The notes below the pieces were generated by a model. It was given only the letters and a program-made list of their open reading frames with translations, was not told the DNA's origin and did not search any database. Positions 1 to 64,000 of a stretch of 64,000 nucleotides of DNA are shown in pieces (positions within the stretch are counted from its first letter, which is position 1; the number at the start of each line of letters is the position of its first letter). Source of the stretch: Mustelus asterias (taxonomy: Eukaryota); assembly GCF_964213995.1 (NCBI RefSeq), contig NW_027590536.1:186001-250000 (forward strand), in the 5' to 3' direction. The translations under genes were made by a program, and so were the position numbers.

Positions 1-527
1 TCCAACCTGTGGACACACCAGCGAATTCACACTGGGGAGAGGCCATTCACCTGCTCTCAGTGTGGAAAGGGATTCACTCGGTTATCCGACCTGCAGACAC
101 ATCAGCGCGTTCATACTGGGGAGAGGCCGTACACCTGCTCTCAGTGTGGAAAGGGATTCACCATGTCATCCACTTTGCAGAGACACCAGCGAATTCACAC
201 TGGGGAGAGGCCGTTCACCTGCTCTCAGTGTGGAAAGGGATTCACTCAGTTATCCCACCTGCAGACACATCAGCGCATTCACGCTGGGGAGAGGCCGTTT
301 ACCTGCTCTCAGTGTGGGAAGGGTTTCGCTCAGTCATCCGTCCTGCAGACACATCAGCGCATTCACACTGGGGAGAGGCCGTTTACCTGCTCTCAGTGTG
401 GGAAGGGTTTCGCTCGTTCATCAAACCTGCAGAGACATCAGCGAGTTCACATGGGGAGAGGCCATTCACCTGCTCTCAGTGTGGGAAGGAATTCACTCAG
501 TTGTCCCACCTGCTGAGACATCAGTGA
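1..527 (+). CDS. 3' part of a C2H2 ZNF gene (CSQC-type fingers) with a degenerate end
   Basis: Frame 1 reads [16 protein letters not shown] repeats from base 1. A 1-bp deletion near 451 shifts the frame, TGA occurs at 525-527, and decayed finger sequence continues to about 617. Confidence 0.85.
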
Positions 528-616
528 GGTTACACTGGGGAGAAACCGTCCACCTGCTCAGTGTATAAAAAGGGTTCAGAATTTCATCACAGCTGCTGAG
601 GCACCAACAAGTTCAC

Positions 617-850
617 AGGGGTTGGATTCTGCTGTTATTGTTTCTGCTCTCAATTACACCAGGACTGCATTCTGTTCATTCTCACAGTTGGTCAATGGGG
701 AGGGTCGGAGGGTTTCTTTCTGCTGGACTGGCCGGTCTCACAACTTTGCCTCCAGTGGGCTGATGCTCTTTGAGTCTTGTTGCGAATACCTGGTTTCAAA
801 TTTCACAAGGATCACAGAGTGACCGGGTGTGAGGAAGTTCAGAGATATTT
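617..850 (+). repeat. Conserved ZNF-family 3' UTR block
   Basis: GGGGTTGGATTCTGCTGTTATTG...GAGGAAGTTCAGAGA. Near-identical copies at about 59154-59382 (+) and 18337-18565 (-); diverged copies at about 8150-8297 (-) and 22580-22770 (+). Confidence 0.85.
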
Positions 851-1782
851 AGTCAGCATTTCTGTTTGAAACTCCCCCAGAAGCCCATCCAATTTCCTTT
901 GTAATTGTTTACTGTCTCCACTTCCTCCACCCTCGTAGGCAGCAAGTTCCAGGTCAGTACCATGCACTGCATCAAAATATTCTTTAATTTCTGTTTGAAA
1001 GATATTGTGAATATATTGTCCTGGACAATAAAGAAATTGGAATAACTCACCTTGGGTGTGGGTGAATGGAATATATCAATCTGGTATCCACCTACAGTCT
1101 AGAGGAAGTATGGAATGTGTAGCTGGAAATCCCTCCCTAACAGCACTGTGGGTGTACTTATACCTCAGGCATTGTAGCAGTTCAGGAAGGCAGTGTTGGG
1201 GTTGACCATGGCCGAGGCAGCTACATACAGCCACATATTCTGTTATAATTGAAGGACTGCAGATTGAATGTGAGGCATTGTGGGACTGGACTATCTTGAC
1301 CACATTCCTGTGACTGCTCAGTTTCTGCAATCACGGACCATTAAAGCTGCTTAGCAGGGCCCCGACAGAGGACCTGGTGAGAATATTTACTCAGAATGGG
1401 TTAGAATTAAACTTATTCCAGGACCGGCTGGTGTTCAGCGGCTGAGATTCCCGAATCTGTAAAAAGGGGGTCTGACCAATCAACAAACAGTGGTAGGTAG
1501 TTGGTTAAGAAGTTAAAAAGCGTTCTCAGGCATTGTTTAAATTATTTTATCCCAAATTTGTGATAAGAACTGTGAGGGACATGTGACCCGATAGTCAGTG
1601 AAGTGACGGTATACTCCAAGTAGCACTGGACTGAAAAGCAGACCTCAGAGTAGATTCTAATGGTTATAAACTGACCCAAGCATGGCCAGTGAAAAATCAG
1701 AGCTTGAGTGAGGACTGGACAGGTCTCTTACCTGCTGTTTGGAAACTAAGAACAAGAAACTTATCGATAAAATTATTAGAGA

Positions 1783-1955
1783 ATACAGCCAACGTTTCAA
1801 GTCTGGAAGACATTTCATAACAGCTCTTATGAAGGGTCATCCATACTTGAAACATTGGCTCCACTCTGTCTCCACAGATGCTGCCAGACCTGCTGAGCTT
1901 TTCCAGCATTTTCTGTTGTTGTTTCAGATTCCAGCATCCGCAGTATTTAACTTTT
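1783..1955. mobile_element. Short Penelope-like terminal-repeat derivative with inverted arms
   Basis: AGCCAACGTTTCAAGTCTGGA...TCCATACTTGAAACATTGGCT inverted arms followed by CTCCACAGATGCTG. Related copies near 3020-3155, 36235-36325, 49950-50030 and 57165-57335. Confidence 0.55.
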
Positions 1956-3846
1956 CTGATAAAATGATTAGTTCTGATTGGAATCCCCACGACCCTCCCG
2001 CAAAACAGAGGGAGTGGTGGCAAAGGGAGAAAAAGGATAAGGATGATAAAGTCTGGGTTCTGATTCTCCGAGCCCATGTAGAATAAACAAAATGAGTGAA
2101 TCAGTTTATAAAGAACAGAAGTTGTCCATCCCTAACAAAAACTGATCAAATGAAAATAATTAGGTTCTGGAATATAACAAAAAAATTAAGAGATGAAGTT
2201 TACAATCGAGTTTGTTTTGATTTTTATACTTGTGTAAAGTGGTATTATTGAGGGCCAAGTGTTTGCTGCTCACTCCCCATCCCTTTAGGTTCTGTAGAAA
2301 AGTTAACCCTTTCAGCAGACAGTTCATTTCTTTTCAAATCATCTGAAAACTCATGTCTATTTTAGTTTATAATTGAAGATTTATGGGAATTGGCTAAGAT
2401 GGGCTTTCGGCATTTTTAAAGTATAAAAAAGTGGTCTTGAGAAGGCAATTTGGTAGAGAGAGGTGGAGGGAGAGATGTTTACAGAGAGGTGTTGAGAGCT
2501 GTTGGTTTTACAAGTTATCCATGTTTTTGGAGCGGTCACTTCATGTCCTGGTCTGAGAGGGATGGAGAGAAGTCTGTTCAATTGTTAATGTTAAACTTTC
2601 TCTATTAACTGTTAATCGACACTCCGTTTTTATCTTTCTGACTTGTTACATTTTTAATGATAAATAAACTTTCTGAATTCACCATTTAATGTGTTCTTTC
2701 TTACCATATGGTTCAGACACTGGAACCTGGTGTGATTTACGATTGGGGAGGTTATTGTAAACAAGAGAACCCCCATAAATCTTAGTTCAAATAAATCAAA
2801 GTTCTGACAAATGGAATGTTATCCTTTATTACGAGAGAAAGTGAACCTCGGAGTAAAGATGTTCTGCTTCAGTTATGCAGGGCGTTGCTGAGACTGCATC
2901 TTGAACATTCGGTGCAGCTTTGTCTCCTATTTAAGAAATGATACAAATGCATTGAAAGTGGTTCAGAGGAGGTTTAATAGATTGCTTCCCAATTTTGTCC
3001 GATTTTCCTTGTCTTCACCTCTGACAAAGAGTAATCCTGACTCAAAATGTTGCCTCCATTCTCTCTCTACAGATGCTGTCAGACTTGCTGAGATTGTCCA
3101 GCATTTTCTGTTTTTGTTTCAGATTCCAACAACAGCAGAATTTTGCCTTTATACTAATTCTTGTTGGATAAGGGCATCAAAAGTATCGGGTATAGCACGA
3201 GAACGCAACACAAAAAGATCAGCCATGATGTAAATAAACGGTGGAGGAAACTCAAAGGGCCAAATGGCCGATTTCTGCTCCGATGTCGAATGTTGGTCAC
3301 AGATTTCTGAGAATTCTGAACCAAGGCTGGAAGATTCGCCTTGCTTGTGTTCGTGGGAAAATGTCCAGGAGAACCATCACTGTGAAGGACAGTTCTGGGA
3401 TTAAAGGTTGCCCGACTGGAAAAGGAAAACAATGGAAATAAACTGTTGAGGAGTAAAGAATCACTTTGGGCTGGTTTTTGGAGAAAGAGTGTCAACATTC
3501 CAAGGCAGGGTAAAATATATCCATTGAGTGGATATTTAATGGTGTTAAGAGTAAAAGGGCAAAGTTTAATTTTGCAGTTTAAGGGCGATGTTCCCTATAA
3601 AAAAGTGTTTAATCATTGTTGCTTCCAGTTTGTTGGAGTAAACGCCATAAACTTGAAGTTTTGTCATGTCATTCTTTAATTTACTCACTGGGTTTAGAAT
3701 TTTTTTTTAAATTGTTGATCATCAGAGATCCTAACAGTTCATTTAAAGGCACACATTTCGACTTCCCATTTGAGCCTGGGCACCTTTCTGTCTCTATTGC
3801 TCGTGTCAATGACAGCCAGGCGATGGAGTTGAGGGCTAATATTAGC

Positions 3847-4500
3847 TGAGAATAACGGGGCCTGCGCCCCAGTTGGGAAACTGCCATGAGCGTCGCACTA
3901 ATAGAGAGACTAATAAATAAACTTTAAGACATTGATTTTTACAACTTCATGCGGGTGATCAGTCCGTAGAAACGTAACCCTCTCTGGCTCCTTCTTTGAC
4001 AGGAATTCTTGTGGAATTCAGCCTTGGGAGTCTGGTTCCTTCTCTGACAGTAATTTCCTTGGAACTCAGCCTCGGGAGTTTTCAGTATTTGGCTCGCAAG
4101 GAAGACGTTCAGAACCTCTACTTTTATCCACAAAGTGACGATTACTTCACGTCAGAGTTGGGCCTGTTGTATCATGACAATTGGTCAATTTGACCACTAG
4201 ATTAATTTAACTGGATCCTCAATTACTAACACCACCACCTCTTATTATCTTAGACAGGAATACAATAGAACTGGTTCATACTATCCCTTTAGCTGATTCT
4301 ATACAATCCCTTATTCACACAGTTTCAAATGTTGAGGCTAATCAGAGCTTGAAGGTCTCTCTCGCCAGTACATTTATCCTCATTGCACATTCTTTACATA
4401 CACAGCAATTAAACTCTTACAGCAAATAAAACTCAATCTTTTACTATAACGACGGATTCATTGATTAACTATAACTCAATTAAGGCTCATTAATTTCTCA
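3847..4500. mobile_element. Possible solo LTR
   Basis: Bounded by TGAGAA...TTCTCA, with an internal ~47-bp tandem duplication (about 3985-4080). No TSD found. Confidence 0.3.
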
Positions 4501-4536
4501 TCTGTTCATGACTGGTAGCTAATAAATAGCTACCAG

Positions 4537-6677
4537 ATGGGGCAGATGTTTGAGGGCAAATCAACATCTGGCGTGTGGGAGGCTTTCAAGTGTAAGTTGA
4601 TAGGGATTCAGGACCAGCACATTCCTGTAAGGGTGAAGGATAAGTATGGCAAGTTTTGGGAACCTTGGATAATGAGAGATATTGTGAGCCTCGTCAAAGA
4701 GAAAAACGAAACATTTGTCAAAGCTAGGAGGCTGGGAACACATGAAGCAAGTGTGGAATACAAGGAAAGTAGAAAGAAACTTAAGCAAGGAGTAAGGCGG
4801 GCTAAAAGGGGTCACGAAAAAGCATTGGCCAGCAGGATTAAGGAAAATCCCAAGGCTTTTTATACATATATAAAGAGCAAGAGGGTAGCCAGGGAGAGGG
4901 TTGGCCCACTCAAGGACAAGGGAGGGAATCTATGCGCGGAGCCAGAGGAAATGGGCGAGGTATTAAATGAGTACTTTGCGTCAGTATTCACCAAAGAAAA
5001 GGACTTGGTGGATGATGAGTCTGAGAAAGGATGTGCAGATAGTTTGAGTCATGTTGAGATCAAAAAGGAGGAGGTATTGGGGTTCGTGAGAAACATTAAG
5101 GTAGACAAGTCCCGAGGGCCTGATGGGATTTACCCCAGAATACTGAGGGAGGCAAGGGAGGAAATTGCTGGGGCCTTGAGAGAAATATTTGTATCCTTAC
5201 TGGCGACAGGGGAGGTCCCAGAGGATTGGAGAATAGCCAATGTTGTTCCTTTGTTTAAGAAGGGTAGCAAGAATAATCCAGGTAATTACCGGCCGGTGAG
5301 CCTTACATCAGTAATAGGGAAATTATTGGAGAGGATTCTTCGAGACAGGATTTATTCCCACTTGGAAATAAGTGGACGTATTAGTGAGAGGCAACATGGT
5401 TTTGTGAAGGGGAGGTCGTGTCTCACGAACTTGGTCGAGTTTTTCGAGGAAGTGACGAAGATGATTGATGAGGGTAGGGCAGTGGATGTTGTCTACATGG
5501 ACTTCAGTAAGGCCTTTGACAAGGTCCTTCATGGCAGACTGATGCACAAGGTGAAGTCGCATGGGATCAGAGGTGAGCTGGCAAGGTGGATACAAAACTG
5601 GCTCGGTCAAAGAAGACAGAGGGTATCAGTGGAAGAATGCATTTCTGAATGGAGGGCTGTGACAAGTGGCATTCCCCAGGGATCAGTGCTGGGATCTTTG
5701 CTGTTTGTAATATGCACAAATGATTTGGAGGAAAATGTAACTGGTTTGATTAGTAAGTTTGCGGGCGACACAAAGGTTGGAGGATTTGCGGATAGCGATG
5801 AGGACCAGCAGAGGATACAGCAGGATATAGATCGGTTGGAGACTTGGGCGGAGAGATGGCAGATGGAGTTTAATCCAGACAAATGTGAGGTAATGCATTT
5901 TGGAAGGTCTCATACAGATAGGAAATATACAGTAAATGGCAGAACCCTTATGAGTATTGATAGGCAAAGGGATCTGGGTGTACAGGTACACAGGTCACTG
6001 AAGGTGGCAATGCAGGTGGAGAAGGTCGTCAAGAAGGCATACAGCATGCTTGCCTTTATCGGCCAGTGCACTGAGTTTAAAAATTGGCAAGTCATGTTGC
6101 AGCTTTATAGAACCTTAGTTAGGCCGCACTTGAAACATAGTGTTCAATTCTGGTCGCCACGCTACCAGAAAGAGGTGGAGGCTTTGGAGAGGGTACAGAA
6201 AAGATTTACCAGGATGTTGCCTGGTATGGAGGGCATTAGCTATGAGGAGAGGTTGGAGAAACTTGGTTTGTTCTCACTGGAGCGACGGAGATTGAGGGGC
6301 GGCCTGATAGAAGTCTACAAGATTATGAGAGGCATGGACAGAGTGGATAGTCAGAAGCCTTTTCCCAGGGTGGAAGAGTCAATTACTGGGGGGCACAGGT
6401 TTAAGGTGCGAGGCGCAAGGTTTAAAGGAGATGTACAAGGCAGATTTTTTACACAGAGTAGTGGGTGCCTGGAACGCGTTGCTGGGGGAGGTAGTGGAAG
6501 CGATACGGTAGTGACTTTTAAGGGGCATCGTGACAAATACATGAATAGGATGGGAATAGAGGGATATGGTCCCCGGAAGGGTAGGGGGTTTTCGTTAAGT
6601 CAGGCAGCATGGTCGGTGCAGGCTTGGAGGGCCGAAGGGCCTGTTCCTGTGCTGTAATTTTCTTTGTTCTTTGTTCT
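4537..6677 (+). mobile_element. CR1-clade LINE, 5'-truncated, with a 706-aa open RT frame
   Basis: ORF 4537..6657 carries [31 protein letters not shown] and FAGD (for FADD) motifs; TTCTTTG-repeat tail. Confidence 0.95.
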
Positions 6678-7369
6678 AAATACAGTAATATTTAATGAAC
6701 ACATTTGGTTCATACAATGTGGTTGACTCTCAACTGCCCTCTGAACAAGGGCATCTAGGGATGAGCAATAAATGTTGGCCAGCCAGCGACGTCCATGTCC
6801 CACAACTGAATAAGGTTAATACAAGATATACTGGTTTGAAAAGACACTTGCTGCAAGCCAATAGCTTTCCTTCTTACTTGAACTGAGCAATCAACCTTAC
6901 TCTTGAGCCAGATTTGACAGAATATAATGTCCTCCAACTGATCAAATTAATAGAAGAAATTCTTAGTTCAGACAATTCCTGCCAGCAATGCATCTTCCAC
7001 AAGCATGCAGGTGAATCCAACATTCATTTTTAAAATAAAGCTCCAGTCACATGTTAGAATTTAACATGCCTTCCTTGACCTTGTTGCTGAGAATGTTTGA
7101 AGAGGCAGCAGGGGCACAATGGGTCACACGGCCTCCTTTTGTGCTCTCTGCTCCTCGTTTGCATTTGAAGTGGTAAATATCTGGGACTCACTTCTTACGA
7201 GCGGCTGAAGCAGAGATAATGGAATGTTTCCAAAAGGAAATTGGATGGGAACTTCAGGGAAATAAATCCGCAGGGACACGGAGAGAGAACAGGGCAACAG
7301 TTTGATCTACAGAGAGCCAGCATGGACTCAATGGGCTGAATGGCCCCATTCCCAATCCTAATGCCTGTC

Positions 7370-8005
7370 TGATCTAAAGAGAGAAATTTCAGCTGTTCCA
7401 CTCCCTCCAACTCACTGAAGTCCCTCATCCCTGGAGTCATTCTCGTAAATCTCCTCTGCACCCTCTCTAAGGACTTCACATCTTTCCTAAAGTGTGGGGC
7501 CCATGTATAGGGTTCCATTCTAGAGGGATAGAATTGAATAGCAGGGAGGTTCTGTTCAACTTGTTTAGAACCAGGTTCGGCTACACTGGGAGCACTGTCA
7601 ACATTTGTGATCTCCATTTAGAAAAAGGAAATAGAGGCACTGGAGAAGGAGCAACAAAGATTCACAAGAATAATCCCAGAACTGAGAGCATTTAACCTTC
7701 AGGAAAGGCTGGGGCTGCTTTTCTCGAGAAAAGAGAAGACTGAAGGGTGACCTGATACGATCATAAAGGGGTTCAATAATCCAATAGGGAGTTCAGTGAG
7801 AAACCTCTTTACCCAGCAAGTGAGTGGTTGAGGTGAACAGCATGAATACATTGAAGGGGAAGCTAGATACACACATGAGGGAGAAAGGAATAGAAGGATA
7901 TGCTGATGGGGGGAGATGAAGAGGGGTGGGTGGAGGTTCATGTGGAGCATAAATACTGACACAGACCAATTGAGCCGACTGGCCTGGCCCTGTGCTGTAG
8001 ACTCA
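7370..8005. mobile_element. Decayed CR1/L2 fragments in both orientations
   Basis: WAPHFRKDVKSLERVQRRFTRM on the minus strand; further CR1-like 3' sequence on the plus strand. Confidence 0.65.
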
Positions 8006-8433
8006 ATGGAACAGAGACAAATGTACTTACTGTAGATCTACTTGTAGTGGGAGGAAAAACATTATTTACTATCCAGGATAAAATAAATGTTCTTCGTCGG
8101 TTTGTGTGGGTCATTTCAGTGGAAATGTGCTCTCCCAGGCTCAGAGAGCATCAACCCACTGGAAGCAAAATTGTGAGAGCGGCCAGTCCAGCAGAAAGAA
8201 ACCCTCCGACCCTCCCACTTCACCAACTGTCAGAATGAACATGGTTCAGTCCTGGATGTGATTAACAGCAGCAATAACAGCAGAACCCAACCCCTGTCAT
8301 CACTTGTGAACTCGCTGGTGTCTCAGCAGGAGGGATGAACTGGTGAATTTCTTCCCACACACAGCAGCTGTGAATGGACTGGTGGATCATCAGTTCCTGA
8401 GAGCTTTTGAAACCACTCCCACAGTCAGAGCAG

Positions 8434-9960
8434 TTAAAGGATCTCTCCTGGGTGTGAGGGACATTGTGCATCAGCAGCTGGGGTATCGAGAGAATCCTTC
8501 CGCACACACAGAGCAGGTGAATGGTCTCTCCCAGTGTGAACCCGCTGGTGTCTCCTCAGTGTGCATGCCCTTCCAAACCTCTTTGTGCAGTGAGAGCAGC
8601 TGAACGGTCTCTCCCCAGTGTGAATGCGCTGGTGATCTATCAGATGCTCAGAAATTTTGAAGCCACTCCCACAGTCGGAGCATTTAAAGGGTCTTTCCTG
8701 GGAGTGAGTGACTTTGTGTCTCTGCAGGCTGGATAACCGAGTGAATCTGTTCCCACACTCGGAGCAGGTGAACGGTCTCTCCCCGCTGTGAACTTGCTGG
8801 TGAGTCAGCAGGGTGGATGACTGAGTGAATCCCTTCCCACACTCGGTGCAGGTAAATGGTCTCTCCTCGGTGTGAAGACGCTGGTGTGTCAGCAGGGTGA
8901 ATGACTGACTGAATCCCTTCCCACACACAGAGCAGATGAATGGTCTCTCCCTGGTGTGAACTCGCTGGTGTCTCTGCAGTGTGGATGACCTCTTAAACCT
9001 CTTTGTGCAGAGAGAGCAGCTGAACGGTCTGTCCTCAGTGTGAATGCGCTGGTGGGACACCAGTTCCCCAGAAATTTTGAATTCGCTCCCACAGTCCGAG
9101 CATTTAAAGGGCCTCTCACTGGTGTGAGTGACTTTATGACTCAGCAGGTTGGGTAAATTAGTGAATCCCTTCCCACACACAGAGCAGGTGAAAGGCCTCT
9201 CTCCGGTGTGAACTCGCTGGTGTGTCAGCAGGGCGGATAACTGTGTGAATCCCTTCCCACAGTCAGAGCAAGTGAATGGTCTCTCCCCGGAGTGAACTCG
9301 CTGGTGGTTCCGCAGGTTTGATGATGATCTAAATCTCATTGTGCAGAGAGAGCAGCTGAACGGTCTGTCCTCAGTGTGAATGCGCTGGTGGGACATCAGA
9401 TCCCGAGGACTTTTGAAGCAACTCTCACAGTCAGAGCATTTAAAGGGTCTCTCATTGGTGTGAGTGACTTTGTGCGTCAGCAGGGCGGATGACCGAAAGA
9501 ATCCCTTCCCACACACATTGCAGGTGAACGGTCTCTCCCCAGTGTGAATCCGTTGGTGTGCCCGCAGTTCGGAGGACCGAGAGAATCCCTTCCCACACAT
9601 GGAGCAGCTGAACGGTCTCTCCCCGGTGTGAACCCGCTGATGTCTCCGCAGTGTGGATGACCATTTAAATTTCATTGTGCAGTGAGAGCAGCTGAACGGT
9701 CTCTCCTCAGTGTGAATGCGCTGGTGGGACCCCAGTTCTCCAGAGCTTTTGAATCCGCTCCCACAGTCAGAGCATTTAAAGGGTCTCTCATTGGTGTGAG
9801 TGAGATTGTGACTCAGCAGGTGGGAGAACTTAATGTATCCCTTCCCACAGACTGAGCAAGTGAAGGGTCTCTCCCGAGTGTGACTGCGTTGATGAATTTC
9901 CAAATCACAGGGCAACATGAATCCTTGTCCACAATCGTCACATTTCCACAGTTTCTCCAT
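8434..9960 (-). CDS. C2H2 ZNF protein, 508 aa, 17 fingers (gene A)
   Basis: MEKLWKC start and 17 CX2CX12HX3H fingers with TGERPF-type linkers. Frameshift after finger 17; decayed fingers run to the ancestral HK-stop near 8300. Confidence 0.93.
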   Translation of the reverse strand: MEKLWKCDDCGQGFMLPCDLEIHQRSHTRERPFTCSVCGKGYIKFSHLLSHNLTHTNERPFKCSDCGSGFKSSGELGSHQRIHTEERPFSCSHCTMKFKWSSTLRRHQRVHTGERPFSCSMCGKGFSRSSELRAHQRIHTGERPFTCNVCGKGFFRSSALLTHKVTHTNERPFKCSDCESCFKSPRDLMSHQRIHTEDRPFSCSLCTMRFRSSSNLRNHQRVHSGERPFTCSDCGKGFTQLSALLTHQRVHTGERPFTCSVCGKGFTNLPNLLSHKVTHTSERPFKCSDCGSEFKISGELVSHQRIHTEDRPFSCSLCTKRFKRSSTLQRHQRVHTRERPFICSVCGKGFSQSFTLLTHQRLHTEERPFTCTECGKGFTQSSTLLTHQQVHSGERPFTCSECGNRFTRLSSLQRHKVTHSQERPFKCSDCGSGFKISEHLIDHQRIHTGERPFSCSHCTKRFGRACTLRRHQRVHTGRDHSPALCVRKDSLDTPAADAQCPSHPGEIL

Positions 9961-10998
9961 GATGCGGGTGTCCTTGTGACTCTCCAGGTTTGATGATCAG
10001 TTGAATCCTTGTCCACACAGAACACGTGTACGATCTCTCTTCACTGTAAACGGTGCAAAAGCTCTTCCCACTATCAGTGGACTGGAACACTCTCACTCGG
10101 GTGTGTTCCAGTCACACTGATGTTTAAAATCTCCTGAAGCAAACAGATCAGACAAACATTGCTTTTCTAGATTCAAAGGTCAATGATATTCAGGTCCCAA
10201 TAAATCGAATGACTCTGTCAAATCTTAATGTGATGTTTAGTTTGAAATTTCTGTCTGTAAGTTCTCACCTCCTGATATCTATGAAAGGAATTTACAACAG
10301 ACATCACTGTCAGTACAAGATAGAAATTCAGAACAGACAATTCTAGTTTCTATGGAACATTCTTTCCTCTCTCATTCCCCAAAAGCTGTCAATCGTCATC
10401 CCACACACTCTCCCTCAATTCTCACTCTGCTCTCCTGAGTATACAACCTCCCAAGTCTATTGAAGGTGCTGATTCAGGCTGATTAACGGATCCATGCTGA
10501 CCACTTTCTATATTGGACACAGAGATCTGAAAACCTACGTGTAACGTCCGGCCTACGTGCTAGAAATTAAAATCTGTGCCATATGTGGGACTGGATAACT
10601 GGATTGGGAGAAGGAGAAGGATGTGGGGAAGAATTTTATTTTGGTGCAGAAAGGTCATTACCTGGAAGCCGCTGCCTCAGGGGGTTGTGGAAGTGCAAAT
10701 GATCCATGATTAATCTTCAAGCTGACAGCCACGTTAAAGTTTTACATTTGGCCATAAATGAGCAGACTGATGCTGTGTGTAATGCACTGTATTACCTGGT
10801 TACAGATACATGAAGAATGTGAGGAGGATTTTTATTTCGGCAGCGAGTGGTGACCTGGAAGTTAAAAATTCAACAAGTCCCCAATTTCCCCCAGAATGCA
10901 AAAGAAACGCAAAAGGGGAGAAAAGAAAGTGTTTTACTCACAGATGTTGGCCTCTTTTTGGTCAAAAGGAGCTCACAAACTATTTTTCAAATTGACAT

Positions 10999-11071
10999 CG
11001 AGCCAGCCAGGAGTCGAACCTGGAATCTTCTGATCCATAGTCAGACGCGTTATCCATTGCGCCACTGACCC
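10999..11071 (-). tRNA. tRNA-Arg(ACG)-derived copy with anticodon mutated to ATG (probable retropseudogene)
   Basis: GGGTCAGTGGCGCAATGGATAACGCGTCTGACTATGGATCAGAAGATTCCAGGTTCGACTCCTGGCTGGCTCG matches vertebrate tRNA-Arg-ACG except C4T and C35T. Confidence 0.92.
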
Positions 11072-11099
11072 ACACTCTCACAGATGGTGCCGACAGGAG

Positions 11100-11430
11100 G
11101 AAGGTTGAGTCTGTCTGAAGCTCAATCTCCATTCAGAGAGAGAAGCAGCAGCAGCAGCTTCGCTCGGCAGGAATGAGCAGCTGAACAAGCTCATTGTGCA
11201 ACTTCCGCATTCAGACCATGGGGGAGCTCTGATTGGCTGGAGGAGCAGAGAACTTCCGGTCCTCCAGAGTTCCCATTGGTCAGCACGTTAGAATGTTCGC
11301 GGTGGGGGGGGGGGGGGAGAGGTCCCCACCGCACATGCGCAGCTTCCCCTCTCCCTTGGACATGCGCAGCCCCAGGCCTTTGGGGAGTGGACAGATTCAA
11401 TCTCCCTCTTGTCCTCAGCATTCCTCCTGT
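11100..11430. promoter_or_regulatory. Bidirectional promoter between ZNF genes A (-) and B (+)
   Basis: Two ATTGG (CCAAT) boxes, ETS-like ACTTCCGG and two CATGCGCA NRF1-like motifs. Homologous to 20940-21130. Flanked on both sides by outward-facing ATCT|GTGAGT donors. Confidence 0.7.
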
Positions 11431-11526
11431 GGGATAGTAACTGTTGGACTGCTTTTGTTAAACTCGTTCTGTGATTTTAAAGGGTTCAGTAGTGCAATGG
11501 ACACAGTTAAACAGTCCTTAAAAGAG
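11431..11526 (+). mobile_element. 96-bp insertion ending TAAAAGAG in inferred exon 1 of gene B (possible Tx1 3' UTR fragment)
   Basis: Interrupts TTCCTCCTGT...GCCAGCATCTGTGAG and is absent from the paralogous sites. Confidence 0.5.
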
Positions 11527-11562
11527 GCCAGCATCTGTGAGTAAAACACTTTCTTTTCTCCC

Positions 11563-12013
11563 CCTTTCAGGTGAGGAATTCCCACTCACCTGAAGAAGGA
11601 GCTTAAGGCTCCGAAAGCTTGTGGCTTTTGCTACCAAATAAACATAGAAACCCTACAGTGCAGAAGGAGGCCATTCGGCTCATCGAGTCTGCACCGACCA
11701 CAATCCCACCCAGGCCCGACCCCCACATATTTACCCGCTAATCCCTCTAACCTACGCATCTCAGGACACTAAGGGGCAATTTTTAACCTGGCCAATCAAC
11801 AATTTTTAACCTGGCCTGCACATCTTTGGACTGTGGGAGGAAACCGGAGCACCCGGAGGAAACCCACGCAGACACGAGGAGAATGTACAAACTCCACACA
11901 GACAGTGACCTGAGCCGGGAATCAAACCCAGGACCCTGGAGCTGTGAAGCAGCAGTGCTAACCACTGTGCTACCGTGCCGCCCTGTTGGACTTTAACCTG
12001 GTGTTGTTAAACT
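11563..12013. mobile_element. Penelope terminal-repeat fragment interrupted by a SINE
   Basis: CACCTGAAGAAGGAGC...CTACCAAATAAA, then the SINE, then TGTTGGACTTTAACCTGGTGTTGTTAAAC. Confidence 0.75.
11643..11983 (-). mobile_element. HE1-like tRNA-derived V-SINE
   Basis: tRNA-like head with A/B boxes, V-domain (GGGTTTCCTCCGGGTGCTCCGGTTTCCTCCCACAGTCCAAAGA) and CR1-type TTCTATG tail. Confidence 0.9.
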
Positions 12014-12016
12014 ACC

Positions 12017-12252
12017 CAGGACAGGAAGCAGTGAGCATGGATCTGTCAATCAGCCTCAATCAGCACCTTCAGGAGAATTGGGAGGGTGAATATTAGATAC
12101 AGCAGAGTGAGAATGGAGGGAGAGTGTGTGGGATGGAGATTCACAGCTTTTGGGGAATGAGAGAGGAAAGAATGTTCCATAGAAACTAGAATCGTCTGTT
12201 CTGAATTTCTATCCTGTGCTGACATTGATGAATTTTTCAAACTCGTTTACAG
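12017..12252 (+). other. Conserved small 5' exon (uORF MDLSISLNQHLQENWE) plus short intron of gene B
   Basis: ATG, AGG|GTGAAT donor, GCTGAC branch-like site and TTTACAG acceptor. Near-identical copies precede other ZNF genes. Confidence 0.65.
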
Positions 12253-12610
12253 GATATGAGAAGGTGAGGATTGACAGACCAAAATCTTGAAACAAACATC
12301 ACATCAGCATTTGACACCCTCACTCAATTCATCGGACCTGAATATTATCAGCCTTTGAATCTAGAAGGAGAAATGTTTCTCTGTTCTGTCTGCGTCAACC
12401 GGCCTTTAATATCAATGTGACTGGAAAAGTACCAAGGCGCAGATACACCCGAGTGACAGTGTTCCACTGCACTGAGTGTGGAAAGAGCTTTAACCAGTTA
12501 CACAGCCTAAAAATACATCGCAGCATTCACAACGGGGAGAGACTGTACCCACGTTCTGTGTGAGATTTAACTGACTGTTTAACCTGGAGAGTCACAAGGA
12601 CACCCGCACC

Positions 12611-13984
12611 ATGGAGAAACCGTGGAAATGTGGGGACTGTGGGAAGAGATACAGAGCCCCCTGTGACCTGGAAATCCATCGACGCAGTCACACCGGAGAG
12701 AGGCCATTTACCTGCTCTGTGTGTGGGAAGGGATACATTCAGTTATCCCACCTGCTCAGACACAAAGTCACTCACAGCAATGAGAGACCCTTTAAATGCT
12801 CTGACTGTGGAAGCAACTTCAAACGTGCTGCGGATCTGAGAGAGCACGAGCGCATTCACACTGAGGAGAGACCGTTCAGCTGCTCTCTCTGCACAATGAC
12901 ATTTCGAAGGTCATCCAACCTGCGGCAACACCAGCGAGTTCACACTGGGGACAGACCGTTCACCTGCTCTGTGTGTGGGAAGGGATTCACTCAATTATCC
13001 AGCCTGATGAAACACAAAGTCACTCACACCCAGGAGAGACCCTTTAAATGCTCTGACTGTGGGAGAGGCTTCAAAAGCTCTGGTGAACTGATGTCCCACA
13101 AACGCTTTCACACTGCAGAGGGACTGTTCACCTGCTGTGTGTGTGGGAAGGGATTCAATCGGTCACCCCACCTGCAGACACACCAGCGAGTTCATACTGG
13201 GGAGAGGCCGTTCACCTGCCCTGTGTGTGGGAAGGGATTCACTCAGTCATCCCACTTACAGAATCACAAAGTCACTCACAGCAATGAGAGACCCTTTAAA
13301 TGCTCTGACTGTGGGAGCGGCTTCAAAAGTGCTGCGGATCTGAATATCCACCAGCGCATTCACACCGAGGAGAGACCGTTCAGCTGCTCTCACTGCACAA
13401 AGAGGTTCAAAACCTCATCCAATCTGCGGGTACACCAGCGAGTTCACACTGGGAAGAGGCCATTCACTTGCTCTGTGTGTGGGAAGGGATTCACTCAGAC
13501 ATCTGGTCTGACAACACACAAAGTCACTCACAGCAATGAGAGACCTTTTAAATGCCCTGACTGTGGGCGTGTCTTCAAAAGTGCTGCGGATCTGATGATT
13601 CACCAGCGCATTCACACCGAGGAGAGACCCTTCAGCTGCTCTCACTGCACAAAGAGATTTAAAAGTTCATCCAATCTGCGGAAACACCAGCGAGTTCACA
13701 CTGGGGAGAAACCATTCCCCTGCTGTGTGTGTGGGAAAGGATTCACTCAGTTGTCCAGCCTGCTGAAGCACAAAAGCACTCACACCCAGGAGAGAGCCTT
13801 TCAATGCACTGACTGTGGGACTGGTTTTGAAAGCTCTCATGAACTGTTGATTCACCAGCGAGTTCACACTGAGGAGAGACCATTCCCCTGCTCTGTGTGT
13901 GGAAAGGGATTCACTCAGTCATCCAGCTTGCTGAGACACAATGTTACTCACAGCAAGGAGAGACCCTTTAAATGCTCTGACTGA
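12611..13984 (+). CDS. C2H2 ZNF protein, 457 aa, 16 fingers (gene B)
   Basis: ACCATGG start and 16 complete fingers. Ends at a Cys-position TGA in finger 17; degenerate fingers continue to an HK-stop at 14516. Confidence 0.93.
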   Translation: MEKPWKCGDCGKRYRAPCDLEIHRRSHTGERPFTCSVCGKGYIQLSHLLRHKVTHSNERPFKCSDCGSNFKRAADLREHERIHTEERPFSCSLCTMTFRRSSNLRQHQRVHTGDRPFTCSVCGKGFTQLSSLMKHKVTHTQERPFKCSDCGRGFKSSGELMSHKRFHTAEGLFTCCVCGKGFNRSPHLQTHQRVHTGERPFTCPVCGKGFTQSSHLQNHKVTHSNERPFKCSDCGSGFKSAADLNIHQRIHTEERPFSCSHCTKRFKTSSNLRVHQRVHTGKRPFTCSVCGKGFTQTSGLTTHKVTHSNERPFKCPDCGRVFKSAADLMIHQRIHTEERPFSCSHCTKRFKSSSNLRKHQRVHTGEKPFPCCVCGKGFTQLSSLLKHKSTHTQERAFQCTDCGTGFESSHELLIHQRVHTEERPFPCSVCGKGFTQSSSLLRHNVTHSKERPFKCSD

Positions 13985-14575
13985 GAGGCCGGACTCAAAA
14001 CCTCTCAGGAACTGATGATCAACCAGTGCATTTACACAGGGGAGAGACAGTTCAGCTGCTCTGTGTGTGGGCGTGGCTTCAAAAGCTCTGGCTAACTGGT
14101 GTCCCACCAGCACACTCTCATTGCACAAAGAGATTTAAATGGTCATCCAACCTGCAGGAACACCAGTGAGTTCACACCGGGGAGAGACCATTTACCTGCT
14201 TGGTGAGTGTGAAAGGATTTACTCGGTTATCCAGACTGCACAGACAGAACATCACTCACACTCTGCAGAGATCCTTTAAATTCTCCGAATGTGGGTGCGG
14301 CTTCAAAAGCTCTCAGGAACTGATGATCCACCAGCGCATTCACACTGGAGAGAGGCCATTCAGCTGCTCTGTATGTGGGAAGGGATTCACTCAGTCATCC
14401 AACCTGCAGGTACACAGCGAGTTCACACCGGGCAGAGGCTGTTCACCTGCTCTGACTGTGGGAAGGGATTCACTCAGTCAGCAAACTTGGTGAAACACCA
14501 GCGCTTTCACAAGTGATTACAGTTCTGGGATTATTCTTGTGAATCTTTCTTGCCCTTTCTCCAGTGCCTCTGTTT

Positions 14576-14880
14576 CATAGAATCATAGAAGGCCATTCGG
14601 CCCATCGAGTCTACATCGACCACAATCCCACCCAGGCCCTATTCCCACAACCCCACATATTTACCCTGTTAATCCCCACAAACACTAGTGTTAATTTATC
14701 ATGGCCAATCAACCTAACCCACACATCTTTGGACTGTGGGAGAAAACCGGAGCACCCGGAGGAAACCCACGCAGACACAGAGAGAATGTGCAGACTCCGC
14801 GCAGACAGAGAACCGAGGGCGGAATTGAACCTGGGTCCCTGGCGCTGTGAGGCAGCAGTGCTGACCACCGTGCCACAGTG
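14576..14880 (-). mobile_element. HE1-like V-SINE
   Basis: Head, V-domain and CATAGAAT-repeat tail. Confidence 0.85.
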
Positions 14881-14931
14881 CCAGTGGTTAGCACTGCTGC
14901 CTCACTCCTTTTTCTAAATGGAGATCACAAA

Positions 14932-15985
14932 TAGAACATAGAACAGCACAGCACAGGAACAGACCCTTCAGCCCACGATGTTGTGTCGAACATGATGCCA
15001 AATTAAACTAATCCCTTCAGCCTGCCCTTGGTCCATATTCCTCTATTCCTTACAAATTCATGTGCTTATCTAAAAGCCCATTAAACACCCCTACCACATC
15101 TGCCTCCACCACCGCTCCTGACAGCGCGTTCCAGACACCTACCACTCTGTGTGTAAAAAACTTACCCCTCACATCTCCTTTGAACTTTCCCCATCTCTCC
15201 TGAAGTGCATGCCGCCTAGTAATAGACATTTCAACTCTGTGAAAAAGACTCTGACTGTCAACCCAATCTATGTCTCTTATCATTTTATAGACTTCTATCA
15301 GGTTTCCCCTCAGCCTCCACCGCGTCAGAGTAAACAACCCTAGTTTGTCCAGCCTGTCCTTATAGCTCATACCCTCTAATTCAGGCAGCGTCCTGGTAAA
15401 CCTCTTCTGCATCCTCTCCAAATTCTCCACATCCTTCCTGTAATGCAGCGAACAGAACTGAATGTAATATTCTAAGTGTGGCCTAACCTAACTTTTATAG
15501 AGCTGCAATATGACATCCTGACTCTTGTACTCAATAAAGGTAAGCATGCCTTTGGGAGCTATGGACTTGAACCGCAAGATCCCACTGTACATCAATGCTG
15601 TTCAGGGGTCTGCCATTAACTGGATACTTACCCTGAACATTTGATCTCCCAAAGTGCAGCACCTCACACTTGTCCGGATTAAAATCCATCTGCCATTTCT
15701 CCGCCCATATCTGCAGCTGATCTACATCCCACTGTATCCTTTGACAACCTTCTACACTATCTACAACTTCATCTAGCTTTGTGTCGTCTGCAAACTTAGT
15801 AACCCACACACCCACATTTTCAGCCAAGTCATTGATATATATACCACAAATAGCAGAAGTCCCAGAACAGATCCCTGTGGAACACCACTGGCCACGGACC
15901 TCCAGCCAGAAAACATCCTTGCACCACTATTCTCTGACTTCTATGGGCAAGTCAATTCTGAATCCAAGTGGCCAAGTCACCGTGA
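14932..15985 (-). mobile_element. CR1 LINE 3' fragment
   Basis: ORFs with KFADDTK, WQMDFNPDKC and RFTR motifs; ATAGAAC-repeat tail. Confidence 0.9.
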
Positions 15986-17320
15986 ATCCGAGTCTTCCTA
16001 ACCACAGACCACAGTCAGTAAGGATAGGCAACACCTCCTACCATGATCATCCTCAACACCGGTGCCCCACAAGGCCGTGTCCTCAGCCCCTCCTATATTC
16101 CTTATACACCTATGACAGTGTGGCCAAATTCTCCTCCAACTCAATTTTCAAATTTGCTGATGGCACCACTGTAGTGGGTCGGATCTCAGACAATGACAAG
16201 ATGGAGTGCAGGAAAGAGATAAAGAACCTGCTGAATTGGTGCGACAACAATAATCTCTCCCTCAATGTCAACAAAATGAAGGAGATTGTCATCGATTTCA
16301 AGAAGCGTAGTGGAGAACATGCCCCTATCTACGTCAACAGGGACGATACAGAAATGGTCGAGAACTTCATGTTTTTAGGTGTCAAGATCACCAACAACCT
16401 GTCCTGGTCCCCCCATGCTGACACTATAGTTAAGAAAGCCCACCAATGCCTCTACTTTCTCAGAAGACTAAGGATATTTGACACATCAGCTATGACTCTC
16501 ACCAACTTTTACAGATGCACCATAGAAAGCATTCTCTCTGGTTGTATCACAGCTTGGTATGGCTTCACAGCTCCAGCGACCTGGGTTTGATTCCCGGCTT
16601 GGGTCACTGTCTGTGTGGAGTTTGCACATTCTCCTCGTGTCTGCGTGGGTTTCCTCCAGGTGCTCCGGTTTCCTCCCACAGTCCAAAAGATGTGCGGGTG
16701 AGGTTGATTGGCTATGCTAAAATTGCCCTTAGTGTCCTGAGATGCGTAGGTTAGAGGGATTAGTGGGTAAAATATGTAGGGGTATGGGGGTGGGGCCTGG
16801 GTGGGATTGTGGTCGGTGCCGACTCGATGGGCCGAATGGCCTCTTTCTGTGCTGTAGGGTTTCTATGATTCTATGATTTCTATGATTCTGCTCTGCCCAA
16901 GACCACAATAAACTACAAAGGGTCAGGACACATATTAATGGACTCAAGAGCAGCTTCTTCACTGCTGCCATCAGACCTTTGAATGGACCTACCTCACATT
17001 CAGTTGATCTTTCTTTGCACCCTTGCTATGACTGTAACACTACATTCGGCACTCCCTCCTCCCATCCACTGACTCTGCCTCGGCAAAGCAGCCAGCATAA
17101 TTAAGGACCCTGCCCACCCCGGACATTCTCTCTTCCACCTTCTTCCGTCGGGAAAAAGACACAAAAGTCTGAGGTCACGTACCAACTGACTCAAGAGCAG
17201 CTTCCTCCCTGCTGCCATCAGACCTTTGAATGGACCTACCTCGCATTCAGTTGATCTTTCTCTGCAACCTCGCTATGACTGTAACACTACATTCTGCACC
17301 AGCTTCTTTCCTTCTCAATG
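15985..17320 (+). mobile_element. Rex1/Babar LINE fragment, interrupted by a SINE, with a duplicated 3' end
   Basis: FKFADGTTVVG, LYFLRRL and TNFYRCTIESILSGCITAWYG motifs; the 3' region is repeated at about 16940-17050 and 17190-17300. Confidence 0.88.
16562..16888 (+). mobile_element. HE1-like V-SINE (5'-clipped) nested in Rex1
   Basis: V-domain and TTCTATGA tail; splits the Rex1 WYG|CSAQD coding sequence. Confidence 0.88.
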
Positions 17321-18011
17321 AATAGATTATCCATTTTACTGTAATTTCCCTCACTTTGTGAGCATCTGCAGTGTGTTTAATTGGATCCTGATTGTTTTGA
17401 ACTCAGTTTCTCTCTGGAGTGTGTGTCAGTGCCTTGATGATGTCACAATGTTGTCTCAATCCCCTGGCCACATTAACCATTTCATCTCCTGCTGTGTCTC
17501 AAGTCGCTGTGTGTGTTTGGGACCCGCTCTTCACTCCATCTCACCATGAATTTAGGCTTGCTATTTTTCACATGTAACAAATCACATCTGTACACTCACT
17601 CCAGTATCCCAAAATCATGTCACACATTCCTAACTCTCAGATGTGCTGATGAAAAGATCAAAGTGAGTGTCTGTCTTTCTTATCTCCCCTGTTATGGTGC
17701 TGATATTTCATGTAGTGGCCGGGCTTTCAAATGTGGATTTTTCTAAAACAAAGTTCATGGACAAAGTTGTAAATATCTCCCAGAGAAAGTGATCAACTTA
17801 TTCATCCCATCAACACATTCCAGACTTTCACTGGACTGTAGGTGGATACCAGATTGATATATTCCATTCAACCACACCCAAGGTGAGTTATTCCAATTCC
17901 TTTATTGTCCAGGACAATATATCCACAATATCTTTAAAACAGAAATTAAACATTCCCATTTGATTTCAGGTATTAACATATTCTGTTAGTTTGTTCTTTA
18001 TTGTCAATGTC

Positions 18012-18330
18012 AGGCTGGGGTTGTTCCTCTTGGAGCAAAGGAGGTTGAGGGGAGATTTGATAGAGGTGGACAAGATTCTGACAGGTTTAGATAAGGTGGA
18101 CAAAGAAAAGCTGTTCCCATTAGCTGATGGGACAAGGAAGAGGGGGCCGCAGATTTAAGGTTCTGGATCAGAGGCGCGGAGGGGGTGGGGGGAATGTGAG
18201 GAAGAAGAATATGCAGCGAATGGTAATGACCTGGAACTCGCTGCCTACGAGGGTGGAGGAAGTGGAGACAATAAACAATTACAAAGGAAATTGGATGGGC
18301 ATTTGGGGCATTTCAAACAGAAATGCTGAC
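18012..18330 (+). mobile_element. Old CR1/L2 3' fragment
   Basis: LGLFLLEQRRLRGDLIEV-like sequence; also present inverted at about 855-965. Confidence 0.65.
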
Positions 18331-18567
18331 TAAATATCTCTGAACTTCCTCACACTCTATCACTCTGTGATCCTTGCTAAATCTGAAACCGGGTATCGCA
18401 ACAAGACTCAGAGCATCAGCCCACTGGAGGCAAAGTCATGAGACCGGCCAGTCCTGCAGAAAGAAACCCTCTGACCCTCCCCATTGACCAACTGTGAGAA
18501 TGAACAAAATGCAGTCCTGGATGTAACTGAGAGCAGAAACAATGACAGCAGAATCCAACCCCTGGAA

Positions 18568-19074
18568 TCACTTGTGAACTTGCTGGTGTCTCAGCAGGTG
18601 GGATGAAACTCTGAATCCCTTCCCACACTGAGAGCAGGTGAACGGCCTCTCCCCAGTGTGAACTCGCTGGTGTCTCCGTAGGTCAGATAACTGAATAAAT
18701 CCCTTCCCACACTGAGAGCAGGTGTGTGGTCTCTCCCCAGTGTGAACACGCTGGTGTCTACGCAGGTCAGATAACTGAGGAAATCCCTTCCCACACTGAG
18801 AGCAGGTGTGTGGTCTCTCCCCAGTGTGAACTCGCTGGTGTAACTGCAGGTGAGATGACTGACTGAATCCCTTCCCACACTGAGAGCAGGTGAACGGTCT
18901 CTCCCCAGTGTGAACTCGTTCGTGTGTCTGCAGGCAGTATAACTGAGTGAATCCCTCCGCACACTGGGAGCAGGTGAACGGTCTCTCCCCAGTGTGGCTA
19001 CGCCGATGAGCTTCCAGCTCTGATGGGTATCTGTACCTCTTCCCACAGTCCCCACATTTCCATGGTTTCTCCAT
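18568..19074 (-). CDS. C2H2 ZNF protein, 6 fingers (gene C, CSQC subfamily)
   Basis: [10 protein letters not shown] start at 19074, intact to the HK-stop. Confidence 0.9.
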
Positions 19075-20577
19075 GGTGCAGGTGTCCTTGCCTCTGTCTT
19101 GGGTGGACAATCAGTTGAAGCAGAACACGGGTACAGTCTCTATGGGCTGGGAATGGTGTTACATTTATTCAGGCTGTGTAACTGGTTAAAGCTCTTTAGT
19201 CAGTGCACTGGAACACTCTCACTCCAGTGTGGCAGTGTGTTGCTGCTTTTCCAGTCACACTGATGTTTGAAATATTTTCAAATTGACAGACTGGACAATC
19301 ATTTCTCCTTCTAGATTCAAAGGCCGATGATATTCAGCTCCCAAGGAATATGACTCTGTCAGATCTGACGTGACGTTTGAGATTTCGGCCTGTGATTCCT
19401 CTTTCAATATCCTGTGAAAAGAATTTACAAAATTCAGCAGTGTCAGTGCAGGATAGAAATTCAGAACAGTTATTAAAAGTTTCTATGAAACATTCTTTCC
19501 TCTCTCATTCCCCCAAAGGTAAATCTCCATCCCACACACTCTCCCTCCATTCTCACTCTGCTGTATCTAATATTCACCCTCCCAATTCTCCTGAAGGTGC
19601 TGATTGAGGCTGATTGACAGATCTATGCTCACTACTTCCTGTCCTGGACACAGAGACCATAACAAATAGGAGCTGCAGTCGGCCATTTGGCCCATCGAGC
19701 CTTTTAAACTATTCAATGAGATAATTTGTTCATCTACCTCAGCATCATTCTCCCCACACTAAACCCATGTCCGCTGATATCTTCAATATCTAGAAACCAA
19801 TCAATCTCTCCCCTGAAAATAGTTGATGACTGAGGCTCCACAGTCCTCAGGGGTTGAGAATTCCAAAGCTTCCCAACATCCTTGAGTGAAGAAATCTCTC
19901 CTCATTTTAGCTTTCTCTCCATCTTTCTACCTGTCGCCCATAACCCTTGACACCATTGTCAATCACAAATCTGGCTAACTCATCCTGGAATATATTCAAC
20001 CTGGAATATAACAACCCTCTGAGGGAAGTCGAAAATATATAACATAGCTACAGTTCCATCTTACAAGTCTATGGATTCTATTTAAAAATGAACCTGGATG
20101 GGTACTTGAAGGAAATAAATTTGCAGGGGAACGGAATATAGAGGGGAATGGGACTGGATTGTTCTACAGAGAGTCGGCATGGACTCAAGTTACCAAATGG
20201 ATTCCTTCTGTGCTGTAATGACTCTATGACTGGAAATACATAACAGCAACAGCATTATATTACAAGACTAGAAATAATAAATGTATTTTGTTACAGGACC
20301 ACAAATAATATATCTAATCTGTACCATATAACAACAGTAGATATATCTCGTCCTATATTAATTTACTTTCCACTTAAATGTCAGCCATCTACTGGCTGAA
20401 CCAGTCCTTTAATTGTGAACATCAGGAAAGAGACCATCCTTTTAGCCAGACAAATAAACGTGTCAAGCTGAGGGAGCAAAGGATGTCAATGTCTTTCAGA
20501 GAGAGAAACCTGGGCCAACCTTTCCAGAGTCTGCAGCCTCCCTGGATTCACTTCCTTTCCCTTCACTTGCTGTAAGT

Positions 20578-20855
20578 GGGCACGGTGGTACAGTGGTTAG
20601 CACTGCTGTCTCACAGCGCAAGGGACCCGGGTTCGATTCGCGGCTTGGGCCACTGTCTGTGTGGAGTCTGCACGTTCTCCCTGTGTTTGCATGGGTTTCC
20701 TCCGGGTGTTCCGGATTTCTCCCACAGTCCAAAGATGTGCTGGTTTGGTCATTGACCCGAACAGGCGCCAGAGTGTGGCAAATAGGGGAATTTCACAATA
20801 ACTTCATTGCACTGTTAATGTAAGCCTTACTTGTGACTAATAAATAAACTTTAAA
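20578..20855 (+). mobile_element. V-SINE variant with a different tail (TAATAAATAAAC)
   Basis: Same head and V-domain as HE1, but a different 3' tail; related copy at about 48640-48830 (-). Confidence 0.75.
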
Positions 20856-20939
20856 AATTTGAAGTTCCCAATTTACCCAGAATGAGAAAAGAAATGGAAA
20901 GAATGAGAAAATAAAGTGTTTTACTCACAGATACTGGAG

Positions 20940-21410
20940 GAAGTTTCAGTCTGTCTGAAGCTCAATCTTCATTCACATAAAGCCCTCTGATTGGCTGGAG
21001 GACCAGGGTCCTTCCGGTCCTCCAACTCTTCCCATTGGTCAACACGTCAGCAAGAAGGCCAGGAGGTTAGGCGCACCCCGCACATGCGCAGTTGCTCCTC
21101 TCCTTTGGACATGCGCAGTCCTGGGCCTGTGGGAGGGGGAGATCACCGAGCGGCTTCTCGCTCTGGCCGGAGCCGTCAGCCGGTTGGCTGGAAAGCTTGG
21201 CTCGATGTGGTTTAGGGGGAGGGGAACAATGGGTGGGGGCGGGGCTCCCGGGTCCGCGCGCCCGGGCCTGCGCACTGGAACCCGGAGACGTCACCGCGGA
21301 GCGCAGTGATTCCTATTGGTTGATTCAGGCAAAGCTCCATTGTGACATCACAATGCGGAAGTTGTCCAATGAGCTTCAGAGTGAAACTCCCTCCTCTGGA
21401 CAACATCTGG
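20940..21410. promoter_or_regulatory. CpG-rich bidirectional promoter between ZNF genes C (-) and D (+)
   Basis: CpG-rich, with CCAAT boxes, CTTCCGG and CATGCGCA motifs; paralogous to 11100-11430. Confidence 0.72.
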
Positions 21411-22153
21411 GAGGAAATCAATGTTTCCCCCTTTCCATTTCTTTTCTCATTCTGGGGGAAATTGGAGACTTGCAGCAACTGAAGGGAAAGGAAGTGAATC
21501 CAGTCTGTATATTCCACACATTTTTAGCCCAGTAATTTAGACATCTGTCTGGCAGCCTGCATGGAGATTTTCAGCTCTCTGTGTCTAGGACAGGAAGCAG
21601 TGAGCATGGATCTGTCAATCAGCCTCAATCAGCACCTTCAGGAGAATTGGGAGGGTGAATATTAGATACAGCAGAGTGAGAATGGAGGGAGAGTGTGTGG
21701 GATGGAGATTTACAGCTTTTGGGCAATGAGAGGGGAAAGAATGTTCCATAGAAACTGGAATTGGCTGTTCTGAATTTCTAACCTGTGCTGACAGTGATGA
21801 ATTTTGTAAATTCTTTTTGCAGCATATGAGAAGGTGAGGATTTACAGGCAGAAATCTCAAACTAAACGTCACTCTATTCATTGGGACCTGAATGCTATTG
21901 GCCTTTGAATCTAGAAGGAGAAATGTTTCTCTGTCCTGTCTGCTTCAGAAGGTTTTGAACATCAGTGTGACTGGACAGACACACACACACCTGACTGAGA
22001 GTGTTCCAGTGCACAGACTGAAGAAAGAGCTTTAACCAGTGACACAACTGAAAAAAGCATCTCAACATTCTCAGCAGGGAGAACATCATTCCTGTGTTCT
22101 GTGTCAGACTTAATTGATGGTCTAACGTGGGGAGTCACAAGGACACCCGCACC

Positions 22154-22576
22154 ACGGAGAAACCGTGGAAATGTGGGGACTGTGGGAAAGGATTCAGTTT
22201 CCCATCTCACCTGGAAACTCATCGACGCAGTCACACTGGGGAGAGACCATTCACCTGCTCTGTGTGTGGGAAGGGATTCACTCAGTTACCCAACCTGCTG
22301 AGTCACAATCTTGCTCACACCCCGGAGAGACCGTTTAAATGTTCTGACTGTGGGAGCGGATTCAAAAGCTCTCAGGTACTTAGGGTCCACCAGCGCATTC
22401 ACACTGAGGAGAGACCGTTCAGCTACTCTCACTGCACAAAAAGATTTAGAACGTCATTCAACCTGCGGGTACATCAACGAGTTCACACTGGGGAGAGACC
22501 ATTCACCTGCTGTATGTGTGGGAAGGGATTCACTCAGTCATCCCAGCTGCTGAGACACCAACGAGTTCACAAGTGA
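22154..22576 (+). pseudogene. ZNF gene D, 5 fingers, start ATG changed to ACG
   Basis: ACCACGGAGAAACCGTGG where paralogs have ACCATGG; finger 4 has Cys replaced by Tyr. Confidence 0.75.
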
Positions 22577-24026
22577 TGACAGGGGTTGGATTCTGCTGTT
22601 ATTGCTGCAGTTAAACACATCCAGGACTGAACCATGTTCATTCTGACAGTGGAGTGGGAGGATTGGAGTGTTTCTTTCTGCTGGACTGTGCGGTCTCACA
22701 ACTTGCCTCCAGTTGATGGTCTTTGAGTGTTGGTTGTGAAAACCTATATATTTCACATGGATCACAGAATCAAAGGGTTGTTTAGAGGGTAAAAGACATT
22801 TAGTTTACGTTTTAATGTGGAATCTGCAGGCTAAGTTGCCATAGTGATGGGCTGTGGCCATCAGAGATTTCATTTGTTGAATGTATCTGGCTGTTTCTCA
22901 CTGAAGGCAGTTACAGATTTGGTCTTGTGTAGTCGGTCTCTCTTTCGCAGTTGGTGAGGGGGGAAGAATGCGGGTTGATTTACCTGGCTCAAAGCCAGAG
23001 GGAGAAATCTCCAGTGAACCTCAGAGTGAGAGGCAGTTATCCTTGTGGCAGGAAGCAGTCAGCTTGGAAGGAGCTGAGGTGAAGCTGCGGGAGCAGGCTG
23101 GGGAAATGCAGTCGGCCTATCCAAAGTCAGGGCTGGAAGGCAGTGAGGCTCAGGCTGGAGCTGAGGATCTCACAGTCATGGGGTCTGAACGAAATTCTGA
23201 CAGGTCAAAATAACCCCAATTACCCATTAGTAATGTAGATTTCATATTGGGTAATGACAGAGCGGGCAGTATCGTGTTTCCACAACCTGGGAAAGTGGGC
23301 CACAGTTCGGAGATTATCCCTGTGAGTAAAACCTCCTCACCTATTTGTAATCCAGTTAAACAAAGAACTGATTTAAGTAGAAATACTGAAGTACCCACCC
23401 AGCGATGGACAGAACAGAGGCAGCAAAACTATCTGCAGAGACACAAATTCAACATTCTCAACAGGAAGGACTAAGAACTCAAAGTGACCCTGAAGGGTTA
23501 ATAACACCAACCATTGAATGGAGTGTGCCTGTCAGAGCTGGAACAATACAGGACACAACAGCAGGAGTTCAATCAAATACACTCAGATTGAGGAGAATGG
23601 CACCAGGGATGAGGGACTTCAGAGAGATTGGACAAACTGGAATTGTTCAGTTTTGATCATGGAGTGATTCGTACAGAGAAGGAGGCCATTCAGCCCATCG
23701 ATTCAGTGTCACCTCTCTGCAGAGGAATCCAACAAATCCCATTGCCCAATTCCATCCCTTTAATTCATCAAATTCATCCAAGTGCCCATTAAATTTCCTG
23801 TTGAAATTGTTTATTGTCTCCGCTTCCTCTACCCTTTTCAAGGTTATTCCCACTAGCTGTGGAAAAATATTCTTCCTCGCATCCTCTCCTGCCTCTCTCA
23901 ACCAAAACCTTAAATCTGCATCCCCTTCGTCCTTGTCCCATCAGTTAATGGGAACAGCTTTTCTTTTTCCACCTTATCTAAACCAGTCCGAATCTTGTCC
24001 ACTTCTGTCAAATCTCCCCTCAACCT

Positions 24027-25405
24027 CATAGAAACATAGAAAAACTACAGCACAAACAGGCCCTTCAGCCCACAAGTTGTGACGAACACATCCCTACCTT
24101 CTACACCTACCTATAACCCTCCATCCTATTACGCTCCATGTACTCATCCAGGAGTCTCTTAAAGGACCCTATCGAGTTTGCCTCCACCACCACTGACCGC
24201 AGCCGATTCCACTCGCCCACCACCCTCTGTGTGAAAAACTTACCCCTAACATCTCCCCTGTACCTACCCCCCAGCACCCTAAACCTGTGTCCTCTCATAG
24301 CAGACATTTCCACCCTGGGAAAAAGCCTCTGAGAGTCCACCCGATCTATCCCTCTCAACATCTTATACACCTCTATTAGGTCTCCTCTCATCCTTCGTCT
24401 CTCCAAGCAGAAAAGACCGAGCTCCCTCAGCCTATCCTCATAAGGCATGCCACTCAATCCAGGCAACATCCTTGTAAATCTCCTCTGCACCCTTTCAATC
24501 TTTTCCACATCCTTCCTATAGTGAGGCGACCAGAACTGAGCACAGTACTCCAAGTGTGGTCTGACGAGGGTCTTATATAACTGCATCATTATCCCCGGAC
24601 TCCTAAACTCAATCCCTCGATTGATAAAGGCCAGCACACCATACGCCTTCTTAACCACCTCCTCCACCTGCGGGGCCGATTTCAGAGTCCTATGGACCCG
24701 GACCCCAAGGTCCTTCTGATCCTCTCCAGTACTAAGAGTCTTTCCCTTTATATTGTACTCCTTCATCACCATTTGACCTACCAAAATGGACCACGACGCA
24801 TTTATCTGGGTTGAAGTCCATCTGCCACTTATCCGCCCAGTCTTGCATCCTATCTATGTCCCTCTGTAACTTCCTCCAGACATCCCTCCAGAGTATCCAC
24901 AACCCCACCAACCTTTGTGTCGTCGGCAAACTTACCAACCCATCCCTCCGCTTCCTCATCCGGGTCATTTATGAAAATGACAAACAGCAAGGTTCCCAGA
25001 ACAGATCCCTGGGGCACACCACTGGTGACCGACCTCCATTTAGAAAAAGACCCATCTATACCCACTCTCTGCCTCCTTTGGGAAAACCAGTTCTGGATCC
25101 ACCGGGCAGCAGCCCCTTGGATCCCATGCCCTCTCACTTTTTCTAGAAGCCTTGCATGGGGGACCTTATCGAACGCCTTGCTAAAATCCATATAAACCAC
25201 ATCTACCGCCTTCCCTTCGTCAATGTGTTTAGTCACATTTTCGAAGAACTCCACCAGGCTCGTAAGGCACGATCTGCCCTTGACAAAGCCATGCTGAGTA
25301 TTCTTGAGCATACTAAACCTCTCTCAATGCTCATATATCCTGTCCCTCAGGATCTTCTCCATCAGCTTACCAACCACTGAGGTTAGACTCACCGGTCGGT
25401 AATTA
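24027..25405 (-). mobile_element. CR1 LINE, 5'-truncated
   Basis: RT motifs [17 protein letters not shown] and FADD across frameshifted ORFs; CATAGAAA-repeat tail. Confidence 0.93.
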
Positions 25406-25409
25406 CCTG

Positions 25410-25700
25410 GGCTATCCCTATTCCCCAAAAGATGTTTGAATCTTTTTCTACAGACACACTTACAATCAGGATCTGATGAATGGAGTGACTCTGGCAGGTT
25501 TTGGTCTGATGTCTGGTTTGAGTTTCCCTTCAAATTTTGTCGTCAAATTTCCTGTAAAAAAGATCATCACTGTCAGTCAAGAATAGAAATTAAGCGAGAA
25601 ACATTTCTCTTGGGTTGAGTTTTCTGTGTGTAAATCCTCCCCTTCTAACTCCCTGTAAAAGGAGTTTCCAAAGTCCATCCCTGCCAGTCCAGGAGAGAAA
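25410..25700 (-). pseudogene. Orphan ZNF acceptor/leader remnants
   Basis: TTTTACAG|GGAGTTAGAAGGGGAGGATTT resembles ZNF exon starts at about 50645 and 63322; no finger array follows (CR1 lies there instead). Confidence 0.5.
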
Positions 25701-25724
25701 TTCACAACATTCTCTCCTCCTGCT

Positions 25725-26110
25725 GACAGGGAGCACCGCGCATGCGCACTATTGCCCATCGCCCCGAGAAAGATGGCCTCCATCAACTCGGGGCCTCTGA
25801 ACTCAGGCATCTGCGGTCGCGGCCCCGAATGGTAGGAACGCGGCACTGAGCAGTTATTATTCGGGTTCTCCTGTCTCCACTGGATGCTTATGAAGCCCCC
25901 CCCATCCACCCCACCGCCTGCATTACCCTCCAGAATAAGCCGTTTCCCTGGAAACCCGGAGCCGATATAACCGCCTCCCCGCTACTGCGGCAGCAACATC
26001 CACTGCGCATGCACTTTGGATCTACAGTACGCATGCGCAAAGTTTGCTGTAAGGATAGATCATATTCTGATTCACTGTGAATGCTGGGTAAGATAGCCAC
26101 CATTGAAGTA
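25725..26110. promoter_or_regulatory. CpG-rich promoter-like region
   Basis: GCGCATGCGC (NRF1), AAGATGGC (YY1-like) and AATGCTGGGTAA (ZNF143-like); homologous to 46040-46445. Confidence 0.6.
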
Positions 26111-26474
26111 TGTTATTGCATTAAAAAAATATGTTTTGTGATTCAATTACAACTGAAGCCAAAGCACCAAGGTACAAAATGAAAATAACGAATACAGCAG
26201 CTAATGTCAACAGGCACCACAGCTCTGTCCTGAGTTTAATTAATAGCGGAACAAACCTCTACACCTAAAGATGAACTCCTTGGAGTGTCAGCTGGTGTAA
26301 CGAACTGATTGATTTACCATCCACCCCCTCTCCACACGCACACACACACACACACACACGGACTTGACAATAAGAATGAACTCATGGTTGATCAAATCCT
26401 TTGAACTTTTAAATATGTTAACAGAAGGGGAAAATGAATAAATCCATTTACACACATAACATATCTCATCGAAA

Positions 26475-26813
26475 TCATAGAAACCCTACAGTGCAGAAGG
26501 AGGCCATTCGGCCCATCGAGTCTGCACCGACCGCAATCCCACCCAGGCCCTACCCCCACATATTTTTACCCGCTAATCCCTCTAACCTACGCATCCCAGG
26601 ACTCTAAGGGGCAATTTTTTTTTTTAACCTGGCCAATCAACCTAGCCCGCACATCTTTGGACTGTGGGAGGAAACCGGAGCACCCGGGGGAAACCCACAC
26701 AGACACGAGGAGAATGTGCAAACTCCACACAGACAGTGACCCGAGCCAGGAATCGAACCCGGGACCCTGGAGCTGTGAAGCAGCAGTGCTAACCACTGCG
26801 CTACCGTGCCACC
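26475..26813 (-). mobile_element. HE1-like V-SINE
   Basis: Full head, V-domain and tail. Confidence 0.9.
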
Positions 26814-26923
26814 CAGATGGTCTCTTTCTGGTGTGGCTGTGCTGCTGTCAATAGGATAACTGACCACTTACATTCCAGAACTGACTGAGTCAGCACTGCC
26901 CTATTTCCAAGACCAACATTGAG

Positions 26924-27231
26924 GGGCAGCACAGTGGTTAGCACTGCTGTCTCACAGCGCCTGGGACCCGGGTTCTATTCCCAGCTTGGGTCACTGTCTG
27001 TGTAGAGTTTGCACATTCTCCCTGTGTCTGCGTGGGTTTCCTCTGGGTGCTCTGGTTTACTCCCACACTTCAAAGATATGCGGGTTAAGTGGATTGGCCA
27101 TGCTAAAAATTGTCAGGGGGACTAGCTAGGGTTAATGCCTGGGGTTATGGAGATAGGGCGTGGGTGGGATTGTGGTTGGTCCAGACTCGTTGGGCTGAAT
27201 GGCCTTCTTCTGCACTGTAGGATTCTATGAT
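26924..27231 (+). mobile_element. HE1-like V-SINE
   Basis: Head, V-domain and TTCTATGA tail. Confidence 0.85.
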
Positions 27232-28939
27232 CCTTGAAAAGGTACGAAATCAACTGCATAACTGCAAATAGTTTTATTTCCAAAACTGTATGAGAATTCC
27301 CACCTGACTCTATTGATTCAAGGAAACTTTGTTAATTTTAAAAATGTCCATGAATACTGCAGAGGCTTCGGCAACTCTTCCGATGTTGTTGTTTGTTAAC
27401 TCAGATTTTTCAGAAAGAGAATTGAACAATCGTTTGAAAGGAGAAATAATGCACGTTTTTATGAAAGGGAATGATATTAGGACTAATTGTATAACTGTTT
27501 GAAAATAAGCACAGACATGATGTGTGTCCTCATGAGCTGTTATTTCACGATTCTATTGTTAGATCAATGTCTCTCCAACATTCCAAAATATCCAGTCCGA
27601 ATTCTATCTCTGCAAATCAAGGTCACGAACTACAGCATGACGACACAGTTTGAAATACTCTGCAGTCCCTTTGAGATGCTGACCGTGACGTGTGTCTGTC
27701 GTGTACTGATTATCATTCACCTCACACTCTGAAAGATCCCCAGTTGAAAGTGAGAGGGGGAAAGTTTAAAAGAGATGTAAGGGGGAAGTTTTCCAAGAAT
27801 GGTAAATTTGTGGAACTCGCTGCCCCACAGCATGGTGGAGTCTGAATCGTTGAATGGTTTCAAGGAGGAGATAGATATATTTCTGACACAAAAAGGGATG
27901 AAAGATATGGGGAACAAGTGGGGGGATCGATTTGAGACCAGGGAGAGATCAGCCATGATCTGATTGAATCGTGGAGCAGGCTCTAAGGGCTGAAATTGAC
28001 CTACTTCTGTTCCTATAAATACAAGTTAAGTGAGAGTTTATTGGTCACAAGTAGGCTAACATTAAAATGCAGTGAAGTTACTGTGAAAATCCCCTAGTTA
28101 TTACTGTATCACAGCAGCTCGTTTGCACAATGTGACTGAACCATCACATCAATACTTGGAGTAAATGACTGGGCTGAGACCTGGCTTGAATAAAATCATG
28201 AGGATCACTTATCATCACAGAATCTGAGAAATTTACAGCACAGGATGCCATTCAGCCCATCATGCCTGTGCCAGGTGAAAATGAGCTATCCAGTTTAGTC
28301 CCACTTTCCAGGTATAGGTTGACGGCCCTATAGGACACAGCATGTCAAGTCCATACCTGAATACCTCTTGCATGTGAACATTTCTGTCTCCACCACCCTT
28401 TCAGAGAGTGAGTTTGATTCCCCACCACCCTCTGGGTGAAAACATCTCCACGTTTTTCTAATCCTTCTGCCAATTGCTTTACCTCTCTGCCCCTTAGATC
28501 TTGACATCTCCGTTAAGGAACTAGGACCTTCTGAGCCACACTCTCTGGCTAACCACCCCCTAACTAGAATGGTGCTGAGTACTCTAGCTGTGATCTAGCT
28601 AGTGTTTTTAGTAGTTCCAGGATAACCGCTCTCTCACCTTACATTGATTCAGTATAATGGAAACTGGGAGTTGCAACCTGTCAGCATTTGAAAGATATTC
28701 ATAAATGATTGGAGGGTTTCTTACAGTTGGGATCTTTCTCTGTTCTGTCCACTCGATGAGTGAGATAAGACTTTCTCCTGTGAATATCCAGCTGGAGTTT
28801 GGGCCCTGATGTGTTTCCTTGTTCATCTTGTTGACTCTAAATATTGAATCTTGTGGTTTCAGACACCAGCTAATCAAACTCCCAACAAAAGATTGTCTTT
28901 TACTAATTGTATTAATAGCACTGCAATAATACAGAGTAT

Positions 28940-29262
28940 AGTTACCCCATCCAGAGAACAGGGAGAATTTGATGGGAGAGTCCGATGTGGGATCGACACG
29001 GACATCCACAGAACTGGCAGTTCATGATGTTGTTGTTAATGCTCAAGGGGGATGGGGGGAGCTCTGCGGCTCCGCTCCACCTCTGGTCTTGCTCTGCGGC
29101 TCCGCTCCACTTCTGATCTTCCTCTGGATACCTCGGATGTTGAGAGTTTGGTGATGATGGTCCTTGAAACTGAACCAAATTTCAGTGCTGCCCCCACACA
29201 TGCCGGTCGCCACAGTGTTTTCCCGAGAGAGGTGGTCCACAGTGCAGAAGTTTGTGAGGATA
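28940..29262 (-). mobile_element. Possible RTE-clade LINE 3' remnant
   Basis: CQFCGCPCRSHIGLSH resembles the RTE C-terminal CxxCxxxCxSxIGLxSH motif; contains a 30-bp tandem duplication at about 29060-29120. Confidence 0.45.
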
Positions 29263-29751
29263 TATTTTACGGGGTCCGTGTGTCATTTGTATTGACCACC
29301 TTGATGTTGTTTGTCCTGAGACAGTCTCCCATCGGGAAACTTCAACACATTGGACTTGGTCTCTTGAAATAAGTCATGAATATGGATTGTTAATAAACTC
29401 CTGTCCTGCTTCTTGAGCTGTCCCCTTAATAAGAACCTGCCAACCTGAAAATGACACATCAATCCCTTCTCTTTGTCCTTTAACAACTCCTTTACCAATG
29501 CTAATATTTCACCCCCAGTGACATGGGCCCTTATCCTGTGCAACAACCTTGTGTATGGCACCTTATCAAATAGCTTTTAGAAATTCAATCATACAAATAT
29601 TCTCTGGTTCCCCTTTATCTAACCTGTTAGTTACCTCCTCAACAAATTCTACTCGATTTGTCAAATTCTTTCATAAACCAATGTTCACTTTAGAACACAT
29701 GTTCTAATTTTCTAATTGTATTGTTATCACTTCCTTAATGATAGATTCCAT

Positions 29752-29975
29752 TAAGGGATTCATTAATTCATCCAACCTTCTGATACACCAGCAGCTCCAT
29801 ACAGGGGATTGACCGTTCACCTGCTCTGTCTGTGGGAAGGGATTTTCTCATTTATCTTATTTTCTGAAACACCAGCGAGTTCACACTGGGGAGAGGCCGT
29901 TCACCTGTAATGTCTGTGGAAAGGGATTTATTCAGTCATCCCACCTGCTAACACACCGGCGAGTTCACAAGGGAC
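29752..29975 (+). pseudogene. Orphan ZNF fragment (about 3 fingers)
   Basis: KGFINSSNL..., CSVCGKGF...[16 protein letters not shown]; includes a stop and a frameshift and has no 5' part. Confidence 0.8.
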
Positions 29976-30934
29976 TGCAAGGTTTGGATTCTACACTTAT
30001 TGATGCTGTTAATCATATTCAGGTCTGAATCATCTTCACTCTGACTTTTTTCTTCTGTTGAGGTTTGATATTCTGAATAAATGTGAAATCGACATTTGAT
30101 TGAATCATTGTTGTAGATTTTTGTCTTTTCCATTTGAGTGTTTAACATCACCAGGCTGGAGCTCAGAAAGGGCAATCTGAGGGAGGATCATACAGTAGGA
30201 ACAGAACTTCATTCTTGACACAGTCCTTCAGGGTCACGCTGAGAGGGACAAACAGCACTTTGGTCTTTTTCGTCACTTTTCACTGACAGCAAAGTCCCCG
30301 CGTGGGTGAATCCTGAGGTGTGTAAAAAATGTGTCCCAGTCGTTCTTTTCCATGGTTCCGAGCTCCTAGACACGGAAAAGAAGCTCCTTTACAACTGTGT
30401 TTAGAGTCAGGAAGAACAATGGTGAATGCTGGAAACGTGCTGTCAAAGATTGGTGTAAAACTGGGATCTATTCCTGACTGAGAGTGAAACGGCAGGTTTA
30501 GGTTTCCAGACTAAAAATGCAAAAAAGTCTAAAACATTTTAATGTGTGTGTGTCAGTCCTGGTTTATTGAACAGAAACTGGCTTAAAATAAATTGGTTGA
30601 AGTCTGCATCAAAGTAGCAGCTGGAGACGTTCAAAGGAGCCTGTTAACTGCTGGGACAATTAGACAACAATTTGATTCCCAGATAGAGAAGGAGCTGCAG
30701 TGTGTGTCCAAGAATTCTCAGTTTTGTTGTGTGCTTCCCATCCACTATCCTTCTAAATAAACCTCACTCCTATCAGCCTTTAACCATTATGAACAGAACA
30801 GAGAGAAGCTGAGCAGCATCAGAGTCCTGACTGACCATTTCAGAATGAGTGATGTATTCAGCTGAAGTTTCCTGTTGGTAGTTTTCTGGGTGATCTCCTT
30901 ATTTTGATCATTCTCAGTGATCCCTGGGTGTGAA

Positions 30935-31400
30935 CCTGCTCTCCTCTCTTTCAGACATTCACTCACTTAACATCTCCTCTCTCTCAGAAACTCAATCACT
31001 TAACATCTCTCATCTCTCTCACACTCACTGAACGTCACTCTCTCTCTCCAGGCATTCACTCACACTTACCTCACCTTCCACCTCTCTTACACTCTCACCT
31101 CGCTCCTCTCTTACACTCTAACCTCTCTCCTCTCAGAAACTGTCTTCGTCACTTAATGTCTCTCTATCTTTCTTTCAAACACTCACTCATTTAACCTTCG
31201 TATTTCAGATCTGCTTAAACTTATTCATTGTTTTCTCTCTCTCATTATCTCTCTTTGAAAAAGCACAAACACACTTCATCTCTCTTCGCTGTCTGAGAAA
31301 ATATCTAATTGATGGAGATTCAGTCCTCTCTGTTTCTCTCTCCCACTTCCTCTGACAGCCCCTGACTCACTTTAAATCCCCTCTTTTCTGATAACCCTCT
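30935..31400. repeat. CT/CA-rich low-complexity tract
   Basis: Degenerate CACTCACTTAACATCTC units with pyrimidine bias. Confidence 0.6.
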
Positions 31401-31760
31401 TTGGGAAAACTCATTTGTTCTCTAATTCCTCCTCATTTCGCCCAGTGATGACCCTCAGTCCATCTCCCAATTCAGTGAATGTGTTAAAAATCCAATTAAT
31501 CTCCTTTCTTTATTGTTTAAAATGGGAATGGAGGTGAATGTAATGCTGAGACCAGTAGCAATCTGTGTGGTTGTTCTTGATGCTGTCAGAGTGAGTTCAC
31601 CCTCACAGGAAGGAAGACTGTTCACGGTGATAACATCAAACTGACGCCGGCTGTTTCATTCTCAGGTAACACAACTTCCTGTTTCTCTGCTGCCGGTTCA
31701 AAAACGCACATCTCACTTCTGAGCAGAAAATAAATCCAGGCACAACAATCTGGTGAGAAC

Positions 31761-32117
31761 GGGCGGCACGGTAGCACAGTGGTTAGCACTGCTGCTTCAC
31801 AGCTCCAGGGACCTGGGTTTGATTCCCAGCTCGGGTCACTGTCTGTGCGGAGTTTGCACATTCTCCTCGTGTCTGCGTGGGTTTCCTCCTGGTGCTCCGG
31901 TTTCCTCCCACAGTCCAAAGATGTGCGGGTTAGGTTGATTGGCCAAACTCAATTGCCCCTTAGTGTTCCGGGATGCGTAGATTAGAGGGATTAGCGGGTA
32001 AATATGAGGGTTAGGGGTATTAGCGGGTAAATATGTAGGGATATGGCCTGGGTGGGATTGTTGTCGGTGCAGACTTGATGGGCCGAATGGCCTCTTTCTG
32101 CAGTAGGGTTTCTATGG
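31761..32117 (+). mobile_element. HE1-like V-SINE
   Basis: Full-length, with an internal TTAGCGGGTAAATATG duplication. Confidence 0.9.
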
Positions 32118-33881
32118 TTTATTAACAGTTCTATGTTTATAACATCTGTCAATGCGGCCTTTATCTGTCCACAGAGTCAGGGCAGAGTCACACAGGTCAC
32201 TTTGTGGTGACATTTACAAATGAGCCTGTTATTTCTGTTCAGAGTTTCCATTCCCCGGATATAACCGGCTGTGTTTGTGGATCAGTTACTGAGTTCCCTC
32301 TGCTCCCCATAGCCAGGAACTGATAGCCTGCTCCCTCATATTGTATATCATTCTCTCTGTATTGCTTGTTTCCTCTGTTTCTCAGCTTTTATCTTTGACC
32401 ACCTCATCTTTCTGCTTTTTAAAATCTCTCTCAGTTCTTCTCTCAGTCTTTCTGTCTCTCCCTTCCTCTGTAACTTTCTCAGGCTCTGATTGTTCCTATC
32501 TAATCGAGATGTTCAAAATCATGAAGAGTTTCTGATTGATTACAGAGGGAAAAACAGGGAGAAAAGCAGAAAAACACGGCAGATCCGGCGGCATCTGTTC
32601 AGAGAGTTAACATTTTGAGTCCATATAATTCTTCAGGGCAGGAAAAACATGGGTTATCCATCTTAGATCAGGGAATGTGCTGGGGAGATTTAATAGAGGT
32701 GTTTAAAATGACAAATGATTTATGGTAGTGTCAATGGAGAGAAATTATCTCCCAGGAGCAGGAGGGTCTGTCGATGGAGAGAATCGATTTCCCCGGTGCA
32801 GGAGGGTCTGTAAGCAGAGGACACAGAGATTTAATTTAATTGACAACAGAATTGGAGGGGATGATAAGGAGAATGTTTTACACAATAACTTGATATGATC
32901 TGGAATGCACAAACTGACAGGTGCTAGAAGCAAGTTTAATAGTAGCTTTCAAAGGGAATTGGATAAATACTTGCAGAGGATAAATTGGCAAAGTTATGGT
33001 GAATGGGATTAATTAGACAGTTCACTCATCTTTGTGACATTCTGAATGTATCTCTCCTCAGGTTTTAATATTTGATCTTTTCGATTATAATGTGTCTCAA
33101 ACAGAAGATTAAAATATTGGGTTTGATGAGCTGTCAGATCTCTTTCCTGTGTGTCTGTGTAACTTGAGAACTGGAGATGACCATGAGGAGGAACTGATTA
33201 TTTTCAGTTCCTCTAACAGATACACCTCAGATATCAGAAATCCCTGGAGTTTCCCATGTCCTCATTATTCTCGCCTCGACTATAACAGCTCTCAGTCAGG
33301 CCGAGTCAGTCACATGTGTCTCTGTCATGATGTTTCCACTTGTATTTTATCACTCACCTCCCAGTGACACTCACCATAACACAGACACCTTAAAATATCA
33401 TTGTTCCCTTGCACTTTGTCCTCCTATTATAATCAAATGTTTGTTGGGCCTCTTGTCTCCCTTAATGTCAGATTACCTGCAGTTAAAATGACCTCAGAGA
33501 CACTGAAACTGCAGTTGTAAAATACAGCAGAATTGGAATAACAGATAGGTTATTGTCTGATACTGACAGTGGCAGAGTAACACACACCGGAATCTAAATA
33601 CATTATATCAATAGACCACGACTCACTCACACTATCAAATGAAACCTAAACTTTGGTTATGGTGCACGAGATACTGACTGTATCACCATTACATTGGATC
33701 TAATGCTGTGTTCACTAACATACTGCAATGTGACTCTAAATATTTTAACAAACATTGTATTTGTTACACTCAGAGTAAGTCAGTGCTTTGCTGTGTTGTC
33801 TCTGTGCCCCATCTCCACTCTGAATGAATTGGAGCCTGTGTGTGTCATTGTTACACTGAGACTCTGTCACTGTTATTACTA

Positions 33882-35646
33882 ATGTGGAGATGCCGGCGTT
33901 GGATTGGGGTAAACACAGTAAGAAGTTTAACAACACCAGGTTAAAGTCCAACAGGTTTATTTGGTAGCAAAAGCCACAAGCTTTCGGAGTCTTAAGCTCC
34001 TTCTTCAGGTGAGTGGGAATTCTGTTCACAAACAGGGCATATAAAGACACAGACTCAATTAACAGAATAATGGTTGGAATGCAAATACTTACAGCTAATC
34101 AAGTCTTAAAGGTACAAACAATGTGAGTGGAGACAGCATCAAGACAGGCTAAAGAGATGTGTATTCATAGAATCATAGAAACCCTACAGCACAGAAAGAG
34201 GCCATTCAGCCCATCGAGTCTGCACTGACCACAATCCCACCCAGGCCCTACCCCCATATCCCTACATATTTACCCACTAATCCCTCTAACCTATGCATCT
34301 CAGGACACTAAGGGCAATTTTAGCACGGCCAATCAACCTCACCCGCACATCTTTGGACTGTGGGAGGAAACCGGAGCACCCGGAGGAAACTCACGCAGAC
34401 ACGAGGAGAATGTGCAAACTCCACACAGACAGTGACCCAAGCCGGGAATCGAACCCAGGTCCCTGGAGCTGTAAAGCAGCAGTGCTAACCACTGTGCTAC
34501 CGTGCCGCCCCACTGTCCAGACAGGACAGCCAGTGAGACTCTGCAAGTCCAGGCAAGTTGTGGGGATTACAGATAGTGTGACATGAACCCAATATCCCGG
34601 TTGAGGCCGTCCTCATGTGTGCAGAACTTGGCTATCAGTTTCTGCTCAGCGACTCTGCGCCGTCGTGTGTCGTGAAGGCCGCCTTGGAGAATGCTTACCC
34701 GAATATCAGAGGCCGAATGCCCGTGACCGCTGAAGTGCTCCCCAACAGGAAGAGAACAGTCTTGCCTGGTGATTGTCGAGTGGTATTCATTCATCCGTTG
34801 TCACAGCGTCTGCATGGTTTCCCCAATGTACCATGCCTCGGGACATCCTTTCCTGCAGCGTATCAGGTAGACAACTTTGGCCGAGTTGCAAGAGTATGTA
34901 CCGTGTACCTGGTGGATGGTGTTCTCACGTGAGATGATGGCATCTGTGTCGATGATCCGGCACGTGTTGCAGAGGTTGCTGTGGCAGGGTTGTGTGGTGT
35001 CGTGGTCACTGTTCTCCTGAAGGCTGGGTAGTTTGCTGCGGACAATGGTCTGTTTGAGGTTGTGCGGTTGTTTGAAGGCAAGAAGTGGGGGTGTGGGGAT
35101 GGCCTTGGCGAGATGTTCGTCTTCATCAATGACATGTTGAAGGCTCCAGAGGAGATGCCGTAGCTTCTCCGCTCCGATGAAGTACTGGACGACGAAGGGT
35201 ACTCTGTCCACCTTGTCCCGTGTTTGTCTTCTGAGGAGGTCGGTGCGGTTTTTCGCTGTGGCGCGTCGGAACTGTCGATCGATGAGTTGAGCGCTATATC
35301 CTGTTCTTATGAGGGCATCTTTCAGCGTCTGGAGGTGTCTGTTGCGATCCTCCTCATCCGAGCAGATCCTGTGTATACGGAGAGCTTGTCCGTAGGGGAT
35401 GGCTTCTTTAACGTGTTTAGAGTGGAAGCTCTCCACTCACATTGTTTGTACCTTTAAGACTTGATTAGCTGCAAGGATTCGCATTCCAACCATTATTCTG
35501 TAAATTGAGTCTGTGTCTTTATATGCTCTGTTTGTGAACAGAATTCCCACTCACCTGAAGAAGGGGCTTGAGGCTCCGAAAGCTTGTGTGACGTTTGCTA
35601 CCAAATAAACCTGTTGGACTTTAACCTGGTGTTGTTAAACTTCTTC
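33882..35646 (-). mobile_element. Penelope-like element with GIY-YIG endonuclease and inverted terminal repeats
   Basis: ORF 34801..35436 has IPYGQALRIHRICS and VVYLIRC...WYIGET; about 33920-34130 is inverted relative to about 35435-35646. Confidence 0.92.
34166..34510 (-). mobile_element. HE1-like V-SINE nested in Penelope
   Basis: Full SINE splitting Penelope GATGTGTATT|GTCCAGAC. Confidence 0.9.
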
Positions 35647-35669
35647 CTGTGATTATTGGACAAGCAGCA

Positions 35670-36110
35670 AATCACCGTCACAATGCCCGGCTGATTGACG
35701 GCAGCGCGGACCAATGGGAAGAGGGGACAGTGCTGGAGGACCGACTTGGAGCGGTCGGTCCTCCAACCAATGGGAGCGAAAGAGGGGCGGGGCCGGCTTT
35801 GACTGGAGCATGCGCAGTGTGAGTAATGGCGATGGGAAACGGCTTTTGTTCTGGGCTCGGAAATCTGTTAGAGGTGATTGGAGGTACGGAGAGAGCAATG
35901 GATCGTCCAGGTGGGTGGAAACGCTGCGTAAGCATGTTGTGTCAGCCGCAAACCGCGGAAGAGAACTTCTCGGACCCAGTTTGTACCGAGAAGGGCTGCA
36001 GCTCCTCGTGTTCGTCCCGGGTTAACGTTCGCCATCTTTATTGGGGGCAATATGCAGCAGTGCGCACGTGCGGCCGCCATGTTTGTAGAGGGCAATGTTG
36101 TCAATCAGTG
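35670..36110. promoter_or_regulatory. CpG-rich promoter-like region, probably upstream of ZNF gene E
   Basis: CCAAT boxes, GC box, GCATGCGCA and CGCCATCTT (YY1); inverted homolog at about 54810-54965. Confidence 0.62.
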
Positions 36111-36809
36111 GGAGGGGCTTGTTCCCCAGTGTTCAGAATGGAGACAACTTGTCCATCAAACTGCATCAACCCTGAGTCCCAATGTCTTATTGATGAGGCA
36201 GAGCGGTGGCAGAGAAGGAAAAAGAAAGGAAAATAAAAACAATAAATGCTGGAAAATCTCAGCAGATCTGACAGCATCTGTGGAGAGAGAATAGAACCAA
36301 CGTTTCGAGACTGGATGACCCATAGTCAGGGCTTGTACACGTGTAAACAGAGCATGTAAACTTTGACACCTCCATGTACCCTTGTACACCTCTATCAATC
36401 TACTTTGCTCCAAGGAGAACAACCCCAAGTTCATAGAATCATAGAAATAACCCCAAGAATCATAGAAATAACCCCAAGTTATCCAGCCTAACATTGTAAC
36501 TATAATTCCTCATCCCTGAAACCATTTTGATAAATCTCCTCTGCACCCTGTCAAGGAGCCTCACATCCTCCATAATGTGTGGTGATCACTGGTTTGCACA
36601 GACCCAGGTATTCTGTGTTCCTGTCTGTGATCTCATCGCATACTTACAATTGCACAGTGACATCACCCCCGCTCCCCGGGGATTTCCTCAACTGGGAGAT
36701 TTTTCTCTGATGCCAATGCTTCTGATATCTTTCCAGCTGCAGGCTCCAGCAGGAGATTTTAATATTAAAATCAGTTAAATTGTTTCAGAGGTGAGTGTTT
36801 CTGACCATT

Positions 36810-38404
36810 CACGGGCGCGAGTTCACGTCATAAACCAGCTGGTCACCTCCATGCTGTGGTACCGGCTGGTCCCTTTGACCCCTCCCCCTGGCTTTGTCAC
36901 CGATATCCAGAGAACCCTCGTGCGGTTCTTCTGGGGCAATCGACTGCACTGGGTCCCTGCTGCAGTTTTGCATCTCCCGCTTGAGGAGGGTGGACAAGGT
37001 CTGGTGTGCCTCCGCACTCAGATAGCGACCTTCCGCCTCCAGGCCCTGCAGAGGTACCTTTACGTTGAGCCCCCTCCACAGTGGTGTGCCATGGCGACGT
37101 ATTTCTTCTGCCAGTGGCACGGCCTCAATTATGACGTGCAGCTCCTGCATATCGAACTGGGGCGTGTTCCGACCACCCTGCAGGAGTTGCCCGTCTTTTA
37201 CCAGGACCTCCTCACTGTCTGGAACACGGTCGCCTCGCGACGCAGCTCTCCCCCGTCAGGAGTAGCGGCTCTCGTGACTTCAGGTGGCTGGCGGAGAGGA
37301 GGGCTGTGGACGCCGGGGTGACCAGAATCGGGGACGTGCTCGATGTCGGAGGAGCGGGCTGGATGAGTCCCCGCGTGCTGGCTGAGCGCGCAGGGACGAC
37401 CGTCTGGCGCGCGGCCAAAGCCATCCTAGACCTTAGGACGGTCGTGCTCGGCCCCGAAACTGCACGCAAACTCGAGACGGCGCAGGCATGCGGTGGGATC
37501 CCACCCGAGCGTTCCCCTGTTCGGGCAGAATTCCACATTGGCCCAAAGCCTCAGCCCCCCCCCCCCCCCTGGGTGAGGTGCCCCACAGCCTGAGCCGCCT
37601 CGCGGAAATGTCCTCCGTGCCTTTTTCTACCGCACGGAGGCGTTTCCTGTGCGGGCTGCTGCTGCACACCCTCCACTACCGCCTCCTCGCCTGTCGCCCG
37701 GGTACACCATGGCGGGCCTTGTTGCTGCCGGGTGGCGGAGGTCCCCGCTGGAGGTCCCTCTACGGAGGGATCTCCCCCACTTACGTCTGGGACCTGGGGT
37801 GGAGGGTGATGAATGCAGCAGTTCCGCACAACCGTAGGATTCACTGGTTCACGGGCTCCGAAGACTGCCCTTTCTGCGGCCTTGTGGAGTCCGTGGACCA
37901 TGTCTATGTTGTGTGTCTTAGGCTGCACTCCCTTTATGTTTTCCTAAAGAACCTTTTATTGATGTTTCGTTTGCACTTCAGTCCCATGCTCCTGATCTAC
38001 GCACACCCAGTGCGGAGAGGGGAGGGTCGGGATGGCGACCTCCTCGTGAACCTGCTCCTGGGCCTGGCGAAACGCGCCATTTACCGGTCCAGGCAGCCGG
38101 CGATCGAGGGGGCCGTCCATTCTGACTGTCTCCCCCTCTACCGCGGCTACGTTCGCGGCCAGGTGTCCCTGGAGAGGGAGCATGCGGTGTTCACGGGCGC
38201 GGTTGACGCCTTCCGCGCCCGCTGGGCACCGCAGGGGTTGGGGTGCATTATTGACCCTAATAATCACATTATGATTTGATGTTTTTAAGTTTCCTTTGTA
38301 CTTTGATTTCTGTTCGGGCTGTTCCCCCTCCTTTTTGGGAGCTGCCCCTTTTACTTTGTCCTGATTTAATCTGAGTTTGTTTATTTTGTTTGACCGAAAA
38401 AGAG
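36810..38404 (+). mobile_element. L1-Tx1 clade LINE, 5'-truncated ORF2 C-terminus plus 3' UTR
   Basis: RARVHVINQL, LPLEEGGQGL and the CCHC knuckle CPFCGLVESVDHVYVVC in frameshifted ORFs; T-rich 3' UTR ending TTTGACCGAAAAAGAG. Confidence 0.9.
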
Positions 38405-39173
38405 GGCAACATCTGGGAGAAAATCAATGTTTCCCCCTTTCCATTTCTTTTCTCATTCTGGGGGAAATTGGGGACTTGCAGCAACTGAAGGGAAAGGAAG
38501 TGAATTCGGTCTGTATATTCCACACATTTTTCCTCCAGTAATGTAGACATTTATCTGTCTGGCCGCCTGCATGGAAATTTTCAGCTCTCTGTGTCCAGGA
38601 CAGGAAGCAGTGAGCATGGATCTGTCAATCAGCCTCAAGCAGCACCTTCAGGAGAATTGGGAGGGTGAATATTAGATACAGCAGAGTGAGAATGGAGGGA
38701 GAATGTGTGGGATGGAGATTTACAGCTTTTGGGGAATGAGAGAGGAAAGAATGCTCCATAGAAACTTGAATTGTCTGTTCTGAATTTCTATCCTGTGCTG
38801 ACACTGATGACTTTTGTAAATTCCTTTAGCAGGATATCAGAAGGTGAAAATTTAAAGACGAATATCAAACCAAACTTCACATCAAAATCTAACATAGTCA
38901 CTCAGTTCATTGGGACCTGAATATCATCGACATTTGAATCTAGAATGGAAATGTTTCTCTGCTCTGTCTGCTTCAGGAGATTTTAAACATCAGTGTGACT
39001 GGAAAAGCACCGAGACACACACACACTGAAACGTGCACACACCTCAGTGATTGTGGAAAGAACTTTAACCAGTTAAACAGCCTGAAAATACATTGCAGCA
39101 GAGAGACTGCACCCATGTTATGTTGTAACTGAACTGATTGTCAAGCCTGGAGAGTCGCAAGGACACCTGCACC

Positions 39174-40015
39174 ATGGAGAAATTGTGTAAATGTGGGGAC
39201 TGTGGGAAAGGATTCAGGTTCCCATCTGCACTGGAAACTCATCGGCGCAGTCACACTGGAGAGAGACCATTCACCTGCTCTGTGTGTGGGAAGGGATTCA
39301 CTCAGTTATCCCATTTACAAACACACCAGGGAGTTCACACTGGGGAGAGTCCATTCACCTGCTCTGTGTGTGGGAAGGGATTCAGTCAGTTATCCAACCT
39401 GCTGAAACACAATCTCACTCACATCCAGGAGAGACCCTTTAAATGCTCTGACTGTGGGAGTAGCTTCAAAAGCTCTGGGGAACTGGTGTCCCACCAGCGC
39501 ATTCACAGTGAGGAGAGACCGTTCAGCTGCTCTCACAGCACAAACAGGTTTAGAAGGTCATCCAGTCTGCGGGTACACCAGCGAGTTCACACTGGGGAGA
39601 GGCCATTCACCTGCTCTGACTGTGGGAAAGAGTTCACTCGGTTAACAATCTGTTGACACACCAACGGGTTCATGCCAGAGAGAGACCGTACACCTGCTCT
39701 GTGTGTGGGAAGGGATTCACTCAGTTGCCCAACCTGTTGAGCCACAAGGTCACTCACACCCAAGACAGACCCTTTAAATGCTGTGACTGTGGGAGTGGCT
39801 TCAAAAGCCCTCAGGAACTGATGATCCACCAGTCCATTCACACTGACGTGAGACCGTTTAGCTGCTCTCACTGCTCAAAGAGGTTTAGGAGGTCATCCAC
39901 ACGACGGAGCCACCAACGAGTTCACACCGGGGAGAGATCGTTCACCTGCTCTGTGTGTGGGAAGGGATTCAATCGGTCATCCAACCTGCAGAGACACCAA
40001 CAAGTTCACAAGTGA
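39174..40015 (+). pseudogene. ZNF gene E, about 10 fingers, frameshift near 39645
   Basis: ORFs 39174..39656 and 39653..40015 are consecutive finger arrays split by a 1-bp deletion; finger 5 has Cys replaced by Ser. It could still encode a truncated protein. Confidence 0.82.
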
Positions 40016-40035
40016 TTACAGGGGTTGGATTCTTT

Positions 40036-40823
40036 CTCTTTCAATCTTTCTCTCTCTCTCTCTCCCAATCTTTCTCTCTCTCAATCTTGCTCTCCCCCCC
40101 CCCCCACCCCTCCCCCTGCTCCTTTCCCCCCCCTTGCTCTTTTGAGAATGTGTATAAGGTAGATTGAGAAGAGGAAAGGGTTAAAATTGGGATGCGTAAC
40201 TAGAAATCAGTTGAGGGATAAACTGGTTTTGGAAAGGGCCTGAGGCGAGGGCGACAAGTGAAACTAATGATCACGTTCAAGAAACTGCTGATAGGTAATT
40301 GTGGTTCTGGCTTCGGAGGGCAGGGCCTTATCGATTGGCCTTTTGTCCTTGAAAGTAATCTAATCAAAATGTAACAATACAGCTATGCCCTTATTGGCTA
40401 ACAGAAGTTTGTGGATGTATCTCTGTCGTGTATCACTGAAACTGTTTTGTAAGCCAGACAGAGACTCACAAACCCATGCTGGATGTGCATGGTCTTGCGA
40501 TCTCTCCTCTGATGCAATAAAGGCGGCTTTCGGAGAAACCTGTGTCTCTTCAGTTTTTGATCCGACTTCCGAAACACGAATTCTACACTTTCTCCCCCTG
40601 CTCCTTTCTCCCTCTCTGCTCTTTTCCCCCGGTCTATCCCCCCCTGCTCTTCCACCCCCCTGCTCTTCCCCCCCCGCTCTTCCACCCCCCTGCTTTTTCC
40701 CCCCCACTCTCTCCCCCCCGCTCTTTCCCCCCCGCTCTTTCCCCCCACGCTCTTCCCCCCCTCCCCACTCTTTCCCCTCCCCTGCTCCAACCCCCCTGCT
40801 CTTCCCCCCCCCCTCCCCCCCCC
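40036..40823. repeat. Polypyrimidine (C/T) low-complexity tract split by the LTR
   Basis: CCCCCC(T)GCTCTT-like units at about 40036-40142 and 40588-40823. Confidence 0.8.
40143..40587 (+). mobile_element. Solo LTR (ERV or Gypsy type)
   Basis: TG...CA ends, AATAAA near 40516 and CTTT 4-bp TSD on both sides. Confidence 0.7.
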
Positions 40824-41052
40824 GCAGGGTGGGTGAATCTCTGAATCCCTTCCCACACTGTGAGCAGGTGACTAGCCTCTCCTCAGTGTGAATTCGCTGG
40901 TGTCTCAGCAGATTCGATGAATGATTGAATCCCTTCCAACAAGTGCAGCATATGAACGGTCTCTCCCCGGTGTGACTGCGTCGATGAGATTCCACCTCAG
41001 ATGGGGCTCTGAATCCCTTCCCACAGTCTCCACATTTCCATGGTTTCTCCAT
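40824..41052 (-). pseudogene. Truncated ZNF gene F (2.5 fingers)
   Basis: [10 protein letters not shown] start; the array breaks in finger 3 at the purine/pyrimidine tract. Confidence 0.82.
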
Positions 41053-41678
41053 GGTGTCGGAGTCCTTGTGTCTCTCCACAATCAGTGCACTGGAACACTC
41101 TGATACGGGTGTGAGAATCTCAGTGCTTTTCCAGTCACACTGATGTTAAAAAGGCTGATGATTTTCACGTCCTTATGAATCAAGTGACTCTTTTGAGATT
41201 TCCATTTTCCAAACCTCTCCTTCCAATATCCACTGAAAGGAGTTTACAAAAATCATCACTGTCAGCACATGATAGAAATTCAAAACAGACAATTGTAGTT
41301 TCTATGGAACATTCTTTAAATCTCCACCCACGCCCCTCACACATACACTCTCTCTCTCATTCCATTTAGCATTCTGCGGCACGGTGGCACAGTGGTTAGC
41401 ACCATCAGCTCCAAGTTCCCCTCCAACTCACATACCATCCTGACTTGTCTGACATCCAGGACTAAGAGAACAGAAATTTCATCCATATAAATACTGGGAA
41501 GTCTGAACCCATTGTCTTCAGTCCCCACCACAAACTCCACTCCCTGTCGGAGCCGGAACCAGGCTGTTCACAACCATGGTGAAATATTTCACTCCAGGAT
41601 GAGCTTCCAGCCACATCATCATCAAGACTGCCTATTTCCACCTCAGTGACATCGTCCGACGCCACCCCAGTGTCAACT

Positions 41679-42907
41679 CATAAGACCATAAGACACAGAA
41701 ACAGAATGAGGCCACTCGGCCCATCGAGTCTGCTCCGCCATTCAATCATGGCTGATATTTTTCTCATCCCCATTCTCCTGCCTTTTCCCCATAACCCCTG
41801 ATCCCCTCATTAATCAAGAACCTATCTATCTCTGTCTTAAAGACACTCAATGACCTGGCCTCCACAGCCTTCTGCAGCAAAGAGTTCCACAGATTCACCA
41901 CTCTCTGGCTGAAGAAATTCCTCCTCCTCTCTGTTTTAAAGGATCGGCCCTTTAGTCTGAGGTTGTGCCCTCTATTTCTCGCTGTTCCTACTAGTGGAAA
42001 CATTCTCTCCACATCCACTCTATCCAGGCCTCACAGTATCCTGTAAGTTTCAATAAGATCCCCCCTCATCCTTATAAACTCCAATGAGTACAGACCCAGA
42101 GTCCTGAGCTGTTCCTCATAGGACAAGCTTTTCATTCCAGTGATCATTCTTGTGAACCTCCTCTGGACCTTTTCCAAAGCCAGCACATCCTTCCTTAGAT
42201 ATGGGGACCAAAACTGCTCACAATAGTCCAAATGGGGGCTGACCAGAGCCTTATACAGCCTCAGAAATATATCCCAGCTCTTGTATTCTGGGCCTATCGA
42301 CATGAATGCTAACATTGCATTTGCCTTCCTAACTGCCGACTGAACCTGCACGTTAACTTTAAGAGAATCTTGAACAATGACTTCCAAGTCCCTTTGTGTT
42401 TCTGATTTCCTCAGCATTTCCCCATTTAGAAAATAATTGATGTCTCCATTCCTCCTTCCAAAGTGCATAACCTCACACTTTTCCACATTGTATTCTATCT
42501 GCTGCTTCTTTGCTCACTCTCCTAACCTGTCCAAGTCCTTCTGCAGCCCCCTTGCTTCCTCGATACTACCTCTCCCTCTACATATCTTTGTATCATCTGC
42601 AAACCTAGCTACAGTGCCTTCAGTTCCTTCCTCCAAATCGTTAATGTATATTGTGAAAGGTTGTGGTCCCAGCACTGACCCCTGAGGCACACCACTAGTC
42701 ACCGGCTGCCATCCTGAGAAAGACCCCTTTATCCCCACTCTCTGCCTTCTGCCAGCCAATCCTCTATCCATGCCAGGATCTTACCCTTAACACCATGGGC
42801 ACTTAACTTATTTAACAGTTTCCTCTGCAGCACCTTGTCAAAGGCCTTCTGGAAATCTAAATAAATCAGGTCCACTAGTTCTCCTTTATCTAACTTCTTT
42901 GTTACCA
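41679..42907 (-). mobile_element. CR1 LINE fragment
   Basis: [18 protein letters not shown] and FADD motifs; CATAAGAC-repeat tail. Confidence 0.9.
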
Positions 42908-44670
42908 GATATGATCTAAGGAGATCCATCAAAGATGCCAAAAGACAATACCGGACCAAGCTAGAGTCCCAGGCTCGCCACACCAATCCCCGCTGACTAT
43001 GGCAAGGTCTGCAAGACATAACAGGCTACAAGATGAAGGCATGTAAAATCGCCGGCTCCAACGCTCCTCGCCCTGATGAGCTCAATGCATTCGTTTTGAG
43101 CAAGAGGTCAGCGAGAGCATGCCCTCCACCCTGGAAGCCCTGGATGAACCTGTATCTGGGGTCTCCATTGCAGATGTCAGAGCAGCTTTCTTGAAGGTCA
43201 ACCCACAGAAAGCAACGGGCCCGGATGGGATACCCGGACGGGCACTCAGATCCTGCGCGGATCAGCTGATGGGGGTATTCACAGACATCTTCAACCTCTC
43301 TTTACAACAATCTGAGGTCCCTATCTGCTTCAAGAAGACTACCTTCATCCTGGTACCGAAGCAAAACCAAGCAGCGTGCCTTAATGACTATCGGCCGGTG
43401 GCTCTGATATTCATCATTATGAAGTGCTTCGAAAGGTCAGTCATGGCACAAATCAATTCCAGCCTCCCGGACTATCTGGATCCACTACAGTTTGCCTACC
43501 GCCGCAACAGGTCCACAGCAGACACCATTTCCCTGGCCCTGTACTCAACCCTGCAACACGTAGATTACAAGGACACCAATGTCAGACTCCTATTTGTTGA
43601 CTACAGCTCAGCCTTCAACACTCTTCTTCCCATGAAACTCATCTCCAAACTCCGTGGCCTGGGTCTCGGCACCTCCCTCTGCAACTGGATCCTGAACTTC
43701 CTAACTCACAGACCACAATCAGTAAGGATAGTCAACAACACCTCCTCCACGATCGTCCTCAACACCGGTGCCCCACAAGGCTGTGTTCTCAGCCCCCTAT
43801 TATACTCTTATACACCTATGACTGTGCGGCAAAATTCCCCTCCAATTCGATTTTCAAGTTTGCTGACGACACCCCAGTACTGGGTCGGATTTCAAACAAT
43901 GATGAGACAGAGTACAGGAATGAGACAGAGAACCTGGTGAACTGGTGTGGCAACAATAATCCCTCCCTCAATGTCAACAAAACAAAGGAGATTGTCATCG
44001 ACTTCAGGAAGCGTAAAGAAGAACATGCCCATGTCGACATCAATGGGGACGAAGTAGAAAGCGTCAAGAGCTTCAGGTTTTTAGGTGTCCGGATCACCAA
44101 CAACCTGTCCTGGTCCCCCCATGTTGACACTATAGTTAAGAAAGCTCACCAACGCCCCTACTTTCTCAGAAGACTAAGGAAATTTGGCATGTCAGCTACG
44201 ACTCTCACCAACTTTTACAGATGCACCATAGAAAGCATTCTTTCTGGTTGTATCACAGCTTGGTATGGCTCCTGCTCTGCCCAAGACCGCAAGGATCTAC
44301 AAAAGGTCGTGAATGTGCCCAATCTATCACACAAACCAGCCTCCCGCCGCGTCGGCAAAGCAGCCGGCATAATTAAGGACCCCACGCACCCCGGACATTC
44401 TCTCTTCTACCTTCTTCCTTTAGGAAAAAGATACAAAAGTCTGAGGTCACGTACCAACCGACTTGAGAACAGCTTCTTCTCTGCTGCTGCCAGACTTTTG
44501 AATGGACTTAACTTGCATTAAGTTGATCTTTCTCTACATCCTAGCTGTGACTGTAACACTACATTCTGCACTCTCTCCTTTCCTTCTCTATGAACGGTAT
44601 GTTTTGTCTGTATAGCGAGCAAGAAACAATACTTTTCACTGTATGATAATACATGTGACAATAATAAATT
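42908..44670 (+). mobile_element. Rex1/Babar LINE, 5'-truncated
   Basis: KATGPDGIPG, NDYRPVAL, DYSSAFNT and [10 protein letters not shown] motifs; 3' end ATGTGACAATAATAAAT. Confidence 0.93.
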
Positions 44671-44674
44671 ATTA

Positions 44675-45567
44675 TTGGAGGACGCGGAAAGTCTGCAGAG
44701 AGATTTGGATAGGCTGAGCGAGTGGGCGAGGATCTGGCAGATGGAATAGACATTGGCAAATGTGAGGTTATCCACTTTGGAAGAAATAATAGTAAATTGG
44801 AATATTATTTAAATGGAGAAAAATTACATCGTGCGACTGTGCAGAGGGACCTGGGGGTCCTTGTGCACGAATCGCAAAAACTCAGTCTGCAGCTACAGCA
44901 GGTGATCAAGGTGGTGAGTGGAATGTTGGCCTTTATCGCGAGGGGGATAGAATATAAAAGCAGGGAGGTCTTGATACAACTATACAAGGCATTGGTGAGG
45001 CCGCAACTGGAGTACTGTGTGCAGTTTTGGTCCCCTTGTTTGCGAAAGGATATATTGGCCTTGGAGGGAGTGCAGAGAAGGTGCACCAGGTTGATACCAG
45101 AGATTAGGGGTGTAGCTTATGAGGAGAGATTGATCAGATTGGGTCTGTACTCGTTGGAGTTTAGAAGGCTGAGGGGTGATCTTCTCGAGACATATAAGAT
45201 AATGAAGGGGCTGGATAGGGTACAGGTAGAGGTAGAGACATTCTTACCACTTAGAAGGGAAACCAGAACTAGAGGGCACAGCCTCAAAATAAGTGGGGGC
45301 CGGTTCAGAACAGAGTTGAGGGGGAACTTCTTCTCTCAGAGGGTAGTGAATCTCTGGAATTCTCTGCCCATTGAAGTGGTGGAGGCTTCCTCGTTGAATA
45401 TGTTTAAATCATGGGGTAGATACATTTCTGATTGGTAAGGGAATTAAGGGATATGGGGAGCAGGCGGGTAAGTGGAACTGATTCGCTTCAGATCAGGCAT
45501 GGTCTTGTTGAATGGCGGGGCAGGCTCGAGGGGCTAGATGGCCTACTCCTGCTCCTATTTATGTTCT
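44675..45567 (+). mobile_element. CR1 LINE 3' fragment
   Basis: KCEVIHFG and LYKALVRPQLEYCVQFWSP motifs. Confidence 0.9.
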
Positions 45568-45651
45568 TAAATCAAATCAGATGGAGAAATTTCATTGGTC
45601 TGTGGAATTCTCTACCACAGAAAGTACTGGAGGCTGGGTCATTTAATAAAG

Positions 45652-45800
45652 ATGTGGAGATGCCGGCATTGGACTTGGGCAAACACAGTAAGAAGTTTAA
45701 CAACACCAGGTTAAAGTCCAATAGGTTTATTTGGTAGCAAAAGCCACTTCCCGGTGTGGCTCTTTCTACCAAATAAACCTGTTGGACTTTAACCTGGTGT
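45652..45800. mobile_element. Palindromic Penelope mini-element
   Basis: Head-to-head terminal repeats; GTCATTTAA flanking duplication. Confidence 0.75.
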
Positions 45801-46039
45801 CATTTAAATAATTCAAGGCTGAGTTAGACTATTTTTTATCTGAGGGAGGCAGTCAGCATAATAGAATTAATCAGATGAGCCACGAGTTTATTGAATGACA
45901 GAGCAAGGTCAATGGGCTGAATGGCCTACTCCTGACGCTAACACACTGATGGTCTCAGGATGTCCACACAGTCTCTGCAGCAGCTCCGTTCACCAGGGCC
46001 TGTCAATCAATCACACAATCATTTTCTCTCCTGGGGACC

Positions 46040-46445
46040 GGGACCCCGAAGCCCCGCCCCCTCTCTGTTGCGTCACCAAGAGGGCCACGCATGCGCTCCG
46101 CTCCTTGCTGGACCAAGATGGCGGCCATTAACCTGGGCCTGCTCCAAGAAAAAAATCCCCAAAGCAGCAAACCCGGGACCCGCAGGGTCTTATTCGGGCC
46201 TTCGGCTTTCAGCAAGTGTTTGTGAAGCCTCCGATCCCTCCCCACCCCGACTCCCGGCTAATTCCTCCCTCCGCCCCACTGATTCTCACCAGCTGAAGAA
46301 AAGCGTCTGCCGCACACAAGCATCCGAACAAGTGACACTGCGCATGCTCGAGATGCAGCATGGAGCCTGCGCACTGGTCTCTTGTGAAGTAAATCAGGCA
46401 CTTTCAAACCCACGGGGAATGCTGGGTAACAACAGGGCCATTGAA
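46040..46445. promoter_or_regulatory. CpG-rich promoter-like region
   Basis: GC box, CGCATGCGC, CAAGATGGCGGC (YY1) and AATGCTGGGTAA. Confidence 0.6.
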
Positions 46446-46662
46446 AAACCAAATAGCAACAGAAAATGGATTTGTTACTAATTGAGATCAATTAATAAAA
46501 ATATTAAAATAAATTATTGGTTTTAGTATTGTCACGTGTTAGTATATGGTGAAAAATATTGTTTCTCACGTGCTATACAGATAAATTGTGAATTCTGTGA
46601 ATTGTGAATGTGTCTATTGTGAATGGGCACTCTGCTGTGCTCCATTTCTCGAAACCATGCAT

Positions 46663-46865
46663 GCAGCACAGGAGCACAGTGGGTAGCACTGCTGCCTCAC
46701 AGCACCAGGCACCCGGGTTCAATTCCGGCCTCGTTTCACTGTCCATATGGAATTTGCACGCTTTCCCTGTGTCTGCGTGGGTTTCGTCCGGTTTCCTCCC
46801 ACACTCCAAAGATGTGTGAGTTAGGCTGATTGGCCCTGCTGAATTGCCCTATCGTGTCAGGGGAC
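46663..46865 (+). mobile_element. Diverged V-SINE
   Basis: Recognisable head and V-domain. Confidence 0.7.
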
Positions 46866-47081
46866 CAGAAGTTGTAATGTGCACAGGGTAGGACAAAGAA
46901 CAACAAAGAACAGTACAGTACAGGAAACAGGCCCTTCGGCCCTCCAAGCCCATGCCGCTCCTTGGTCCAACTAGACCAATCGTTTGTATCCCTCCATTCC
47001 CAGGCTCATGTGACTATCCAGGTAAGTCTTAAACGATGTCAGCGTGTCTGCCTCCACCACCCTACAGGACCTGGCTGGGAT

Positions 47082-48046
47082 TGGTGTCAGTGCAGGTTCA
47101 ATGAGTTAAATGGCCTCCTTCTGCAGTGTAGGTATGAAAATACTGCTATCGTCTGGAACAATGGAGAGTTTTTCAAGTTTTTTCCTTCTAGTTCCCCTGA
47201 CTCTCATTCTCAGAAGATGCAGACACTGGCTGGGTTCAAAAATCAGAATTAGTAGTTCCTCTGTCATTACTACTTTATTTGTGATTATTACTTTGTTGTG
47301 TCTATTACTTGATTCCCTATGATGTGGAGATGCTGGCATTGGACTGGGGTGGGCACAGTAAAAAGTCTCACACTACCGGGTTAAAGTCCAACAGGTTTAT
47401 TTGGAATCATGAGCTTCCAGAGCGCTGCTCCTTCATCAGGTGAGTGATGAAGGAGCAGCACTCCAAAAGCTCATGATGCCAAATAAACCTGTTAGACTTT
47501 AACTTGGTGTTGTGAGACTTGATTCCCTATGACAGTAGTATCATTACTAAAAATCCGCCGCAACAGTTAACACAGAAATCTGAGGGCATTGTCATCACAG
47601 CCTTTCAAACCATTAATAATAGAATCATCAGATATTCGGTTGTAATTCTCTCTATGAAAATCTCTCTGGCAAAATAAATATGGCTTCTCCACAGTAGAAA
47701 GGAAATCATTCACTCATCAATCCAAGCTCAGAATGCATGGGGATATTGCTGGTAAGTGTCCAGGACAAATTGCTATTTGTAAGATGAAGGTACATCAGCA
47801 GCAGGAGTTAGTGAAGAGGGTGATGGTAATAACTAGGCAAACTGACTCAGCAGGAAAGCTGCTCTAAAGGAGATTCCATAGGATCCACCCAAAACACAAT
47901 CATTGGCACCAGTACGACAGATTCCAGTTAAACCTGACTGGTGTCGGTGCAGGTTCAATGAGTTAAATGGCCTCCTTCTGCAGTGTAGGTATGAAAATAC
48001 TGCTATCTTCTGGAACAATGGAGAGTTTTTCAAGTTTTTTCCTTCT
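47082..48046 (+). repeat. 108-bp direct repeat pair (47082-47189 and 47939-48046)
   Basis: Two mismatches by eye; both ORFs read RFNELNGLLLQCRYENTAI. Confidence 0.9.
47323..47516. mobile_element. Palindromic Penelope mini-element with a 16-bp TSD
   Basis: ACTTGATTCCCTATGA at 47307-47322 and 47517-47532; inverted arms. Confidence 0.85.
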
Positions 48047-49049
48047 GACCCTGACGTGAGTATGGCCAAAGATACCACACACCATAGGAAAGCCTTTCCC
48101 TCATCCCTCATAGCAAGTAAGAACTCATCCATCCTACATGATGAGGTTTTCTGTCACAAGGATGTGATGTGTATCACAAAGATGGTTAAAACCTTTTTTA
48201 GTTACATGGATTACATACATTGTTGTTGGATCATAGCTTGGTATATTTCTGTTTTGAGTCCTCGATATTATATCCAGGTTGTGTATCTCACCAGGCTTCC
48301 ACACCCCATCATTACTCTACAGACTCATGGCCAGTTTCTTCAGAATCTCCAACAAATCTTCACATTCCCCCTGCTACAGACAGTGGAAAAGATGGATCCT
48401 GCCCATCTCAACACCTCCAGGGAGAAACTCCCACACAGTACACTAACTGTTCAATGTGAAATGAAGTAATGTTAAAAACATTGTTATAAAATGAGGCCAG
48501 GTGGCAAATTGGGAAGGTACATTTGATGTTCCAGATAGATTGGGGAAAAGCAAAACTTATCTTAGCAAATTGGAAATGAGGGAAGGAAACACACCATGAA
48601 GGCCAGTGAAAAGGTCAGGAAACTGGATGGAGAATAAACGCAATGAAGTTACTGTGAAAATCCCCTAATCACCACACTCCACCGCTTGTTCGGGTACACT
48701 AAGGGAGAATTTAGCATGGCCAATGCACCAAACCAGCACATCTTTTTGGACTGTGGGAGGAAACCGGAGCACCCGGAGGAAACCCAAGCAGAAAAGGGGA
48801 GAACATGCAGATTCTGCAAACAGTGACCCTGATTTTATCAACAGGGACAAGATGTGGATGGTAGTCATGATCCTGGACTGTGCCCACGCAGATTGTCTTT
48901 CTGAGCTCCAGACAGGTGATAAACACTCTGGTGTCGATTTTGTCTTGCCATCCTATGTCTCAAAACAAAGCTGGATTATTTCACATTTATTCAAAATATT
49001 AAACTGTAGCAAAGTTAAAGTGGTGATTCAGAAAGAAAATTTGACTCTC

Positions 49050-49365
49050 TGAACAAACATGGTTCAATCCTGGATATGATTAAAAGCAGCAGTGACAGCT
49101 GAAGCCAATCTCTGCAGTCACTTGTGAACTTGCTGCTGTCAACACAGGTTAGAAGAATGGATGAATACTTTCCCACACATGGAGCCAGTGAATGACCTCT
49201 GCAGTGTCAATTAATTGGTGTTTCAGCACTTCACATCTGCTTTTAACTTTCTTCTCACATTCAGATCATTTAAAATGTCTTCTCACATTCAGATCATTTA
49301 AAATGACTCTTTTCAGTGTGAACAAGTTGATGTTCAGTGAGACAGTATGACTGAGCGAATCCCAG
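49050..49365 (-). pseudogene. Highly decayed ZNF 3' remnant
   Basis: Reverse strand shows GFAQSYCLTEHQLVHTEK... and QQQVHK-stop, followed by the 3' UTR block. Confidence 0.6.
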
Positions 49366-49436
49366 ATTAGGGTTTGGAATACACGGCCTGAGAGTGTGAT
49401 GGAGGCAGGTTCAGTTGATGCATTCAAAAGGGAATT

Positions 49437-49790
49437 AAGAATGTTCCCAATTGTGGGGGAGTCCAAACGTAGGGGTCGTAGTTTGAGGACAAGGGGTAAA
49501 CCTTTTCGGACTGAGGTGAGGAGAAATTTCTTCACCCAGAGGGTGGTGAATGTGTGGAATTCCTGATCACAGAATGTAGTTGAGGCCAAAATGTTGTCTG
49601 ATTTCAAGAAGAAATTAGATATAGCTCTCGGGGCCAAAGGCATCAAGGGATGTGGCGGGGGCGGGGGGGGGGGGGGGGGGGGTGGAGGTTAGATCAGGAT
49701 ATTGAATTCGATGATCAGCCATGATCAAATTGAATGGCACAGTAGGTTCGAAGGGCTGAATGGTCTACTCCTGCTTCTAGTTTCTATGTT
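49437..49790 (+). mobile_element. CR1 3' fragment containing a poly-G tract
   Basis: RRNFFTQRVVNVWNS motif; G run at about 49655-49682. Confidence 0.75.
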
Positions 49791-50833
49791 ATCTGAAAAG
49801 GAAGAATGTGCAGGATTACAGGGAGAAGGCGGGAGAATGGAATTAGGCGAGTTGTTCATTCGGAGAGCTGGTGCACACATGATGGGCCAAATGGCCTCCT
49901 TCTGCATCAAAACTATTTGGTGATTCTGGTGAAATCCTTAAAAACTGTAATTGCTGGAACAAAACTCAGCAGGTTCAGCAGCATCTGTGCAGAGAGAGAG
50001 AAACAGAGTTAACATTTCAGGCCAGTGACCTTTCCTGTGAACTGGGGAAAGCCAGAAATGTAACAGGTTTGGAGAAAGGGGCGGGTGGGACAGGGACTAA
50101 AGGAAGGGTGGAAGACAGGAGAGATTGAATGAGAGAAAAGTGAATCACCCCCAGAGCCAAAGGGAATGGAGATGGAGCGAGAGAAGAAAGAGGGAAACAG
50201 AAGCTGTGCCTGGAGCAGGGGGGCTGCCGACTGAAAGAAAGAAAAGTGAAACAATCAAAGAAAAAGAAACAGAACGGGCTGAGAGTTTACTCTCTGAAAC
50301 TGTTGGACTGAATGTTGGGTCCAGAAGGCTGTAAAGTGTGGAGGGGATGGGTCAGTGGGAGGATCTTCTCCTGGACCTGCTGCAGACCCTGGTTAGAACA
50401 GTAATCCAGGATGGGTGGGGCTGAAGGGGATGGCGGGGGTCACTCTGACAGATCTTCTGTGGTCTTGTCTGTGCCCAGGTGACCCTGGAGAGGGAGATTC
50501 TATCGGGGGTTTGTTGCTGATTAGTTTGATTTAATCACAAGTTTGGGGAAACGAGAGGAAAGAATGTTCCAGAGAAACTGGAATTGTCTATTCTGAATTT
50601 CTATCCTGCACTGATAGTGACACTGACACTGTCAACTCTTTTTACAGGGGATTAGAAGGGGAGGATTTACTGATAGAAAACTCAGATCAAACATCTGACA
50701 GTCACTCATTTCATCAGGACCTGAATTTCACAGACGTTTGGCACAGAAGGCCATTTGGCCCATCATGTCTGTGTCTGCTCCCCAAGTGAGCATTAAGGCA
50801 TAGTGCCATTCTCCTGCCTTTTCTCCATGCTAG

Positions 50834-51460
50834 TGAATTTCATAAGCTATCCAGCTCTTGGCTCCCCCAAGAGACCAAATGAAGATTTTCGGAGTCTAAA
50901 ATTGCCCTTTATTCAAGTTAAAGCAGGGCAAACTGGTTTCCACACACATGGCGACAGACTGCCAGAACAAAGGAATACTATTGCAATCATACCTTTAGGA
51001 TCAACTACAGGTAATTAACATACACAGATTGAAATTGTACACTGATTTAAAGGTACTCACTATCCAATCACAACTAATAGTTCTGATTACTTCATTTGTT
51101 TCCCACAGTGATGTTTAACCAATTACAGCAACTCTCCCCTTGCCTAATTGAAATATCCAATTATCAACAGGGCACGTACACATAGCTACATCATCAATAA
51201 ACACATGTCTATGGTCCTTGACGATCTGGCACCCTGAGTGCTGACATATGACTTCTATCAAAACACTGCAGTCTTGGGCTGTTATCTGAAAGCAGTGATG
51301 TTGTAGTTACAGCCTCTTGTGGCCTATCAAAGCCCCCTTGTCTATTGTTTGTGCAGCTGTGCCTTGCAGCTCCAGCAGTTTCCCAGGAACTTTGCTGCAT
51401 TGAATGATTTTTAACCCTTTCACCATCTATTAGTCCAGTGGACCTTCTCCGAACCATTTC
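50834..51460 (-). mobile_element. Possible solo LTR
   Basis: Non-coding unique block with a minus-strand AATAAA (TTTATT near 50908) about 75 bp from its end; boundaries uncertain. Confidence 0.3.
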
Positions 51461-51997
51461 TTACGCATTTACATCCTTTCTTAAATAAGGAGACCAATAA
51501 TACTCCAGGTGTGACCTCACCAGTGTTCTGTATAACCGAAGAATAACATCCCTTCTTTTGTAATTAATTCTCCTCACAATAAACAATAACATTCTATTAA
51601 CTTTCCTGATTACTTGCTGTACCTGCCTTTTCTGATTCATGCACAAGGACACCCAGATCCCTCTAAATCTCTCACTGTTTAGACAATATTCTTTGTATTT
51701 ATACTTCCTGCCAAAATGGACAATTTCGCATTTACCCACATTATACTACATTTGCCAGTTCTTTGCCCACTCACTTAACCTATGTCCCTTTGTAGCCTCC
51801 TCACATCCTCTTCACAACTTATTTTACTAATTATTTTATATCATCAGCAAATTTAGCAACCATACATTCAGTACCTTCATCCAAGTCATTGAAATAAATG
51901 GTAAAAAGATTCCAGCATTGAACCCAGTGGCACACCGCTCATCACATCCAGCCAACTAGAAAAATTCCTCTTTATGCCAACTCTCTTCTTCCTGTTA
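51460..51997 (-). mobile_element. Older CR1 fragment
   Basis: KCEIVHFGRK and LYRTLVRSHLEY motifs. Confidence 0.8.
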
Positions 51998-52145
51998 GTC
52001 ATAGAGTTATACAACACAGAAAAAGGCCATTCGACCCATCATTTCTATGCTGGTCAAAGACAAATCATCAAACTATTCTAATCCCATTTCCCAGAACTTG
52101 GACCGTTGCCTTGCATGTCTTGGTATCGCAAATGCACTTCTAAAT

Positions 52146-53602
52146 AAGCAACAAAGAAAATTACAGCACAGGAATAGGCGCCTCAGCCCTCCAAGCCTGC
52201 ACCGACCATGTTGCCTCACTGAACTAAAACCCCCTACCCTTCTGGGGGTCATATCCCTCTCTTCCCATCCTATTCATGTATTTGTCCAGATGCCCCTTAA
52301 AAGTCACTATCATATCTGCTTCCACTATCTCCCCTGGCAGCGAGTTCCAGGCACCCACCACCCTCTGAGTAAAAGAACTTGCCTCGTACATCTCCTTTAA
52401 ACCTTGCCCCTCGCACCTTAAACCTATGCTCCCGAGTAATTTGACTCTTCCACCCTGGGAAACTAACTATCCACTCTGTCAATGCCCCTACTAATCTTGT
52501 AGACTTCTATCAGATCGCCCCTCAACCTCTGTCTTTCCAGTGAGAACAAACCAAGTTTCTCCAACCTCTCCTCATAGCTAATGCCCTCCATACCAGGCAA
52601 CATCCTGGTAAATCTTTTCTGTACCCTCTCCAAAGCTGCCACATCTTTCTGGTAGCGTGGCGACCAGAATTGAACACTAGATTTCAAGTGCGGTGTAACT
52701 AAGGTTCTATAAAGCTGCAACATGACTTGCCAATTTTTAAACTCAACACCCCAGCCGATGAAGGCAAGCATGCCCTGTGCCTTCTTGACTACTTTCTCCA
52801 CCTGCATTGCCACTTTCAGTGACCTGTGTACCTGTACACCCAGATCCCTCTGCCTAGCAATACTCTTACGGTTTCTGCCATTTATTGTATATTTCCTGTC
52901 TTTATTAGACCTTCCAAAATGCATTACCTCACATTTGTCCAGATTAAACTCCACCTGCCATCTCTCTGCCCAAGTCTCCAACCGATGTATATCCTGCTGT
53001 ATCCCCTGATGGTCCTCATCACTATCCGCAATTCCACCAACCTTTGTGTCGACCGCAAACTTATCAAACCAGTTACATTTTCCTCCAAATCATTGATATA
53101 TATTACAAACAGCAAAGGTCCCAGCACTGATCCCTGAGGAACGCCACTGGTCACAGCCCTCCATTCAGAAACGCACTCTTCCACTGCTACCCTCTGTCTT
53201 CTTTGACCAAGCCAGTTTTGTATCCATCTTGCCAGCTCACCTCTGATCCCATGCGACTTCACCTTCTGCACAAGTCTGCCATGAGGGACCTTGTCAAAGG
53301 CCTTACTGAAGTCCATGTGGACAACATCCACTGCCCTACCCTCATCAACCATCTTCGTCACTTCCTCCAAAAACTCGATCAAGTTAGTGAGACATGACCT
53401 CCCCTTCACAAAACCATGTTGCCTCTCACTAATACATCCACTTATTTCCAAGTGGGAGTAAATCCTGTCTCGAAGAATACTGCCCAATAATTTCCCTATC
53501 ACTGAAGCAAGGCTCACTGGCCTGTAATTACCTGATTATTCTTGCTACCCTTCTTAGACAAAGGAACAACATTGGCTATTCTCCAATCCTCTGGGACCTC
53601 CC
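52146..53602 (-). mobile_element. CR1 LINE, same subfamily as 4537-6677
   Basis: Closely similar RT peptides ([18 protein letters not shown]). Confidence 0.93.
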
Positions 53603-53603
53603 T

Positions 53604-54376
53604 GTAAAAAGTCTCACAACACCAGGTTAAAGTCCAACAGGTTTATTTGGTAGCAAAAGCCACTAGCTTTCGGAGCGCTCGCTGCTCCTTCGTCAGGTGA
53701 GTGGGAGATGTGTTCACAAACAGGGCATATAAAGACACAAACTCAATTTACAAAATAACGGTTGGAATGCAAGTCTTTACAGGTAATCAAGTCTCAAAGG
53801 TACAGACAATGTGAGTGGAGAGAGCGTTAAGCACAGGTTAAAGAGATGTGTATTGTCTCCAGACAGGACAGTTAGTGTGATTTTGCAAGCCCAGGTAAGT
53901 CGTGGGGGTTACAGATAGTGTGACATGAACCCAAGATCCCGGTTGAGGCCGTCCTCATGTGTGTGGAACTTACCAAGCATTCTCCAACGCTTGGTAAGCG
54001 TTCCCCAAGGCGGCCTTCACGACACACGACAACACAGAGTCGCTGAGCAGAGACTGATAGCCAAGTTCGCACACAAGAGGACTAACTGTCCTGGCTGGAG
54101 ACAATACATATCTCTTGAACCTGTGCTTAGCCCTCTCTCCACTCACATTGTCTGTACCTTTAAGACTTGATTACCTGTAAAGACTCGCATTCCAACCATT
54201 ATTTTGTAAATTGTGTCTTTATATGCCCTGTTTGTGAACAGAACTCCCACTTACCTGATGAAGGAGCAGCACTGCGAAAGCTAGTGGCTTTTGTTACCAA
54301 ATAAACCTGTTGGACTTTAACTTGGTGTTGTGAGACTTATTGTGTTTACCCCAATCCAACACTGGCATCTCCACAT
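53604..54376. mobile_element. Internally deleted Penelope element with inverted arms
   Basis: Homologous to 33882-35646 in both orientations; GGLHDTRQHRVAEQRLIAKF remnant. Confidence 0.85.
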
Positions 54377-54499
54377 TTTGGAAATATATCGCCGTTCCTT
54401 CACAGTCGCTGGGTCAAAATCCTGGAATTCCCTCCCTATCAGCAGGGTGGATGTACCTGCACAACATGGACGGCAGTGGGTTCAGGTCCCATACATCAC

Positions 54500-55200
54500 A
54501 AAGGTGGACACTCCTGCGCCCCCTACAAACATGGCGATCGCACCCTGCTGCACATTGCCCCTTACAAAGATGCCGGCCGCACATGCGCACTGATAGACAT
54601 TGCCACCAACAGATTGGCGGCCGTCAGCCCAGGCCCAACACGACAAGTTGCGCCTCCAATTTGGTACCAACAGGGCGCCCGAGAAGTTATTTTCCGAAGT
54701 TTGGGTTGAACAACATGTTTACGAAGCCTCTCCACCCACCCGCCACATTCATCGCTCTCCGCGCGCCGCCCTCTACCTTGAACTGATCTCGGCTCCGAGT
54801 TAAAACCGTCCGTCCACCGCCATTACCCACACTGCGCATGCTTCAGACCCCTCCCCTATTCACTCTGGTTGGAGGACCAGCCGCTCCTGCTCGGTCCCCC
54901 AGCCCCGCCCCCTTTTCCTAGTGGTCCAGAGCTGCCGTCAATCAGTCCCCGGGCATTGTGACGTTGGGCATGCGCAGTGCGGCTCATGTCCAGGGACAGG
55001 CGCTTGTTTGTCTGATCTTCAGGCGGGAAGGAGGCGGATAAGCGGAGGCAGCGTTAGGGGCAGTGGGTGGGAGGGGAGGCTCCACACACCCAGTGGAGGC
55101 TTCAACACCCCCAATAAGGAACTAGCGGCACCGCCTCAACACCCAACACAACGGCAGCTGCAGCGCTTCCTCCCGGGGCCAGGCCCCACTGGACAAATGT
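54500..55200. promoter_or_regulatory. CpG-rich promoter-like region
   Basis: Several CATGCGCA motifs, TTACCCACACTGC (ZNF143-like) and a GC box; homologous to 35670-35850. Confidence 0.62.
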
Positions 55201-55227
55201 GGCTTCAGGAAGGAAATGCAGCAATGG

Positions 55228-55421
55228 GTTTGATTTGATTTATTGTCACATGTATTGGGATACAGTGAAAAGTATCGTTTCTTGCGCGGTATACAGATAA
55301 GTCATACTGTTCATAGAGTACATAGGGGAGTAGGAAAGGAGAGAGTGCAGAATATAGTGTTTCAGTTACAGAAAGGGTGAAGAGAAAGATCAGCTTAATA
55401 TGAGGTAGGTCCATTCAAAAG
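55228..55421 (-). mobile_element. Rex1/Babar 3' tail
   Basis: TTTGA-repeat + TTTATTGTCACATG tail, matching 62750-62910. Confidence 0.8.
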
Positions 55422-55423
55422 GA

Positions 55424-55703
55424 GCAGGCTTTGGAGAGGGTACAGAAAAGATTTACCAGGATGTTGCCTGGTGTGGAGGACATTAGCTATGAGGAGAGGT
55501 TGGAGAAACTTGGTTTGTTCTCACTGGAACAACGGAGGTTGAGGGGTGAACTGATAGAATTCTACAAGATTATGAGGGGCGTGGACAGAGTGGATAGTCA
55601 GAAGCTTTTTCCCAGGATGGAAGAGTCAATTACTAGGGGGCATAGGTTTAAGGTGTGAGGGGCGAGGTTTAATGGAGATGTTTGAGGCAAGTTTTTTACA
55701 CAG
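55424..55703 (+). mobile_element. CR1 fragment (4537 subfamily)
   Basis: ERVQKRFTRMLPG... Confidence 0.85.
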
Positions 55704-56678
55704 TCATAGTCATAGAGGTTTACAGCATGGAAACAGGTCCTTTGGCCAACTTGTCCATTAAGAAGTCTCACAACACCAGGTTAAAGTCCAACAGGTTTAT
55801 TTGGTAGCAAATACCTGGTATTTGCTACCAAATAAACCTGTTGGACTTTAACCTGGTGTTGTGAGACTTCTTACTGTGCTTACCCCAGTCCAACGCTGGC
55901 ATCACAACTTGTCCATGCCACCCTTTTTTAAAAAACTTCTAAGCTAATCCCAATTGCCCGCATTTGGCCCATATCCCTCTATGCCCATTGTGCCCATGTA
56001 ACTATCTAAATGCTTTTTAAAAGACAAAATTGTACCGGCCTCTACTCATAAGTCTGGCAGCTTGTTCCAGACACTCACCACCCTCTGTGTGAAAAAATTG
56101 CCCCTCTGGACACTTTTGTATCTCTCCCCTCTCTCCTTAAACCTATGCCCTCTAGTTTTAGACTCCCCTACCTTTGGGGAAAGATATTGACTATCGAGCT
56201 GATCTGTGCCCCTCATTGTTTTATAGACCTCTACAAGATCAACCCTCAGCCTCCGACGCTCCAGAGAAAAAAGTCCCAGTCTATCCAGTCTCTCCTTATA
56301 ACTCAATCCATCAAGTCCTGGTCGCATCCTAGTAAATCTTTTCTGCACTCTTTCTAGTTTAATAATATCCTTTCTATAATAGGGTGACCAGAATTACACA
56401 CAGTATTCCAAGTGTGGCCTTACCAATGTCTTGTACAACTTCAACAAAACATTCCAACTCCTGTATTCAGTGTTCTGACCGATGAAACCAAGCATGCCGA
56501 ATCCCTTCTTCACCACTCTGTCCATCTGTGACTCAATTTTCAAGGAGCTATGAACATGTACCCCAAGATCTCTTTGTTCTGTAACTCTCCCCAACGCCCT
56601 ACCATTAACTGAGTAAGTCCTGCCCTGGTTCAATCTACCAAAATGCATCACCTCGCATTTGTCTAAATTAAACTCCAC
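55704..56678 (-). mobile_element. CR1 3' fragment
   Basis: [13 protein letters not shown]; same subfamily as 61309-62402. Confidence 0.88.
55759..55904. mobile_element. Palindromic Penelope mini-element with a 12-bp TSD
   Basis: CAACTTGTCCAT at 55747-55758 and 55905-55916; near-perfect hairpin. Confidence 0.85.
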
Positions 56679-58389
56679 CCGCAAGTGGTTCTGATGTTAC
56701 AGAAAAATAACTTGGCAATAATAGTCAATTACAGCAAATCAGAAACCAGGAATGTTTCTAATCCTTCATTGACGGACATATTTGCCAATTAAATCTGAGC
56801 TTTTTGCCCTTTCGCATTCGATGAAAAATTGACTGCTGCTAATCCTTTATTTGCATAGCATATCCCCATATCTCGCCTTTGGTATTTGCTATGGAGAAAT
56901 CTGGTCTTGCTCACCCTCTGATGAAGGCCGAAAAGCAGAATGTTCTGGGGCCTACGTCGGTGAAGATTAGCCTGTTCATGCTGAAATAGCAGACACTGAC
57001 TCCTTTGAAGGTCTGCAAGCCGATAAACATTTTCACTCGCTGTTGAAGAGAAGGCAGGAAACTTTAATCTGAGCATTTCCACATAGTCAGCCCTGCTTCG
57101 TGCATGTGTTAGAGTGGGCCAAGGCTGAGGCAGCTGTCCTATATATATTTATAGAGAGAGAATAGACTAACATTTGAGTCTGGATGACCCTTTGTCAGAA
57201 CTCTGATGAAGGGCCATCCAGACTTTAAATGTTGGCTCCATTCTCTCTCCACAGATGCTGTCAGACCTGCTGACATTTTCCAGCATTCTCTGTTTTTGTT
57301 TCAGATTCCAGCATCCGCAATATTTTGCTTTTATATGTATTTATATATCCAAATGTGCTATGTTAACAAAATGGACAGTTACTAACCGAAGTATAAAGCA
57401 TTATGTGATTTAGCTGACTTGACCATAATCCTATAGTTATTCAGTCATTAAAGACACAGTCATGGAGCATTAAACTTGCTGAGCAGGGCCCCTTGTATCA
57501 ACACACAGGCAGCTGCTTTGTGAGACTGCGAGCAGAACAGACAAGTCAGAGATAAGAGTGTCTTGAGAAGAGAGATTCATTGTGAAGGATCAGGGACAGT
57601 TGATAAGATGTAGGAATTCTATGATTCTAATGAACATTCTTTCCTCTCTCATTCCCCAACAGCTGTAAATCTCCATCCCACACACTCTCCCTCCATTCTC
57701 ACTCTGCTGTATCTAATATTCACCCTCCCAATTCTCCTGAAGGTGCTGATTGAGGCTGATTGACAGATCCATGCTCACTGCTTCCTCTCCACCACACACA
57801 AATCATAAGAAACAGGAGCTGCAGTTGGATATTCAGCCCATCGAACTGCCTCAACCATTCATTGAGAATTGGCTGATCTACCGCAGCATCATTTCCCACG
57901 CTATCCCCCAGATAGAGAGAGAATAGAGCCAATGTTTCGAGTCTGGAGAGAGGAAAGAATGTTCCATAGAAACTAGAATTGTGTGTTCTGAATTTCTATC
58001 CTGCACTGACACTGATGATCTCTGTAAACTTGTTTTACAGGATACTGAAAGAGGAATCACAGGCCGAAATCTCAAACGTCACATCTAGATCTGACAGTCA
58101 TATTCCTTGGGACCTGAATATTATCGGCCTTTGTATCTTGAAGGAGAAATTGTTGTCTGGGCTGTCAGTTTGAAAAGATTTCAAATGTCAGTGTGACTGG
58201 AAAAGCAGCAACACACTGCCACACTAGAGTGAGAGTGTTCCAGTGCCCTGACTAAAGAGCTTTAACCAGTTACACAGCCTGAATAAATATCACACCATTC
58301 ACAGCGGGGAGAGACTGTACCCGTGTTCTGTGTGTGGACAAGGCTTCAACTGATTGTCCACCCAAGAGAGAGGCAAGGACACCTGCACC

Positions 58390-59148
58390 ATGGAGAAACC
58401 ATGGAAATGTGCGGACTGTGGGAAGAGATACGGAGCCCCTTCAGAGCTGGCAGCTCATCGGCGCAGCCACACTGGGGAGAAGCCATTCATCTGCTCTCAG
58501 TGTGAGAAGGGATTCAGTCAGTTATCCAACCTGCAGAGACACCAGCGAGTTCACACTGGGGAGAGACTGTTCACCTGCTCTCAGTGTGAGAAGGGATTCA
58601 GTCAGTTATCTGGCCTGCAGGCACACCAGCGAGTTCACACTGGGGAGAGGCCCTTCACCTGCTCTCAGTGTGGGAAGGGATTCACTGATTTATCCACCCT
58701 GCTGACACACCAGCGAGTTCACACTGGGGAGAGACCGTTCACCTGCCCTCAGTGTGGGAAAGGGTTCAGTCGATTATCTAACCTGCAGATGCACCTGCGT
58801 GTTCACACTGGGGAGAGGCCGTTCACCTGCTCTCAGTGTGAGAAGGGATTCAGTCAGTTATCCAGCTTGCTGACACACCAGCGAGTTCACACTGGGGAGA
58901 GGCCATTCACCTGCTCTCAGTGTGGGAAGGGATTCACTGATTTATCCACCCTGCGTAGACACCAGCGAGTTCACACTGGGGAGAGGCCGTTCACCTGCTC
59001 TCAGTGTGGGAAGGGGTTCAGTCAATTATCTGACCTGCAGATACACCAGCGAGTTCACACTGGGGAGAGGCCGTTCACCTGCTCTCAGTGTGGGAAGGGA
59101 TTCAAAGTTTCATCCCGGCTGCTGAGACACCAAAAAGTTCATGAATGA
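58390..59148 (+). CDS. C2H2 ZNF protein, 9 fingers (gene G, CSQC subfamily)
   Basis: ACCATGG start, 9 intact fingers and the 3' UTR block; closest paralog of gene C. Confidence 0.92.
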
Positions 59149-59799
59149 TTCCAGGGGTTGGATTCTGCTGTTATTGTTTCTGCTCTCAATTACACCCAGG
59201 ACTGCATTTTGTTCATTCTCACAGTTGGTCAATGGGGAGGGGCGGAGGGTTTCTTTCTGCTGGACTGGCCGGTCTCATGACTTTGCCCCCAGTGGGCTGA
59301 TGCTCTTTGAGCCTCGTTGCGAATACCTGGTTTCAGATTTCACAAGGATCACAGAGTGACAGGGTGTGAGGAAGTTCAGAGAGGGCAATGGACAGCAGGG
59401 CGGTGGCCATCTTTATAGGGGGCAATGGGCAACAGGACACATGTGCAGCCGCCACCTCTATAGGAGGCAGTGGGCATTGATTCCAGAAGTTAGTTCCTGG
59501 CCTCCAGAATTGGTCCCTTTCCATTAAGCCACAGAAACATTGAATTATTGCACTACAGAAAATGACTAACCAGTCACGCATGTGCTGGTTCTCTGCAAGG
59601 AAATCAGCTCATCCCACTACCCTGTCTTTTCACTAACAAGACCAACAGAAAATATTTCCCATCCCCAATTACCTGTGGAGAAGATTATGTTTTATCTTCT
59701 TGATCAGCTGCAGTCCATGTGGTGAAGGTGCTCCCCTTTAGGTCAAGAGTTACAGGCTATTCACCCAGTGATGAAGAAGGGACAGTGATACATCTCCAA

Positions 59800-60368
59800 A
59801 TCAATAATTACAATGTGTATTTATACAGCATCTTTCATGTACTGGAACTTCTGAGGCATTTCTCAGGTGTGATATAAAGCAACATTTGACATAGAGTCAT
59901 GTGAGCAGACATGAGGGTGGATGGGTAAAGGCTTGGTTAAAGAGGTAGTTTTAATGAGTATCTTAAAGGGGGGAAGGATGATAGAGAGGGGGAGCAGTTT
60001 AGGGGGAAATTCCAAAGATTATGGCCTTGGTAACTGGGAGTGCGGACACGTATGATGGAGTGATTAAAACTGTGAATGCTGAGGAAGCCGGAATGAAAGG
60101 AATGCAGAGATATTGGAGGGTTGTGAGGCGAGAGGAGATTACAGAGATAGGGAGGGGTGAAACCATGGAGGGACTTGAGAACAAGGATGAGAAATTTAAA
60201 ATGTTGATTCGTAAACAGGAGCCTTTGTAGCACAGGGGTGATGGGTGAACAAGATCTGGAATGAGTAAACACGTGGGCAGCAGAATTGTGATGACCTCAA
60301 GTTAATAGACAGGTTGAGTGAGGGAGACCGGCCAGGGGTGTGTTAGAATTATTAAGTCTAATGGTAAC
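59800..60368 (-). mobile_element. L2 LINE 3' fragment
   Basis: PITPVL...FKFLILVLKSLHGFTPPYL motif. Confidence 0.75.
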
Positions 60369-60371
60369 AAG

Positions 60372-62910
60372 CACTCAGATCCTGCATGGATCAGCTGGCC
60401 GGGGTATTCGCAGACATCATCAACCTCTCTTTACAACAATCTGAGGTCCCTATCTGCTTCAAGAAGATGACCATCATCCCGGTACCAAAGAAAAGCCAAG
60501 CAGCGTGCCTTAATGACTTCCATCCGGTGGGTCTAACATCCATCATTATGAAGTGCTTCGAAAGGTTAGTCATGGCACGAATCAATTCCAGCCTCTCGGA
60601 CTGCCTGGATCCAATACAGTTCGCCTACCGCCCAACAAGTCCACAGCAGACGCCAATTCCTTGGCCCTGCACTCAACCATGGAACACCTAGATTACAAAG
60701 ACACCTATGTCAGACTCCTATTTATTGACTACAGTTCAGCCTTCAACATCATTATCCCCACGAAACTCATCTCCAAACTCCGTGGCCTGGGCTTGGCACC
60801 TTCCTCTGCAACTGGATCCTGAACTTCCTAACCAACAGACCACAATCAGTAAGGATAGGCAACAACACCTCCTCCATGATCATCCTCAACACCGATGCCC
60901 CACAAGGCTGTGTTCTCAGCCCTTACTATACTCCTTATACACCTATGATTGTGTGGCCAAATTTCCCTCCAACTCGATTTTCAAGTTTGCTGGTGACACC
61001 ACCGCAGTGGGTCGGATCTCCAACAATGACGAGACAGAGTACAGGAATGAGATAGAGAATCTGGTGAAATGGTGCGGCAACAATAATCTCTCCCTCAATG
61101 TCAACAAAATGAAGGAGATTGCCATCGACTTAAGGAAACATAGTGGAGAACGTGTCCTGTCTACATCAACGGGGATGAAGTAGAAATGGTCGAAAGCTTC
61201 ATGTTTTTAGGTGCCCAGATCATTAACAACCTGTCCTGGTCCCCCCAAGCCAACACTATAGTTAAGAAAGCCCACCAACGCCTCTACTTTCTCAGAAGAC
61301 TAAGGAAAACCTCACGGGATCCAGGGTGAGGTAGCTAAATGGATACAAAATTGGCTTGATGACAGAAACCAGAGGGTGGTTGTAAAGGGCTGTTTTTCAA
61401 ACTGGAGACCTGTGACCAGCGGAGTGCCTCAAGTACCGGTGCTGGGTCCACTGTTATTTGTCATTTATATTAATGATTTGGATGAGAATATAGGAGGCGT
61501 GGTTTGTAAGTTTGCAGATGACACCAAGATTGGTGGCATAGTGGACAGTGAAGAAGGTTATCTCGGATTGCAACGGGATCTTGATCAATTAGGTCAGTGA
61601 GCTGACGAATGGCAGATGGAGTTTAATTTAGATAAATGTGAGGTATTGAATTTTGGTCGATTGAACCAGGGCAGGACTTACTCAGTTAATGGTAGGCCAT
61701 TGGGGAGAGTTACAGAACAAAGAGATCCAGAGGTACAGATTCATAGCTCATTGACAGTGGAGTCACAGGAGGACAGAGTGGTGAAGAAGGCATTCATCAT
61801 GCTTGGTTTCATTGGTCAGAACATTGAATACAGGAGTTGTTGAAGTTGGACACGACATTGGTAAGGCCACACTTGGAATACTGTGTTCAGTTCTGGTCAC
61901 CCTATTATAGAAAGGATATTATTAAACTAGAAGAGTGCAGAAGAGATTTACTGGGATGCTACCGGGACTTGATGGTTTGAGTTATAAGGAGAGGCTGGAT
62001 AGACTGGGACTTTTTTTCTCTGGAGCATAGAAGACTGAGGGGTGATTTTATAGAGGTCTATAAAATAATGAGAGGCATCAATCAGCTGGATAGTCAATAT
62101 CTTTTCCCAAAGGTAGGGGAGTCTAAAACTAGACGGCATAGGTTTAAGGTGAGAGGGGAGAGATACAAAAGGATCTAGAGGGGCAAAGTGTCTGGAACAA
62201 GCTGCCAGAGGTAGTAGTAGAGGTGGGTACAATTTTGTCTTTTAAAAAACGTTTAGACGGTTACATGGGTAAGATGGGTACAGAGGGATATGGGCCAAAT
62301 GCGGGCAATTGGGACTAGCTTGGGGGTTTAAAAAAAAAGCGCAGCATGGACAAGTTGGGCCTCAGGGCCTGTTTCCTTGCTGTAAACCTCTATGACTCTA
62401 TGAAATTTGGCATGTTAGCTATGACTCTCTCCAACTTTTACAGAAGCACCATAGAAAGCATTAGCATCAGCTTGGTATGGCTCCTGCTCTGCCCAAGACC
62501 GCAAAGAACTACAGAAGGTCGTGAATGTAGCCCAATCCATCACTCAAACCAGCCTCCCATCCATTGACTCTGTCTACATTTCCTGCTGCCTTGCTAAAGC
62601 AGCCGGCATAATCAAGGACCCCACACACCCCGGACATTCTGTCTTTCACCTTCTTCCGTCAGGAAAAAGATACAAAAGTCTGAGGTCACGTACCGACCGA
62701 CTCAAGGACAGCTTCTTCCCTGCTGCCATCAGACTTTTGAATGGACCTACGTTGCATTAAGTTGATCTTTCTCGACACCCTAGCTATGACTGTAGCACTA
62801 CAGTCTCATTTCCTTCTCTATGAACGGTATGCTTTGTCTGTATAGCGCGCAGGAAACAATACTTTTCACTGTATGTTAATACATGTGACAATAATAAATC
62901 AAATCAAAAC
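60372..62910 (+). mobile_element. Rex1/Babar LINE split by a CR1 insertion
   Basis: Rex RT at 60372-61308 resumes at about 62402 (AGACTAAGGAAA|GAAATTTGGC); AATCA-repeat tail. Confidence 0.9.
61309..62402 (+). mobile_element. CR1 LINE nested in Rex1
   Basis: WRPVTSGVPQ and FADDTK motifs; CTCTATGA-repeat tail. Confidence 0.9.
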
Positions 62911-63405
62911 AAAACAAAGGAATGGGTGATGGTTTCAGCCGCAGATGAACTGAGAGTAGACTGGAGTTGGGTGATGTTACTGAGGTGGAACTGGTCTTGG
63001 TAAGGATGTGGATTTGTGGTCAGATTCTCAGGTTGGGTGAAATATTTTGCTCTGGTTGTGGCTCAGTCTCAGACAGTTTCCGAGGAGAGGGATGGAGTCA
63101 ATGGGTAGAATTTGTAGCAGAGAGCGGTGACAATAACTGCAGTTTTCCCAGGATTAAAATGGAGGAAAATTCTAGCCCAGAGCTGGAGAGCTTTTTCAGG
63201 GAATCAAAGGATTCGGGGAGGGGGTGGGAAATTGGCGCTAAAAGCAGCTCAATTTAACAATCTGCATTTCTGTTTTTGAGAGTTCTCTCTCACTCCCTTT
63301 TTTCTGTTTTAAATCAGTTTCACAGGGCATTAGAAGGGGAAGATTTGCAGTCAGGGAAACAAACCAAACATCACATCAGGATCTGAATATCATCGGGTTT
63401 TTAAC

Positions 63406-64000
63406 ATGCAAGAAAACAGCAATGTTCACAGTGTAGATAAACCGTGGAAATCTGGGGACTGTGAGCAGGGATTCAGATCCCCGTCTGAGCTGGAAACTCA
63501 TCAGCCCTGTCACGCTGGGGAGAGGCCATTCACCTGCCCTGAGTGTGGGAAGGGATTCACTTGGTCATCCAACCTGTTGAGGCACCAGCGTGTTCATAAT
63601 GGGCAGAAGCCATTCACCTGTCCCGAGTGTGGGAAGGGATTCACTCGATCATCTGGGCTGCAACAACACCACCGAGTTCACACTGGGGAGAGGCCATTCA
63701 CCTGCTCCAAGTGTGGGAAGGGATTTACTGATTCATCCACTCTGCTGAAACATCAGCAAGTTCACACTGATGAGAGACCATTTAAATGCCTGGACTGTGG
63801 GAAGTGCTATAAAAGTTCTCAGAACCTAATGCGACATCAGCATGTTCACACTGAGGAGAGACCCTTCAGATGCTCTCACTGTGAGACTGGGTTCAGACAA
63901 TCATCTGAACTCACTGCACATCAGCGAATTCACACTGGGGAGAAGCCGTTCATCTGTTTCAAATGTGGGAAGAGATTCACTCGATCATCAGGGCTTCTAC
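63406..64000 (+). CDS. C2H2 ZNF gene H, running off the window end
   Basis: Read by hand: MQENSNVHSVDKPWKSGDC..., then 5 complete fingers and the start of another, open to 64000. Acceptor TTTCACAG near 63325. Confidence 0.88.
   Translation, partial: MQENSNVHSVDKPWKSGDCEQGFRSPSELETHQPCHAGERPFTCPECGKGFTWSSNLLRHQRVHNGQKPFTCPECGKGFTRSSGLQQHHRVHTGERPFTCSKCGKGFTDSSTLLKHQQVHTDERPFKCLDCGKCYKSSQNLMRHQHVHTEERPFRCSHCETGFRQSSELTAHQRIHTGEKPFICFKCGKRFTRSSGLL

Follow-up and report, generated by a model that had tools for sequence, protein, structure and literature searches.

Full-length copies of a Tx1 family in the Mustelus asterias genome sit almost only at sites in the 5' module of zinc-finger (ZNF) genes, while truncated copies of the same family scatter. 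Taken together, sequence comparisons make it probable that these ZNF-resident copies are transcribed from ZNF promoters, and that insertion sites are chosen by base pairing with read-through RNA. The broader reading, that of an active vertebrate LINE which homes to the starts of genes in a protein-coding multigene family, uses the promoters of these genes and has its target motif re-set whenever a master copy lands anew, appeared evenly balanced between holding and failing.

The window, i.e., the whole 64,000-nt stretch of DNA that was analyzed, displayed three inserts in the 5' modules of ZNF genes (Table 1). Re-reading of the junctions confirmed the places given to them by a first-pass annotation and their sense orientation to the respective ZNF gene, as well as the lack of the tail at the paralogous sites of genes C and D. 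The same annotation had taken AAAAGAG as the end of the inserts; this motif is indeed insert-derived, but the element really ends in AAAAGAGG, final G included. Since all 30 C1 copies had a G directly after AAAAGAG, while a G preceded the upstream duplication in only 10 of 39 cases, the target begins one base later (CCAACATCTG / GCAACATCTG). The splice donor itself is not the target, because type-D genes carry GGGAGG at that place. In the window, the 8-mer AAAAGAGG was seen 4 times (4.0 expected, i.e., chance level), and its signal is one of position, not of frequency.

Table 1. Coordinates of the inserts, target sites and zinc-finger exons of ZNF genes A to E
Feature	Position	Strand	Remark
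Pre-tRNA-Arg(ACG) retrocopy with 16-nt Tx1 tail, gene A	10951..11076	-	Tail at 10951-10966
3' copy of the 14-bp target-site duplication (CCAACATCTGTGAG)	10937..10950	-	Overlaps the probable splice donor of exon 1, gene A
5' copy of the gene A duplication	11077..11090	-	Diverged here; exact in 5/20 paralogs (L101, L103, L104-type)
Head-to-head promoter region common to ZNF genes A (-) and B (+)	11091..11414	.	Putative promoter, because of CCAAT boxes and CpG content
Gene B insert: SNORA41 3' part and 8 nt of its 3' flank (11415-11514), followed by Tx1 tail	11415..11527	+	
SNORA41 source of gene B insert	G000:C25:44139529-44139612		
Target site 1, gene B (CCAGCATCTGTGAGT)	11528..11542	+	
Empty site 1, gene C	20921..20940	-	
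Empty site 1, gene D	21391..21414	+	Type D; GT donor absent at that place
Tx1 copy at gene E	36813..38405	+	5'-truncated, frameshifted; last third of ORF2 and 3' UTR
Target site 1, gene E (GCAACATCTGGGAGA)	38406..38420	+	
C2H2 zinc-finger exon, gene A	8437..9996	-	
C2H2 zinc-finger exon, gene B	12575..13981	+	
C2H2 zinc-finger exon, gene C	18571..19110	-	
C2H2 zinc-finger exon, gene D	22118..22573	+	
C2H2 zinc-finger exon, gene E	39138..40010	+	Frameshifted

Two of the three window inserts were small-RNA retrocopies rather than Tx1 bodies. The gene A insert was composed of a 5-nt leader, a tRNA body (10999-11071) and a trailer of about 30 nt with a TTTT end. ARAGORN called this tRNA as His, because the anticodon reads ATG there, and paralogous copies show ACG (L327). 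As both flanks were common to all 20 copies examined, the insert represents a single event, copied with its gene at least 40 times; these common flanks also excluded its reading as a SINE. The insert described as 96 bp long at gene B is real, but begins at 11415, about 16 nt before the position given, and associates the 3' part of SNORA41 with a 12-nt Tx1 tail (CCTTAAAAGAGG, 11516-11527); this was also a single event, found in 24 copies. The Tx1 copy at gene E (1.6 kb, 93.7% identity to an intact copy) displayed no matching duplication when one was sought, and no matching ZNF promoter at its 5' junction. Recombination has probably brought its two flanks together, since the same 5' junction recurs with other 3' flanks at 11 further loci.

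Full-length copies (6-7.5 kb) harbored a tRNA-Val-derived head, a long 5' UTR, ORF1 and an ORF2 encoding endonuclease and reverse transcriptase (EN-RT), without poly(A). ORF1 was an open 786-codon frame in which a C-x2-C-x4-H-x4-C motif (CCHC zinc knuckle) was seen directly; it gave no Pfam hit. Five intact ORF2s of 1,304 aa were found, in copies 99% identical; an intact natural copy lies on G000:C71 at 11.57 Mb. The ORF2 at L325 encompassed the Pfam domains Exo_endo_phos (13-234) and RVT_1 (519-767). ORF2 shared 54% identity with Tx1L of Xenopus laevis (YTX2_XENLA) over EN-RT and 62% over the RT core. In an RT tree of 23 rows picked among the 120 matches listed, with L1 and other outgroups left out, it formed one clade at 100/100 support with YTX2_XENLA and relatives from stingray, sturgeon and turtle. 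By these sequence affinities the element is a non-LTR retrotransposon of the Tx1 clade. Family copies were 5'-truncated to a median of 330 bp, and target-site duplications (mode 14-15 bp) accompanied 39 of 99 scattered copies and were lacking in the other 60. The tRNA head is unlikely to be a working promoter, with T-runs directly after it and its decay in the youngest subfamily.

Full-length copies were found in sense orientation at either of two ZNF sites, site 1 (N-CAACATCTG) and site 2 (TCTCTCTGAATG, about 52 nt upstream), which have no sequence in common. A second, unrelated 2-kb repeat, with no similarity to ORF2, was also inserted at site 1. Genome-wide, truncated copies were located at CCA, GCA, ACA or TCTC, depending on the subfamily; at these scattered sites only the 3-4-base motif was apparent, and from base 5 onwards no bias was seen. 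Among 76 scattered copies, a tag in the 3' UTR correctly predicted the base at which the target begins in 66, while the best of 20,000 shuffles reached 50. The scattered target of each tag matched the flank of ZNF-resident full-length copies with the same tag; no ACA flank occurred among the full-length ZNF-resident copies examined. Tag and target disagreed in 10 of the 76 copies; L165 combines an ATTTGG tag with a CCAA flank, and L325 an ACA-type tag with a TCTC flank. Within duplications, the first target base was the genome's own base in 38 of 39 cases. This first-base match fits pairing and, equally, a changed endonuclease preference.

Four off-cluster copies carried ZNF sequence: a C6 copy held ZNF positions -175 to +11 inside a duplication of about 16 bp, a C18 copy about 70 nt of ZNF leader, a C1 copy about 165 nt of ZNF intron, and a C3 copy displayed tail, leader, head and poly(A) inside an 11-12-bp duplication. 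In one subfamily the leader was a fixed 65-nt sequence that differed from the host copy downstream. These transduced leader and intron segments point to transcription of the family from ZNF promoters, as the first-pass annotation had suggested, and to read-through.

In the mechanism that we propose, a ZNF promoter would yield an RNA starting in the ZNF leader and extending past the tail. A loosely specific endonuclease would nick the DNA, and priming would work wherever the nicked end can anneal to the few ZNF bases that read-through adds to the 3' end of the RNA. At ZNF paralogs the paired stretch would be long, resulting in homing, and the leader would also assist the joining of a complete 5' end; away from ZNF genes only 3-4 bases would pair. 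The reverse transcriptase, a few nucleotides in, may often jump to pre-tRNA, snoRNA or U2 RNA; such jumps would have produced the tRNA-Arg and SNORA41 inserts of the window, each event then being multiplied by ZNF gene duplication. On the broader, evenly balanced reading, the read-through RNA flank would act as the guide, and the target motif would be re-set at each new master position.

A protein-guided choice of sites is unlikely. Subfamily endonucleases would then have short preferences of their own, and open chromatin or a host factor would draw the complex to ZNF promoters, with read-through and leader capture taking place without steering anything. Divergence between the subfamily endonucleases is about 5-13%; the differences affect about 20 columns, among them a Y/F exchange at the hairpin base in the TCTC subfamily. 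The Tx1L endonuclease is sequence-specific in vitro according to the accessible part of PMC1950540, and the 2-kb repeat likewise uses site 1. However, no subfamily-level difference was found in the endonuclease alignment at the hairpin loop columns after the Y/F residue, and four of four scattered motifs equal ZNF flanks. Insertions were also confined to a few exact positions rather than promoter-wide, in a sample biased to those sites.

A strict site-specific Tx1, whose endonuclease reads the ZNF exon-1/donor as Keno reads U2 and whose scattered copies are rare errors, is very unlikely. It agrees with the location of nearly all full-length copies at ZNF sites and with the filling of 21% of the exact site-1 motifs, but scattered copies are the majority: among 1,516 exact tails, site 1 followed 83 and site 2 an estimated 160 or so. 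The resulting ZNF share of about 16% is a lower bound, because variant sites were missed, yet it is inflated by duplicates. Moreover, 59 of 60 tails sampled on C1-C5 (C1 tails, 29 of 30; CCTT-type tails, 30 of 30) lay in unrelated DNA beyond base 4, with a 3-4-base motif only, and sites 1 and 2 lack a common sequence. Scattered flanks have thus already largely refuted strict specificity. From the earlier proposal of a Tx1 family specific for ZNF exon 1, repeated independent insertion at one 5'-module position was retained and strict sequence specificity was not; downstream flanks of Tx1 3' ends were nonetheless non-random. Under Kojima's rule, a family counts as target-specific when over 20% of its flanks are of a single type (PMC4494074, as far as its available text goes). 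Head-bearing copies, considered separately, exceeded this share: 26 of the 30 examined, out of 113 matches to the head motif, lay directly behind ZNF sequence, 3 had a site-1 remnant and 1 was of another kind. None of these 113 matches was on C1-C11, while C1 and C2 alone carry 67 tails.

The tail was present at 278 (21%) of the 1,323 exact site-1 motifs of the ZNF 5' module and absent at 1,045, which excludes AAAAGAG as ancestral ZNF sequence, an objection that the first-pass annotation had itself raised. Of 30 site-1 motifs, only 11 lay within 1.5 kb of a C2H2 motif. By script, 89 of the 100 filled sites listed fell into 44 junction classes, a number that later deletions and recombination can inflate, as at gene E. 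Under a strict reading, with classes merged by eye and restricted to those with 50 nt or more of Tx1 and a junction next to the promoter, at least 16 classes were retained, against 0.015-0.04 expected by chance. Young elements were about 99% identical, while the adjoining promoters matched at only 72-95% over about 130 bp, with 6 distinct contexts among 7. One base received different cargoes, several with clean 14-bp duplications, and nested insertions re-used the regenerated site. An absence of targeting, in which chance hits by a short-motif LINE were followed by segmental duplication, gene conversion and tolerance of long inserts in clusters, is therefore the least probable reading: ZNF duplication is large (at least 40 copies of the tRNA-Arg event, 24 of SNORA41, a 13-member junction class, tandem arrays and the gene E flank swap), but it does not provide at least 16 distinct promoter-adjacent junctions where 0.04 are expected, nor different cargoes at the same base, diverged promoters in front of 99%-identical elements, or re-use of a regenerated site.

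Zinc-finger genes are generally regarded as transposon repressors. Of more than 1,300 zinc-finger gene starts, about one fifth are affected here, which bears on the turnover of ZNF clusters. As intact, 99%-identical copies exist, the re-aiming of an APE-type LINE by a few RNA bases would be directly testable in cells. The site is also a record of nuclear template jumps onto pre-tRNA, snoRNA and U2. Nothing on ZNF-targeting Tx1 elements was found in the literature covered, Repbase and most subscription literature (Kojima and Fujiwara 2004 among it) being outside its scope. Tx1-clade targets named in that literature (including the accessible portion of PMC4494074) are RNA genes, microsatellites, satellites and other transposons, to which a protein-coding gene family serving as home niche would add a new class.

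Among the matches listed, Tx1L was the closest named protein, and both elements have two ORFs, an APE endonuclease and an RT. Tx1L targets the DNA transposon Tx1D (PMC4494074, in the part available), whereas the shark family uses two sites in a protein-coding gene 5' module and scatters widely. The crocodilian Tx1-Mar and SINEU, as far as the partial text of Kojima 2015 (PMC4494074) describes them, also have two preferred positions without shared sequence in one multicopy target, small-RNA heads gained via template switching, and a proposed transcription from flanking sequence. By description, a Mariner-N4 target and U1/U2 heads set Tx1-Mar apart from the shark family, with its ZNF 5' module and tRNA-Val head; no connection of subfamilies with particular target motifs was found in the portion of that account available. 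Preference for a multicopy target is common to Keno, Kibi and Koshi of the Tx1 clade (same source, in part), which target U2 snRNA genes and microsatellites; none of them was identifiable by name in the 23-row tree. No U2 3' flank was recognized by eye among 99 scattered copies, and U2 was seen only as a 5' addition, in L081.

Outside the Tx1 clade, the SVA subfamily transcribed from the MAST2 promoter (as cited in the available part of PMC4494074) likewise has a captured host 5' exon as its 5' end, but is non-autonomous, involves a single host gene and does not return to paralogous sites. The R2 and R1 elements of 28S rDNA are co-transcribed with their target, and annealing of read-through target sequence improves their insertion (PMC6795142 and PMC7265360, in the parts available). 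They belong to other clades and are strict for a Pol I rDNA target, while the shark family has a likely Pol II protein-coding host and most of its copies elsewhere. By analogy, the shark Tx1 family likely works as R2 and R1 do, through co-transcription and read-through annealing.

The Tx1 family homes to C2H2 zinc-finger (ZNF) genes, with leaky targeting. The window lies within a ZNF cluster, several genes forming head-to-head pairs, in a genome of 3.68 Gb. A ZNF exon followed all five 5′ modules of the window, and a C2H2 motif lay within 1.5 kb (the flank visible) of 11 of 30 further modules carrying the target position, site 1. That the module is exon 1 is suggested by its CCAAT boxes and CpG content and, for type-A genes, by a GTGAGT donor. 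The three junctions claimed by the first-pass annotation were present at their places, and the insert end AAAAGAG was indeed owned by the element, although its true end was AAAAGAGG, with G next in 30 of 30 cases. Insert 1 (gene E) was a truncated Tx1 copy of 1.6 kb whose 5′ junction was found again with differing 3′ flanks, indicating reshuffling by recombination. Insert 2 (gene A) was a pre-tRNA-Arg with leader and trailer, carried on a 16-nt Tx1 tail (the 3′ end of the element) within a 14-bp duplication; both flanks were common to all 20 examined of at least 40 copies, hence a single event. The supposed 96-bp insert 3 (gene B) kept its junction but was a 3′ fragment of SNORA41 joined to a Tx1 tail of 12 nt, a single event in 24 copies, with the SNORA41 source on contig C25.

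The exact site-1 motif occurred 1,323 times genome-wide, none on C1-C11, and a count of filled versus empty sites placed the tail before 278 of them. From the first 100 filled sites listed, 89 were used (the others were mostly more tRNA-Arg duplicates) and grouped by script into 44 junction classes, a number to be read with secondary breaks possible in long copies and three classes representing one amplified event; 16 remained by eye once a junction next to the promoter and no less than 50 nt of Tx1 were required. Given about 3,100 first-look tail candidates and the measured short-motif frequency, 0.015-0.04 matches are expected by chance on the 1,323 sites. Cargoes joined at the same base ranged from mere tails (about 10-24 nt) to elements both truncated and full-length; three tRNAs and one snoRNA were among them, as were double insertions nested in each other. 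The youngest elements were about 99% identical while the promoters before them matched at 72-95% over about 130 bp (six contexts among seven), so these are separate insertions and not duplicates. A second target site lay about 52 nt upstream of site 1. TCTC directly followed 189 tails, and 23 of the first 100 listed were outside clusters, on C1-C68. Besides tRNA-Arg, two pre-tRNA retrocopies on Tx1 tails (L294, L302; Rfam tRNA) were seen at site 1, as was a second repeat (L167, L258, L296, L226, L357; Table) with no similarity to Tx1 ORF2, possibly a non-autonomous partner of the family.

Full-length copies reside at the ZNF site. A 21-mer from the ORF1 start gave 171 matches, of which 8 of the first 100 listed were outside cluster regions (ZNF-cluster status being presumed for other contigs), seven truncated inside their 5′ UTR and a single complete copy on C6. 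Complete copies start with a tRNA-Val-derived head, whose motif had 113 matches, none on C1-C11, a lower bound as the complete C6 copy escaped it. Among 30 examined, 26 were directly behind ZNF sequence, three behind another repeat at the same site with a site remnant retained, and one had another flank. In L325, one of the full-length copies, the ORF1 frame was open and ORF2 spanned 1,304 aa, including endonuclease and reverse transcriptase (RT); four further ORF2s had this length. ORF2 clustered with Xenopus Tx1L (100/100; 54% identity over EN-RT), and the family is a Tx1-clade member. The nearest protein relative was from stingray (75% over the RT core), which makes a cartilaginous fish the likely host. 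Site-1-like sequence was also noticed within the element's own 5′ UTR, into which further copies were apparently inserted (L033, L042, L049, L055, L056). In a turtle gene model, P0031, a KRAB zinc-finger protein was fused to a Tx1L-like RT; as a single model, this may be chance.

The strict sequence specificity first proposed was not borne out, most tails sitting at 3-4-base motifs elsewhere. Exact main-type tails numbered 1,516, and CCTT-type tails 242; site 1 followed only 83 of the 1,516, and together with site 2 (roughly 160) accounted for about 16%. The common downstream flank shrank to 3-4 bases in position-ordered samples from large contigs, where 29 of 30 and 30 of 30 tails were in unrelated DNA. 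Scattered copies, outside ZNF clusters, had a median of 330 bp, and 39 of 99 showed a duplication. Two of the copies within satellite (Table) start with what resembles the 3′ half of 5S rRNA; Rfam made no 5S rRNA call on these starts. The sequence downstream of L427 and L428 resembles the flank of L022/L023 and is perhaps another multicopy promoter targeted.

Side features in the window and on other contigs
Feature	Position	Observation
Window	35600-36812	CpG-rich 5′ region of another type, GTGAGT donor, immediately before gene E insert
Window	54552-54966	72% copy of the 35600-36812 region
Window	26738-26818	tRNA-like ARAGORN call within a repeat with several window copies, probably a SINE head
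L275	C23:3.56 Mb	Second repeat, about 2 kb, A-rich end, at site 1
	C71:14.94 Mb; C89:2.43 Mb	Tx1 3′ ends in tandem arrays, units of about 255 bp and 132 bp
L081	C1:112.24 Mb	Truncated Tx1 fused to 5′ part of U2 snRNA, two tandem copies
L266, L267, L255, L256	C23 7.4-7.6 Mb; C21	Near-full-length copies within GGATT-type satellite
L427, L428	C36, C67	Near-full-length, tail without last G, CpG-rich sequence just downstream

Among scattered copies, the 3′-UTR subfamily tag went with the first target base: CCTT with C (30/30), ATTTGG with G (28/34) and ACTTGG types with A (8/12). The tag predicted this base in 66 of 76 copies (one untagged copy and 22 chosen for TCTC set aside), the best of 20,000 shuffles reaching at most 50, a significance overstated since copies are related by descent, though each is a separate insertion. 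A single ACTTGG tag was carried by 18 of the 22 TCTC copies. Full-length ZNF copies concurred, with CCTT tails before CCAAC, ATTTGG-type before GCA and ACTTGG before TCTC (exceptions L165 and L325). A drifting endonuclease may set each subfamily's motif, as subfamily endonucleases differ at about 20 columns, but their hairpin loop showed no subfamily difference beyond one Y/F. The simplest reading of how subfamily determines target is that bases of read-through RNA would pair with the nicked DNA strand and so guide site choice; the accessible portions of reports on R2Ol (PMC6795142) and R1Bm (PMC7265360) describe such pairing.

Leaders point, indirectly, to the proposed co-transcription from ZNF promoters. 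The C6 copy had ZNF positions -175 to +11 ahead of its head, a duplication of about 16 bp surrounding leader and element; the C18 copy displayed non-ZNF DNA and then about 70 nt of ZNF leader; the youngest subfamily carried a constant 65-nt leader, unlike the host's own copy downstream. Two further copies indicate, likewise indirectly, read-through beyond the tail: on C1, a copy of 306 bp was followed by about 165 nt of ZNF intron, although the 11 kb of flank examined contained no C2H2 motif, and an insert on C3 ran tail, leader, head, poly(A) within an 11-12-bp duplication. From sequence, the family likely borrows ZNF promoters, and RNA-assisted site choice is likewise likely.

No description of a ZNF target for Tx1 elements was found, in agreement with the first reading, in literature whose scope left out Repbase and most subscription papers. 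Tx1 targets in the text available of Kojima 2015 (PMC4494074) are transposons, microsatellites, satellites, and U2, U5 and 5S genes; under its 20% rule for target specificity, the head-bearing copies qualify and all copies together are borderline. The comparison also covered the accessible parts of further papers (PMC4640811, PMC8869645, PMC1950540, PMC3747384, PMC5786205). In anatomy the family is alike to Tx1-Mar, with its two sites and U1/U2 heads (Kojima 2015), and in the way it likely exploits its flank it is alike to R1/R2.

Follow-up and report, generated by a model that had tools for sequence, protein, structure and literature searches.

In the 64,000-nucleotide stretch of Mustelus asterias DNA that we analyzed as a whole (the window), a tRNA-like sequence lies on the minus strand between the two copies of a short direct repeat (10937 to 11090), and the question raised by this locus is how a tRNA came to be inserted in the first exon of a zinc-finger (ZNF) gene, joined to what appears to be the end of a LINE, and how it has spread from there. 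The original prediction regarded the locus as a single retrocopy, in which an unprocessed pre-tRNA had been reverse transcribed together with the 3' end of a Tx1 element, and proposed that it might represent the birth of a target-specific SINE.

Read on the minus strand, the insert presents the upstream copy of a target site duplication (TSD; 11077 to 11090), the 5-nt pre-tRNA leader AGTGT (11072 to 11076), a 73-nt tRNA-Arg-ACG body without CCA (10999 to 11071), a 31-nt 3' trailer (10968 to 10998), a 17-nt segment that matches the terminus of Tx1 and contains a T4 run (10951 to 10967), and the downstream copy of the TSD (10937 to 10950), which confirmed the predicted order of the parts. The leaders of most sister tRNA-Arg-ACG genes end in TGT or CGT, the trailer is homologous to those of the sister genes of the L065 type, and of the flank upstream of the tRNA, the insert includes no more than 5 nt. 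The downstream copy of the TSD contains the 5' splice donor of ZNF exon 1 (GTGAGT, 10941 to 10936, minus strand), as predicted from the sequence of this site. The C2H2 zinc-finger ORF of the host gene (8434 to 9996, minus strand) is located downstream of the intron, and the host gene forms a head-to-head pair with a partner ZNF gene, whose C2H2 zinc-finger ORF lies at positions 12575 to 13984 of the plus strand.

The tRNA body (11071 to 10999) matched RF00005 in Rfam with 58.7 bits (E value of 4e-10) and with both the D and T arms covered; by this full-length match, it possesses the internal Pol III promoter of a tRNA-derived SINE. The anticodon reads ATG in the window, and ARAGORN calls a tRNA-His; since 44 of the 55 sibling copies read ACG, tRNA-Arg-ACG with CpG decay is the right identity, in agreement with the original prediction. 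The decayed anticodon, together with a tRNA body that is no more conserved than its flanks over 55 copies (0.23 derived alleles per site, compared to 0.13 in the trailer and 0.15 to 0.26 in the intron), speaks against a functional tRNA-Arg-ACG gene. An ordinary tRNA gene residing in the ZNF cluster, with a coincidental likeness to a Tx1 end, could be thought of in view of the true tRNA-Arg-ACG genes present on the same contigs; however, the empty orthologous sites differ from the filled ones by exactly the 126-bp insert and one 14-mer, by which this explanation is refuted, and it is further opposed by the 17-nt match to the Tx1 end, by the missing upstream flank, and by the lack of any excess of conservation, so that we assign practically no weight to it.

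The two TSD copies of the window insert match at 12 of 14 positions. A TSD of 15 bp (13/15) had been proposed, but all seven empty paralogous sites (L082 to L086, L090, and L091) present a T, not a G, ahead of CCAACA, CCGACA, or CCAATA, and ...AAAAGAGG is likewise the end of the Tx1 insertions located elsewhere in this ZNF exon. It follows that the TSD is 14 bp long and that the junction G belongs to Tx1, being the final base of its tail. Within the window, an empty target site occurs in a paralogous ZNF exon 1 (21400 to 21413, plus strand), and an empty target-like site occurs in an opposite-facing ZNF exon 1 (20924 to 20937, minus strand).

The tail of the insert had been compared to the end of the window's Tx1 copy (38389 to 38404). 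Its nature as a Tx1 end was upheld, but the best match is a sister subfamily ending TTTTGACCTAAAAGAGG, which agrees with the chimera consensus at all 17 nt, the chimera copy in the window differing by one substitution. The same 17-nt end was observed in L110 and L111 and in 16 of the first 100 of 325 tail-plus-target matches, and the resemblance of the insert to a Tx1 end is not due to chance.

The Tx1 copy of the window (36813 to 38405, plus strand) is 5' truncated, retaining ORF2 from about residue 806 to residue 1304 and the 3' UTR, with 93% DNA identity to the full-length element of locus L092 (93 to 94% by tblastn), and is followed by a copy of the target (38406 to 38419, plus strand). 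Full-length Tx1 elements with a 1304-aa ORF2, comprising endonuclease (EN) and reverse transcriptase (RT), were found in the same ZNF exon at four loci. In particular, the element of L092 (874 to 7954) is apparently intact, with an open ORF1 frame of 1002 aa and an open frame of 1304 aa, in which Pfam recognized Exo_endo_phos and RVT_1, i.e., an APE-type endonuclease and an RT; it is associated with a duplication of approximately 26 bp and occupies, farther upstream in this exon, a second site, where more Tx1 insertions were found. ORF2 shares 48% identity with the ORF2 of Xenopus Tx1L (99% cover; 1329 bits) and scored 272 bits against human L1 ORF2p, and it is therefore closer to Tx1, an assignment made by pairwise ORF2 and Pfam comparison. 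The pattern composed of tail plus target occurs 325 times in the 3.68 Gb of genome searched, compared to 0 times in the reversed control, this search being conditioned on the target and the count thus not giving the share of all Tx1 ends that lie there; Tx1 ends and stubs were found in several other exon and intron contexts as well. Judging from these sequence comparisons, the putative driver is a Tx1-clade LINE that targets the first exons of C2H2-ZNF genes. The target, the TSD, and the tail thus support the central claim of the original prediction, namely, an unprocessed pre-tRNA joined to the 3' end of Tx1 in an insertion made by Tx1.

Two further observations concern the LINEs of these loci. 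A second element family, ending in ...AAAAGAAA, was observed at the same 14-bp target in L100, L101, L107, and L113, often in tandem with Tx1 stubs. In addition, the window contains other LINE RT remnants recognized by Pfam RVT_1 (4519 to 6657, 43080 to 45438, and 52924 to 53535), all of which are distant, the first two sharing about 23% identity with the Tx1 ORF2.

The exact parent of the pre-tRNA, having the trailer together with its own flanks, was not found by four pattern searches and one DNA search, which yielded a family of sister genes with a homologous trailer and without the Tx1 tail. Three matches on large contigs (L054 to L056) were rejected as chance matches, no tRNA being present there, and four further candidate loci contained no tRNA 3' end. 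The tRNA-Arg-ACG family is multicopy (L065 to L081 and L116 to L135) and shares its contigs with the ZNF clusters; 40 of its 77 candidates were scored, and many of the tRNA bodies are decayed. At the position of the T4 run of the chimera, the sister genes read CCA-TTT or similar: among the 21 readable trailers of other Arg-ACG loci, none has TTTT after CC, and 20 have an A. The L065-type sisters contain an earlier run of four to five Ts, which is broken in the chimera. Since the Tx1 subfamily ending TTTTGACCTAAAAGAGG includes T4, the run is fully explained by the Tx1 end, and it may be Tx1's own rather than the terminator of the parent. Thus, as regards the bounds of a primary Pol III transcript, which had been claimed for the copied RNA, the leader and the absence of CCA were borne out, whereas the end at TTTT was not established.

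The locus is not the single retrocopy initially envisaged. At least 62 copies of the Arg chimera share the ZNF flanks, namely, 55 copies of the main group, L050, 5 divergent copies on the partner side of L082 to L086, and L053, some of the copies on small contigs being possible haplotype duplicates; the partner-side copy of L085, which contains an inserted repeat, and L053, which lies at a contig end, were left out of the alignments. All 55 main copies have the same junction positions and the same TSD length, and none is 5' truncated. Exact junctions between trailer and tail are located at the one orthologous ZNF exon-1 site in 56 of 56 cases, with no indication of multiple independent insertions and with no Tx1-mobilized copy of the Arg unit at a new target among the 56; junctions with 1 mismatch were matched twice, at control level (11). 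Furthermore, the flanks of most siblings match those of the window over 0.8 to 3 kb at 90 to 99% identity, 55 of the 62 intron-subfamily matches are filled, and the indels of the element go with intron clades (L057 to L059; the L034 group). The shared junctions and the kilobases of shared flank therefore point to one insertion that was spread by DNA duplication and conversion, and not to a SINE; this one insertion was likely multiplied about sixty times along with the host gene. An identity extending beyond leader and trailer had been put forward in advance as the mark of duplication at the DNA level, and it is found here for the window copy, which is therefore not an independent insertion; the ancestral origin by retrotransposition is unaffected.

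On the whole, we think it probable that a pre-tRNA chimera was made by Tx1, most likely by a template jump, and was then amplified through duplication of the host gene. The Tx1 endonuclease would cut the exon-1 target, where the RT would be primed, and the RT would start on its own RNA and then jump to the pre-tRNA-Arg-ACG. The Arg insert would have originated once, in a ZNF gene, at the splice donor predicted for its first exon, and the at least 62 copies would have arisen as the host gene was duplicated at the DNA level and underwent gene conversion.

The birth of a SINE, as originally stated, was not supported, and the more general possibility of a young target-specific SINE, with one or more master copies retrotransposed repeatedly by Tx1 into many ZNF paralogs, appears highly unlikely to us. 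The number of copies, the internal Pol III promoter, and the Tx1 tail would agree with it, and SINEU, mobilized by Tx1-Mar, provides a precedent (PMC4494074). However, besides the 0 of 56 junctions at a new target, the two TSD copies are unequal in 36 of the 55 main-group copies (perfect in the other 19), and the occupancy of 55 of 62 falls within one intron subfamily, whereas Tx1 ends and stubs span other contexts. Moreover, the author of the SINEU study, Kojima, relied on 5'-truncated copies to exclude hitchhiking (PMC4494074); by this test, the Arg unit fails as a SINE, because none of the 55 main ZNF copies is 5' truncated.

Phylogenetic evidence for a single origin is weak, with a star-like intron tree and no rejection of the hypothesis that the empty sites form one clade (p-AU of 0.44). 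That these sites may not be an outgroup is a point that the SINE explanation can count in its favor. In the Mantel comparison, r ranged from 0.34 to 0.50, driven by four divergent copies; once these were removed, what had seemed firm support for clonal duplication had to be downgraded. For the 55 main copies considered by themselves, the element correlates with the intron at an r of 0.11 (P = 0.08) and with the 5' flank at an r of 0.25 (P = 0.006), and the 5' flank correlates with the intron at an r of 0.00 (P = 0.48). Such weak correlations between segments fit heavy recombination and are no proof of a single origin.

In the main group, 10 derived alleles were counted in the upstream TSD copy versus 1 in the downstream copy (binomial P = 0.012), an asymmetry that is not predicted by plain duplication. 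It is explained most simply by conversion from empty exons, and L052 is such a mosaic: the variants of its exon and upstream TSD are those of the empty L082/L084/L086 type, its intron groups with L015 (99/77), and the crossover therefore falls within the final 11 bp of the TSD. It is also possible to hypothesize a homing-like conversion, in which the Tx1 endonuclease would cut empty ZNF targets and repair would copy the insert from a filled paralog; the asymmetry, the features of L052, and the high occupancy (55/62) would all be in line with it. We nonetheless judge this unlikely, as L052 is one mosaic and not a pattern, and as the exon side is generally more variable, with 0.36 to 0.49 derived alleles per site beside the TSD, so that ordinary conversion may suffice.

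L050 was considered as an independent insertion and rejected, since its element and upstream TSD bear the variants of the L034 group. The sequence past its downstream TSD occurs nowhere else in the genome and resembles the post-target sequence of L108, which suggests that something was inserted or rearranged here later; the next 5 kb downstream showed no Tx1 ORF2.

As for the way in which the amplified chimera was formed, the first 100 of the 325 tail-plus-target matches were classified by hand, and they comprise 67 Tx1 ends, 9 stubs, 14 Arg chimeras, 7 copies of an RNA-like insert, 2 tRNA-Gly chimeras, and 1 SINE fragment. The stubs (L101 to L107, L112, and L113) are Tx1 insertions of only 9 to 16 nt; 7 of them have 14-bp duplications, some of which are imperfect, 1 has a duplication of about 7 bp, and 1 has none. 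Because these stubs carry the same 14-bp duplications, the TSD of the chimera can be tied to the Tx1 enzyme. Furthermore, the stub lengths show that synthesis frequently ends after as many nucleotides as make up a chimera tail. It can be supposed that disengagement of the RT causes the short stubs: after about 9 to 17 nt, the RT would often leave its template and either finish, giving a stub, or resume on a nearby small RNA.

Other captured RNAs are fused to Tx1 tails of 10 to 13 nt. In the window, exon 1 of the partner ZNF gene contains a 5'-truncated SNORA41 retrocopy (11415 to 11514, plus strand), followed by one T and the 12-nt Tx1 tail CCTTAAAAGAGG (11515 to 11527, plus strand) and, 3' of the chimera, by a copy of the target (11528 to 11541, plus strand), with no upstream TSD. 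Its parent is L136 (G000:C25), which scored 83 bits against RF00403 and has no LINE tail; the identity to it stops at 11514, just before the tail, and the stop that the original prediction had looked for at this place in a tRNA is thus provided by a snoRNA. The retrocopy has 25 matches in the genome, the parent included. Since SNORA41 is an H/ACA snoRNA, the capture of RNAs is not limited to Pol III RNAs.

A tRNA-Gly-GCC chimera is present in the partner exons of other paralogs (L010 to L053) and in L100, where about 110 nt of upstream sequence, outside the bounds of a Pol III transcript, precede the tRNA; the RNA-side T run is kept, the tail is 13 nt long, and the TSD is 6 to 7 bp, a subgroup of these chimeras lacking the T run ahead of the tail. 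Locus L063 (C11) contains a 5'-truncated pre-tRNA-Arg with a near-identical trailer, a different tail, and its own TSD of 10 to 12 bp, and no ZNF sequence was found in 9 kb; it is a second, independent pre-tRNA-Arg chimera, on another chromosome. The suggestion that further Pol III RNAs would bear the same tail was therefore fruitful with respect to tRNA-Gly and to the second pre-tRNA-Arg, while SNORA41 falls outside this class.

Among the remaining inserts, the RNA-like one occupies about 150 bp before the Tx1 tail in L098, L099, and L115; box C/D-like words were noticed by eye near its ends, and Rfam returned no credible match. In L097 (G000:C9), a SINE fragment sits on a Tx1 tail with a complex duplicated junction, which falls inside the SINE. 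In addition, a 28S rRNA-like fragment (Rfam, 39.9 bits; E value of 2.5e-06) was detected in the ZNF locus L113 (756 to 884).

Template switching and RNA ligation, both of which have been proposed for U6/L1 chimeras (PMC11838501), give the same DNA product. In the case of ligation, a 3'-trimmed pre-tRNA would be joined to a short Tx1 3' fragment by an RtcB-type reaction, and the chimeric RNA would then be reverse transcribed, with which the sense orientation, the near full length of the RNA, and the SNORA41 copy ending near the snoRNA 3' end agree. We are doubtful about this route, however, since a fragment of 10 to 17 nt would need to remain bound to ORF2p, and since both the partnerless stubs of the same length (9 of the first 100 of 325) and the junction of L097 inside the SINE are simpler to explain by RT disengagement.

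Some copies located elsewhere bear on the fate of the Arg unit after the template jump that we favor. L062 (C7) extends from about position +1 of the tRNA through 18 nt of trailer and interrupts a CR1-like repeat, in which about 5 bp are deleted; it agrees with six ZNF copies at 91 of 91 positions, and its variant at position 4 occurs in 28 of the 55 main-group ZNF copies and in none of 29 other Arg-ACG loci. L031 (C7) extends from the leader as far as T4 and is joined to a CR1-like 3' part, and L036 keeps letters of the upstream TSD and three bases of the tail, with a broken T4, a fused SINE, and a possible 6-bp TSD. From their structure, L062, L031, and L036 have the appearance of daughters that derive from RNA and owe their position to other elements; since there are three such copies elsewhere, the ZNF-embedded copies were likely transcribed, presumably by Pol III, and would have been re-copied by those elements. 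These signs of transcription would also be expected of a SINE. The daughters are single cases, and an unassembled parent could be the source of L062 and L031.

The Pol III transcripts of the ZNF-embedded copies would stop at T4, which sits ahead of the last 13 nt of the tail, and the resulting RNA, missing most of the tail, would not be picked up again by Tx1. The loss of most of the tail through termination at T4 is a likely reason why the Arg unit did not become a Tx1-dependent SINE. L096/L139 (G000:C13) comprises a tRNA-Gly derivative, the Tx1 tail, the target, and a T run of the intron; at a site outside the ZNF genes, it is joined to a SINE, and it looks like the copy of a read-through Pol III transcript. 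A bolder proposal would be that the ZNF first exons act as a nursery for Tx1-dependent SINEs: RT aborting at about 10 to 17 nt would repeatedly tag cellular small RNAs with the Tx1 terminus at a single site, the duplication of the host genes would multiply them, and copies without a terminator, structured like L096, would give Pol III RNAs with Tx1 tail and target, some of which would be re-mobilized by Tx1 or spread between paralogs through endonuclease-driven homing. We put this forward very tentatively and would not expect it to be correct.

The proposed template jump on Tx1 can be compared with known systems. U6 chimeras have been reported for the L1, L2, and RTE clades (PMC4476161). The arrangement described here resembles that of U6/L1, with a sense small RNA 5' of the LINE 3' end, one TSD around both, and the cleavage site of the LINE: RNA and tail have the same orientation and are enclosed in one TSD of 14 bp, as in 7 of the 9 Tx1 stubs. 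Different from U6/L1, the driver is a target-specific Tx1, and the LINE part is only 10 to 17 nt long. The 21 human tRNA/L1 chimeras described in PMC11838501 are mostly antisense tRNA halves, whereas here a whole unprocessed sense pre-tRNA was captured and later amplified by host-gene duplication. The tailless pre-tRNA retropseudogenes made by L1, which are primed directly on the small RNA (Schmitz et al. 2004, cited in PMC4476161), are similar in that an unprocessed pre-tRNA was retrocopied with precursor sequence; the window insert differs from them in carrying a LINE terminus, and L062 resembles them.

The SINEU families of crocodilians have U1/U2 heads, poly(A) tails, and a Mariner transposon as target, with hundreds to thousands of copies per family, including 5'-truncated independent insertions (PMC4494074). 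Headed by a small RNA, for the addition of which template switching has been invoked, and concentrated at a Tx1 target in a multicopy sequence, they are comparable to the Arg unit, which, however, shows no independent Tx1-driven insertion and has the exon of a host gene as its target. The driver resembles Tx1L, Keno, Kibi, and Koshi (PMC4494074) in its EN and RT ORF2 of about 1300 aa and probably in a strict preference for a repeated sequence, but its target is exon 1, with the predicted splice donor, of an expanded C2H2-ZNF family. Background on stringent tails can be found in PMC3747384. The literature search, to which Repbase and most subscription papers were outside the scope, returned no paper describing a Tx1 that targets ZNF exons or a chimera of Tx1 and tRNA.

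These observations would extend the formation of LINE/small-RNA chimeras to a target-specific Tx1, and a single family of loci displays what may be intermediates in the origin of SINEs by template switch, namely, short stubs, fusions to RNAs of several classes, probable transcription, and a terminator that has been lost. They also call for caution, as about 60 near-identical copies of a tRNA plus tail mimic young SINEs or tRNA genes and can be hitchhikers of gene duplication. By inserting at the splice donor predicted for this expanded family of ZNF genes, Tx1 would alter their 5' UTRs again and again. With its intact ORF2 and its target of 14 bp, the system lends itself to an in vitro test of the switching step.

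Elsewhere in the window, ARAGORN made a tRNA-like call without a valid anticodon (26738 to 26818, minus strand), which is probably the head of a SINE.
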